From Fistulifera solaris (Eukaryota): a DNA stretch of 64,000 bases. Position numbers and translations under genes: made by a program. Below are positions 1 through 64,000 of the stretch, piece by piece (the stretch's first letter is position 1; the number at the start of each line of letters is the position of its first letter). The notes below the pieces were generated by a model. The model had not been told where the DNA came from, ran no database searches, and saw nothing but the letters and a program-made list of their open reading frames with translations. The stretch is taken from contig AP026148.1 of NCBI GenBank assembly GCA_030295235.1, positions 124,001 to 188,000 of the forward strand, in the 5' to 3' direction.

Positions 1-2161
1 AATCACCACGAATCATGTAGTACGCATACATAGCACACATGGCTTTCTCAAAAGGAACATCCAGAAAGTATTTTTCATCACCCCAGTCGAACCTTAAAGC
101 GTCCAACTGAGCTTTCCGCTCAGGTACATGTTTCACTTCGAGACTCCCATCTCGAATTCGACGTACTATACTACCTAGTTGCATGCCACCCAAATGTTCG
201 GGCCACCTGTCTATTGTTTTCAGCACTTTAGGAGCCGCAACGGTAGCGACTCGTGCCCGAGCAGTGACTAATTCTTCCTCTTCTTCCACCTGCTGCTCTA
301 AGCGGCGAATTTCTGCAGCAATTATGTCTTCACCACTGTTGTCGCGGAATTGGCTGTTTCTGCTACCACGGTCATCGTCACCAAAACTCGCAATGGCCGC
401 CGCGGCACGCGCATCGAGATCAAATTGATCAAAAGCATCCATCCCATCTTCATAATCGTCGTCATCCTCGTCCAAATCCAAGAAACCAGTGATTTCCTTG
501 GGTATGGGTACAACAAAGAACACATCGTCATCCTTTTCATTCTTTGTAGGCTCGAAAGTCAAATTGCCATACATAGCCTTATACACGGTAAGAGCTTCGA
601 CGACATCTTCAAAGACAAAGTCATCACCAAAGTCATCATTGAACCATGGAATATCTTTTGTTTGTTTTCCTTTTATGACTCTCTTATTGGGAGTCAAGCC
701 TTCGATGATATTGACCTCCAGGGCCCGTTCGGTGGCCTCTTTCAAACTCTCATCCAACGTGCGTTCTTCGATGTATTCTTCTTCGACCGAGGAAGCTGGT
801 GTCGATGACAGAATGTCTGCCCCGGACGCCATTCCTGAAGATGTTTCCGGCATTCGCGCCCCATCAAAATTCCAGCCAGAGGCCGAGGCCGAAAAATCGC
901 CATCCTCTGAGTACACACCATCGCCCGCATCAAACGAGCCTTCCAGTAGCGCTTTGAAACCGGCATCCTCTTCGTCCTCACCGCCCCACTGCGTCGCTCG
1001 ACGTCGCGTGCCTCTCACTGGAGGAGTCCAAGCGAATCCCAAATCGTCTAGCATCTTTCGGCGCGACGGATAGTTATTCACAAACGTTCCTTGGGATCGA
1101 ATAGCATTGACACGTGCCCCTAAACGTAATCCCCACGTTGCTTCCGGCCAGCGACGGTCATTCTTGGGCACAGCAAAGGGTTGGGGGACCAATAAATCTC
1201 CATGAATGGATTTATAAGTTTGCAGCGCTAGATACACATTTTGAAAGCGCACATCATTGGCGGAGCCTGTCGCATCGAGCTCATTGACATCATTGTATTT
1301 ACTATTGTCGGTCTTTGCGGGTGAATTCCTGCTCGATTGTTTGGGCGTAGCGGATGATTCGGTCAGATACTCCCTGGTTTCCTCTTGGTAATTACCATCA
1401 ACAACGTCCACATCCGCAGTATCATTCTCCGCATCCTGTGTTCGATATCCGACTTCCGCAAACGCTCGTTGCGCCGTTGGATTCTGCGGAATGACAGTAT
1501 CACGTACTACCGGCCAAAATCGACCCAATGGCATGCCATGCACTTCCTGTGGCCACGGATCTTGCGCGGGCACGGTGAAAGTATTGGGAATCTCCGCATT
1601 GCTGTCGCTGTTTTTATTATTATTATTATTATTCAGTTTTTGATACGTCTGATACGCCAATTTGACTTGCTGCCACGAGACTTGTTGCGGTTCCGATTTA
1701 TTCGAGCGCAATTGCCAAACAAATCCCAATTGCTCGAGGGCTTTTCTTCGTTCCGGAGTCAAGTATTTCCCCGTGGCACGAATTTCGGCCACAACTTTTC
1801 CCAATTTGAGTTCATGAGCAGCTTCTGGCCATGGTTTAATATTGGGAACGACGAACCGTTGCGGTACTTTAAGATCACCGAACGCGGCTTTGTATAAACG
1901 AAAGGCTGCGAAAATTGCTTTCCATTCGGCTTCGTCGTCGTTGTCGGCGTTGTTATTATTATTAGCGTTACCGTTTGATTGACTCAAGCGTGTTCTCCAT
2001 GATCGTTCTGATACTACAGAACTATGCAATATTGAAGGCCTCGGAAGAAATAGTTTTTGTTTCGGTAAGGAATGTTGATGTTGTAACGTCCAAGAAAACA
2101 AAGGTACACACAAAAGGAACAAAACAAAGCCAACCAAGTCGATTCGTATCACACGAATCAT
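1..2161 (-). CDS. Helicase-associated (HA) domain repeat protein, probably plastid-targeted; runs off the left edge of the window
   Basis: Open frame from ATG 2161 to the window edge (absent from the ORF track, consistent with no stop in the window). N-terminus MIRVIRIDLVGFVLFLLCVPLFS-WTLQ resembles a signal peptide plus Ser/Arg-rich transit peptide. At least 4 repeats such as WKAIFAAFRLYKAAFGDLKVPQRFVVP..WPE....LG..V..IR...RRKALEQLGFVW and FQNVYLALQTYKSIHGDLLVPQPFAVP...WPEATWGLRLGARVNAIR...LDDLGFAW. Confidence 0.85.
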   Translation of the reverse strand, partial: MIRVIRIDLVGFVLFLLCVPLFSWTLQHQHSLPKQKLFLPRPSILHSSVVSERSWRTRLSQSNGNANNNNNADNDDEAEWKAIFAAFRLYKAAFGDLKVPQRFVVPNIKPWPEAAHELKLGKVVAEIRATGKYLTPERRKALEQLGFVWQLRSNKSEPQQVSWQQVKLAYQTYQKLNNNNNNKNSDSNAEIPNTFTVPAQDPWPQEVHGMPLGRFWPVVRDTVIPQNPTAQRAFAEVGYRTQDAENDTADVDVVDGNYQEETREYLTESSATPKQSSRNSPAKTDNSKYNDVNELDATGSANDVRFQNVYLALQTYKSIHGDLLVPQPFAVPKNDRRWPEATWGLRLGARVNAIRSQGTFVNNYPSRRKMLDDLGFAWTPPVRGTRRRATQWGGEDEEDAGFKALLEGSFDAGDGVYSEDGDFSASASGWNFDGARMPETSSGMASGADILSSTPASSVEEEYIEERTLDESLKEATERALEVNIIEGLTPNKRVIKGKQTKDIPWFNDDFGDDFVFEDVVEALTVYKAMYGNLTFEPTKNEKDDDVFFVVPIPKEITGFLDLDEDDDDYEDGMDAFDQFDLDARAAAAIASFGDDDRGSRNSQFRDNSGEDIIAAEIRRLEQQVEEEEELVTARARVATVAAPKVLKTIDRWPEHLGGMQLGSIVRRIRDGSLEVKHVPERKAQLDALRFDWGDEKYFLDVPFEKAMCAMYAYYMIRGD

Positions 2162-2661
2162 TGTGAAAATATAACACAATCGAAAACAGAATAGATCAAT
2201 CCAGATAATATATAAATAGCTGCGTTTCTCTTCTATCTCTTTCTCTCTTTTGATGGATGGATGGATGATTTATTATTGATGGCTCTTACTACGTTTTGAT
2301 TACCAGTATCGCCGTATCTCGTCGTGTTCTTCTCGGTTGATGGAGGTTGTGACTTTGTGCGACGGGCGGACCGACGATTTCGCTCTCGGAAGGCAGGACG
2401 GACGATGGACAAATTTTACGCGCGAACCGCGAACAACGGCAAGTTGACATGGGGCGGACCACCGGTACTCAATACATAGAGACATGGAACATCCGTGTCG
2501 TTTGTACGTGGCACACAATCAAACAGAATAAGCCAGTGTCTCATCTTCGTCGAGCATTCACGAACAAAAATCCATCCATAACTGCTCCGTTCAACGTTCC
2601 AACATCATCTTCTCCTCCATTTGTGACACATAAATCAGCTCCTTTCGTCGCTCTTTTCTTA

Positions 2662-2666
<5 letters not shown>

Positions 2667-2738
<72 letters not shown>
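2667..2738. repeat. (CT)36 microsatellite
   Basis: Perfect CT dinucleotide run read directly. Confidence 0.97.
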
Positions 2739-2743
<5 letters not shown>

Positions 2744-3323
2744 AAGCATGAAGAAGGTTACGTCGAACTCGTCCTTTCACAATGAAAATTGGCGGCCACC
2801 GAGAAGATACGTCGCCATAATACTCTTCGCCTCCATGATCGAACAAATCTTTCTGGTTTGGCATAGAGTCATGATGCAATTCGAAGAGAGTTTAGTACAT
2901 CAAATCAAAATGGCTCATTTGACATCGGGTGGACCCACAAGTCGTGACTCTTCTCGCTCCTCCGTCAACAAATAAATAGACCGAATGGGATCTATCAACA
3001 GCGAATGTAAACTGTCATTTTGCACCTTTCGCTGTTTTGTATGTAAAGTAAACGCCAAATCAATTAAAGATTATTAAATAGATAACACTGTTCTCATACT
3101 TTACAACTTGCAACTAATTCGTAGGAGAAGCAACACAGGTCTCCTTCATTCCGTCATGAATAAAGTGGATCTTATGTGTATGGTTGTAGCATCAACGATA
3201 ACTAACCTCTTCCTATAAAAATGTCGATGTGCGTCCATGCGAGTGTGATCTTTTCCTGCTTTATTATTAGCACAAATCATTTCAATGTGGAAATGAATCG
3301 TTTGGAAGTTTCATTGTCCAATG

Positions 3324-3380
3324 TACTATATGCCACAGTGTTGTCTGTTTTTCACCACGACTGCATTTGAGTCATGAGTC
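3324..3380 (+). repeat. Copy of the dispersed ~60-bp tripartite motif
   Basis: TACTATA-N6-AGTGTTGTCTGTTTTTCA-CCACGACTGCATTTGAGTCATGAGTC; a weaker partner lies at ~3110-3161. Confidence 0.8.
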
Positions 3381-3568
3381 AGGGTCAAACAAACTACGGA
3401 CTAGTACCAGGTAATGATCTGCTAGATGATGCTTACATGTTATTTTCTTACTCGATATCTCTTGTGGCATTTCATAAAAACAATACCTGGGGGAAGGCTT
3501 TATTTTTTAGTTTATTTGACACGCCTACTAGACGCTCTAGTTCAACCGATCTCCATATCAATCGAGGA

Positions 3569-3601
<33 letters not shown>
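3569..3601. repeat. (GTC)11 microsatellite upstream of the TTC1-like gene
   Basis: Direct reading. Confidence 0.95.
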
Positions 3602-3795
3602 TCGCCCCTGTCCGTCACTTCGTGGTTACGTCACGTTTCTCTCTGCCTCGTTTCGTTTCTTGCGTTTGATGCGATCGCCTGATTATTTATTATTCATTCA
3701 ATCGATGATTTCTTCATTAAAAGAAACAAGAAGAATACATATTCTTATCATAACAGATTTCGATTCTGCTTTGCATAAACGTGTATGACTAGATC

Positions 3796-4644
3796 ATGAC
3801 AACTACATTCAGTAGTGAAGGCTTTGATTTAGATGCGGCGGCATCGTCCTCCAATGTCATTTACGAAATCGGTGGTGCTGTTTCCTCAGAACCAGAGACT
3901 ACGACTGTACCGGAATCGACGGCTACTACAGACGAATCTTCTACAGCCGAGTCGTTCAAACAAAAAGGCAATCAAGCTTTTCTGAAAGGAGAATATCTGG
4001 AAGCGTACGAATGGTATACGCAAGCGATTGAAGCCACGCCAGGTATGAAAGCGGAAGAATTACTGCAACAAAAGGAGGAATGGGAAAAAGAACAAACGAG
4101 GCTGGCGCGAGAGAGACTGTACGAACGTGATCAGAAAAAGAAAGAAGATGAAGGAGAAGAGCCTCTTGACAGCAATGCCACATCCGAGGCGACTCAGTTC
4201 ACCGCACCACCGCACGAACACGCCACCGAATTATCGATTTACTACGCCAATCGCGGAGCTGCACTGTATTCGTTGCAGAGATACGAAGAAGCTGTCCAAG
4301 ACTGCAATATTGCACTTTTGTGGAATCCAACATATGTCAAAGCGCTTGTACGACGATCGAAAGGACACGAACAACTGGAGCATTACGATTTGGCCTTGCA
4401 AGACGCGAAACTAGCCTTTGAATTGGGTGATAGTAAAACGAAACAATCGTTACGACCTGCCTTGACACGCTTACAGAAAGCCGAAGACGCGCGCTTGGAA
4501 AAGCTCAAAACCGAAACCTTGGGGCAACTCAAAGAGCTGGGAAATTCGATATTGGGCAACTTTGGCTTGTCATTGGACAACTTTCAGGCCGTCCAAGATC
4601 CGAATACGGGATCGTATAGCATATCCTTTCAGAACAACAAATAA
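3796..4644 (+). CDS. TTC1: Tetratricopeptide repeat protein 1-like co-chaperone
   Basis: TPR motifs (AESFKQKGNQAF...YTQAI; YANRGAAL...A...C..AL..NP.YVKALVRR) and the TTC1-type C-terminus LKELGNSILGNFGLSLDNFQAVQDPNTGSYSISF. Confidence 0.88.
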   Translation: MTTTFSSEGFDLDAAASSSNVIYEIGGAVSSEPETTTVPESTATTDESSTAESFKQKGNQAFLKGEYLEAYEWYTQAIEATPGMKAEELLQQKEEWEKEQTRLARERLYERDQKKKEDEGEEPLDSNATSEATQFTAPPHEHATELSIYYANRGAALYSLQRYEEAVQDCNIALLWNPTYVKALVRRSKGHEQLEHYDLALQDAKLAFELGDSKTKQSLRPALTRLQKAEDARLEKLKTETLGQLKELGNSILGNFGLSLDNFQAVQDPNTGSYSISFQNNK

Positions 4645-4775
4645 TAGAAACAGTAGTTTTAGTAGAATCACGATAGCGATAGGAGTAAAAAGACAGCATA
4701 ATCCAATTTTAGCATTAGATTCTATGATATTAAAAAGTTCTTTACAACCAAAGCTGCAGCTGCTTTCTATGTCGT

Positions 4776-7201
4776 TCAAGATCCTTCCGATGGATTAGGT
4801 TGACTCGCGGTGGTGGGAGATTTGGAACCATCACCGCCTCCTTCTCCTTGCGGTGTATTCCTTCCACTGCCACTGTTGTTAAAATTCGGCGAGAATCGAC
4901 CACCCTGTCCCCGGCCACCATTTCCTCGGCCTCTACCGTTGCGACCGGCATTACGTCCTCCCCGCGACCGCCGCCTGCGCCACCACGCCCGCCTCGACCA
5001 CGAAAGCCGTCATCCATAGGAGGAGGTCCTTGCTCATAGCCATACGGGTATGCCATGGGAGGGTAACCGTAAGGCGTGTGTATGGGAGGACCGACCATTG
5101 GGTATCGATTCATGGGATGCATAAATTGGGGAGGAAAAGCACGTTGTTGCTGTTGCGGATACATGCCATAGTATTGTACGTTGTAGTGCATGGGAACACC
5201 TGTTTGAGGAGGATGTTGCTGATGCTGTGTTTCAGATGAATGTTGCGCTTGTTGTGAGGATGTCGCTGCTTCGGGAACAGATGATGTTTCTCCTTCTTGC
5301 GGCTGAGATATTTCGGCTTGCTGTTGCTCTTCTGACGAAGTGGGAACCTTGGCATCATCTGCGGAGTCTGAAGAGGCAAGTGCATTGACGGGCACTGATG
5401 ATGCCTTTGCTGGAGGGGGTGGACCTTGTGGAGGCATTCCACCAGGCATGTGAGCTTGCATTTGCTGAGGATCCACACCGGGGTACGGATATCGCATACC
5501 AGGATACTGTGGATGGCCCATCATGTGCACCATGGCTATGAGCAAAGAAGAAAAAAAAAACGAAAAGTCGTGATTGAGAAACCATATGATCAGACGACAG
5601 GGAGACAAATCGGTTGGAATGATACTCACTGGGCTGTCCCACGGGGCCGTGCATGTACATGTGGGGCGCCAAAGGCATGCCAGTATTCGGGTCGTACATG
5701 ATGGGCATATGTTGACTGGGCGGTATGTTTTCGGGAGGCGGGACGCTCGCACTGCCTGGCGTAAACGATTTGGCGTTGATATTAAATGTGAACGACTTGG
5801 CATTGGCGTTCAACTTGGATTTCCCAACTTCCTTCGTTTCGGAAGAAATTGCTTGATTCTCCTCTTTGGATGCCTCTTCGGCTGGTTTCTCGGACTTGAC
5901 ATCTCCTTTATTCTCCGCGACTTTTTCCTCGTCTGGCTGTTCTTGCTTGCGGTTAGAAGTAACCGGCGTGGCTTCCGCAATTGACAACTCTTCCACCTTG
6001 GGAGTGCTGGGTACTACTACTACTACAGGTGCCGCGTCAATCTTGGGGGCATCCCCCGTTGCCGCCGCGGACGCAATCGTCTGCTTTTGCGATTTGTCTG
6101 CTTTGGCCACGGCCGCCCAATTCATAGGCTGCTTCTTGGGTTGTTCTTTCAAAACACCCGAATACAAATCCTCCTCATCGTAGTCTCCTTGAATTTTGTG
6201 ACCTCGTTCTTCGGCAATGTGTGGATTGGAACTGGCGGCACCCTCAATTTCTCTAGCCAATTTTTCTGCGTGTTCAATCTTTTCCTGATCCATGGTCGAT
6301 TTGTCGAGTTCCGTTGTGTAAAGATTCTCATCGTAGCTGGCCTTGACATTAAAGAGCTGCTCATTCGCTTTGAACTGATCCCAGCCACCAATGGATCCTT
6401 GTAGTCCAGCTTGTACCGGACGGGGCGCATTCCCCAACAAGGCATCCGCACGACTGTTCCCATTCCCACTGGAAGGAGGAGACGCAATCGGAGTTGTCCA
6501 GGCGGAACCAGCTGCCACCAATCCTTTGTTACCTCCCGAATTCTTTCCGCTAATTTCGGTATCCGTTTGAAAGCTTCCGTTCGGATTGCTACTGGTAACA
6601 TTGTTGTTGTTTGTCAAAGCATCCATGCGAATCGATTTCAAATGTAAATGCACGACCTGAGACATGTCTACCACAAGTGTTTGACCGGCCTTGACTCCAG
6701 CGTGTTGTTCTTTCGGTGCCTGAAGGATCGAGACGGCTTTGAGAACGAATTTATGGCGTTGATCGGCAGGCAATGAAGGAAAAGGCGTGGCCGTATGAAA
6801 GATTCCTCCGTACACGGCACCATCTACCAAGGTCATTTGTACTTTCTGTCCTACCATGTTGAGAAGCAAATGCAAAAATCGTTCGCGGAGAGCATCGACA
6901 TTGCTGGGTACCGCAGAAGACGATTTGGAGGAAAGCGACAAACCTGGAGGAGGTGTAACACTTTTCTGAAGCGGTTTACTCCACGCGTTCGGTTTCGTCG
7001 AAGTGCGTTTGCTGTACTCAGAGAAGAATAGAAAATATACAAGGTTAGATTCGAGTGTATCGACGTTAACGAAGAAGAAGAATAATAATAAGAAGAAGAA
7101 AGATCCGTCTCATTGATGGTGCCTTCGACTCCGAAAAACCGTACGTACCCAGCCGCATCTTCTTTCTTGACGCCCTTCATAGCGCCGCTGCTGCTGCTCA
7201 T
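4776..7201 (-). CDS. ATXN2: Ataxin-2/Pbp1 homologue (LSm, LsmAD, PAM2, RGG tail); 3 exons
   Basis: ATG 7201; introns 7148-7012 and ~5628-5536. Sm-like GQKVQMTLVDGAVYGGIFHT; LsmAD WDQFKANEQLFNVKASYDENLYTT...AEERG...DEEDLYSGV; PAM2 SKLNANAKSF and FNINAKSFTP. One missing G at the 4960-4963 run restores the RGG tail to TGA 4776 (as written, the frame ends at 4742). Confidence 0.9.
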
Positions 7202-7693
7202 GATGCTTTTTTCTGCTACAAGTTCTACGACCTTACTAGATAACAAGTGTGTTAACTTCTTACGGTTCGAACAATCGACGGATCGAATGATGAACGATTG
7301 AAAACACACAATGCGCAATAACAACGAGAGGGACGAGATCAAGAACCGATAAACGACGGTATCGGCGCAGGCGGTAATTAAGATCGACCAATAGTCTTTT
7401 TACAGCAGGCTGATGTGATCAGGGGTACTTATTGTGTAGCGTCGAGGTGTTGTCCTTGGTGTTGTTTACACCTTTGACCGCCGGACGCTGGATGGAGGCT
7501 ACAATGCGGCTCACGGACGGACGCTAACGTCCAAAAGCCTTCCTCCTCGAGTGAACCGATTTCCGGCACCTTCTATTATCAAGAGCAGATGGTAATGCTC
7601 CTGAAGCATTTAACAATAAGTTTATTAATGAATACGTGTGTTTTGTTGCTTTTGGTGACACTGTTGGATGTCTTGAAGAATAACATGATGCAT

Positions 7694-7745
7694 GACTCAT
7701 GACTGAAATGCAGTCGTGGAAACTCCGTCCATAGTTAATGTAAAG
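7694..7745 (-). repeat. Copy of the dispersed tripartite motif (core only well conserved)
   Basis: Reverse complement reads CCACGACTGCATTTCAGTCATGAGTC (7719-7694). Confidence 0.75.
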
Positions 7746-8055
7746 CAGGACTCTTCCCAAAACATTGCCGACTTATGGAGAATCGAGAAGTGTATTCCAG
7801 ATGCTCTTGGAATAAACATAAACCTATCTCTTTCCTAAATATAGAATTAAGGTATGTTGTTGGAGAGAGAAAATCAACTCGCTAATTATAAATTACTACT
7901 TTAGGATCCATCACTTTTTGCATGCAGGATGGTATTACAGTGCACTGTTTTCCTTTTACTTTGTACGGCAGGATTGGTTCTATTCACATGTTTGATTTGT
8001 TTGTTGAAGCAACTTCTGTATTGCTTGCTCCACTTGATTGACCCGAATGATTTAG

Positions 8056-8985
8056 TTATGCTTTCGGTTCCAGTTCAGGAATTCCACCTTGACTCATCGC
8101 CGACAGCTCCTTCTCGTAGCGCTTCCAATCACGCTGTGCCACGCGACGGTAAAAGTCTTTCTGCTTGTTGGGCAGTACCTTCCAACGACGCGAGACTTCT
8201 TTCGACAAATCGGTAAAGCTTAATTTACCATGAGTTTTACAATGAATGCGTTTCTCCGATCGATCGCGATTCCAGTGGCCTTGAAGCAAAGCGTCTTCTT
8301 TTTCTTTCGACCAATCGTGCTCTTTGTTGTTCAAAATACGATCGCGTTCGTCTCGAAAGAAGAAATTATAGGCCGATAGCGCTCGAAGTGGTCCGGGAGT
8401 GTTATCACAGGCCTTGTTGCATTCTGTTCTCTGGTGCATTTTCTTGCTTCGTTTCGTTTTCGGCGATTCCGTTCCCTCGACTACGAAATCATCGTTCCTC
8501 TTGGTGCGCTTATTGCGTCCCAGCGATACAGATTTACTGTCTTGCATGCCACATCGAACTTCTAGCTCAATTCTGTCTTCAACGGTGTTTCGAGTAACGT
8601 TCGAGACCTCCGGGGCCGAGTTGGAAAAGCGGTCATAATCGATGATATCCGATGTCATCAGTTCCGCTACATCCAAAGGAAGAAGATCGCTGTCACTCGA
8701 TTTGTATCCCGATTCTGGCTCCAATGGAACAATTTCTACGTCCGTCTCTTCGAGGGATGGAGAGACGCAGTAAATGTCGTGCCTCTGCTGTTTCATCATG
8801 ACAACGAATGGAGAAGAGCAAAGTTCATGTGTCGTCAATCGACCCTGTGGAAGCGTCCTGGCTTGTACAAATGATTGAATCGCGTCGGCTTCATCATACT
8901 TGGGCTGATAAGTCCATTCGGTTTCGTTGCCAAGGAGTCGCAACAAATTTACCATATCATTCGTCGTTGGTTCTGTTTCCGCCAT
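8056..8985 (-). CDS. HMG-box DNA-binding protein
   Basis: PLRALSAYNFFFRDERDRIL...HGKLSFTDLSKEVSRRWKVL...FYRRVAQRDWKRYEKEL. Confidence 0.88.
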   Translation of the reverse strand: MAETEPTTNDMVNLLRLLGNETEWTYQPKYDEADAIQSFVQARTLPQGRLTTHELCSSPFVVMMKQQRHDIYCVSPSLEETDVEIVPLEPESGYKSSDSDLLPLDVAELMTSDIIDYDRFSNSAPEVSNVTRNTVEDRIELEVRCGMQDSKSVSLGRNKRTKRNDDFVVEGTESPKTKRSKKMHQRTECNKACDNTPGPLRALSAYNFFFRDERDRILNNKEHDWSKEKEDALLQGHWNRDRSEKRIHCKTHGKLSFTDLSKEVSRRWKVLPNKQKDFYRRVAQRDWKRYEKELSAMSQGGIPELEPKA

Positions 8986-9880
8986 TTTGTTTTCACCACG
9001 AAGAATGAATAATGTGAGAATTCACTTTCTTATGCAGTCGAATCAATGAATAATACGATTCGCTGGATTCGGTTCGAATGAGAGAAGATCCATCATCACT
9101 CGGTAAATGAAGGGAACCAACGCCGATCCCATCACATTCGTAAAACAGTGCCGCAGTGCAAAGGGCGTTCGGTCCTTCCCTATCGCGGTACCAGGGTATC
9201 TGTAAAGATCGAAAAACGTACTGTGTTTTGAGTGGAATGAACGTGACAAATGTTCAAGTTAGCAATTAGGAGCCAATCAAAAGTACCAGTGGGAAACGTA
9301 GTTCGGAATAAAATGACGTATATTTAAAAAGGATGATGCATCTACATTTTGGTGCTATATTGAGAGACGTGGTTTCGAAAGGCTTTCGCACATGGTGTGT
9401 TTGGGGTTTCGAAAGATACGAACAGCAGAAACGCAGAACAGCGTTTCATGGCAAAATCTTAACGAAATGACGACGCGATGAGCTGGCAGCTGGCACGTGG
9501 CAAACAATCGTGCCTACCAGGCTACCAGGTGTACTGGTACGGTACTGTACAAGTACCTCTATCCTCCGTGATGTGGATGTGAAAGGTCAAAGGTCTAACT
9601 TGTTTAACGTCAATGTTGCAACCTATAAGTGCAAGTTGACGTTTCTCGTTTTGATGCACTTAATTTTCCATAGTGCTTCCCCGTTTGGGAACACGTAAAA
9701 ATAATAGACCCGGAAGTTGAAGTTCCAGTCCTGGGTCCTCCCGACCAAAATTTTGGATAGCTTTGCGAACCAACACGGTCGAGGCAAAAAAAAACCGAAA
9801 ACATCACGATCTTCCTCCAAAGAATCGGATACCAATGAAAAGAGGAAGCCCTCTTTGCTCCCTTGTTTCTTTTTCGTACC

Positions 9881-11029
9881 ATGACGGGCGCGTCGCATAG
9901 AACGTCGCTCTTTCACATTCTTCTTTTGATTTCCTCGACATTGGCGTTTGTTCATTCGGCAAAACAAGCGGCTTCTCCGACACGGCCACTTTTACGAAAG
10001 CCAAGCTTTGTCGCTTCTTCCAACACTTACACTCAAAATGCTATAGAACAAATTCGGTCCTTGAAACAACAATCGCCTTTAATGGTGCTGCAAGACACAC
10101 ACAATTCGGACGCGATGCCTTCCGATGATACTATTTCAGCCCGTAGAACTTCTTCTCGATCCGTTTTAGGAATCTTCGCTTTGTCTTCTTTTTCTCTGGT
10201 TACCATTGCTGCTAAATTTGGTATATTTCCCGGAACGCCATCGAGTCATGGAGATTTTCTTCCCTATACCGATCTGCAAATTCTGAGAGACTTGGGTGCG
10301 AGTTTGTTATGTGGTGCTCTCGCGTACGCGTTGGTGAAATCCATCACGTGGGCAGCCACTCCCACACCCGACCGCCCCGCGTTCTTGCAACCCCGCGATG
10401 CACGAAAAATCACCCATACGCTTTCGGCGACGGCGTACATGTTGTTTTGGCCACTCTTTTCGTCTGCTACCGGTGCTCGTTATTTTGCCGCCGTAGTGCC
10501 GCTCATTAACGGAGCTCGTTTAATTTTGGCGGCGAATGTCGACGATGACGATGAAAACAATAGTCTCGCTTCGGCTTTGTCGCGTTCGGGAAGTAAAGCA
10601 GAGGCTACGGGAGGGCCTTTGATTTATGTTGGAATCTTGGCGGCAGCCATTTTATTGTTTTGGCGAGATCAACCTGCGGGTGTCGTTGCTTTGAGCACAA
10701 TGGCGGCCGGTGATGGTTTAGCGGATTTGGTCGGACGAAGATTCGGGAAGAACAACAAGTGGCCTACTGCTTTGACGGGTGTCAATAATCGAAAGAGTAT
10801 TGCTGGAAGTGTCGCGTTGGTGACGGCCTCGGTCTTGACTTCGGTAGGAATCCTTTTATGGTTGCAAGCGACAGGATCGTTACTCACAACATTGCCACCA
10901 CTTGGCGAACTTGTTGCGAAGTTGTTGGTTATTACTGTGGGTGCTGCCTTTGTTGAACTTGTTCCGATTGCCGACGACAATTACACAGTTCCCATGACAG
11001 CTGCGGCGCTTTCACTCCTTTTCTTTTGA
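9881..11029 (+). CDS. VTE5: Phytol/farnesol kinase (CTP-dependent), plastid-targeted
   Basis: Signal + STLA-FV presequence; ARKITH, SRSG...GGPLIYV, FWRD.P.G, MAAGDGLADLVGRRFG, KSIAGS, VELVP..DDNYTVP motifs. Confidence 0.88.
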   Translation: MTGASHRTSLFHILLLISSTLAFVHSAKQAASPTRPLLRKPSFVASSNTYTQNAIEQIRSLKQQSPLMVLQDTHNSDAMPSDDTISARRTSSRSVLGIFALSSFSLVTIAAKFGIFPGTPSSHGDFLPYTDLQILRDLGASLLCGALAYALVKSITWAATPTPDRPAFLQPRDARKITHTLSATAYMLFWPLFSSATGARYFAAVVPLINGARLILAANVDDDDENNSLASALSRSGSKAEATGGPLIYVGILAAAILLFWRDQPAGVVALSTMAAGDGLADLVGRRFGKNNKWPTALTGVNNRKSIAGSVALVTASVLTSVGILLWLQATGSLLTTLPPLGELVAKLLVITVGAAFVELVPIADDNYTVPMTAAALSLLFF

Positions 11030-11182
11030 AAAAAGCACATGCACTCGAACCAGCAGCACCTCGCAGTCATTACAAAAGTCTGTAGATTAAATCATATGAC
11101 TATGAAGCATTATAAAAGATGTTTTCATTGACAATGTAGTTTAAATATATCAGTTTGCTGATTCGTATTGCGTTCGTGATAA

Positions 11183-12801
11183 TTATTTCTCAAAAGTGGC
11201 CATGATATCTTGTCCATCCGGCCTTGTTTCGGAAGCAAGAACGGGCACATAAATTTCTCCCTCGCCATCGGCGTAATCTCTTCTCTGTAAGACAATGTAT
11301 GGATGAGACGGTCGAAGCTTTGTAATGGCACCAAGAATGGGAAAGTACGACGTCCCCGACACGTAAATATTCTGAAATTGAAAAATGGTTTCAAACGAGT
11401 TGGCGAAATCAATGCGCTCTTGCCGTCCTCGAACACTTTGCTGACCAGCCGCACTCGGCTTGTCCGTTAAATCAGGATTGATCAAAACAATAGGTCGATC
11501 GCCAACGGCTTGTACCATGGCTTGTAACAACGGGTGGATACTCGTTTCCGTGCCTACCATGGACTGCGTTTCCGAAACGATGTCAGCACGGTATGGTATG
11601 AAATACAACTGCAAGAAATGAGCCAAATATCCACTATACTTACTTGTGGAGCAATCACTAAAAAGACGTCGTCTTGATGTTGCACAATTGTACCATTCTC
11701 CATTTGAATGGTATTGGTCACGTGTTGTGCTCCAACTCCACCAAATCGCACATAATCTCCAACCATCCCTTCATTTTGCTCTCCCTCTTTACTTTGCCAA
11801 TCCATCATTTGTAGCAATTTCGCCACGCCACTCAGTTGTTTGGGAACTCCGGTAAAGATGCCGACCCCCATACTTTCTTGGACGCACACTTTCACGCGCA
11901 GATTTTCTTCAGCCAACCGAATGGCCACAGCCCGAACCATTTCCAATATAGTACCGATTCGATAGGAATCCATACTCGGATTGGTTTCAGGGAACATAGA
12001 AATGAGTTGCATGCGATTCGATAGTTTCCCTTGACTGCAGAGCAAGACAGCTTCTTGCACGGCTGCGGCGGCTTCGTCATAAAAGTACTGTCGGACATAG
12101 CGGTTGTGCGGAACCTGATTGAGATAGAGATTTTCGGGTAACTTTCCAATGCCCGCTCCTTCTAATTGGAAAGCCATTTGTATCAATTTCCCAGTGACTT
12201 GCGGCATTTGCACAATCCAACACAATCGGCATAATTTTCGAACGACGCGGTCAATGAGTGGATAGGTTGCAACGTCAAAATAGTTTGTTGGAACGGTCGG
12301 AAAATCCTGGTAGAGTCGACTTCGCAGTGGAGTGGAATCGAGCGAGAAGTTGATAGTGTTACTTCTTAAAGTGGCGTTGTGTCGGACTCGACATTGCGTT
12401 TGTAACGTCAGCTCAGTGGCAGTAACATCGATCAGCTGTGCACTTTCGAGTTCCATGCTTCCTCCACTCCAAGCATTTGCTTTCGATATCTCTTGCCCTA
12501 GATCCGAAAACGCCTGTGCGAATTGTTTGACTAAATCGGGATGATTTTGGTTCAAATATCCGCAAATGAATTCTTTTTGTTGCAACGTCAATGATGAGGA
12601 CTCATCCTTTACAACAGCATGTCCTGCTACTGCATCGGAAAGTGACAGTGTTCTAGTACGAATATTGAACCTTTGACGAGGAAGCCATGCATAGCACTGA
12701 ATTACTAAACAAACTAACAGCAGGTAACCCGGTTTCGATGATGGTTGCATCTTTGGTTGCATAATTACTTTTCTTTTCCGTAAGTCTACTCTAGTGACCA
12801 T
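11183..12801 (-). CDS. LPA3: LPA3-like (DUF1995) PSII assembly factor with an N-terminal DUF2470-like domain; 2 exons
   Basis: Intron 11643-11564 (GTAAGT...GCTGAC...CAG). FPETNPSMDSYRIGTILEMVR, VKVCVQESMGVG, IAPQ|SMVG, RPIVLINPDLTDKPS...SVRGRQER resemble plant LPA3. Signal peptide ends CYA-W; the true start may be ATG 12762 or 12750. Confidence 0.82.
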
Positions 12802-13032
12802 TACCTCGTAAAGACGCTACCAGTATTTGGAAATTTTAGAGTCTCTGATAACGAATACGGGCAACAAGAAGAGGAAAAGAGTTATAGTCTGTTTTATTGC
12901 GTGATAACAGAATAGGAACAGGATGTTGTGACGATCCTTTGTCATTCAACTACTCTAAGTTACCAAATATTCAAAAAAATTGGAAAGGTCAAAACATCGA
13001 TCGTTCGATCGTATTGGCCCAGGAGTCTCGAT

Positions 13033-13275
13033 GTATGACCCGAAGTGTAAGCGACTTTTTCACACGACTGTATTTTAGTCATGAATCAACATTTTTCGAG
13101 CCAAAGTGTTTCCTATTCTCCGTGCAGTCTCTAGCTCTCTATGCATATAGGAGTGCATTCTATGCAAAAATTGCCTAAATCACGGCAATGACCTTTAGCA
13201 GCGTTTGCATGTTCTTCCTGTAGCGTTAGTATCAGTCGTAGGCGACCTTTCTCCATGGCGGCATTTCAGTCATGT
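13033..13275 (+). repeat. Two copies of the dispersed tripartite motif, ~191 bp apart
   Basis: AGTGTAAGCGACTTTTTCACACGACTGTATTTTAGTCATGAATC (13044-13087) and AGTCGTAGGCGACCTTTCTCCATGGCGGCATTTCAGTCATG (13234-13274). Confidence 0.75.
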
Positions 13276-13448
13276 TTTGTTGAGGAAGGCCTTATTCATG
13301 TTGCCATTCTGAAAATAATACCAAAATACTGGACCACAAACGCACGAGGCTTCAAACATCAAAACAACAAAATGGATTTTATCATGTACTTTGTATATGC
13401 TGCCAACCGAAGCATCATTACCAACCCCGTTCACGACAATTTTCACAT

Positions 13449-14216
13449 TCATCGCGCCGAATCGCAACTTCCACATGCGCCTCCCCGAGCCAGATATTTG
13501 GCGGCATTTTGCTGTGTGACACAATATTGGTGGCACGATCCGTTTGCGTTGGTGTAGTGAATCATATACGGCATGTAATACATAGTGCAGGCCTTAACGA
13601 GATTTGTTCCATCCTGATTGTCCTGATATGAAACATAACCGCCGTTGTCGGTATCAATGTATTCAATGTCACACACAACCGGTTCTGTGTACGCGCACAC
13701 TGTTCCACAACTCGCTTTGCCCTGAAGAATCAACTCGGCTGCTTGTGTTTTTGGGAGACATTTGATGCGGCAATCTTCGCTGTTGACAGCATTGCTACCG
13801 TAGCGATAATAGTTATCTGTTCCGTAGTATTGGTTGCGGTTGCGGTTGTTGTTATTGTTGTTGTTATTGTTCTTGTTGTTAGCATTGCTGTTCGCATTGT
13901 ACTGACTCGTCGTCGTACTTCTCGGCACGGCGACATACCAACTATTCCCCGATTGACCACACGTATAATCGCAAAGCTCGTCTATATCAAAGTCACTATA
14001 TATGATAGCCCATGCAGTGTGCAAGGCAAATAATAGAGCCTGAATAAACAGAATTGCTTTGAGTAACAGACAATTATATAAACTGCATGGTGAGACAAGA
14101 ATACGCAACTCAACAAAGCAATCACAACAAAGCACAACATACATCTTTTGACCAACATGGTGTTTTTTCTTGTTAATGATGATTCGTTTGATGGCACGCA
14201 AAAGAAGAAAGAGCAT
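13449..14216 (-). CDS. Putative secreted Cys-rich protein with a poly-Asn linker; 5' end uncertain
   Basis: Hydrophobic segment ending TAWA-II, an Asn tract, and two similar modules CRIKCLPKTQAAELILQGKASCGTVC and CHQYCVTQQNAAKYLARGGACGSC. Possible in-frame intron near 14142-14083. Confidence 0.65.
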   Translation of the reverse strand: MLFLLLRAIKRIIINKKKHHVGQKMYVVLCCDCFVELRILVSPCSLYNCLLLKAILFIQALLFALHTAWAIIYSDFDIDELCDYTCGQSGNSWYVAVPRSTTTSQYNANSNANNKNNNNNNNNNRNRNQYYGTDNYYRYGSNAVNSEDCRIKCLPKTQAAELILQGKASCGTVCAYTEPVVCDIEYIDTDNGGYVSYQDNQDGTNLVKACTMYYMPYMIHYTNANGSCHQYCVTQQNAAKYLARGGACGSCDSAR

Positions 14217-14446
14217 GAAACATTTGAAATCATGAGACCATCTGGAGGATTTTTACGTCAGCAGGTGTCCTTTCTCTATTTAAAATCCTTCTTCTCATTC
14301 AACGACCATCAAGCTTGATTGTACTTCTGCCAACGGAGAAATGAATGTCGAAACGGTAATGCTATGAGGCGAAGCAGCGATCCGTTGCACATCGCCAACA
14401 AAAAAGAAATCGTGTAAAACGCATCCGTCCTAGCGGGTATGAAGTA

Positions 14447-15581
14447 CTACCTCCTGGGGGCGATAATTGGCTCAAACCCCTTCCGCGATTCCCCCGTGTA
14501 AATCATTTCCTACTGACTTTCTACGTGAATCCACGTAGAGGAACAAGGACACACGGAAACTTAACGAACTCGATCGACCATGACACAATCAACTGAAGGA
14601 TGCATAAAATTAAGACGGAGCAACAACAAAGGATTATAACGATTGTCAATTGGAAGCAAAGGGATACTGGAGGCGTTCCTTGAGGGTTGTTTGGAAGTAT
14701 TTTGCGAAAAGAACAGAGCGAACGCTGGTGTTTATCGGTGAACGACGGTGAGCAATGACGATCGCGAGGGCAAGAGAGTTTGCTTCGCGAGACGCCTTCT
14801 CTGCCTTTTCCAACAGCCTTCCGAGGGCTCAAAAAGTAACAATGCAGCAATCAGCAGCGTGAACAGGTTTTGGGGATATTAAGGGGTGTTTATTGCCGCA
14901 AAACTCTATTCGAAAAACGATGACGATGGCACAACCAAATGACGATGGACTTTTAATGCTTCGCCACGAAAAAGGCCCCAGTCTCGGCAAGTTGAACTAT
15001 CAGATGCTTTATTGTGGAAGAAATCGCTCTTATTGGGGGTATTTAAGTTGAAATTGCTAGGCTTTTCAAACACCAAAACAATCAACGTTCGCCCTCCAAA
15101 GAATTGCATTGCTGACGAAAGGTTTCCATAGAGGCTTACATAGGTCCGTGTAATTGCGAGGAGAGAAGCGACAATCAATAGGAGGGGTGTCTATAGGCGG
15201 AGCCGACTTTTTGATGAGGAATTTTGTCACGACAGGATATATTGCTTGCATGGAGGACAGCAACAAACACCTGCATCCGGCGTCGTTGTTGTCGTCCGTG
15301 TTGTGCTTCATCTTTCGGTCAAAACGAGAGAGAAAGACCGCGCCAGTGGACAAAACCGGGCACAAGAACTAAAAAAAAGGATTTAAGGTCATGTTTACTT
15401 GCATTTATTCATATTGAATGGTTTGTATTGCCATGAAAATCACCATGGTGATGCCTCCATCGGTGTGTTAACACGTTGGTGACGGAGGGAAATTTTTTGC
15501 CCCCTACGTAATATCACGTAGAATTTCAGTACAAAAAATTACACGAGCCACCGTGGGCCCATTATCGCCCCCCGGAGGTAG
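14447..15581. mobile_element. Non-autonomous Tc1/mariner (Stowaway-like) TIR element, 1135 bp
   Basis: TIRs CTACCTCCTGGGGGCGATAATTGGCTCA (14447-14474) and the reverse complement of 15554-15581 match at 25/28. TA flanks both sides (14445-46, 15582-83). A second inverted block lies at ~14495-14541 / 15501-15545. Confidence 0.82.
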
Positions 15582-16506
15582 TACCAGTAACAGTACAGTA
15601 CCAGTTACCAGTTAGAGTTTGAAATTCGTTACCTTCGTGGTTCGTGCGAACAGTTCCGTTTTTCATTCGAGCTAGCGTTTGGCTCAGAGTTCATGCTTGC
15701 TTGTTACATGTGCACTACCAGTACAGTGAACAGTAAAGAAGGACCACCGAAAGCAAACGAATGACGAATGACGAAGCGGACTTTAGTCTTTAGTTGTTTA
15801 GTGTTTTCAAAAGCTGAAAGCTCGAATCAACTGTGAACGATCTTAAATCCATGGAATAATTAAAATGTACTGGTAGTTCGAAACTGGACAGCTGATATTA
15901 CAGGTTGTGAAGATATCTGAGTAGATCTTAAGGCAAATATGGACGAAGAATTATAAAGAGCATCTTCTCCTGTTTCCTTTGAGCGTGCCTCCCTTTAAGG
16001 GATGAGATCTTTTTAAGAAGTATCATTACCATGTACATTACTTTAGACGGAAAATCCATAAATCCAATGTTCGTAATTTGTAAGGACTTCAAGCGCAAAA
16101 GGCGGCGCGCGGCGTGCTTCATGCTGAAAACAACGGTACAAAATGCAAACGCCATTCACAGTTTCGAAAAAGCTCACGTTGCAACTTAGGGCTTGACAAC
16201 ACTAATGTTGCATATTGCATGTGTGGTAGATTGACGTTACAATTTTCTCTACTCTTCTGCTTTTTCTTTGCTCATCTCATCAATCTTCGAAATGTCTGGG
16301 ACGTGTTTGGTGTTCTGTTGCAAGTTGCGAGCTCTGAGCGGTGTGCCACTTGCTACATCGACATGGCTACTGCCCAAAAGCATCGGGCAATCCTTTCCAC
16401 GTCCACATTACCAATCATAAAGTTTTTCATCTCGTATAGAACCTTCAACCAGTTTCATTTACAGCAGCATCTTTTTTCCTTTCATAAATAGAAGTAAAGC
16501 ACGAAA

Positions 16507-17010
16507 ATGCATGACCGATGGATCTCTTCACCTTCAGATTCTCAACCCAATCGCAAACCACCTCCGCGGAGTTACGAGCGACAAGATTCTCTTTCAAGGG
16601 CACTCATGACAAGTTCCGAAGCTGTGCTTGATTCAGCTTCATTCTCTCGTCATAATCCGTCATCACACAGAATGAATCGCCCGTTGTCAGCTCCCAAGAG
16701 TCCTCCGACACCGCCTCTGAGACCATCGTCCTCGGCCTCGAGGACATCGATTGAATTGTCTCCGGGCGTTTTCCTGCCCGTACTCGGTTCGCAGGAATGT
16801 TGGGATGCCATCGAGCGAGGTCAATGTGTGAACGCAGAATGTTTTGTTTGTAATGCGCTATTGCAATGCAAAGACGATGCGTCTCATTTCATTTGCCCCG
16901 GCTGTATGACAATTAGTCCGTTGCAACCAACGAGTGCCCGCGTAGAAGCCAGCATAGCGCTGGCTTTGAAGACAGAAGTCTTGCTCGAATCTCTGATATC
17001 CCAGTCATGA
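16507..17010 (+). CDS. Hypothetical protein with a C-terminal CxxC-x15-CPxC zinc-ribbon domain
   Basis: IELSPGVFLPVLGSQECWDAIERG....CFVC...C..DA..FICPGC..ISP; paralogous to 47389-48243. Confidence 0.75.
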   Translation: MHDRWISSPSDSQPNRKPPPRSYERQDSLSRALMTSSEAVLDSASFSRHNPSSHRMNRPLSAPKSPPTPPLRPSSSASRTSIELSPGVFLPVLGSQECWDAIERGQCVNAECFVCNALLQCKDDASHFICPGCMTISPLQPTSARVEASIALALKTEVLLESLISQS

Positions 17011-17719
17011 AGAAAGCGAATCATCGTCAACGTAGAGACATGTACTATCATTTCACCACGGCATCGCGTTTTCAAGAAACTATGATAAAACCCTATACTT
17101 TCGCACGAGATTAAAAATCAAGACTTGCATTAGAAAACCATAAAATTGTTAAGTCGAAAACTAGATCCCAAACTTTTGTTGTGATGCAAACTGAAACCGT
17201 GTGGCCTCGTGCGCGAGAAGAGGTCGAACTAGTTTCGTCAGGCGTGTTTATAGAAAAAGGTTTAAGAGAAACTGCAACTGTATTAGTAACTTATTTGTTG
17301 TTGGAAATATGCTGCGGAGGCTTTGTTTTTGAGGAAGGGGCTGCGATTTCCCTTGAAACAATCCTAGGTTTCGCTCTAGCTTCCCATTTCTCCGACTGGA
17401 TTTCTTGTCACGAATCTTGAGGGGCCTTTCCGTCTACTTTCACTTCTAGAGTCAAGTTGCATTGACTAAGAGTTGAAGTACACTTTGTCGCAGCAATACA
17501 CGAACATGTTCGCCGCATGCAAGCAAAGCTGGTAACGCAGAACTTTTCGCAGAGCCTTTTTTTATGCGTTGCGCGAAAGAAAGAAGGCGCCAACATAATA
17601 ACGAACGATTGAATTGTTTTTGTTGATCAATATATTGAGACTCTAAGCCTTTGTTCAATCCTTACCTGCTATTTTCACATATTGGCTTTCGTTTGTAAGC
17701 GTCGCATCGCACAGTAATC

Positions 17720-19376
17720 ATGTCTTCCGAAGTTTCGACGAGTAAACTGAATATACAGGTGCGTGAGAAGCGCTGCCGAGGAGAAAATTGGATCGAAATG
17801 TTGATTTGTTTCATACGAACTGTGTGTGTTTTTCTATTTATCAGCCTTCATTTTGTCCCATTCTCACTCTTGCTCGCACCAGATTCCCCAAAGTCTGTAT
17901 CGTGAGGGCGGATACGATCATCGTGAAGCGCTTTTTGGTGTTCCGCCGTACGGAGGGTCGATTGCACAGAAAGTATACTATTACGACAATGAGGCAGCCT
18001 TGTGCGATCCGAAAGCGAAAGTCGATTCTAAAGACGGCTATCCGACACGTACTGATGAAAAAGGCAACAAACTACCCTGGGAATCACCCTTCATTTTGAT
18101 GATTGATGCCGGGCAACATTGTTCCTTTGTGCAAGCGGTGCGTGCCGCACAACACGCTGGAGCTGCCGCCGTGCTCATTGCCGATAATTTGTGTTTGTGT
18201 GATGATTTGGATTGTGTTCATCGTAATTCAAATCAGCAGTGTCGTAGTACTGAGCCCATTATGGCAGACGACGGTTCAGGAGGTGATATTTCCATTCCAT
18301 CCTTTCTCATGTCGAAGCACGATGCGGATCTTATCAAAGAAACTGTGAAATCGAAAGATCAAATTGTACAAGTGGAGATGGCGTGGAAATTACCGAATGT
18401 TGGCGATCGTGTCGTGTACGAAATCTGGGACCATCCGGCCGAGAAAGTATCCATGGGCTTCTTTCGTGACTTCAAAGTCTATGCCGAAGCACTGGCTGGA
18501 CATGCCTCATTCACTCCAAACCTATTCTTAGTGGATGGAAGTCGGTCTGGCTGTCGTAGTGCTGCGGGAGAAAATATGTGTCTCAATCTTTGTACGAATC
18601 AAGGTCGATACTGCTTTCCGGATCCGGACAACAATATTCAGACAGGGAGCAGCGGGGCAGATGTTGTCGAAGAAACCTTGCGTCGTTTGTGTATTTGGGA
18701 CAAGTACGGCAGCGATGGAGTCGGCGCGCCCTTTTTCGAGTATATTGCACAATTCGATGAGATGTGCCTGTCACAACGCACTCATTTTTCAAGCAACAAA
18801 AGCTGTATTCAGAAAAGTATGAAAGCAGCGAAGATTGATGCGCGCAAAATTGATGATTGTATTAAAGCGTCTGGAGGACTGGAAGGTGATCGAGTCAATA
18901 CTGTGCTGTCGAAACAGCTGGATGCCCTGGCAACTCGAGCAGGCTATGTTATCATTCCATCTGTGAACATTAATGACGCAGTCATGAGAGGTGGCTTGAC
19001 CGCTACAAATGTCTTTGCTGCCATTTGCTCGTCGTTTGCCGAAGGTACCGCCCCCGACGTTTGCACGGCGTGTGCGCATTGTCCTAATGCCGAAGCCTGT
19101 CTGAAAACAAAGTCTTGCAATGCTTTAGGACCCTCCGAAGTTTCGACGCCAACATTCGTGTCGAGTTTGTTCTTAATGGTCGTGTTTTTGGGCGGTTTAT
19201 TTGTATGGCAGCAACAACGGAGACAAGCGGAAATGCGAAATCATGTTCGTAGTATTTTGGCGGATTATGTGCCGCTCCAAGATCAAGAAGATGGTCCTCC
19301 GCCTGTCGGATTCAACCATTGTTATGAAGAAGGCAGCTTCGTGCAAAATAGCAATGGTTCAAACTACATGTCGTAA
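17720..19376 (+). CDS. VSR: Vacuolar sorting receptor (BP-80/VSR family); 2 exons
   Basis: Intron 17759-17882. ALFGVPPYGGSI, PA domain (CSFVQAVRAAQHAGAAAVLIADN), CTNQGRYC.PDP, DVVEETLRRLCIW, a TM helix and cytosolic ILADYVPL (YxxL). No signal peptide is evident after ATG 17720, so the 5' end may be incomplete. Confidence 0.88.
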
Positions 19377-19954
19377 GGATGCGCCTCGAACCAACTAAAG
19401 TCTATTTATGATACGGTACAAGTGTATACAGTAGTGGGATGTTATTGAAATCTATAGACACGCCTTGTCTTCGACTTTGGAGCGTCGTGTTGTTCTCAAA
19501 AACAAACTAGATCAAGACAGGGTTGAAAACAAATCAAGTTGTATGGACAAGACGGGTCTTGTCAACTCTATATCTAGCTACTTTCCTCCTAGAGAGAGTC
19601 AGAGAAAAATTGAGCCGATCAGCGTCCCAGTGGTTTCGAAACTTTTACGATTGACTTCTCGTGATATGTCCTATTCAGAAACCGCTACGATCCCCAGACT
19701 ACACTTTTCATAAACATGATGTTGTTTCGTCACGACTTTTCGGCGTTCAACACATTTGTCGCGGAAAAATTTGTACGGAACCTAAAAAGCGCAAGGAGAT
19801 TTCTTGCAAACCATGCGGTGTCACTTGGCGGGAAGCGAATCACTTCGCACAAAACACTAACAGAGACTTTGCAGGAAGGTGTTTAAATTGATTTTTTTTG
19901 ATATTTTTTTCTGAAAGTTCAGGTAAACGATTAAACGTAAAAGTTGTTTTAATC

Positions 19955-21118
19955 ATGTCAGAAGGAGGCTTCTTTCCGTGGAAAGTTCAGCGTCACGTGA
20001 CAAAGCCTTCCGCTGACTACTCGAGGCTCTCGTCGCCCTTGCCGTCGCCGCCTAACGGCATGAAATGGCACCAAAACACAGAGACTCGAGAATGGAAGCT
20101 TGTTGCGCAAAAGGACGATATACCTGAATTGATTACGGAAGAAAGAGCGGTTGATAACTTACCTTCTACGCTGCCCCAAAAAGTAGACGATGAGAGCGAA
20201 TGGGAAGTACTGAGCGGTGAGAATCCTTCATCGAGTGAGAGTTATGCCGCTCCTAAAGCAGGGAGTGTAAGATCGTTGGCATCTTTTGAAGGCGGTGACA
20301 TTGCAAGTCATTTGTCGTCGCAATTAAGTCACACATCTTTCAAGATTCAGCGCACCCTGTCGTCTTCTACGATTGATTCCACAGATCCGGGCATTCTTGG
20401 TCCGTCGGGAAAGGGCATTCTAGGTGTCGATTATGTGGAACACGTGATTCTTCCGACGGATACTTTGCAGGGAATTTGTCTAGCCTACAAGATCAATTCG
20501 ACCCGCCTTCGACAAGCAAACCATTTCTCAGGCCATTCGCTCCTTCTTGCTCCCAAGAAATTGGTCATTCCTATTTCCCAAAAAGCGCTCCGCTCTGGAT
20601 TTATCCGGGTACAAGATACAGATGCTAAGCAGTACAAGCTTCATGCCTTACTTGCGGCATATCCGGATCTGTCAGCCTCGGAAGCTTCAGCGTGAGTACT
20701 TTTATTGTATCGATTCCCGTTTGCTTCAGTGGCGACTTGTGTTCTGATGTTATTATTCTTATGGGCTTGCAGTTATCTAGAATTGGCAGACTGGGTACTA
20801 GAAGACGCTTTGCAAACTGCCAAAGAAGACCGAGAGTGGGAGAAGACGGAACAAGATGACCTGAAAGCCGGGGAAATACGAATTCGAATCAAACATGGCG
20901 AGTTTCCGATCGGATACTTTAAAGGAGCCGGTATTCAGCAGAAGGAGATCAAAGAGAAGGTCACGTCAAATAAAACAAAGGTTGTGCCGACAACGAGCAT
21001 TCCAGCCATTGCAACAAAGTCTGTCAATCCCCAGGATGTTTACAAAGCATCTCTTCAACACAATCAGATCGGTGTTGAGTTACAAACTCTTTCTCGTGGA
21101 CAAGGAACTGATATGTAA
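19955..21118 (+). CDS. LysM-domain protein with a following UBA-like helical segment; 2 exons
   Basis: EHVILPTDTLQGICLAYKINSTRLRQANHFSG...KLVIP (LysM). Intron 20692-20772 joins EASA|YLELADWVLEDAL. Confidence 0.82.
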
Positions 21119-21200
21119 GAAATGATATTATTTGTAAATTAATTGTCTCTTTAAATGTATTTGTTGGAATGTAAGTGTTGCAAAACTACGTAAATGGTCG

Positions 21201-22788
21201 CTATACCTCACCTTTGTTTTTCATCGTTCGATACTGATCTTTGATTTGAACATTGTTTCGAAGGCCCAGTCTGTCCTGATGGGAATCTTCATAATCTTTG
21301 ATTTCTTTCCAGTTTCCCTCACCAAAACGCTCTATTCCTTCACGATTAGCCTGCTTTTCTATGCTACTGAATTTGCGTTTTCGTTTTCGCCTCCTGTGGC
21401 TCTTCGGAATCGCCTCTTCTATCGAAGATTCGGTACTGGAGTTATTTTCATTGGCAGAATTGTGTCGATTCCTACGAGACAGCTGACGAATAAGTGCGTT
21501 TGCGTTTAACGCAGTTTTCTCGTGGTAATTCTCTGATTCTTGGCTTTGTGTGCAAGCGCGATGTGATTCGGCGCGGCTTGATTCAAGGGAAACCCTCTTG
21601 CTGGCCACAGCTCGCTGTTGCGACAGCCGCAAATTCAAGGCTACAATTGGAGGCTGTTTTATTTTTCTAGAATCATCGTCGTCATCGCCGTCGTCCAAGA
21701 ACTGAACGGACTCTTCAGCTTCACCGACACTACCAGAGTGTTCCTGGGCTTGGTCATAATCTCCAGATAATGACATAACATCACTTTTCGCATCCAGTGC
21801 AGCGTTGGTAGTCATATTAGCATTCAAAGAAGTGTTTAAGATGGTCTCTGACAAGCGAACTATCAGGTCAAGCATCTAGATTGTGAAAAGATTGAGAGAT
21901 ACGGTGCGAAAAGAAACGATATTCCCGTTTCATTCGTCTTACCGCGTGCTGTGCATGCGCATACGAGAGCTTTTGCTTTTTGTCACTTAGCAACATGTCC
22001 CGACATCATTGTATGCATTCATTGATATCGCTCCGACGTCTCTTGACAGGCTCTAGTACGTGCTGGATTGAAAAGGGCACCACCATCTGCTCAGGTTCTA
22101 GTACTTGCACTTCTTCGTCTTCTTCGAGCATAAAGTAGCCACCAATCCAACTAGATTCGAATTTCTCCATGGCATCCTGAACACTCAGTAAATTGTCTTT
22201 GTGAAGGTCGCAACGAAAGAATGCGAGAGTGCGCTGATAATGCAACAGTTGCGTTACTGCACGAAACTCGTGTTCTAGCAGATCATTGTGTGCATATTCC
22301 GGCCTTGCCTGCACGACGGCATCGCGCAATCGATTCCACTCGTCTTGCAGCCGCTTCCAGTGTTCTGGACTGAAATGGTATGGCGACAACGCATCATCCT
22401 TCGGACTCCCCACTTGCCCGAGTTGCCATCGAACTAGCTTGTTCGTGTACTCTGCCAGCATATAACGAGCACTGATACGTAGATTGAGAACCGTTGGTCC
22501 TAGATATTCGTGCACTATCTTTTGGGCAGCTTTCATATCGCTTTCACGCACTGCAATCCTCTGAGGGTCGGTCTCCAAAATGATTTCACGACAACATGAA
22601 TCGAAAAGATAAAGTAGTTTTGATTCCAAGTAGGGTGAAGGGGTAATGGAAGTGGCCGGTTGGGATGATATCTGGTTTGAGGGAAGAATTACCGGTGGTG
22701 AAGCATGGTGCGTCTCCGGAGTATTGTGATCGTTCTTTTCCGTGCGGTCATGCGAGGGTAAAAACCACTGAATGAATTTCGAATACAT
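21201..22788 (-). pseudogene. TRF-like (telobox) single-Myb protein, copy A, with an in-frame nonsense codon
   Basis: Intron 21942-21876. In-frame TGA at 22008-22006 aligns with CGA in copy B (ECIQ*CRD vs ECLRRYRD). C-terminal Myb RKFSSIEKQANREGIERFGEGNWKEIK...RNNVQIKDQYRTM. Confidence 0.62.
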
Positions 22789-23143
22789 CCTTGTTTTCTT
22801 CTATTTTTCATTAAGTTCGACGCTGTTTTGTCTATCAGCTAGATCTTACAATAGACCCTAAGCAAAAGCCACTTTAGATTCTGAAAACTGATCCGAACTC
22901 CGAACGTTTGTCATTGTCGCAAATATTTTTTCTGCTCCACGGATCGAGCATCGATCCAATTCAAATTTCCGACTGTACAAAATGTCCATATAGTATCTGC
23001 GGGCGCGCCAGCACACAAGACGAGCGCACCGCCGCTGCCGTTTTGGTAAATCTGGTCACGGGTTAAAGCACGACTGGTATGTTGTAATCGGAAAATAACA
23101 AGTGCCTCGTACAAGACTTCTTTTATTCTTTTACTTGGTTGCA

Positions 23144-25035
23144 TTATATTTCCCCCTTTTGCAGCAGGTTTCGGTATTTGTCTTTTATTTGAACAGTGGT
23201 TCTAGCACCTAGTCTCGAGTCATTCTCTTTGATGTGCTTCCAATGGCCCACCCCATAGCGCTTGACGCCTTCACGAATCGCATCTTCTTCCTCAGGGGTA
23301 AATTTGTTCCGTTTTTGTTTTTTCGGGCCCATCGGTCTTTCGTCCTCATCGGAAGAGTCCATCAAGGAGTCGCGCTTACGTTGCTCCTTTGCACTGGAAC
23401 ATTTTCATCAACGATTCGCGGCTCCGTGATACGGGTCGACGATTTAGAATGGTCCATCCGCTTCTTCTTTGTTTCCTGCTTGTTTTCAAGCCCGCTGTCC
23501 ATATCTTGCGCTGCTGATTCCTGACTTTGTGTAAAGGACGCGGCGGATCAGCATGACCCGTGGAAAGAAGCACCCGTTTGCTAGCGACAAAACGCTGTTG
23601 TTGAATCCGAACTTTTTGCGTGTCTACCGAGGGCTGGGTTTCCAAGTAATCATCTTCCTCATCCATGTTTGATTCTGTATCTCTCACATTTTCATCAATA
23701 CTGTCAGCGGCTTTTTTGGCTGCTTCCCCGACATCGTCCGAAAGGTGCTTGGTTTCATCACAATTTACAACAGGATCCACAGTCGGTTCTACCGATTCCA
23801 TTTGAGCTACTACTTCGGGATCTGCTACATTGTTGGCTATGGCGGCCACTGGATCCTCAAACCGAGCGTGAAACATCCTTTCTTGATCACGTCTTTTCTT
23901 GGCTTCGTCTTCATCGCCAAATGAGGATATCTCGTCATTTTCCGGGTCTTGCACTGTGTATGGGGCTACGCCCGCATATCGCAGTTGAAACAATGTCGGA
24001 ATACCAAGAATGTTCTCAGACCAGCGAATTATCAATGCATGCATCTAGCGAGATGAGCGAGTGAGTTAGTGACCCGCGCCATGATTTGATTGTCTAACAA
24101 CATAATACAACCCAAGTTTCCTTACCGCATGTTGCAAGTGCGCATGTGAGAACTCGTTCGATTCGTCTCCCCACAACAAGTCTCGATATCGTCGTAGGCA
24201 TTCCTCTATATCAGGACGGCGCTTTTGACAGGCTCGAGAAGATGTCGAATTTGTCTCGGCACCATCGTTTCTTCCGGGGCCAGTGATTGTTCCTCGTCAT
24301 CTCCTACGTCCAAAAGAAAGTCACCTCCAAACCATCCATTTTCAAGCATTTCAATGGCTTCTTGCACGCTCATGGGGTGCTCTTTGTGTAGGGATGAACG
24401 GAAAACGACCAAAGTATGTTGATAATGCAACAATCGTCCTACCGCACGAAAGTCCCCTTGTAACAGATCATCTTGCGCATGCTCCGGCCTCGCCTGAACG
24501 ACCGCGTCGCGCATTTGATTCCATTCATCTTGCAGTCGCTTCCAGTCGTCCGGAGTAAAATTATAAGGAGACACGGCTCGGTCGTTCCCCACTTGCCCGA
24601 GTTGCCACCGCACCAGTTCTTTCGCACGGGCGGCCAATTTCAAACGCGCCTCGATCAGCGCATTGGGAGGTGCTGTCTTCGAAGGCACGCGGAGTGCTTG
24701 AAAGAGATAGTTTTGATAGAGTGCACTTTGTTCCGGATCCGTTTCTAAAAGTACCGCTTGACACCAGAAATCGATACAATCGAGTTGCATTTGCTCAAAC
24801 GAAGGCAACGGAGGAAGAACATTCCAAGCGGAACTTCGGGAAAGCGAACGGAGACGTGCAAATGATGTTGTAGGATGCGAAGGAAATTGCGCTGGGGGAG
24901 GAATGGGCGGTGGCGGTAAAGGATGTTGCGTTTGCGGACGAGCATCCTCGTCATCCTCGTCATCCTCGTCGCTACCGCTCGCGGCCTGTTGCGGGGAGGT
25001 GACAAAAACGGAATGTATCGCGAAAACATTTCCAT
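23144..25035 (-). CDS. TRF-like (telobox) single-Myb protein, copy B; 2 exons, 4 homopolymer frameshifts
   Basis: Start MEMFSRYIPFL resembles copy A MYSKFIQWFL. Intron 24125-24045. Myb RNKFTPEEEDAIREGVKRYGVGHWKHIK...RTTVQIKDKYRNL. Adding one base at each of 24993-96, 24223-26, 23533-35 and 23388-90 gives a continuous protein collinear with copy A. Confidence 0.78.
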
Positions 25036-25564
25036 TTTTGCCTCTAAAATTGATGTGAACTAGATAGCTGTATGCTTTTCCTTGTTTCTCAAACGAAGAG
25101 AGGTACAATTATTGATTGAGCGAATGACTTTGAATGCAAGAGCTACTTGTAGTCGCGGGCGGTCGTTTTGCTGGATAGTTGATGCCGGTGTTGGAGTGAT
25201 TTTTGAATTACGCTCCATTTCGGTGTTTATGACACGGTTTTGACGAGATGTCGTTTGAGTCAATTATTTAAGGAAACTTAAGTACACTCTGACTGATATC
25301 TGGATACATGTTTAGAAGTTCCAAGAACGTCTGCCGCTTTCAGAAGCCGAAGTCCCGCGTTCAAAAGACCACCGTAATTTTAGTGCCGGAGTGACGCTGA
25401 AAGAAATTAACTTTTCGCCGATTTCAGGCGAATGTTAGAAGCTCGTCGGCGCATTGACTGCAAATGAATAATGATGTTGTTTCTGGAAACCATACCAGGT
25501 ATCCCCAGTCGTCTTTTGTATTTTCCATGTCGAAACTCCTTGCGAACGGTTGTCTTCCGGTCTG

Positions 25565-25618
25565 CTGTAGGCCAAAGTGTGGTATCTACGTAACCACGAC
25601 TGCATTCAGTCATGAATC
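25565..25618 (+). repeat. Copy of the dispersed tripartite motif
   Basis: CTGTAG-N5-AGTGT-N13-CCACGACTGCATTCAGTCATGAATC. Confidence 0.78.
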
Positions 25619-26004
25619 TAACTTCTCTAGGGCGACGCTGCGATCTGATCTTTGTTCGTTCTTTAAGAATGTTGTCTTTCAAATAGTCTTTATAATGATG
25701 GAATTATCTTGATTGAAGATTTGCATTGCACGGATCATTCTCAATTCGTAAGGCGCCCGAATGTGCACTACCGATATGTATCGTGAATGTCGCTGTGACA
25801 TCACGTCAATGCTTCCCAGGCGTCAGCCTTAACCCTAACTTTTGCAGCACGTCAGTGCTCAGGGCTTTTTCATTACGTACGGAGTAGTATTTTTCCTTTA
25901 TTGCATCGCAAGCAATAATACGCACAATAACGGCCTTGAAGAAGTAGTTACAACCACAGTTTCTACTGGCTGGATCATTTTAATAGCATTAAACAAAAGA
26001 GAGA

Positions 26005-26385
26005 ATGATAGCATCGACATTACGAAGCACTGGCCGTGTGGCTAGCACACGTACGCAAAGGTACGTACGGTATTGGCAGACAAGAAACGATCACTTTCCT
26101 ACGCGGTGTCGTCTTTTTCTCACTTTAAATCTCATGTTTCTTTTTGTATCTTTCAGACGCAACATGGCCGGCGGATTCCCGGCGAACATGGCCGTGAAAA
26201 AGAACAAGTTTATGGAGGAGTGGAATGGAAAGCGTGAAATTACTGAAAAGTCTTTTGAAGTTAATTTTGCCAATATTCCTACCTTAGTCATGACGCTTCT
26301 TGTTGTTCCATATGGAATCTACACTTGGTCACGTTCCGAATTCTTGAATGGGTCGGATGATCCGCGTTACAAAGATTTGTGCTAA
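26005..26385 (+). CDS. NDUFB4: Mitochondrial complex I B15 subunit; 2 exons
   Basis: In-frame 96-bp intron 26061-26156. Arg/Ser/Thr presequence, then KKNKFMEEWNGKREITEKSF plus one TM helix, resembling plant B15 (NKNKFIEDWG..RENLE..F). Confidence 0.75.
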   Translation: MIASTLRSTGRVASTRTQRYVRYWQTRNDHFPTRCRLFLTLNLMFLFVSFRRNMAGGFPANMAVKKNKFMEEWNGKREITEKSFEVNFANIPTLVMTLLVVPYGIYTWSRSEFLNGSDDPRYKDLC

Positions 26386-26512
26386 ACATGACGAAGAGTA
26401 TAATGTAACGCAATTGATTTTTGCAATACTAAGAGTTTAATTTCCTCTGCAACACTATGGTAGAAACAATGACAAAACGGTCTATGGTTTAGCCATTTCG
26501 CTAGTCTATTGT

Positions 26513-27880
26513 CTAAGTCCAAGTTTCCTTACCCGCATTTACTCCGTACCGTCGCAAGAGTTTTCGTAGATTCGAGTTAGAAGCATCAAAGAGTTGCTGA
26601 AGTTTCTTTCGGGTCTTGTTTGAAACGGTGGATTTATCGAACTTTGTAAGAACCAATGTAGGTTCTGGAATGGGCCTGCTTGAAGGAGAAAGACCCAAGA
26701 ACGACTGAATGCGCCCCCATTCGCGTGTAGGATCTTTCTTCCATTCTTCCGTCCACACAATCAATACATCCTCTGCTGGGTTCTTCCCCGCCGCCTGCAT
26801 CGCTTGGAACCAATGACGCAACTGATAATGATACAAACTACGTCCAATCCCTCCACCTTCTCCTACTGTTGTGTGCGCATATTGGTACCACGCCATGTCT
26901 TCGTCGACGCGTCGAATGTTGGGTGCAAACAAGCCATTTTGTTCTAAGTGATCCCAATCGCGTTGAATCCATTCTTCGAGGGTTCCCTTCCAAAGATGAT
27001 TCTGCACGGCAATTTGAAATTGTTGATATAGTCGATCCATTGGATCCTGTAGTAAGACTACCAGTTTAACCCAGGGCAAGACGCACAGAATGCGACGTGG
27101 CACAAGTGAACTGTAAAACAAATAACCCGGACTCGCATCGAAAGTTAAAGCATCAGGGTAATTGTTGTTATAGAACGCTGCCAGACGCTGTCTCGCGGCG
27201 TGTACGGCCGTTTTCTCGGTCTTTTTGTAAACATATTTGGCAAAGGGACCATCTAGGAAGAAAGAAAGCTCGAGTGTGCGACGGGGAGGTTGTATGGATG
27301 TCGGAGCAATCGATATGAGCCATTGCGCCAGTTCGCGAGTACCCGTGTACTTCGCACCCGGAATTAAAAAGTGCGGGGTACGCTTTTGTGTATACCATTC
27401 GGTATTTTGCAAATCGCACCATCGATCGACGAAAACTCGTGATTGATTAGTGAGGATAGGTGTTTCGAAGAAGGAATGTTCCGATAAGGCGACGTTTGTC
27501 GTATTCGTGGAGTCATGGGACGAGGAAGTTACGGGTTGCAACGTCGGTGTCATTGTAGGAGCGGGTGTGGCGATTTTATCTCGTTTTGTTGGCAACGGCA
27601 CAGAGTTGCTTGTCTTTGTGTGAATAGCTTGCTTATCGCTGCTCGTCGCTAAATCAACCGACGACATTATTGAATTTTCAAAAAGTCCATGCAGTAATGA
27701 GAGAACGACCAAGACGCAAAGGAACGGCAGAACAGCGCGTATGCGTGTTCGTGTCCATTTTGCGAAACGCGATGACTGCTGATGAAGCAAAGGAGGTCTT
27801 TGTGACAAAGACGTCGTTCCTACATCCGTGATCTTCCGAGCGGCCCGCGGTGATCGCGATGAAAGAGAAACGGGTTTCAT
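26513..27880 (-). CDS. Type II membrane sulfotransferase-family protein (heparan-sulfate O-sulfotransferase-like fold)
   Basis: N-terminal TM and stem; HFLIPGAKYTGTREL (5'-PSB-like), TFDASPGY, KLVVLLQDPMDRLYQ (3'-PB-like), RSLYHYQLRHW, IQSFLGL. Confidence 0.8.
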   Translation of the reverse strand: MKPVSLSSRSPRAARKITDVGTTSLSQRPPLLHQQSSRFAKWTRTRIRAVLPFLCVLVVLSLLHGLFENSIMSSVDLATSSDKQAIHTKTSNSVPLPTKRDKIATPAPTMTPTLQPVTSSSHDSTNTTNVALSEHSFFETPILTNQSRVFVDRWCDLQNTEWYTQKRTPHFLIPGAKYTGTRELAQWLISIAPTSIQPPRRTLELSFFLDGPFAKYVYKKTEKTAVHAARQRLAAFYNNNYPDALTFDASPGYLFYSSLVPRRILCVLPWVKLVVLLQDPMDRLYQQFQIAVQNHLWKGTLEEWIQRDWDHLEQNGLFAPNIRRVDEDMAWYQYAHTTVGEGGGIGRSLYHYQLRHWFQAMQAAGKNPAEDVLIVWTEEWKKDPTREWGRIQSFLGLSPSSRPIPEPTLVLTKFDKSTVSNKTRKKLQQLFDASNSNLRKLLRRYGVNAGKETWT

Positions 27881-28169
27881 GACATGCTTCTGGCTGAGAC
27901 TTCGCTGTTTGTGTATTGCAGAAGGAAAATAGAAACGAGACCTGTTGGGATGCAACGGAAGGAGGAAAAAGTAGAAGGCATGCGACTTGCGACAGAGGTG
28001 GCGTTTGGTGACGGATGGTGGGAGAGGGATACCGGTATCAGCATGTACAATTACATATTATACTAGAAACAAAATGTCGACAAACTGTCTTTATGTCTGA
28101 GTGACACGAAAATCTCTATAGTAAAATTTTTCCGCACTAGATGGTTTTGGCGCGAAGCAGAAAAATGAC

Positions 28170-28814
28170 ATGCCGACGACGCGACATTTGCGTTTCCCTC
28201 TCCTCTCAAACAATGTTTGTTGCTCCGCCTCGTCTGTGTTACATTTCATTGTATCGTTTATAATGGCGCCTCACTTGACACCTGCGCAGAAATGGGTGGT
28301 AGAACTTGCGGCTAAGGATATCGTCGAGAAGCAACAAAGTGAGAAAGCCAGCTGCGGGCTCATTGCCATGTCTTTGAAGAATCTTCAGGCTACTGGCATT
28401 GATGTTGAAGCATCTAAGCTTTGTGACGCACTAAAGTACAAAGTGAAAGCGTTGAAGGCCAAAAGAAATGCAGCTTCCAACGTTCCTGCAAGTGTTACGG
28501 TTTCTGAGACAACGGAATACAGTTCAGTTACGAATTCTCCCCCTGCCTCACAAAATTCAACCGTTTCGACTAGAAGACCTGGTCGCCCTGTAGGAGCCAC
28601 CAAAAAGGCCAAAAGTGACCTCGAAACGCTTATCAAAGTTGCTAAGAACAAGATTGCAGCAAAGTACACGGAAGTTTCCCTTTCCTATCGTTTGCAAACA
28701 AACCAGCGCGTCCCGCGAGGCTGTCTTAATTCCATCATAGATGAAACGAAACGCGAGTTAGGTCTCCCAGATGATGTAGAAATCAAGAGTTCGACTATCA
28801 GGGGCCGTTTTTGA
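28170..28814 (+). mobile_element. Probable truncated DNA-transposon ORF (N-terminal DNA-binding part)
   Basis: AT-hook-like RRPGRPVG and helical RVPRGCLNSIIDETKRELGLP...IKSSTIRGR recall N-termini of diatom DDE transposases (from memory, unverified). It ends abruptly in AT-rich sequence next to a repeat array. Confidence 0.45.
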
Positions 28815-29125
28815 CGCTCGGTCAAAAGCCTTATTCTATAAAATTAAGAAATGTTTTTTATGTTAATATGTCAAAAAATTGATTAACATAGATTTTGATG
28901 TGAAAATGAACTTCAAAAAATGGGGTAAATTAGAGGCGCAAAAGACATTTTTAACTTGTACTTGTACAGGGTGCTGCATTCGGCAACCACCCCATAATCG
29001 TTTACATAGTCACACCCGTTTACTCCATGTTGGTGGACCTTAATGGAATTTTTTTTGCTCGCGAGCGAAGCGAGCATTGGGAAGACGTCTTTCTCAATAA
29101 ATATTCGCGTCTCGTCGTTCGCACA

Positions 29126-29306
29126 CCCCCATATTTTCCGGGTAGGTCAAAACATCTCACGCCCATATTTTCTGGGTACGTCAAAACACCATCCCCATAT
29201 ATTTCCCGGTACATCAGCACACCCACCACCAAATTTTCCGGGTACGTTAAAACACAACTCGCCCATATTTTCTGGGTACGTGAAAATATCACACGCCCAT
29301 ATTTTG
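29126..29306. repeat. Tandem array, ~6 units of 33-34 bp, core CCCATATTTTCYGGGTAC
   Basis: Core starts at 29131, 29165, ~29198, 29231, 29265, 29299. Confidence 0.9.
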
Positions 29307-29354
29307 TTTTTATTCATTCGCTGATGGCTGATACTCCTTTGCGGCCCAGAAACT

Positions 29355-29435
29355 GGGAACGGCGTTAAAATTCTGCCTCATCGTAGACGCTACGTACCAT
29401 CTTTTACTGGGAGGCAGAATTTTAACGTCCTTCCC
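29355..29435. repeat. Inverted repeat (perfect 17-bp arms 29363-29379 / 29411-29427, extendable to ~25 bp)
   Basis: CGTTAAAATTCTGCCTC ... GAGGCAGAATTTTAACG. Confidence 0.9.
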
Positions 29436-29884
29436 TGAAAAAACGGCGTTTCGCCTAAAATCCACGTCTGCGCCTTGTGCTGTTTCCTAAATTTCCTAGT
29501 TTGAGGTTCGAGCATCTTCTATACTGGTATCGGATGTAAAACTATCATGGAGGGTTCCTTACAGGATCTGATTGAATATTACTCAATATGGCCCACATCC
29601 ATCGTTTTTTCATCGAATGTCGGAAGTGAATTTGTGCGGGCGTTGGATTTGGGAAAGATTGCAACAAGCCAATATTCCTGCTGAAGAACGGTCCTTGCTC
29701 AGGTCGAATGCCTTTCTTTTATGAGCAGAAAGAATCATTTGCTGCGTTCCTGGCCTAAACGAAACGAGCTTTTTGAAGTTTGGAAGCAGTTGTGTTCCCC
29801 AACAATTTTCCAGTGAATTCGTCCCTGTACATTTTGACGATTTTAACGAAGAAAATTGCGTCTTGTTTGTATCTTTTTTAGTAG

Positions 29885-30447
29885 TCATCGCTTTCGTCTG
29901 CGTAAAGTCCGCGCGCTGGAACTCGCTGTCAATTGCGGTTTGGGTCGTAACATGGGAGCTAAACCTCCGTGATTGGCCAAGAAATTCTGCCAAAAGTAAG
30001 CCGCATCCGTTTTCCCCTGCAACCATTCTCGAAACATTGGGTTTTGTTTGGATTCTTCCACTGTCGCGGCCGTCAAGCCCAATTGTTCTTGACAAGCCAC
30101 ACGGAATGTTGCCTCCTCATCGTCGGTGATTCCCACGTCCGTCCAGTCGTTGGTATTGCCTTTTGCAAAAGCTCGTACGCCCTGGTGATTTGATGAAACA
30201 ATTCCACTAAATCTCGGTTGGAGTGTGGTGGTTGCAAGTCAGGATGACATCGCTTTGCTGCAGTGAAGTAAGCGGCACGGATTTCCTTCGGAGTAGGACT
30301 TGTTTGCGATAGAGGTAAACCCAAAAGTTCTTTTGCGGCACGGTACGGGTCAAACGAACTGCTCGAGAACCAGTTAGACGACGGGGAAGAAGAAAGAACA
30401 GAATTTGTTCTTCGCATTGAGATAAAAAACTGTAGTTTATGTCTCAT
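29885..30447 (-). CDS. DnaJ (J-domain) protein, probably mitochondrial
   Basis: LLGL...[16 protein letters not shown]...[11 protein letters not shown]. One missing A at 30161-30164 joins ORF 30073-30450 to 29885-30136 ([18 protein letters not shown]). Confidence 0.82.
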
Positions 30448-30969
30448 CACTTATCATTGCTTCTCATATTAAAGTTACACAGATCGTTGAGCTCGATACA
30501 AAACAAAGTTGCTGACGAATGCTCTTGCTTTGCAACACACAAGGGGTCTGTCGCATGTCGCATCATCATGGTCGCGTATTCTGACTTCTGACTCAAAAAG
30601 AGGTGAGACGCGCAGAATGATCCTCGTGACTGAAGAAGAAGAAGACCCCTCACGGGACACGGGTGTGCACTCGACACTCGACAATCTTCGCAGAACAGAT
30701 TGTCTGTCCTTCCACGCGTAAAGATACACAGATACCAGATACACAGATACACGGCGTATCTTTCGCTTTTATATCGCGAGGTATCCGATTGGACAGTCTA
30801 CGATACAGTAAATGCTCCAGCAAAAGCATTCGCGATGTGGCTCCTTCTCCATTTGCTTCTCCTTTCAGCGATTGTGAGATTATAATAACAGTCATTGGGA
30901 AGCAATTCACGCATTTCGTGTTGATTCAGTGTGCTTTGCAACGTGTCGCTTTTCTTCATTGCATTGATC

Positions 30970-33523
30970 ATGTTTCGAGTGTGCGCGATCGCTTCGTCGC
31001 GTCGCGTGATGGGCGTTGTGTCTCGTAATAAGGGAGGAGCTTGCTTGGCAGCGATTCGACCTTTGTCTCTGTTCCTCCTCCTCCCAAAAGCAATCATCCA
31101 CATGCACCTCTTCCGAATGCCAAAGGGACTATCATTTACACAGAAACGGATGAAGCTCCGGCTTTGGCGACCTTTTCCTTGTATCCATTGATTGCCAAGG
31201 TATGCCTGCACGAGTCTCTGTTGTCTGTCGCCCCAGTAGTCTTTTAAGACCTCTCACTTTTGTTCGTCTTTCCTTTTCACAGTTTGCCTCCGTAGCGGAG
31301 ATTGATGTCGTTCCGGCCGATATTTCGTTAGCTGGTCGGGTTTTGGCAGCCTTTCCGGAAAAGCTGAACGAATCGCAGCGTGTCCCTGACAACTTGGCCT
31401 ACTTGGGAGAACTCAGCATGTCTCCTGATGCCAATATCATCAAACTGCCCAATATTTCTGCTCCACTCAATCAGTTGCAGGCCTGTATCGCAGAACTACG
31501 CGGCAAAGGATACGATGTTCCTCTCTATCCGACCGAACCGAGCAACGACGAAGAAAAGGACATTCAGAAACGTTATCAGAAACTCATGGGATCGGCCGTC
31601 AACCCTGTCTTGAGGGAAGGAAACTCGGATCGACGAGTCGCCAAGGCTGTCAAAGCATACGCACAGAAGAATCCGCATCGTATGGGATTGTGGTCCAAGG
31701 CCAGTCGGACGCATGTCGCACACATGACCGAAGGAGACTTTTACGGAACCGAAAAGTCCATCATCTTGCCGCAGGCGACGTCCGTTTCCATTGTGCTGCA
31801 GAAAGAAGATGGAGAAACGAAAGTTCTCAAACAAGGGATCCTCATGGAAGAAGCGGAAGTCATGGATGCGGCCACAATGAGTGTAGCCCAATTGCGTGCA
31901 TTCTATGAACAGGAAATCGAAGATGCCAAGGAATCAGAAGTTTTGCTTTCTTTACATCTCAAAGCCACCATGATGAAAGTGAGTGACCCCATCATGTTCG
32001 GCCACGCCATTCGTGCCTATTACAGTGATGCCTACGACAAGCACGGTGCAACCTTGAATGAAATTGGTGCCAATCCGAACTCGGGTTTGGCTTCCATTTA
32101 CGAGCGACTCGATAATGCCGTTAGTACCCAAAAATTGACGGAAGAGCAAGCAGCAGTCATTAAGAAGGACTTTGAAGCTACTTACGAACGACCGGATCGA
32201 CCTTGGTTGGCCATGGTAGATTCCGACAAAGGAATCACCAATCTGCATGCACCGAATGATATTATTATTGATGCCAGTATGCCTGTCGTTGTGCGTGATT
32301 CCGGAAAGATGTGGAACAAATTGGGGGAGATGGAAGATACCAAGTGTTTGATTCCTGACCGATGCTACGCCACGATGTATCAAGAAGTCTTTTCTTATGT
32401 CAAGACGCACGGTCAATTTGATGTCGCGACCATGGGAAATGTGGTACGTTTGTTTTCATTGCTGTCGAGCAATTACAGGCATTAAAATATTGCAATAGTC
32501 TCACGTGTTGTTTCTTCTCGCCAGGCAAATGTGGGTCTAATGGCCAAAAAGGCAGAGGAATATGGATCACACGACAAGACCTTCGAAATCGCCTCCAAGG
32601 GCAAGGTCGTAGTAGTCGACGACAATTCGGGAGAAGTTTACTTTGAACATTCCGTTGATGAAGGGGACATTTACCGCATGTGTCAAACCAAGGACATTGC
32701 TATTCGCGATTGGGTGAAGCTCGCGGTACAGCGCGCGCGTGCAACAGGATCTCGAACGATCTTTTGGCTTGACAAGAAGCGTGCCCATGACAGTAGCATC
32801 ATCAAAAAGGTTCGAGAATATCTTGATGATCACGATCTTGAAGGTTTGGACATTTCTATCATGCGCCCAGTTGACGCGGTTCGTGTGTCGATGGAACGTG
32901 CAACAGATGGAAAGGACACCATTTCAGTGACTGGCAATGTATTGCGAGACTATCTCACAGATCTTTTCCCGATTTTGGAGTTGGGGACTTCAGCGAAGAT
33001 GCTCTCCATTGTCCCCTTGTTAGCTGGAGGGGGCTTGTATGAGACGGGAGCTGGAGGAAGTGCCCCGAAACATGTTCAACAGTTTGTGAAGGAAGGACAT
33101 CTTCGTTGGGATAGTTTGGGAGAATATTTGGCGATCGCTGTGGCATTTGAACGCATGGCTGAAACAACTGGGCATGAGAAAGCCAAATTACTCGGAGAGT
33201 GCCTCGACCAGGCTGTTGGACGCATTTTGAACAACCGAAAGAGTCCATCTCGAGTTGTGAATCAAATCGATAATCGCGCAACAAATTATTACATTGCTTT
33301 GTATTGGGCAGATTTTCTTCAGCAAAAAGATCCTTCTTACAAAGATATTTTTGAAGCCCTTTCAAGCCATCGCCCTCAAATTGTGCAGGAATTAGCATCA
33401 AGTCAAGGCAAACCAGTCGACCTTGGTGGGCACTACTTGTTTGATTACCAGAAAACAAAGGCGGCGATGAATCCATCCCAAACGCTGAACAAAGTACTGG
33501 AAACGTTTGGTCCAAAGATCTAA
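30970..33523 (+). CDS. IDH: Monomeric NADP-dependent isocitrate dehydrogenase with a mitochondrial-type presequence; 3 exons
   Basis: [77 protein letters not shown]...HLRWDSLGE. Introns 31200-31282 and 32444-32524; one missing T at 31062-64 in exon 1. Confidence 0.95.
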
Positions 33524-33601
33524 CTATTTTATAGTGTTGAAAAGGATCAAAATAAACTCGCCACATAATCTAACGTAAGCTTGAGCACCACGATAATAAA
33601 T

Positions 33602-36600
33602 TTATAAAGTTGAGCCGCCTTCCGTCAACCTTGCAAGACCAATAGGTCCTGAGGTTGCAAACGGGGTAAACGATCCAGACGCCTCATCTCCTTCTGTGAA
33701 TGGTATTAAGTAATCGTAAGTTTTGCGTTCAAAACTTATATTGTCATCTGGCATGGCAATATTGTACGCCATGGGTTGGGGACTCCATATTGAACTCATT
33801 TGGCGACGCGACCATTGGGCATCTGGCTTGGGGCCCACTGATCCGACATTTAGTGAATGCGCCGACTGTCTATGGAGTGTAAAGATATTGCAACCAGAAA
33901 AGAACTCAAAGCTAGCAAGATCGCCCATGGACGGACGCCTGCCAGGGTTCCTTTCCAAAAGATGCGTGATAAGTTCCCTTGCTGAGTCTTGAATTCCCGC
34001 TCCATGACTGTCAAGAAATAGAGCGTCAACGTTACCGCTAGATGAGTCTTCATGAAATGTCACAATCTTTTGGCGTGTGGTATGCTCATCGGAATCAAGA
34101 AGAGGCGGGCGGCCAGAGAGACACTGGTACATGACACAACCTAGAGCCCAAGAGTCTGCAGCTGGAGTGGGTATCGCTCCCAAAACAACCTCTGGCGGTA
34201 GGTATGCCGTAGTTCCCTCTATTCGGATATCATAGCCCGAAACATCCTCATTGACTTCCGTTCCGCCCGACTGTTGGGCCATTTCCGTGGCATCATCTAC
34301 AGATGCTTCAGCGCTTTGAGGCCCCGATTGCCAATCGCCGTCACGAAGGTTCTTTAGAAGGTTTTTTCGAGATCGAGGCGACTTTAAGTCTCGCCTCTGC
34401 GGTGAAGGGACGACAAGCACCGTAGTCAGTTAGTTTGACATGACCTGACTCAGTTATCACGATGTTCTCTGCCATAATGTGTGAAAATTTCTTTTGTTGA
34501 GAAACTATGAACAAGATGATGTGTAGGGAACAGCATCGATCACAAAACGGTACGTACCTGGTTTCAAATCAGAGTAAACGAGTCCAATGCTATGGATGCT
34601 ATCTAAAGCAGCTGCGACTTCACCGATGATGAACCGACAAGAGTCATGATCCATTGACCCGTGCTCACGTAAAACACTATGCAAGTCACCCCGACTGGCA
34701 TACTCAAGAACCATGTAAGCTCCTTCTCGAAATCGGAAACTGGAAACGAGCCTTGCTATACCGGGGTGTGACAGCAAGCGCAAAACTGCAATTTCTCGTT
34801 GAACAGAAGTCTCATATGACATTTCGCGAATCTTTTCGGTGGATATGATCTTCACAGCATATTCTGCCCACGACGATCTCGTCTTGGTACGATCAATCAA
34901 TCGCGCATACTTGACAACACTGAATGCACCCGATCCCAGCTCATGTCCAAACACTAGGTCATGAAACTTAAGAGACGGAAGAAGAGTCGGCGTTTCAGCG
35001 AGCTGTTGTTGGCTCCAGTCGGACATACCGTCGTGACTCGAGTCGGGGGGTTTTATTTTGTCCATATACTGCTGTACATAGTCGACGCCTTTGGAAGGAG
35101 ATGAAGTTGTGTTGTTGTGATCATCACGTGTGTCTTCGCGGGAAAGAAATGGATTCATTTGCTCAGATGAACGCTTAGGGTGTTGTTTGCTCGAAGATAT
35201 TGCCCAAGGTGCAACACCCGTAATCGTAGAAGGTGGTTGCGATCTCAAGGGACCATTATTGGACGAGCTTATAGCCCATGGCGCTACGCCAGTAACTGTT
35301 GATGGCGGTTGAATCCGATTTTCTTGACGGGTGTTTTGCGCTGCGAGAGACGTGGTTTTTGGTATGCCTGCTTTTGCTGATGGTGCCGGAGGTCTCCACG
35401 TGCCCATTGAAGCTTTTAACGATAGCTTTTGCGGAACTTCAGGGGCAGCAGGCAGCTGTTTAGCAATACTTTCAGTGGTTACTACGTGCGAAGACGGAGG
35501 ATTGATTGTCGAGTTTGTGGCCACTGCAGAGAACAGTTTGGTACACAGGGATTCAAATCGCGTGGCATTGGACTGTTGCAATTGGTATAAAACATTATAA
35601 GTCATCTTGCGTACCGTAGGATTCCAGGACGGTTCGCTCCGGACGAGGGCGGGTAAAACAACACTCAAGGATATATCAAAGTGCGCCTCTATCATTTCAG
35701 AAAATGTTTTATTCCGAAACAGTTGCAAACCGCATTCTGCAACGCGCGAATGCTCACTCGACATGAGACCTCCCGTCACGCGTAGCAGTTTTGTCCACCA
35801 GCTTGGTAGCGCTTCCACAGTGGTCATCAATTTCAATAGTGTCTCGACTTCATGCAGCAGCAACACCTGCTTCGATGTATTACCGGTCAGCGCCAATTCT
35901 TCCAGCAGTGCGGGCATTATCAATTCCATCCAGTCTGATTTCTTTTGAATCAAAGTAGCGAGACACTGTGTTAACACTTCATGGTAGAGCTCAATGACCG
36001 GAGTCTGATCACGCCAAAGAACCACAGCATTTGTTCTATGAAGTGGTATCAAATGCTGCGTAATCAAGTGACGATATATCAAATTGTTTTGATCAAACGA
36101 CTCCGCAGAGACGCCCAAAAGTATAAGACGCAAAAGGCGCAAAGAAAGGGCAATCGAGGCTGCCTGTGTGTTTTCTTGACGCAACGATGCACCCGAAGAC
36201 GAGCCTGAATGCACAAAATCATGCCACATGCGTCCCAATAATTTTCGAATCAGTTTACGGACGGTAGCATCGGCGTGGCGATATAGAGCCATTATTATCA
36301 TCTCCAGGTGCTGAATGTGCTCCTCCCACTCTTCCTCTAATCGAGCCGTCAGCTGCACAACAAACTGGTATTGCTGCAACCGCGATGACATGTCACTGGA
36401 GGGATGATTTTGGCGCAAATGTTGTGTATACGCATTCATGTGTGAGCGAAGGATCTGCAATTCTTTCAGATGGACGAAAAAGGCTTTGACAAGCGTATGA
36501 TCCTTTGAATCATGACGAAGCAGATGAATCCACAAGTGCCTATCCTCTTGATTAGCGGCGGAAGCCAAGTTATATTCCATCCATTGTATCACCCACCGTG

Positions 36601-36937
36601 TCACCAAGAATCCATACCACACTTGATGGAGTGTAATGTCGTTGGGTGACAGTGACGATTCGAGCAATGCATTCTCTCGAAAACTCATGATTGCCGCGTG
36701 ATTTCCCATTGCATCTTCCAGCGGATCCCACGCTATATTCAAAAGCTGAACGGTTGCTTTGTACACGGCAGAAGAAAGTGGAATACAATCTTCGACCGTG
36801 AGACCTTCGTAAGTCATCGTATCACGAATCCCCAACCATCGTTCGATCGTCTGTATCGGATCCGTATCTGGTTCGATCTCCGCAGCCCGCAACACTTGTG
36901 TCACGGCCGCAGTAAATTTGTTGATTGTCTCTGTCAT
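33602..36937 (-). CDS. PP2A B'/B56-like domain fused to a PDK1-like AGC Ser/Thr kinase; 2 exons
   Basis: B56-like IPLH...YHEVLTQC...NTSKQVLLLHEVE...SEHSRVAE...WNPTVRK. Kinase LGSGAFSVV, YAVKII, YSDLKP|ENI (intron 34557-34469), LTDYG, EGTTAYLPPE, DSWALGC. One extra A at 34362-67. Confidence 0.88.
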
Positions 36938-37236
36938 TTCGTAGAATGCGAAGCACAAAAACGAGGCGTTGCACAACAAAGTGTAATCGACTTGGTGGAG
37001 GACCAAGGCTTTACTCAAAAGTACCCGATCGACAGATAAGGCGACAAGTGCTATTTATATATACACACAATGAAATGATGTAAAGAAGTGGAAGAGGTGG
37101 GCCTTTTGTGCAACATGCATGACGATAAAACCTTTCGTGTTTGTGTTGCTTTCAAACGTTTTCGAAGAGGAGTGAGTCGTCGTCGACGAATACAGGGTCA
37201 GGGGACCCGGACCCGACCCTGTGAACGAAGCACTTT

Positions 37237-37505
37237 TACTATAGTGTTGAAGTGTTGTCTGTTTTCAACAAGACTCGATTTCAGTCATGAGTCGTGAAGC
37301 CTCTTGTTCAAAAATACGAGAAGTTCGCGTTGCCTCTAAACCCATCAGCGACAGCCTATCTTCATCCCAGTTCAGCTCACTGTATAAACCAACTAAAAAG
37401 AGGGCTTCTTTGAATCCTTTCGACTTGCGCAGTCCACAATAGTCCTTGCTATAGCGTCAAAGTGTAGGCTACTTTGTTTCAAGACTGATTTCAGTCATGA
37501 GTCGT
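37237..37505 (+). repeat. Two copies of the dispersed tripartite motif, 210 bp apart
   Basis: CTATAG-N6-AGTGT...CAAGACT(C)GATTTCAGTCATGAGTCGT at 37239-37295 and 37449-37505. Confidence 0.85.
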
Positions 37506-38008
37506 CATATTCACCATGTTGGTTAAGGTTATTCACGATTGATGAAGAAAATCTTTCGTCGCATGCGTTGCGTATTGCGATCGGTACGATACCTGGTACG
37601 TGGAACGTGGACCGGAGACGGAGCAACGAGCAACGAGCAACGTTGAAGCTTTCCTTGAACCTGGTACAGTACTTTCTGTATCAGCCTTCGACAAACGCAC
37701 TTTTCGGAAAGGTAGTTCGAGTTCAGAAAAGTATCGCACGGCGAAGCTCCACTTACTCTCTTCTACAATGTACTAGAATCATGCTGCACCCTTTGCTTCC
37801 GTTTTTCTCCTGCGATGACAATTCTTCTGTGTACAACACGAGGAAAAGTCCGCTCAAACCAACCTGCCACCTGTTGCAAAAAACGTGCATCTTTGCCTCG
37901 ATTGATTTTTGTTTGCCTGCAATCTGGTGAACCTTTCTTGCATACAATAACAACACCATCCTTCAACTCAAGCATCACCCTCCACCAGTACTACTAAGCC
38001 CACGTACT

Positions 38009-38982
38009 ATGAGTCAAGTGATTCAGCCGAACGGTGTGGGCGTTGCCGCCGCCACACACCCCGAGCATAGCGCCGCACTGGAATCATCTTCACGATCCAT
38101 CCCAGCGACCGTGTCGGTTCCCACGAAACGTCCTAAAACAAAGCACAAGAAGCCCGAGGGAATGCCACGAAGGCCCTTGAGTGCTTATAACTTCTTCTAC
38201 AAAGCCGAGCGGATCAAATGGCTGGAGGAACAGAAAGGAAAGAAAGATAGTGTTTCGAGCAGTACCAGTACGGGTACGACGAACAATGAAGAGTCGAAAC
38301 AGTCGGATTTTTTTAGAAATGGGCAAGGTACGTTCTTAGCGAGTGTGCACAAGACGTTATGCAGCAGATCTCTGAGTTGTTTTCGTATTCATGCCAGGCC
38401 ATTAGTCAGCGCTGGAGAATGCTGACGAATGAGGGTCGTGAACCGTACGACAAAGAGGCTCAACAAGATTTAGTTCGTTATCATAACGAAATGAACGCCT
38501 TCAATATGAGTCTCGTACAATCGTACAAGAGACCCGAGAAAGCAGGGAGTTTATCGTCACACTCTCGGGCACCCAGTCTCCACGAAGTGTCACCATCGCA
38601 CGGACCTATACCCAGATCGGAATCCAGCGGTTTTCGCAACCAACAGGAATCTGCAACAAACCCGGGTGTAGATCAGTTGACCAGCAGCTTGCAAATGCTC
38701 CTCCCACTACTCCAACAGAACGAATCAACCGCCCGACTTGAGCCCAGTGCCCCTACGAACACTTCAACGACTGTGTTTCAGGCACTTGGTCAGCAAGTCA
38801 TTGCCCAGCAACTCACTTCAGAGCGCTTGACGGAACTCCACGCACTGCTTCGTGAATTGGAGCAAATCTTGATGCTACAACTCCATTTGGAGCAGCATTT
38901 CCCAAGAAGAGAGCCGCCAACCGCTGGTGGGATCCATGAAGCTTTTTCTGCGTTGCTGTCTCTGGTGAATCAGCTGAGGTGA
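38009..38982 (+). CDS. HMG-box protein; 2 exons
   Basis: KPEGMPRRPLSAYNFFYKAER...(FLEMGK)|AISQRWRML....EPYDKEAQQDLVRYHNEM. Intron 38328-38397; T-run indel at 38308-14. Confidence 0.85.
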
Positions 38983-39424
38983 GTGTGTTGTTACTTTATC
39001 TTTTTATTTTTATTCTTTGCGGAAAAGGGAAAGGTTGCCATTGTCGATCCTGGCATAAGTTATATATAGTCTATATTATCCCAGATCATACTTCTGCATG
39101 TTATTTTCTTGCTAGCAGATGTTTGAGGAATTTTGATTTTGAATTTTTAAAAGTCAGTGATGAAACGGTGCTTTTCCCTAAACTGTAAGATTCGTAAAAG
39201 CTAGAGAACAGTGAACCTTGGGCCTTAGTAAATACTCCGTAGTAAACGGTATCCTGTCCGTCATCCGCTTCATTGCGGTTCGCCTTCCGTTTCTTACTGT
39301 TTTCTGTTGCCTCCTCACATCATCGCCGTTGTTGCTTGTTGACAAGTATAGAAACAAAAGACTTCATCACCAAAGAGACGACAAAAACGCAATATCATCG
39401 GAAATACAAGCACTTAACATCAAA

Positions 39425-41107
39425 ATGGCATCGTTATCGTCCGATCAACTCGTCAAATCAAAGCCGTACGCACTCGCAATACAGTACATTGTGCACGCGT
39501 TGATTGAATGCTATACGGCGGGCGGCACACTGAATTTAACGAAACTCAAAGGAGAAGCCTCTAAGAAATTCAAATTACAAGGAATCCCTCGTATGAGTGA
39601 CATTTTACAAGGACTACCGACGGAATATCGCGCCTCGTTGTGGCCTTGGTTGCAAACGAAACCCGTGCGGACGGCTTCGGGTGTCGCGGTTGTTGCCGTC
39701 ATGAGCAAACCGCACCGGTGTCCGCATTTGGCGTATACGGGGAATGTCTGTGTGTACTGTCCCGGTGGACCCGATTCAGATTTTGAATATTCGACGCAGG
39801 CCTATACGGGCTACGAACCCACGTCCATGAGAGCAATCCGAGCAAGGTACGATCCGTATTCGCAAGTGCGAGGGCGTGTGCAGCAATTGAAAGCGATCGG
39901 TCATACTGTCGACAAAATTGAGTTCATTGTCATGGGTGGGACGTTTCTTAGTTTAGATGCGGCGTATAAAGACTATTTCATTCGGAACCTGCACGATGCC
40001 TTGTCGGGGCATTCGTCGCAGTCCGTCAAGGAGGCGGTAGAATATTCGGAACACTCGGCCATTAAATGCATCGGAATCACGATCGAGACCAGACCGGACT
40101 ATTGTCTTAAACCTCATCTGGAAGAAATGCTGCAGTATGGATGCACGCGGATTGAAATTGGTGTGCAAAGTATCTACGAAAGTGTGGCGCGTGAGACGAA
40201 TCGCGGACACACGGTACAAGCGGTTTGTCACTCCTTCCAACTTGCCAAAGATTGCGGTTTTAAAGTGGTGACACACATGATGCCGGATCTTCCCAACATG
40301 GGGTTTGAGCGAGATTTAGAAGGAATGAAAGAGTATTTTGAAAATCCTGCTTTTCGTAGCGACGGTATGAAGCTCTATCCGACGTTGGTCATTCGCGGAA
40401 CGGGTCTATACGAGCTCTGGAAAACCGGTCGTTATCAGAACTATACTCCCGATCAATTGGTGGAATTGACGGCACATATCTTGGCATTAGTTCCTCCTTG
40501 GTTGCGATTGTATCGAATCCAGCGTGACATACCCATGCCCTTGGTGAGCTCGGGCGTCGAGCACGGCAATCTGCGCGAGCTGGCACTGCAGAAATTGCGC
40601 GAATGGAACTCAAAGTGTCTCGATATACGCACTCGAGAGGTAGGGATGAAGCAGATCCACTCGTCGGTCTCACCCGATCAAGTCGAACTTGTCCGACGAG
40701 ATTACACAGCTAATGGAGGCTGGGAGACATTCTTGAGTTACGAGGACCCGGCTCAAGACATTCTTATTGGTTTGTTACGTTTGCGCAAAGTAAGTTCCGC
40801 TGCATGGCTCAACGAAATTACAACAAGCAACAACGGCCGACCTATTCGAAGCAGTATCGTCCGAGAGCTTCACGTCTATGGTTCCGCTGTTGCTGTTTCT
40901 GCCCGTGATCCTACTCGCTTCCAGCATCAAGGCTATGGCATTCTGCTCATGGAAGAAGCCGAGAGAATTGCTCGTGAAGAACATGGTTCCGAAAAGTTGC
41001 TCGTCATTGCAGGCGTTGGAACTCGTCACTATTATCGAAAACTAGGGTACAAATTAGATGGTCCCTACATGAGCAAAATGTTAAATAATGACGAAGCAGA
41101 GCAGTAA
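39425..41107 (+). CDS. ELP3: Elongator complex protein 3 (radical SAM + KAT)
   Basis: [23 protein letters not shown]...[43 protein letters not shown]. Confidence 0.97.
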
Positions 41108-41434
41108 TAATTGCGAAATTCGTGGTAAACTCGAAGAACATTCTATTCGGTTGTCTTTTGTGTGGATGGAAGACAAGGCTTGATATCGGTACCTCATTTT
41201 ACATCACGTAAAGCAAAAGCATTCCATGTCTAATTGTTGTTGAAAGTCAGTCATCTCATTTTTTGATAAGATACGCCGATGGTAACTGGCTAAAGTGTCG
41301 ATATTCACATTCTGAACGGCCAAGGTTCTGATTGAGTTGTACTCGTGATATTTGATAAAAGTTATCCAACTCGTTCCTCTTTGCGTCGCCAATGCATAGA
41401 TTCTACTTGAGCAGCATTGATATCTCAATTCGCT

Positions 41435-41965
41435 TTATTGTTTAAAGGATAAAACATAATTCATCAACGCAGTAAGAACGGTCTTAGTTGCGCTATTTCT
41501 TGCTTTCTCGATTCGTTCCTTCATGGATGCTTCATACGTTTGATAGCGCTCATTTCGGTTCATACCCGCACGGTAAATGGAGTCGGGCTCTAAAACCGCT
41601 TGATCATCTTCCAGTGGTTCCAGAAGGAAATCTTTATTTTGCTGCAAAATTGTTTGCATGGCTTCCAGTTGATTCGACGAATCAAGGAGTTGACTAACAA
41701 GTTCTTGCATTCGAACTTTTCGGAGTGAGAATTGATTTAAAGGATAACTTGTGCTACCTTTTCCGCTAGTATTTCGGTAGTCAAATGGATTAAAGGGAGA
41801 GGAATCAGCACTGTTCTTATCTTCATCGTTAACCGACCAGTTGTTATGCGGTTTTGTTACCTCTCGCGCCGTCGTTCGGCTCGGAGACGGGATGACAAAA
41901 GCGAACGATGGACTCAAACACGCCAACACAAATAGACATGGTATCAGTAGCGTCTTGCTGTGCAT
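41435..41965 (-). CDS. Conserved-looking hypothetical protein, plastid-targeted
   Basis: Signal peptide ending SFA-FVIPSPS (ASAFAP-like), then a helical domain SLRKVRMQEL...FLLEPLED...RYQTY. Confidence 0.72.
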   Translation of the reverse strand: MHSKTLLIPCLFVLACLSPSFAFVIPSPSRTTAREVTKPHNNWSVNDEDKNSADSSPFNPFDYRNTSGKGSTSYPLNQFSLRKVRMQELVSQLLDSSNQLEAMQTILQQNKDFLLEPLEDDQAVLEPDSIYRAGMNRNERYQTYEASMKERIEKARNSATKTVLTALMNYVLSFKQ

Positions 41966-42121
41966 CCTTGTGAAAGCATTTCCTCTTGTTTCACTTCTAT
42001 TCATCATAGTCGCCGAAGATAATAAGTAAAGGTGCTTTCAATCAAACTCTTTGGTTGAGCGAACGCGGTGCACATAAGATCTATTTGTGCATTTGGGCAC
42101 GTGGCATGGCGTCTCCACAAA

Positions 42122-42378
42122 TCCCCAGAAAATCTGGGTGTGCGGTGTTTTCATGTCCACTGATAATATTTTGGTTGTGGATTTTCACTCTCACAGAAAA
42201 TCTGGGTGTTGGTAACTCCATGAACACAGAAAATCTGGAAGTTGGTAACTTCATGAACACAGGAAATCTGGAAATGTGGTTACGTCACTTCCACAGATAA
42301 TCTGGGAGTGCTATTTTTCAAAATACAGAAAATCTGGGTGTGTAGTGCTTCACTTCCACAGATAATCTGGGGGTGTAG
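42122..42378. repeat. Tandem array, 8 units of 32-34 bp, core CAGAWAATCTGG
   Basis: Core starts at 42126, ~42160 (degenerate), 42194, 42227, 42260, 42294, 42326, 42359. Confidence 0.92.
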
Positions 42379-42504
42379 TGTCTTTCCTACGTTTCAACCT
42401 CACCTTGTTCCCTACGGCGCTAAATTCGTTGTTTTAGTACGATAATTTCGTTTTAGCTTTAACAACCTTTCTCAAATAGATCAGCTGCTGATTGCAAAGT
42501 TCAA

Positions 42505-43848
42505 TTACATTTCATAATCATACTCTGGTAGCTCACGAAGTTTCTTTCCTTTTGAAAATGTTGTGGGCAAGGATAGATGCAGATTTCTGCGGGCAATCGA
42601 TACTTTCAGTGAGCCTCTCTTACACGACGGAACCGAAAATAATATCGGTGCCGCATCGGATGGTAAAAAATAAGATCTACCAGGATGGCAGACCATATCA
42701 TTGTCAATCATGCCTGTTCCTTGCAGAATAACCAGAATCGTCGGCTCGTCCTCGTTGTCAAAGTATACCTTTTCACCGGGCCCGCAGCGAAGAATCAACA
42801 CTTCAAATTCCGGTACGGGGGGTGTGTATCGTAAGATACGTGGTTCGCGTTCGAGAGGTGCTCCAGCGTCAATGCTTGGACCACCTTGTGTGTAGGTAAG
42901 CATATTGATCAGATTGTTGACGTCTTTGAATTTGGGCGTTAAACCAGCACGCACAACGTTATCACTGCAAGCCATGCATTCAATAATCTCTCCAGCTACA
43001 TAGGCATGTGGCTCATTTGCAGCCATGAAGAAGGATTCACCAGGTGCAATGAGCAAGTAGTTGAGGAAGAATGGGGACATGGCGCCAGCATCGTCGGGAA
43101 ATTGCTGAGATAAACGCAGGATGGCGCGAGCTGATTTACGCTCCCAAGCAGGTTCGTCGTGCGGATGAGGGTGGATCGAGTTCTGTTCCTTCTGCAGCCG
43201 TTGCAAGAGGAGCGACAGCTGTACTCGAGAGACCTCTGGATCGCAGGTCATAAATGAGCGGAACATCTTTTGCAGTGCGTCTTTCTTTTCTTCTTCCGTT
43301 TCCGCCATGAAGATAGCTAGTTTAGCCTCCAGACTGATACAAGCTGCAAACTCTTTGTGCTTCTTAACGAAGATCGCAATTTCTTCGATTCGACGAAAGC
43401 CACACATCGCTTCAAAAGGAGTCAATGCGATTGCCATTTCTGGCTTGTGATTGGCGTCACCGTACGCTTGTGGATTTTCTAAATTCAAACGACGCGCATT
43501 GTCTTTATCCGGATGAGCCTGAATACTTAAGGCCTTTCCAGCGGAGATGATTTTGAAGAGAAATGGAAGTTGTCCTCCAACGGCTTGCTTCAAAGTCCGT
43601 CCATCTTGTAGCAACGACGGCCCCTTCTCGTGCGTCCCAAACCACAACTCTGCGTACGGCGCATCGGGATCGACTTCTTTGATTGCTCCGGAAGCCAAAG
43701 CATAGCGAGCAACTCTGGAATCCATGCCACGAATTCCCCAGGCATAATCTTGGACGGTCGGTTTCAACGGCAGAACAGAGCCTTCCGTGTGACAAGTAAA
43801 ATCAGTAAACGATCCGTTCCTTCGTAATTGCTCGTCCACTTCTGACAT
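42505..43848 (-). CDS. MPI: Mannose-6-phosphate isomerase, class I
   Basis: VQDYAWG, YAELWFGTH, LPFLFKI...ALSIQAHPDK, Y.D.NHKPEMAIALT, NEPHAY..G..IECMACSDNVVRAGLTPK. Confidence 0.96.
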   Translation of the reverse strand: MSEVDEQLRRNGSFTDFTCHTEGSVLPLKPTVQDYAWGIRGMDSRVARYALASGAIKEVDPDAPYAELWFGTHEKGPSLLQDGRTLKQAVGGQLPFLFKIISAGKALSIQAHPDKDNARRLNLENPQAYGDANHKPEMAIALTPFEAMCGFRRIEEIAIFVKKHKEFAACISLEAKLAIFMAETEEEKKDALQKMFRSFMTCDPEVSRVQLSLLLQRLQKEQNSIHPHPHDEPAWERKSARAILRLSQQFPDDAGAMSPFFLNYLLIAPGESFFMAANEPHAYVAGEIIECMACSDNVVRAGLTPKFKDVNNLINMLTYTQGGPSIDAGAPLEREPRILRYTPPVPEFEVLILRCGPGEKVYFDNEDEPTILVILQGTGMIDNDMVCHPGRSYFLPSDAAPILFSVPSCKRGSLKVSIARRNLHLSLPTTFSKGKKLRELPEYDYEM

Positions 43849-44260
43849 GGCTTCGAGGGCGGGTTTATGATGTTCTTCTCACTTGACTTATGTGATCGAT
43901 GAAATGATTATTGTGATAGGATGCACGGTGTTTCCGAGAGTCGTTGATTGTTACTTGTCATCGTGGGGGCACGGGGCACACGCAACGTACAACATGATGA
44001 CCGTTGCGTTTTCTCGTCCGCGTGCCGTTGATGTCTAATAAACTTTTAGTATAGTTTAAGAAGTACGCAGCTGACTTGCGTGACTATAATCTAATGTGTC
44101 TCGGGAAAGCCTTCTCCGACTAAAATAACTATATCCTTGTCCCTTTCTCTAGTCTCTCTACGCTCTATCTAGACGCCGCTGTAACAGATAAGAGACTTTT
44201 TAGATCGATTGAATGGTCTATTAGTTACAACCAATATTTCAATGTAAGCAAAGTGATTCG

Positions 44261-45433
44261 TTAGGCAGCAGCATTACCGTTATTCATATTCGAGAAATAT
44301 TCCGATCGCATGCAGTTGCATTCATAATCAGCAAATGTAGTGGTGTAGTAGCCACAAACATCACGCAGCTGCTCGATAATTTCTACTTCTCCCGAATACA
44401 TGTGCGTAAGACTTGCCATGAATCCAGCAAACGTCAAGGCAAAGCCTATCAGTAGCCAAAAAAGTTGCCAGAAGCAGTATTCGAGCTCTAAGGAGAAAAT
44501 CATGAAACCCAGTGCCAAACCTGCCAGTAAACCACCAACATGTGCCGCCCAGTCGACGTAGGGGACAAAGCTAAATAGAAGCACGACAATCACGGAGCAT
44601 GTCACCGCACAACACTGTTCTTTTCGAACCTTATGAGCCACTCTCGATTGCACAGTATCGTCGCGTTCACAAACTCGTAATACAATTTCTGCAAGCTTCG
44701 CGCCGAATAGCCCCATCACCGCTCCCGAAGATCCCACAGACACGGCTTGTGGCATATAAATCACCGACATGATTGATGAACCAGCTCCTGATCCGATGTA
44801 AATGATGAGCCACCGTATTGTTCCCCATTCCTTTTCAAACAGAATTCCCATTTCCAATTGAACTGCAACATTTCCTACAAGATGAAATAGACCAGCATGC
44901 AAAAGAATCGGCGTAATTAATCTCCACCATTCTCCATCCTCCACAATCAGTGGGGCATTTTTGCCTCCCCATTCCGATAAAGCGTCGGGATAAGGGCCCA
45001 GCATGGGGCTTTTTTTTCGTAACAAGCGATTTCGTGAGAACTATCTTTAGAGAACACGCAATATCTCATTTTGTACTTACTTGAGTTGAATAGGAGCAAC
45101 GCCGCATTGCCACATCATTACACCTAAGATAACCGTTTGTACGAGAGAAAATAAGATAGCAAAGTATCCGTGATTTTGGCGGACCACGTAAATCTCCTGA
45201 TCGTCGTCGTCGTCGTCTTCTTCTTCGTCCCTGTATGCCTCGGGTTTATAATCATCATATTTTCTTCTACCGGAAATTTCCATGGATGCCATGGAAGTGT
45301 AGCTCGATGTTGATGATGGAAGATTTGTGCCGTAAGCTTCCATTTCATCGTAATTATCCTCGCTTCTCCTGGAACTCCGGGCTGTTGCTCTGCGTGTTGA
45401 TTGCTGTGATCTCAGTTTCGTCCGTCTGGGCAT
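44261..45433 (-). CDS. Rhomboid intramembrane serine protease; 2 exons
   Basis: Intron 45080-45009 gives IQLN|PMLGP. GEWWRLITP..LHAG..HL..N, VSVGSSGAV.GL.G (catalytic Ser), VDWAAHVGG (catalytic His). Confidence 0.92.
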
Positions 45434-46341
45434 CTTATTGCTAGTTGTAGTTAAATGGGTGGCATAAACTGTAGGAAAGGAATGCTTTCTATTTTATTCG
45501 TTTTATTCATTTCATCTGGAAAGCAACAACTTTCGACGCGAGGAACGCGTGTTAAGCAAGTGGTGAAAAGTGGTGCTGTGGTGCCGTGGTGCCATCCTAT
45601 CGTACGAAAAAATCCATTCGTCGAAACGGTATCAATTTAGTTATATATGCATACTACGTAGTGCCTGGTAGGGTCCAAGGACGAAGGGGCAAAAAAGTAG
45701 TGTTGGCGACGGAACGGTACTCTCTATTTAACAGGCTTCACACTTCAACGGATCAAAGAACCTGCAATGACCAATGACAAAAAGCGTCCCAAGTCCCAAG
45801 TACAAAATCGAGGCCTGCATTTGAAAATACGGCGGCGCGACAATTTGCTTCCTCGCTGGCAAGTGGCAAGCAAGTCGACCATGCAAAACAGTTATCGTTT
45901 CATTCGAACCTCCTCTTTACATTTCTCAACTCATTCAACGATATGCAGTTGCATAAGCTTTGAACGAAGAGTTTTTGAATACAGATCTTCCCACTTGATA
46001 CTGCAGTAGGTTCGACGATCGAATGCCCAAATTCTTTAGAAGGATTGTTCTGTGAAAATGATCGACGATTACGACACCCCAATGAGCGACTAAACTCGCC
46101 CATTGACAAAAAAGCAAAGAAGCAATGCGCAAAGAGGAAGCATAATGAGCAATTTGCGAGTCGAACAATCGGAAAAGATTACCGACCTACTCCCACTCTC
46201 TCCGCTCCTAATAGCCAAAACTAATCAGCCAAAAATCGTTCGGTTCCCCTAGTCCGGATCGTTTTTGCAAGCTTTGAGACTTGACCCTACACGCGATCTC
46301 CAAATGATCATAATCTTTTTGAATTTTCACTGTTTCCGCCT

Positions 46342-47265
46342 TTGCATTCGGTGCCAGGTCTTACCGACGTCGCCCACCAGCCTTACGGCTATATCTACCC
46401 TCCTTCTGCTTGTCACCGTCCTCGTAACCTGATAGGAAAAAGGGCAAAAAGTGCCGGATCAGACCATGCAGAACAAGACATTCAACCGCATTCTTCACAA
46501 CACTATCCGGCTCATCAAGGGTCCTATTCGCCGTATCCTCCTTCAAATTTTACGCAACAAATCAAATCACCTGGTGCCCCGTTTTGTCCGGTGTCTCATC
46601 ATCAACAAGATGGAAGCACCTACAAGTATCCCTATCTACTGTTAAGTGAATTATGTGGAAAAGAGAATCAAGCGAAGGCTGTATCCTTGACGGTCAGTGA
46701 TACAAGTAGTGGTGATAAAACCATTCCAAATTCTTTGCTTGACGCAGCACCAGTCAAATCCAAGTCAGGACTGATAAACGCAGGTGCGATGAACGTTACA
46801 GACGAAAGTCGGCAACTCTGAGAGAACGCAAAATTGAACTTGCGCGGATGAGATAGAGCAAAAATAGCGAGAGCGAATCGAAGCCATTCGAGCGAAAGCA
46901 GAAAGGCAGCGGACCGGAGAAGAAGCTCGATTATTGCAACGCGCGGGGGGAGTCTTCGGCGGCCGCAAGAACAATCACTCGCGTGAACCATAGGGGAAAC
47001 GAAACGAAAAGCGGAAGTCATATTACAGAAGCCTGAAGATGTGCGGTCGTCTGATGAAGCCCAAATTTTGAACACCTACTTGTACCAAAGAAGCAGGAAG
47101 AATGAAAATGATAGATTGCGCCGAGGGCGACTGAAAGTTCTTGGTTTAGAGTCGACGCACCGTACCTCCGCACATTCGAGTGACTGCGAGAGGTCCGGTC
47201 CCACATTTTTCTCTCATCAACCTGTCGCGCCGACATCATTTTCAATTAGAGAATACTCTTGCTAA
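46342..47265 (+). pseudogene. Degenerate gene for a basic helical-repeat protein
   Basis: Related segments in different frames (ERIEAIRAKAERQRTGEEARLL; ILQKPEDVRSSDEAQIL...RSRKNENDRLRRGRLKVLGL), interrupted by several stops (e.g. TGA 46819-21 and 46849-51) and frameshifts. Confidence 0.45.
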
Positions 47266-47388
47266 TCTCATTTGGTTGCTTGAACAAGTATTCTATCGCC
47301 GCATCTGAGAAGAAACTTTCAAGTCTTCACGAACGTAAAGGTCCTTTTTATTTTTTTTATGAGTTGTATAAGTTCGTGTCTCATGAAA

Positions 47389-48243
47389 CTAATAACTAGT
47401 CGCCTGCATACCGAGTCCTACGCCACCCGAAACTGCAGAATTTGGATACATGAGGGTTTTACCTGAAGATCCCGAGAAAATGGGACTGACCACTCGGCAG
47501 GCAGGACAAATAACAAATTCAGCATCCGAAATACAAATAAGAGGAAGCTCACAACTGAAACATTTTGTATGGGTACTGTTTCCACACTTGATCGCATTCC
47601 ACGTTTCTTCAGAACCCCTGAGACGAGCGAAAATACCAGGGCTTATCTCAATCTGTAGATCTGGTTTGGCACGCGGAGCCGAAGAATCATATTCGGGTCC
47701 GTGCATGGCGGAATACTTCTCAAACGCCGACGCGCCGTAGTTCACTGTGTCTAGGTTGTTGCTATCCAAAGAAAAATTTCTTGTTCTTGAGATTCCACGT
47801 TTAGGCGCCGGCTTCAAATTTACGTAATCCTCTTCCGGAATGAATTCGTACGCTCCCGGGCCTAACGTATCCACTGGGTAATCGCGAGAGGAATAAGTCG
47901 TCGATGGCCCAGTTTTCGTTCTTCGCGTGAAAGAGCTACGCTGTTCGAAGAGCAAAGGGTTCGGAAGCTTGGGTTTTCCTTTTCCAAGCGTATCCTTCAA
48001 GCATGCGTCTTCGATTGATTGAAGCATCGTCTCCGTGGGGTACAGCTGCCTCAGCTCTTTTGCCTTTCGAAGCTGCCGCGACGAGTGAACTAATCCTTTC
48101 CGCTGCGAATAAGAAACCACGTTCACTCCTACAGAAGTTGAGACTAGATTTGACAAGTCAAAGACTGCTCCTCTCCATTCGATTGCCAAGTCCAGCGGAG
48201 CTTCGTTGGGGCACGAACCGGAGGAGAATCCGTAAGTGTTCAT
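47389..48243 (-). CDS. Hypothetical protein with a C-terminal CxxC-x15-CPxC zinc-ribbon domain
   Basis: IEISPGIFARLRGSEETWNAIKCG....CFSC...CISDAEFVICPACRVVSP...GGVGLG; paralogous to 16507-17010. Confidence 0.78.
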   Translation of the reverse strand: MNTYGFSSGSCPNEAPLDLAIEWRGAVFDLSNLVSTSVGVNVVSYSQRKGLVHSSRQLRKAKELRQLYPTETMLQSIEDACLKDTLGKGKPKLPNPLLFEQRSSFTRRTKTGPSTTYSSRDYPVDTLGPGAYEFIPEEDYVNLKPAPKRGISRTRNFSLDSNNLDTVNYGASAFEKYSAMHGPEYDSSAPRAKPDLQIEISPGIFARLRGSEETWNAIKCGNSTHTKCFSCELPLICISDAEFVICPACRVVSPIFSGSSGKTLMYPNSAVSGGVGLGMQATSY

Positions 48244-48661
48244 GAATTGTTGATTGAATAGATCGTATGGCAGGTTGCTCGCTTATTCTTTCATTCGAAG
48301 ATACATTACCAGGTACTGCCTTCTTGGCTCTTTCGACAACAAGAACTTCTTTGTTGTCGCTTTTATGTTGTTCTCGTGCGAAGGAGAAGAATACTCTTCC
48401 AAACCAGTGATGAATACAAACAGACCGGGCGCGAATTGGGAATTCATGTCACGTCGATACGGATGGATTCTATACACAAAATGGGGCCTCCCAACTTCAC
48501 GACCAGAAGCCTATGTGTGAAGCTGATCGTCTGTCATCCGTCATCCGTCGCATGTGTCGTTGTGAGAGCAAGGCAGCAAGGCAGACCGGAAAGAGGAAGG
48601 CATCTTGCAAACTTTGTTTTCTGCCCCTGCACTGTCAATCCTGAAGTACTAAAAGTTCAAC

Positions 48662-48720
48662 CCTTGTTCCCTAAACGTTACTGGTATCCTTGTTCCCTAG
48701 ACGTTATCCTTGTTCCATAG
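48662..48720. repeat. Three short direct repeats CCTTGTTCC(C/A)TA(AACGTT/GACGTT)
   Basis: Direct reading; the same 12-mer also occurs at ~42403. Confidence 0.7.
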
Positions 48721-49261
48721 TCTATAGTCTTGTGTTCGTCATTACTAACTCCAGTAGGTCGGTCCTCACTCGTAACGTCTTACTACTACAAAAAAGTGTT
48801 CAAAGTTACCGGTTACCGACCGAAAAAAATTGTAATACGGAGTAATGGACAAGGACAACGAGCAAATAGGCATCCCTACAAGATTATATCTAATCGATTC
48901 ACGTGTCAGTTGGTTCTGTCTTCTGTCACCTATTAGGAATTAGAAATTAGAAATGGCGTAAGCAGTAACAAACCGTCGAACAGCAGTGTAGATTTGCAAG
49001 TACACGACAACTCACTCTGGTTTCGGTACCGGTACCGGATAGTATTGGAATTTGGAATTTCGAAGTTTGCTTCGTGCTTTTCTCATGGTAGCCAATAGCC
49101 AGTAACCTTAATTTTGACGTCGTTCTGCCATTATGATCGGAAGAAAAAGCGCAACACGTGTGAAGCTATTATAGGTCCTTGGTGTGAAGACCCGGATCGA
49201 ACGTTTCATCGCAACGAAATACTTGAAACTTTGCAACACAAATTAACAGAAAGAATGACAA

Positions 49262-50997
49262 ATGGCGTTACCACCAGCAGACAATACGACGACAGATCGA
49301 ATAGCTTCGGAGGAACGAGCACGACAACTGACATTACTCGAAGAAGAGCGAGCCCGCACGGCAGAACAATGGGAACTGTGCTATGCGGATGCACACAAAG
49401 CGAGTCCTTTATCCAAATTTGATCGGTATGATCTTGCCGTCGATCACGAAGCGGGAGATCGGGCTACCGAAATTAAATTGGGGAGCTTTGCGCGGCCCCA
49501 CATGCGTGCTCTGCACTGCGCGTGGGTTTCGTTCTTTTAGCGTTCACCATTTGGTTTGCACCGGCACCGCTGCTCAAAGAAATACAGGATACGCTTGGTC
49601 TTTCGAAAAAGAAGTCTGGACGAGTAGTATCACGTCCGATTGTACAGCCATTTTCACACGAATTGTAATGGGGCCTGTGTGCGATGCCTTCGGAGCCAGA
49701 ATACCCATGGCCCTCGTGTTGATCGTCGCTAGTATCCCCACTGCCTGCGTCGGCTTGGTGCAATCGGCAACGTCGCTGGCCATTGTACGTCTCTTTATAG
49801 GAGTTGCGGGTTCTTCGTTTGTCATGGCGCAATTCTGGCCGTCGCGAATGTTTTCCAGAGAGATTGCTGGCACAGCGAACGGTATCGTCGGTGGATGGGG
49901 CAATTTGGGCGGCGGATGGGCGCAACTCATGATGGGAAGTATCCTATTTCCTGTCTTCCGTGATTACTATGAAGATTCGGAAAAAGCATGGCGGGTTATT
50001 TGTGTTATTCCTGCTTGTTTCGCATTCGCTTGGGGATGCATCGTGCCATTCCTGGCGGATGATGCTCCATTGGGGAACTACACAACAATGCGAAAAACTG
50101 GATCGACGGATCGTATTTTTTTGACAACCAGCTTGCGTTCGGGGGCTACGTGGAATACTTGGATTCTGTATGCTCAGTATGCTTGCTGTTTTGGAGTTGA
50201 ACTCGTGATGAATAATGCTTCCGTTCTGTATTACACATCTGAGTTTGATATGACCACAGAGAAAGCTGCCACATTTGGATTTCTGTACGGCAGTCTCAAC
50301 ATTTTTGCGCGTGGATTAGGTGGCTATTTAAGCGACCGTCTCAATATGTATGCGGGTATGCGGGGGAGATTATGGTTACAAACTGGACTCCCTTTTTATG
50401 GAGGGAGTTCTAATTATTGCGTTTGCTTCCACCAAGACTTTGGCAGGCGCGGTGATAACCATGTGTATATTTTCTCTTTTACTCAAGCAGCAGAAGGTGC
50501 GATTTACGGAGTCGTCCCATACATCTCGAAGCTTTACACTGGCTCTGTCTCGGGATTTGTCGGTTCGGGGGGCAACATGGGCTCCGTGTTATACGGATTT
50601 TGCTTCCGGGCTATGCCGTATCGTGATGCGTTCTTGATGATGGGTAGCATCGTCATGATGTCATCGTTCTTGACAATGTTCATTAAGATCCCATGCCACG
50701 CTGGTATGTTTTGGGAGAAGATAATCATGCTGTGATCCAACAGCGGGAACGATTTAGACATCAGCAGAATGCCGAACTTTCTAGGAGGAATCAAACTGAA
50801 GGCGGCCTGGAAACGGAACTCGAGAGAGGGGATGTTGCCAATTCCGCTGTGCGCGATAGAGACGAGTCTGTTGAAAAAACGTCGATACAATAATAATTGA
50901 TTTGGGAGATTTCAAGCCGAGAGAGAACGAAGAAGGTATGAACATAATGCAAACGGCAGATGATGCCGACGGTGATGATTCGGGCCGGGGTCCATGA
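49262..50997 (+). CDS. NRT2: High-affinity nitrate transporter (NRT2/NarK, MFS); ~6 homopolymer frameshifts
   Basis: SFARPHMRALHCAW, R..MGPVCD.FGAR, GTANGIVGGWGNLGGG, YACCFGVEL, NIFARGLGG..SD, GMRGRLW, QAAEGAIYGVVP, GSGGNMG. Indels at 49535-38, 49606-10, 50390-92, 50477-80, 50713-15 and probably 50874-79. Confidence 0.93.
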
Positions 50998-51364
50998 ATT
51001 TGAGCTGGATTAGGTCTAGGGTACCAAGACATTTTTAATTATTTTCTATTTGACGCTTGTGTCACTTCAAATCCTCCATCGATTCCAGCGCTAGTTCGGT
51101 TTTTGAGAATTTTCCTACGGCAGCGAAAGCGAAACGAAGTTTGGAGCATTATTTTGGCAGTTTGAAATGCTCAGTTTTTTAAAGTGAAATTGATTGAATG
51201 CCTAGCAACTGCGCATGTACGTCAACCGTCATGCACAAAACGTTATGCAATGGAAAAGACGATGATCCATAAATGAGTTATTTAAGTTGACTTTTACCAT
51301 TCAATAAGTCGCCCATCTTGAGTCTCCTGCAAGTCAATCTAGATTGGGTATTGCATCAGCCGTC

Positions 51365-51833
51365 ATGGGAATACATTCAATCCACGTGTTCGATCGCAAA
51401 GGCAAAACGTTGTTCACGAAGCGGTACGCCGAAGAGGATGCTCCTGACGAAGAGTTCGCCGCTGAGCAACGAAAGCTCGTCTTTGGAATGCTATTTTCAC
51501 TCAAAGAAATCGCATCTTCACTCAGTCCTGCGAAAGAAGACAGTATCCACTCGGTGCAAATCGGCGCCAGTACATTGTACACTTTAGAAACAGCGAGTGG
51601 ATTAAGATTTGCTCTTTACTTGGATCGAGTCGGGGAGGACGAGAGCAATGTCGAGAAAAAAAGCATCAACGATTCGCTCTGCATTGCAACATATCTATAA
51701 CAATTTATGGATCAATCAAGTCACACGATCGCCCCTCTACGACCCCGTCTCTCCAAACGTGAACGAGACAGGCTTTGAGCAACATTTGGATACTTATCTA
51801 TCTAGTTTTTCGTCACAGTCTTGGTATAAGTAA
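51365..51833 (+). CDS. TRAPPC1: TRAPP complex subunit 1 (Bet5, sybindin family)
   Basis: IHVFDRKG..LF, EQRKLVFGMLFSLK, LYTLETASGLRF, IRSALQHIY..LW...V.RSPL. One extra A in the 51656-62 run. Confidence 0.88.
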
Positions 51834-52225
51834 TGATGGCAAAGAGACAAGGAAGCAGACAGATGAAAGATTCGGCTTCTTAAGACTGTCGCTACGCCTG
51901 CAGCGAGCGCCCTTCTCGGGATAACCGAGCTTCGTTATACCCCTGAACGTCGATACTCCTGATATTGCCGTCCCTTTCATTTGTGATCAATGTTAGCTCC
52001 AAGATGTGGCCGAATAAAAACAATGTTTATCAAAAGAGATATTTGGATTTTCCTTGCTTTATTTCCTCGTGTCTTCAAACTTAGACGGTACCTTACCGGC
52101 CCAACGGTAATATCGACGCAACAACCCTTAGTTCAAGCTAGGTAGATCGTATCATCGATCGCCATTCACTCTCATGCTAAAGACGTCGTTATTCATTGAG
52201 CAAATGCGATCAAAATTGTAAAAAA

Positions 52226-52672
52226 AGCACGGATAGATATTCAAGTTCGGATTATCCTAGCGGATCATTCATTTTCGAATTACCGACACCACGACTAAAT
52301 TGCAGTCATGAGGAAAAATACGAGGCTTTTCTGCAACTTATAAGCATCAGTTGTTCCTGCAATCTTGTCTCTGTTAGCCTATATCATCAATTGGTATCAT
52401 TCATAGTGCACGGATACATTCAAGATGTGGAATATCCTAGCGGATCGTTCATTTTCCAGGTACCTGGTACTATCGCACCTAGTGTTCGATCAAGAAAACC
52501 ACGACCGGATTGCAGTCATGAGTACAAGTACATTTCTTTGGAGCCAGAATGCAATCAACGCATACTTCGCTTTGCGAGTTTGACAAATATATCTGTTCTG
52601 GTTCCATAGCACCATTTATAGTGCACAGATACGTTTGATATTTAGAATATATTAGCGATCGTTCATTTTGGC
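52226..52672. repeat. Degenerate tandem repeat, ~180-215-bp unit, ~2.3 copies
   Basis: GCACRGATA..TT..A...T..GA.TAT..TAGCG(G)ATCRTTCATTTT recurs at ~52227, ~52408 and ~52623; the CCACGAC...CAGTCATGAG core recurs at 52289 and 52499. Confidence 0.85.
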
Positions 52673-52881
52673 GGTGCTGTTAAACTACACCTTATCCTTA
52701 AGTGGGAAAAACGCATCGCGCTTCGCTACGAGTAACTTCAACCTTATCGACCTTATTTAATGCAGGCGGCGACGAGCGCCGACGATCGAATAAAATTAAT
52801 CGATGAACATTTTACGGACATTTCATTTGCAAGAAACCCTGATCAGCTATTTTTATTTCTAACAATAATCACTTTCGTCAA

Positions 52882-53227
52882 ATGAGCGAAGATCCTGAAA
52901 AGAAAGCCCCCGCTCCTGTTGCAGCGGCCCCAGAAACCGGATCATGGAAGCTCCCCTCGGGCTTTGAAAACGTGATAGAAGATGGTAAGTTTCATGTGTA
53001 TTGCATTTGCGTTCTAGTTCGAATGAACTCGCATAGAATCTATCTTATATTCATGACATGCAGGAATTGTAAAAGTGGTGGCTGGTGCCGTTGTTGGAGG
53101 TGTATTAGGACTGGCTTTGGCAAGAAGTGGCAAAGGCGGTCGACTCGGATATCTCGGTGCCGGAGTCGGAGTCGGTTTAGGATCTATGTACGAACGGGCT
53201 CTAGAATCCTTCCATAAATCCAAGTAA
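52882..53227 (+). CDS. MIC10: MICOS subunit Mic10; 2 exons
   Basis: Intron 52985-53063. Spliced product IEDGIVKVVAGAVVGGVLGLALARSGKGGRLGYLGAGVGVGLGSMYE has two Gly-rich TM helices, a basic loop and GxGxGxG. Confidence 0.8.
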
Positions 53228-53322
53228 AAACAGCGATGGAAACTACCGCGGTGTTGCAGCTCCGTGTTGGTTTTACTTCTTTTAGAACGCAATCCACTAC
53301 TAATAATGAAAGTACGGACGAA

Positions 53323-56024
53323 TTAACTGCTTTCCATTTTTCGTCGCAAGTGAGGAGGGATGTATTTATTCTTCGGAGGATCGTCGCTCGTATTGATTTC
53401 CAAAGATCCAGTACTGCTCGCTGCACTTGTCGTAGTTACAGCCGTCGCATCATCTGCTGGTTTCGGTCGTGTGGGTTTCACCACCTCCAGTTTGGGCTGC
53501 TCTTTGTATTCCTTTTTCGGTGCCGGAGCATCTTCTGCCTTTTTCTTGACACTGGCATCTCCTTGCAGCTTCACCTTTTCGTCAATACCCAAGTCCTTCC
53601 TCATGTTCATCTTAAAGGACTGAATATCTCCATCGTATTTTGTGATCGTCTTGTTATCGCAAATCCAAATCTCGTTTGCCACTTGACTAATCAAACGCAT
53701 ATCGTGCGAAACCAATATCATTCCGCCCTGAAATTCGTTGACAGCCTTGGCCAAAGCATCAATCGACTCCATGTCTGTACGCAAGAACAAGAAAGAAATA
53801 TATTAGTAAAACTGCGTTTTGAAGTATATCACAAGAAAACATACGCAGAGCTTGCACACTTACCCAAGTGATTCGTCGGCTCATCCAGAAGTAAAATGTG
53901 AGGCACGTCACGTCCTAGTTTGGCGAAGACTACTCGACTCTTCTGCCCGTCGCTCAATTCCTTCATCTTTTGCACCTGCATCGAACCCGACACTCCGAAT
54001 CTGCCCAAATATTTGCGTTGCTCTTCACGAGGATCTCCGGGATACTTTTGCTCGAAGAACTCGAGGGGCGTCATTTCAACATCCAGCACATCGACGAAAT
54101 GTTGTGTAAAACGTCCTAACTTCAAATGACCGTGCGGGCGAATGTCTCCTTTGGTAGGTAACAGTTCACCTGCCATGAGTTTGACCAAGGTTGTTTTTCC
54201 TGTGGGTACCACACCGAATATAATAAGATTACGATCTCACATCTAGACTTCAACACAAACCATGTACTATCATGTGTACCCACCTGCTCCATTCGGTCCA
54301 ACCAACTAAAAACAATAATTAAGTGAATCACAAATACGGAGGAGAGAAGTGATGAAAAGTTGATGAGCTAAGAATCTGTGACGAAACAAATTAGATGGTC
54401 AGCGTCACTCACCGCAACTCGAGAATCCAGATCAATACCCAGATTCACGTTCGTGTAAAGTGGCTCACAGCCCGGGTAGCCGAACGAGACATCGTGAAAA
54501 GCTAGAACCGGAGGAGGTAAATGACCAGGATCCGAAAATTTAAAGTTGAGTGGCTTATCTTCCACAGGTTTCTCGGTTAGACCGCTTCGAATCATCTTTT
54601 GAAGCACCTTTTCCTTGGATTGAGCTTGCTTGGCGTTCTTTGCCGTACCGTGACCGAAGCGGGCAATATATTCTTTCATCGATTTGATCTGTTCTTGTTC
54701 CCAACGATACTGCTTCCACTGATTTTCTTCCATTTCCGATTTGGTCTTTACGAATTGATCGTAGTTTCCATCGTAGTACTGCAGCTTTTTACGACTGGTA
54801 AAATCGATCATGTGCGTGCAGACATTGTTCAAAAAGTCTTTCGAACAAGGAATAAAAATATCAAAAGATATTAGGATCAGATAATTCACACAATGCAAAA
54901 TTTGCCACATCCAAAGACTTACCTTGCGAGTGGGAAATTAACAACAAGATACGATTCCATTTAGACAAGTAGTCTTCCAGCCACAATACCGCTTCCATGT
55001 CCAAGTGATTGGTAGGTTCGTCGAGTAACAAACAGACCGGTTGCAAAAATAGCGCACGGGCCAGTGACACGCGCATTCGCCACCCACCGGAAAAATCCTT
55101 AGTGAGTTTTCCTTGCATTTCGTGCGTAAAGCCCAGACCTTTCAATATACCACGCGCTCTGACTTCCGCCGTGGCAGCATCCAGCGAGTCCAACCGCTCG
55201 TAAATGGAGTTGAGTGCATCCATGACTTCCTCTTGCTGTTCATCGTACGTTTTCCCCGATGCATCACTCTCAGCACCATTCGATATCTTGTCTGCCAGTT
55301 CAGTAAGTACGTTATTTAAATCTTCGGCTTGTTGCTCTAGACGCAGGCGTTCTTCATCGACAGCCATTACAGCATCCAGTGCAGTTACCGTGTCGGAAGG
55401 TTCAATCTCCTCACTCAAATAGAAAATGTCGATACCCCGTGGTACAGGTATCGCCCTTGCACCGATGGCTCGCAACAAAGTCGACTTTCCGCAACCGTTG
55501 CGACCTATGAGCCCATAACGGTTACCGTGGTTCAGCACCACCTCGGTTTCGTCCAAAAGCAAGGCACCCATGTGCTGCAGCGTGAAATTCGTCACATTAA
55601 TGTCACGACTTCTTGGATCCACACCTTTCCGAGAAGCAGCAAACGTACAAATGGTACCGGCTGCAGCCAACGCGTCCGCTGTATCGTGATCAATACCGTC
55701 ATCAACGTCAGCTGCCACTTCATTCTCATTTAAATTCATTTCAGCAAGAACTTTTTCAGCCTTCACGGCAGCGTCTTCCTCCTCCTCTTCTTCGTCATCC
55801 ACCGTGTCTCCCTTCTTCAACTTTCGTTTCGCTTCACGAGCAGCCTTGGCTTTCGCCTTCTTCTCTTCTTTCGACAACTTCTTTTCAAATATCTGCTCAT
55901 CACCCGCCCCCATGGCCGCGTCCTTGACGACATCGACCGTCGTATCATCGGCGGATCGTTGCAGGTTCCGCTCAAACTCTTCGGCCGCTAATTTGTCTTT
56001 CTTTTCACGCCATTTAGAAGGCAT
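53323..56024 (-). CDS. ABCF2: ABC-F family translation factor ABCF2; 5 exons
   Basis: [77 protein letters not shown]. Introns 54922-54838, 54412-54306, 54283-54200, 53863-53775. Confidence 0.96.
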
Positions 56025-56788
56025 TTTGCTTGTACACAGGAAGGTGAATATGAGGAATCGCAAACAGAGAGTTTCAATTTCTCAATAAGGGGAAAAAATG
56101 CGCCATCCCTCGGGTGACGCTGTGAGTGGTACAATGTGCGTTTCGAGTTGTTGCTAGCAAACGGACGCATGACGACCGTTCGAAATCCAATATTCTCAAC
56201 CTTACTTGCACGATTTAGCCTCCGGAATCCCGTACGGGTCTACGTGCGAATCACGTAGACATTCGAAGCATTGTAACCTTTTTGTTTTTAAAGCTCCATT
56301 CCAATTATTGCTTGTACATTGCTTTCCGATACGAATACACTACAAGTATCTGGTTTGTAAAAGAAGCGAAGATCGATCCAAAAAAAAACACCAAAATTGG
56401 TTTAGTAAAACCTCCACCGATAAATTTCCCTACTGGTACTGGGGCTACGTGCAACCCACGTAGACTTTGGAAGCATGACATTTTTTCCTCTTTTCAATGT
56501 TTTTGCATCGATATTCTTTGATTTCTTGTTGCCTTTTAATACGAAAGAGCTATTTGAATCATGGTAAGAGAGATGTATCCAGAGACTTTTGGAATAGATT
56601 GTTACCTGATACGGCGCTTCTGCTCTTGAGGCAATCTACATAGACGTCAAAAGAACCCAGACGCAGTAGCTATACCTATTCTGCGAAGTAGTTACGACAT
56701 AGAGAGTGTTAAACAAAGTTTAATTTTCTAGTAGGCGCTAATCCCTATGTTTGTATTCATTTGTATTCGAGAATTTTTTAGACTGCAG

Positions 56789-58405
56789 TCAAAGCTCGTC
56801 ATTTTTGTTACCGCTGCTTCTCTCTTCCAACAGTTTCTCTACCATGGTACTCAACTGATCCACCTTGGCATGTAGTGTTTCATCCGTAACGCTCATAAGC
56901 TTGTCCTTATTGCGGGGATCCGTCATGCGCCACCATTCAATCAAATCTTCACCCGACTTGGCTTGGAATAGTGTCGGACTTCGTGATGCGGTCAGCCGTT
57001 GGTCTTTACATTCAATGCCTTGCACCACACCCAGTTGACCATCCGGTGTCACACTCGTGCCCTTGTACACAAGTCGACAGCCCTCGTCCACATCCATGAT
57101 GGGTTCTGGTGTACCTTTGGGATTTGGTTTCTTGTACCAATCGTCGGCATCTTCGACGGGACGGTAATGCGTAAATAGATTGACATAGTACGAATTGGGT
57201 CCGGTCATGGGACGATTGCGGCCGTGCAGAGCTTTCGCGGACTCGTAATAGACGATATCACCCGGTTCCATTAAGATTTCATGCATGCGATCCATGTGAT
57301 CTTGTACCTCCACCGGCCACGGTTCGGTTAAGTTTCCCTGTGCGATATTCACAATGAGACTCACAGCGTGTGTGTTGCGTCGATCGACATGGGTCAACAG
57401 TCGTGCCCCCTCGGTGTACTTGCGCAATCCGTACATGACCGTTTGTTCTACTTTGACACCCGCCCAGGCTTCGACTAGTTCCAACAAACGTATTTGCAAC
57501 ATTTGTTTCATCTGCCACGGCACTTGAATGAAATACACTCCCGTTTCCCACCAATTGACAAAGACACCACGTCCTTTCCATTCCTCACGGGAAGCATGGT
57601 GTCGATTGTTGTAATAAAAGGCTCCCATGTAGGCGAACACGTCACGGGGCAGTTGTCCTTTCTTGAAACCTAGAGGACTGAAGGTACGTGAGACTTCGTT
57701 GTGACGTTTCCACTCTTCGCGGAGCGTGTATTCAATTTCCTCGTCAAAATTATGGGCACTAACATCGTCACTGGGTGGACTCTCCCCAAATCCCAGAACC
57801 GTCGCATATTCAATGATGACATTGGCGACTTCGACTCCTTCTACCGTTTCCGCTACAAACTCGTGTCCCAAATACGTATGAAAGCACCGCGTTTTGGGTT
57901 CACCGTATTCAATTTGCATATGAAGTTGCTTCTCACCTTGAGCATTAATCCAGTACAATTGCAGTGGATTTGTACGATCGTAATAATTCATGAAACACGA
58001 TTCCACTTGGGCACAATTCTTTTGAAACCACGGTCGAAAATCGGCTCCGTCTCCCTTATAATGCATACTCGGCATGACGTGATGCGCCAACGAACGATCG
58101 GTGCCTCTTCCGATACAAACGGCTTGACAAGTTTCCGAGGAGTCGTCGTCATCCGTAAAAAGCTGCTGTGCAGCTTCACCTTGTGCAAGAAGTGTTTGAT
58201 AGCGAGGACTAGTGAAGGAAGCCAATGGGCAACCCTCTTGATAGAGCAAATAGTGCGATGTCAATTTTTGATTTTCATCGTACGAAAGATCGTGTGCCAC
58301 CGATTCGATCACAGCGGGTGACGCACTCAAGGTTCTCCATGCGGCGAACGAAATGAAAAGAAGGCAACGAAGGAACATTGCGGTTCTGGAACGATTGCGA
58401 TTCAT
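56789..58405 (-). CDS. ER-resident 2OG-Fe(II) oxygenase-like protein with a VHL-beta-like domain
   Basis: Signal peptide; LQLYWINAQG...HTYLGHEF (VHL-like); YGLRKY..GARLLTHVD...SLIVNI...PGDIVYYES...HGR...YVNLFTHYRP (HxD...H); C-terminal NDEL. Confidence 0.8.
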   Translation of the reverse strand: MNRNRSRTAMFLRCLLFISFAAWRTLSASPAVIESVAHDLSYDENQKLTSHYLLYQEGCPLASFTSPRYQTLLAQGEAAQQLFTDDDDSSETCQAVCIGRGTDRSLAHHVMPSMHYKGDGADFRPWFQKNCAQVESCFMNYYDRTNPLQLYWINAQGEKQLHMQIEYGEPKTRCFHTYLGHEFVAETVEGVEVANVIIEYATVLGFGESPPSDDVSAHNFDEEIEYTLREEWKRHNEVSRTFSPLGFKKGQLPRDVFAYMGAFYYNNRHHASREEWKGRGVFVNWWETGVYFIQVPWQMKQMLQIRLLELVEAWAGVKVEQTVMYGLRKYTEGARLLTHVDRRNTHAVSLIVNIAQGNLTEPWPVEVQDHMDRMHEILMEPGDIVYYESAKALHGRNRPMTGPNSYYVNLFTHYRPVEDADDWYKKPNPKGTPEPIMDVDEGCRLVYKGTSVTPDGQLGVVQGIECKDQRLTASRSPTLFQAKSGEDLIEWWRMTDPRNKDKLMSVTDETLHAKVDQLSTMVEKLLEERSSGNKNDEL

Positions 58406-59284
58406 GGATTGTGATTGTTATGAATGATCTATGACTATTAATGTCAAAGAACGGAAGAAAAGGAAAAAAAAGGTGACCGTCGAATGATGTGAGAGTGACC
58501 GCCCCGATGCGAACTCCTCGTACCAGTACTAAGGTTAGAGTACAGGAAAATGCCATCGCTTTTAATAAGGCTTACCAGGTACTGTACTACGTACTTGTAC
58601 AGCATTAGGGGAATATCCTCACGACCCAACGAAACTTCAGTCCCGAACACGTTGAGAGTCAATTTCAATGCATTCAAACACCGTCAGAAAAATTGTTGAA
58701 CCAAGGATTCCGAAAATTACTTCAGTTACTTATGCTCGCATCGGTGTTGTCGATCTCGACGATGATACTGTAGGGATGAAAAGCGTTGATTACGAAATGA
58801 CTTGATTGTTTTACTATGGAGTAAATAGAAGGAGACCTATTCGATTGATGACTCAACCCATTTTCAGTCCCGTCAATAGACGACCACACAAGTTAGTAAT
58901 ACACTAATAACTGCTACTCATTTCCTTCTGGTCTTTTCTACTTGAGCTTTTGCAGTTCAGAAAATATTTTTTATTTATATTATTTGCGTTATCGATGACT
59001 TTGATGATCCTAAAATAATACGTAAGGTCCATCTCTCAATGATGGATTGTTGTTCCTGGGTTGCAATGAGTGTGTTTCGCGGAATTTCTTGTGTCGCACA
59101 TGTTGTTTTATAGAATAAGAGGCGGCACTGAGTCAGTACCGAACCTCGCTAAAAAAATCCTACCCGCCTTCAACGACGATGATTACCGAAAGGGGGAAAA
59201 GGAAAAGAAAAAAAAAGGATCTTTTACACATATTCATTCTTCATTCGATTCGTTGACGGCTTAGTCCTTCTTTCGTTTCTCACC

Positions 59285-61202
59285 ATGATGCGCGTGAACG
59301 ACACTACGTCGAGTGACGCAGCATCCAGCCAAAAAGCGCGCCGTCGTGAATGGAATCGGCATCTTTCACTCGTGGCCCCGCAATTTCCCCAATCCCCGTG
59401 ATGCTTTGTTTGATTTAATCGACAATGCGGTCGATGCCGCTCATGACCATGGTAGGATTGATATAGCCGCCGACGAGCGTGGGTCTGGCGTTGTTTTGTT
59501 GAATTCCTGTGCCGCGCCCGTCAAACCTTTGTGGAAAGTGCTCGAATTGTATACGAGCGAAAAACAATCGACGGGGGCCGTCGGAGAAAATGGAATTGGT
59601 CTCAAACAGGGAGTGGTGACTTTGGCGAATGTAGCTTTTTTAATTTCCAAGAATCATCATTCCAAATACAGTCTCGGAATTGTGGCGCATTGTTTGCAAA
59701 GTGAGAGTGCTTGTTGGTTGCCCTCGTTTGAGTTCAAGTCCCAACTAGGAACGAATTTGGAGCAAGAACTCTTAACGACACTTGGCAGTCATCCGAAATT
59801 ACGAGAGTGTGTGACTTTGTATGGAGATTCCTTTCTCGATGGAGTGCGTCGTTTGTCGAAAGTCATGTTGCACATGGACAACGCGAAGCTCGGTTGGACG
59901 CAATATCCGCACGTCTTTTGTCTTTTATTGCACGGTCTCAAGCACGGCGAAACACTCGTTCCGCACGAACGTGTCCGCGAATTGCTCGAAAAGACCAAAG
60001 CGGACTTGCCCAAACATTATTTGCATATTCCGAAAAGCATTCTTGTCACAGTGGGTACATCCATCGTCCACTTCAACTATTGGCAAACACGCCTCGTCGA
60101 GATGACGACCTTTGACGTAGATGTCAACAAGAGTGTGCTCATGGAAGAAGATGCGTTTTGGCAACATCCGAAAAAGGCGTACGATCCATCTCAATACTAT
60201 CCCATCCGTATCTACGTGGGCTTTGATGCACTCCGTGCCGCCGACGAGACACAGCCCAGCACGGGCAGTCTTTACATATACAGTCGAACGTGTGGTCGAC
60301 TCATTCGACATTCACCCGATGCTCGTGGTGAAATCAATGTTTCCAATGGTGGGACCGACTATTGTCAAGGACTGACGATTATATTGGATGATCGTTGTGG
60401 TCAGTTGCCCTTGAATCCGACCAAGCATGATGTAGCCTTTTCCGAGCACGCCGATGGCGTCATCCACCGAGCCAATTTGTATTGTTACATCAATATTGTG
60501 ACACGATTCTATTACAATTACTTCAAAGAGTCATACTTTTTCAAAAAGAAGGCAGATATCTCAGAGGCTTTGAAGGAAATGGTTCCACAAGTGAGACGAG
60601 CGATTGCCTTGGCTTATCAAGATTACAAGCCCATCTCTCAGTGTCATTTCAACACATTTTCTAATTTCATGCGAAAGGTGGGCGCTGTGAAAAACAGCAA
60701 AATCACCCGAATGGTCCCATTTAAAGATGTCGCTCTGAACAAAGGCAACGACACTCTTGTTCGTTTCACAAAACGGGATCCCCCGGGTGTTTCTGTCATC
60801 TCAGATGCTTCTGTCGTGTCGCCTGAGCCTGTGACTAGTACAACTAGAGTCGACACTCAATCCAAGAGGATTTCGCGGGACACGAATGATAAGGAGGCTT
60901 CGTTGGCGGCACCGTCGCTTGTGGAAAGGTCCCAGTATACTTCGCCCATGTCCGATGGTTCCTTCACTGTGAAAAAGCGCCCGCGACTACTTCCATCAGA
61001 AGAAAGGATCAGTGAAGAAGCTATGATGAAACGAGTCGCTTTACTGGAACATGAGGTGGCACAATTAAAAAGGCACATAGTGACACAGAAAAAGTTGGAG
61101 AATGAGATTGTTCAATTGAAAGACGCGTTGGCCCGCCAGAACGAGATTGTAGCCCGATTGAACGCCCGATTCAAAGATTACAGTCAGATTTATACATGCT
61201 GA
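59285..61202 (+). CDS. MORC-like GHKL ATPase with a C-terminal coiled coil
   Basis: ALFDLIDNAVDA, VGENGIGLKQG, LPSF, IYS..GRLI, LPLNPTKHD, and a terminal coiled coil. ATG 59285 joins the 59313 frame if one A of 59331-35 is removed. Confidence 0.8.
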
Positions 61203-61326
61203 AGCTGTTCGTGACTTTTGGCGTTAGTTGACCATTGTGCTTTCTTCCTACATTACCCAGCTCACTTTGATTATTGAACATTTATACTCCGTTTTATTTA
61301 GCGTCTTTCATAGTTACCTTGAGTCG

Positions 61327-63235
61327 TTATTTGCTTGCCGCTGAATTATCTGCGTCAATGACCGGGAAGATTCGCGTTGGATGAGCTTCCGTGTTGAACA
61401 CGTGCTTGTTCAAAAGATCAATTTCCGTGTCGGGGTCTTGCAATAGGTATAGATATTTCAACAACTCGGCAAAGAAGAACGATTCTGTCTTGTCTCTGGG
61501 AATGCCGTTGACATCCGCCACATTGCTCAGTTCACCGTACCCTATATCGGTCTTGCAATATCGTTCCACGGCTTGGTAGATTTCCCAACCCCACTCTCGG
61601 TACACGGGGTCTCCCGTTAAATGATTCAAAATAAACATGGACTCCACGGCTTCTGGCCGGAGCAAATAGTGCGGTGCGCCACTTCCAATTTGGAAGTCAC
61701 TGCCCGGATTGGCTTGTATGAATTCTGGTGATATTCCCGTATTCATACGAGCATACATTTGGTAGCACGTGTACGTCAACGCCTTCCCGGTCCGTAAATC
61801 GCGCTGCGCGCGTTCACTCTCTAGCCCGAGAGGATCTGTATACGCACCCAAAGCCAGTAACCCACCCAAAAAGCAGGCTAAATGATCCATCTTGTAATCC
61901 ATATGATTGTTGTTTTTATCGGCGACGTAGGTCAATCCGGACGGTGTTGTTTTCTGTTCCAGTTCATTGTGCATACCTTCCATAGCTTTGTCGTACATTT
62001 CGCGGTACATGGGTTCCGTTTTCCCACCTTGCAACCACATTTTGAGCATATATTCGTAGACGGAATCTCCCATGGCCCCGAACGTGAGTTTGTCATTGGC
62101 AAAGTGGGGCAACGGGCGTCCGTTGTGGCGAGATTTGACCGGCGTTTTTCCTGGATCACTGAAAAGTAGGGATACAGTCCATTGGGTGTCGACATTTCGT
62201 GCAAGACTTCAAAGACATACTCGGTCTTGTCGGCAAATTCGCGTTCTCCGGACATTTTGGACAAGTATCGATTTTCAATTTGAATCGATCCAAATTCCGC
62301 TAAAATGGTATTGCCACCCGACCATCCCACGTGTCCTCGTTGACCATTTTTGAGATTGACTTTTCCCGTCGGTAGACCCGTTTGACTTTGATCAAAGGCT
62401 TTGATAAGTCGTTTGCCCAAATCAAGGGCATGCTCCAAAAGGTAGCATCCCCACTCCAATCGTAGGCCGACAACAATCCTCCCAAATCCCGAATCGTAGT
62501 TTCAAACGTCGAAACACTACCGACATTGTCGTGTGACAAATGATCTCGCACCCAATCCCGTCCTTTCCAAAATTCGTCTTTCATATCCATCAACCACAAG
62601 GTATCGAGTGCATCAATTAATGTAATCCCTTGTCCACCCCAATTGTTGGCCGGTTTTTTCGATTGGGGCATGATTTCATCGGCACCAAACGCGTATTGCG
62701 TATATCCATTCCACGCGTGTTGCATCGTCTGGCGAATGTGAACCCGCCGCGATCGGGCGACGGCATCGGAAGCGGCCTTGATTTCGTCCGTTATGAGATA
62801 GGGTGTCCCGCCCGTAGTATATTCGGTATAACGATGACCGCCGGGCGGCACAAATTGCGTGTGAGCATCGTAATCTTCGGCAACGGGAATCAACGGATAC
62901 GGATACAATTGCGTGGGTGGTGTATCGTAGGGATTTGTATTAATCGAAAGAGGTTCCGGTGGAGGTCCATTGACGGCATTCAAATCGACACCCGGAATGG
63001 CTTCCGTCAATAACACTTGTTTAATGACATTGTTGGAAGAGGGCAAATGTCGTTCCCGGAAGACACTGTGTGTTGTAGGAGTTGGAGGAACTGTGAACAG
63101 AAGTAACAACAATCCGATCGACAAGACGACGGCAATGCTGAGCAACAATAGTAAACTCTTGCGCAACAAACTCGCATTGCTCGAGTTGCCGGTTCCGCGC
63201 CTCCGACGCAACGAAGGTGTTCCGGATCGTCTCAT
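61327..63235 (-). CDS. Class I alpha-1,2-mannosidase (GH47), type II membrane
   Basis: HAWNGY..YAFGADE, LIDALDTLWLM, FETTIRDLGGLLSAY, LAEFGSIQIE, GDSVYEYMLK, MDHLACFLGG, YLLRPE, ESFFFAE.LKYLYL, VFNTEAHP. Single missing bases at 62437-40 and 62162-65. Confidence 0.95.
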
Positions 63236-64000
63236 TTTTAGTATAACAGAAAGAACTGTCAAAAGGAATGGTTGTGAATGACAACTCATGCAACTGTTTT
63301 ACTGTCATTTCATCAGCGAGACGTTTGGTTTCGTTGTTCGCGTGCTACCAGCTACCAGTATTATTTCGCTGCTTCGATGACTGCGATGGATCACGCTATT
63401 TCGTGAATCATCAAGTAGACGAGCCGTTATTGTGCAAATAATAGTACTACTAATAATTTTACTTAGAAGAAATCATCGCATTCCCAATTTTTTTTAATGC
63501 AAAACCTGTATAAGTGTCGTTCGGTGATCAAGTTACATCCAAACTAATAATGAACTTATATATTATTCCTAATTTCCTAACGTCAGAATGTAATCTTGAC
63601 ATTCGACTGCATTTTCCATTTTTCATCTCATTTTTTCACATACGGAGTCTTTCTACAACGGTCATGAGATTGTGCACCTTCGAGCAGATGCGACTGTGCA
63701 ATGAAATGTACCTTGGAATGCGAATCTGGTGCCCACGAAAACGATCTTGCCACACACGACAACCAACACTTTGGAACCTTTTTGTTGTTGACATCCAAGG
63801 AACACTATGGTACCAGTACCAGGTATATACCTTTTATCTCTTTTTGTTCTTTCACAACCCACAATCCCTCGTCATGTTGTTTACCTTACGTCAATCCACT
63901 CTGGTAAGTCCGGTATATATGAGAAAAATACTCGTTGTTGCTTCTTTTGTCTGCAACCACACTGTCTCATCGTTTGATTTCGCAGCGCTACGCCCCGGCA

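What the first reader, a model, noticed from the sequence alone, without database searches (positions are those of the whole stretch)
3110..52525. Unnamed dispersed intergenic element: tripartite ~60-bp motif with fixed spacing, often paired ~190-220 bp apart
Seen: at least 10 copies, all outside the gene models called here. Cores are at ~3137 (weak), 3355, 7719 (minus strand), 13062, 13253, 25594, 37268, 37480, 52289 and 52499. Consensus is CTATA-N6/7-AGTGT-N~13-CCACGACTGCATTTCAGTCATGARTC. In six copies AGTGT lies 32-33 nt before AGTCATGA and CTAT (or a one-base variant) lies 11-12 nt before AGTGT, while the bases between diverge. The core has dyad symmetry (GACTG-N5-CAGTC, TCATGA). Four loci carry pairs spaced 218, 191, 210 and 210 bp. 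Inference: conserved boxes with conserved spacing suggest a protein-bound or structured functional unit (chromatin organiser, origin, insulator, TF site or small-RNA gene) in a roughly nucleosome-length monomer. An old satellite or MITE relic is the alternative.
Basis: partly seen in the sequence, partly recalled or inferred. Interest (0 to 1): 0.8.

Follow-up and report, generated by a model that had tools for sequence, protein, structure and literature searches.

The report
Mobile repeat with a conserved palindrome
A family of short repeats, present in a few thousand copies between the genes of a hybrid alga, has spread like a mobile element, yet eight bases of its palindrome changed about four times more slowly than neighbouring DNA after insertion, which points to a site that a host protein still needs.

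Summary
The motif is real: 9 of the 10 listed copies hold (3137 does not) and the spacings are as stated. It is not a stand-alone 60-bp element but the conserved end of a ~219-bp monomer, about 4,000-5,000 copies genome-wide, non-coding, single or head-to-tail. Young copies at unlinked loci and copies in one subgenome only show mobility. No target duplications, terminal inverted repeats, Rfam match or mobilising enzyme were found. The genome carries two homoeologous chromosome sets, which allowed a test after insertion. In orthologous copies the dyad bases GACT-N7-AGTC are 136/142 identical, against 67/90 in the loop and 78-82% for neutral DNA. A small hold-out agrees (44/47) but is borderline alone. 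There are no compensatory changes, so sequence, not hairpin structure, is kept. Best reading: a rolling-circle-type or satellite-like repeat whose dyad is bound by a host dimer and kept by selection. The protein and its job are inferred, not shown. It is not a U6/U2-type promoter, has no fixed position relative to genes, and differs from the published diatom 'ARS motifs'. The scan probably noted this family before in other windows of this genome; the selection test is new here.

The parts
3326..3381 (+). Module: CTAT box (3326), AGTGT box (3337), dyad core (3355-3377)
   Evidence: HMM 3286-3388, E 3e-15; orthologous core in C25
3137..3159 (+). Doubtful copy: right-half resemblance only, 12/23 mismatches; not counted as a member
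7697..7719 (-). Perfect dyad core; AGTGT box absent in this copy, present in the C25 orthologue
   Evidence: HMM 7658-7803
13033..13088 (+). Module with core 13062-13084, first of a pair
13085..13252 (+). Decayed monomer body between the paired cores
   Evidence: z=8.5 for 13085-13208 against the monomer consensus
13253..13275 (+). Degenerate core (4 mismatches), second of the pair
25521..25728 (+). Best-preserved monomer stretch; boxes at 25565 and 25576, core 25594-25615 with 1-nt deletion; the C25 site carries extra younger units
   Evidence: HMM E 2e-23
37239..37293 (+). Module with core 37268-37290, first of a pair
37449..37503 (+). Module with core 37479-37500 (1-nt deletion), second of the pair; lies in a mechanical stop-to-stop ORF that the homoeologue comparison does not support as coding
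52289..52311 (+). Core whose upstream boxes are deleted here but present in the C25 orthologue
52312..52469 (+). Monomer body between the paired cores
   Evidence: z=7.7 for 52312-52454
52470..52524 (+). Module with core 52499-52521
52522..52680 (+). Further partial monomer body without a following core
   Evidence: z=5.2

Best explanation
A lineage-restricted dispersed repeat (~219-bp monomer: body, ACTATAG box, N5, AAGTGT box, N13, dyad core) that spread as single and multimeric copies, and whose dyad GACT-N7-AGTC is now a binding site for a dimeric host protein kept by purifying selection at many loci. Shown: the repeat anatomy, recent mobility, exclusion from coding DNA, and slower change of the eight dyad bases after insertion. 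Inferred, spread: DNA rolling-circle copying by a Helitron-type enzyme in trans, read on the minus strand as many 5'-TC starts at the dyad and one CTGA end (my odds about 45%); circle excision and reinsertion by host repair about 30%; an RNA intermediate about 20%. Inferred, role: position-independent chromatin architecture (boundary or replication/loop anchor) rather than a core promoter, because copies sit in every type of intergenic gap at any distance and orientation.
For: Mobility: 97% identity over 300 bp between unlinked loci L035/L094; homogeneous arrays of 5-11 units; 14 of 27 C25 cores have no aligned core in C26, four such sites inspected. Constraint after insertion, cores picked on one subgenome only: GACT/AGTC 136/142 identical, loop 67/90, position 4 59% (18 of 22 cores aligned), against 77.5% at four-fold sites and 82% in aligned non-coding DNA. 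Simulated neutral evolution with the same picking rule gives 0.78-0.84. Tetramers intact 27/30 against 222/471 controls; p 0.001-0.006 after allowing for one-lineage change only. Generic short palindromes show no such excess (0.82-0.84). Flank-only ascertainment gives the same column pattern. No compensatory double change at the four stem pairs in 167 distinct cores, and both half-sites tolerate the same A-to-G change. 0 of 22 cores lie in homoeologue-supported coding DNA, which covers 52%.
Against: The eight positions were chosen after seeing the data. The hold-out is small: 44/47 from 6 pairs, with 4 further cores unaligned; p=0.02 against 0.82, 0.06 against 0.85, 0.23 against 0.89; arm-versus-loop contrast p=0.077. 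All contiguous data come from one chromosome pair. Whole copies are not clearly retained more often than other non-coding DNA (18 of 22 against 74%), and many are present in one subgenome only, so a single site is often dispensable. Spacing along the chromosome is not significantly even (P=0.064 and 0.30). No binding protein and no mobilising enzyme were found (0 matches for PF14214, PF05970, PF00589). Ectopic gene conversion could mimic part of the pattern.
Confidence: 0.55

Rival explanations
1. A purely selfish non-autonomous element or dispersed satellite. The dyad matters only to its own copying enzyme, and old copies look conserved because non-allelic gene conversion or re-insertion rewrites the core.
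For: Clear mobility and arrays. New units land beside old ones (C25 site opposite window 25594). The same variants recur (C4A, C10G, T21C). The loop is slightly below neutral identity (74%). Conversion among element copies is documented in Drosophila (PMC4384637, abstract).
Against: Orthologues share private derived variants inside and beside the core, and the adjacent 13-nt spacer is at the neutral level (79%) although it is near-random across the family. Conversion tracts would therefore have to be only a few bases long.
Confidence: 0.27
2. The hairpin is an RNA signal: the 3' stem-loop of a retroposon or retrozyme-like repeat, or a small-RNA gene.
For: Arrays tend to stop at or just after the last core (92 of 144 clusters have no body downstream). 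A 7-nt duplication follows some cores. The minus-strand stem tolerates G-U pairs at three positions.
Against: No Rfam match. Folding z-scores of +1.2 to -1.6 in 6 of 6 folds. No covariation. No A-tail or target duplication in 7 copies examined. The right end is fuzzy, not sharp. By eye no hammerhead core (consensus recalled).
Confidence: 0.1
3. A core promoter or snRNA-type promoter (upstream element plus TATA-like box) for neighbouring genes.
For: Tripartite fixed spacing: box 17-18 nt before the core in 95 of 194 copies (95 of the 127 that have the box); CTAT 11-12 nt before it in 67 of 83. Always non-coding.
Against: Not upstream of U6 or U2 (best matrix score -10 or lower in 4 of 4 loci). 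Found in divergent, convergent and tandem gaps, 120 to over 2,000 nt from coding DNA, in either orientation.
Confidence: 0.08

Closest known systems
Dispersed satellite-like repeats tied to Helitron/Helentron elements (review PMC12628747, passages; DINE-1/HINE, PMC4067079, passages)
   Same: Short head-to-tail arrays and single monomers in gene-rich DNA, a conserved palindrome, no target duplication. The review describes arrays with many 5' ends and one 3' end, which fits the minus-strand reading here.
   Different: No subterminal inverted repeats, no TT or A^T target shown, no GC-rich terminator hairpin, no Rep-helicase partner found. Constraint after insertion is not part of those descriptions as far as I read them.
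Element-borne host binding sites, e.g. ISX sites for the Drosophila dosage-compensation complex (PMC4384637, abstract); B2-CTCF (recalled)
   Same: A mobile element disperses a short site that is then under selection.
   Different: Here thousands of sites on all chromosomes sampled; protein and function unknown; no binding data.
The three 'centromere/ARS' motifs published for Fistulifera solaris (bioRxiv 10.1101/2021.11.10.468027, parts 1-3 of 6 read)
   Same: Dispersed, clustered non-coding motif; shares the short word TTCAGTC-N4-RTCA with the right half of the core.
   Different: A different family: 110 exact matches in G000, lying at the fixed 3' end of a 5'-truncated, sometimes A-tailed repeat with no dyad and no boxes.
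CryptonS (PMC3212892, passages) and Replitrons (PMC10288648, passages)
   Same: No TIRs; a TATGG-like word occurs in the first box; hairpin near an end.
   Different: Copies do not begin and end at TATGG; no terminal direct repeats; no tyrosine recombinase match; Replitrons were not detected in diatoms by that paper.

Membership tests
Helitron (canonical) | 5'-TC start and CTRR-3' end | tested here: inconclusive
   On the minus strand the dyad starts with TC and the rare left segment ends in CTGA (8 of the 9 core-linked copies seen, but the search word contained it). The left segment is in only 9 of 144 clusters and the dyad end is fuzzy.
Helitron (canonical) | Insertion between A and T | tested here: not met
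   The base before TC on the minus strand is a pyrimidine in 91% of 53 terminal cores; T follows CTGA in 4 of 9.
Helitron (canonical) | GC-rich 16-20-nt hairpin ~10-15 nt before the 3' end (feature recalled) | tested here: not met
   Only a 4-bp stem overlapping the end of the left segment (by eye).
Helitron/Helentron | Autonomous Rep-helicase partner with the same ends | tested here: inconclusive
   0 matches for PF14214 (control rang nowhere) and PF05970 in an assembly with frameshift errors; a small canonical-looking Helitron does occur.
Helentron/HINE (DINE-1-like) | 12-15-bp subterminal inverted repeats | tested here: not met
   Longest inverted word between the two ends is 5-8 nt, A/T-rich, in 7 of 7 copies with the left segment.
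Helentron/HINE (DINE-1-like) | Flanked by T runs, TT target | tested here: not met
   Flanks show no T run after the terminal core.
MITE | Terminal inverted repeats and target duplication | tested here: not met
   Longest shared flank word 3-5 nt in 7 of 7.
SINE / LINE-dependent retroposon | tRNA/5S/7SL head, fixed 3' tail, target duplication | tested here: not met
   No tRNA or Rfam hit in the window; fuzzy end, no A-tail.
Retrozyme / ribozyme satellite | Self-cleaving ribozyme core with covariation | tested here: not met
CryptonS | TATGG terminal direct repeats and tyrosine recombinase partner | tested here: not met
   Homology runs through the box on both sides; 0 matches for PF00589 with all 14 controls ringing (this model may miss Crypton enzymes).
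Dispersed satellite-like repeat | Head-to-tail monomers of conserved length, locally homogenised | tested here: met
   69 of 81 same-strand neighbour distances are 181-271 nt (overlapping loci partly counted twice); adjacent units 48-100% identical, mostly above the best match elsewhere.
Exapted host binding site | Position-specific constraint after insertion | tested here: met
   hold-out borderline.
Exapted host binding site | Binding by a host protein and a phenotype on mutation | not testable with these tools
   Needs pull-down, ChIP and editing.
Known TE in Repbase/Dfam | Sequence match to a curated family | not testable with these tools
   Neither library is offered.

The most novel reading that the evidence does not exclude
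The dyad is a sequence-defined chromosome-architecture site (replication origin, boundary or loop anchor) of this diatom lineage, about one cluster per 16-17 kb, that is installed and turned over by its own mobile carrier. It would be the first sequence-specific element of this kind in diatoms, where origin recognition was reported to be non-specific (bioRxiv 10.1101/2024.07.07.602421, passages).
Probability: 0.22. Interest if true: 0.85.

Novelty: new variant of a known kind. Interest (0 to 1): 0.52.

Why it matters
Diatom non-coding DNA is little understood, and no insulator or sequence-defined origin turned up in the papers I searched. If the constraint holds genome-wide, this gives a defined 15-bp bait with built-in neutral control positions and thousands of natural variants across two subgenomes. 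That makes the question directly testable and could help episome design in an oil-producing alga. If it fails, the family is an ordinary dispersed repeat.

Tried and rejected
Rfam scan of the window: only a chance microRNA-like hit on an unrelated hairpin at 29363. tRNA scan: none. Collection scans with the 20-base core pattern: 0 in viral, metagenome and prokaryote contigs. A looser pattern gave 9 metagenome loci, 0 of 9 with boxes or body; these collections hold few diatoms, so the range of the family is untested. Expression: no RNA holder listed. One run behaves as DNA and three as spliced RNA contigs; lack of cover over the copies is no evidence. Strand polarity along the chromosome: not found (10 switches in 25 clusters, P=0.43; 14 in 22, P=0.95). 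Even spacing: not significant. Loop inversion between the arms: 4 of 136 sites, too few for a flip-flop mechanism. Telomere repeat beside a core: 1 of 203, so a telomere-primed Penelope-like origin was dropped. Composite element with the 33-bp repeat: 1 upstream and 4 downstream of 52 clusters, and the 33-bp arrays predate the insertion at two sites, so it was read as a landing place, not a part. Hammerhead, spliced-leader and phage-origin resemblances were recalled from memory and dropped on inspection. I listed 164 ORFs beside cores but did not scan them; only 25 window ORFs were scanned against Pfam, with no transposase among them. Supplements of the two bioRxiv preprints are closed; the tested 'centromere' fragments there might contain this module and I could not check.
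Full report
Observation. The ten sites were read on both strands. Nine are members; 3137 is not confirmed. The motif is far above chance: 377 exact matches in G000 against 0 for the reversed pattern, 219 against 4 for the upstream boxes alone, and 28 profile hits (25 at E<0.01) in 264 kb of contiguous DNA against 0 in the reversed sequence. A matrix scan gives 32 cores in 414 kb of C26 and 32 in 360 kb of C25, so about 4,000-5,000 in 51.7 Mb (extrapolated). Contigs of an evenly deep, DNA-like run cover the 13062-13253 pair, so it is not an assembly artefact.

Anatomy. The motif is the end of a ~219-bp monomer (49 non-redundant of 66 units, mean pairwise identity 58%). In 145 clusters there are 95 single cores, 36 pairs and 14 longer rows; young rows hold 5-11 near-identical units. 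This explains the 190-220-bp pairs. A distinct 15-base left word precedes the first core by 50-109 nt (mostly 72-78) in some young copies (7 of 13 hits, plus 2 with imperfect cores; 9 of 144 clusters; 65 exact matches genome-wide against 0). On the right, 92 of 144 clusters have no monomer body after the last core, and conservation fades over four bases rather than stopping sharply. Young rows begin at various phases. No target duplication or terminal inverted repeat was found in 7 copies examined.

Context. The neighbours are ordinary eukaryotic genes (TPR, ataxin-2-like, HMG box, kinase, ELP3, MFS; 12 of 25 ORFs had a Pfam match). Earlier scan notes call the organism the diatom Fistulifera solaris; I did not test this with proteins, but a motif published for that species occurs 110 times in G000. 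None of 22 cores lies in coding DNA supported by the homoeologue, which covers 52%; 4 of 64 fall in mechanical stop-to-stop ORFs. They sit in divergent (4), convergent (4) and tandem (14) gaps with no fixed distance or orientation, and not upstream of U6 or U2.

Mobility. Two unlinked loci share 97% over 300 bp. Many copies are in one subgenome only (14 of 27 C25 cores and 4 of 22 C26 cores have no aligned core; some of these may be losses). No Helitron, PIF1 or tyrosine-recombinase domain was found in G000; these negatives are weak, because one control rang nowhere and the assembly has frameshift errors. The minus-strand reading (many TC starts, one CTGA end) resembles the Helitron arrays described in a review (PMC12628747, passages; the primary paper was not seen), but the target-site and hairpin tests fail. 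It may work like a rolling-circle element; it is not filed as one.

Test after insertion. C26 has a collinear homoeologue, C25. Neutral yardsticks: 9,372/12,090 (77.5%) at four-fold sites and 82% in aligned non-coding DNA. I picked cores in C26 only and read the aligned C25 bases; 18 of 22 aligned and 4 were dropped. GACT and AGTC were 136/142 identical, the loop 67/90, position 4 59%, distal flanks 81%. The reverse direction gave 101/104 from 13 of 27 cores, largely the same pairs. Simulation with uniform neutral change and the same picking rule predicts 0.78-0.84 at all positions. I noted the prediction before fetching new DNA. The hold-out was small: 22/23 from 3 of 5 new cores and 22/24 from 3 of 5 cores in chance homoeologous loci, loop 23/29; pooled 44/47, p=0.02 against 0.82 but 0.23 against 0.89, and one of the two parts fell just short of the 0.93 I had predicted. 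Matched tetramers: 27/30 intact against 222/471; this control is too lenient because the picked state is probably ancestral, and against a one-lineage ceiling p is 0.001-0.006. With strict flank identity the figure is 13/15 against 175/352. Generic palindromes show no excess. Copies found by a flank-only profile (33 hits against 1 control; 22 sites with a core within 8 mismatches, 21 tabulated) show 90-100% at these eight columns and 57-76% at positions 4 and 10-12 (the profile was partly trained on the same region). The upstream boxes do not pass the stricter test (65/69).

Structure or sequence. There is no compensatory change at the four stem pairs in 167 distinct cores, folds are unremarkable, and Rfam is silent. 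Invariant pairs say little by themselves, but the closing pair varies on one side only. A dyad read in double-stranded DNA by a dimer is the simplest fit (inference).

Comparison and novelty. Closest are dispersed satellite-like repeats tied to Helitrons and element-borne host binding sites (see Closest known systems). The published 'ARS motifs' belong to another repeat. Listings from five literature searches showed no description of this element; the library is partial and Repbase/Dfam were not available. Papers seen: bioRxiv 2021.11.10.468027 parts 1-3 of 6; passages of bioRxiv 2024.07.07.602421, PMC3212892, PMC10288648, PMC4067079, PMC5485032, PMC12628747; abstract of PMC4384637. Five earlier notes on this genome seem to describe the same family (their letters are withheld, so identity is inferred) and left a host role open.

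Verdict. A real repeat family with mobile origin and statistically supported, position-specific constraint on its dyad after insertion, from one chromosome pair and with a borderline hold-out. Host binding site 55%, selfish element with conversion 27%, RNA signal 10%, promoter 8%. Interest 0.52.

Noticed in passing
L090, L099, L102, L103, L107, L109 around 1100-1600; C26 outside the window: The motif published as a centromere/ARS consensus lies at the fixed 3' end of a 5'-truncated repeat, up to 98% identical between loci, with an A-run in one copy; its first 100 listed places favour one set of contigs. It looks like a retroposon end, which bears on the published reading.
   Followed up: partly
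window 29355-29435: An 81-bp hairpin with 25-bp arms is a member of a small MITE-like family: at least 13 relatives in held DNA.
   Followed up: partly
window 29124-29338 and 42117-42383: 33-34-bp tandem repeats of another dispersed family; at two sites the C25 homoeologue has the ~219-bp repeat inserted in or beside such arrays.
   Followed up: partly
window 14444-15584: A 1.1-kb stretch between 31-bp inverted repeats, with about three times the depth in the DNA-like run and a poly(A)-ended RNA contig; frames are broken by single-base errors. Possibly a transcribed multicopy TIR element; absent at the homoeologous place.
   Followed up: no
L031 ~970-1160 and C25 near 187.2 kb: A small non-autonomous element with canonical Helitron-like ends (TC start, hairpin, CTAG), nested in or beside the arrays.
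   Followed up: no
C25 near 165.9 kb (opposite window 25.8 kb): An array ends in two telomere hexamers; the C26 site has a similar remnant. 1 of 203 cores.
   Followed up: partly
L020 and C26 near 258.1 kb: Two unlinked arrays share ~180 bp of downstream DNA; in C26 it leads into what looks like a hAT transposase remnant (by eye), so arrays may sometimes ride on other elements.
   Followed up: no
G000:C21:647543-648234: Two copies of the left word face each other 690 bp apart; not inspected.
   Followed up: no
window 34505-37054: One frame carries both a PP2A B56 domain and a kinase domain.
   Followed up: no
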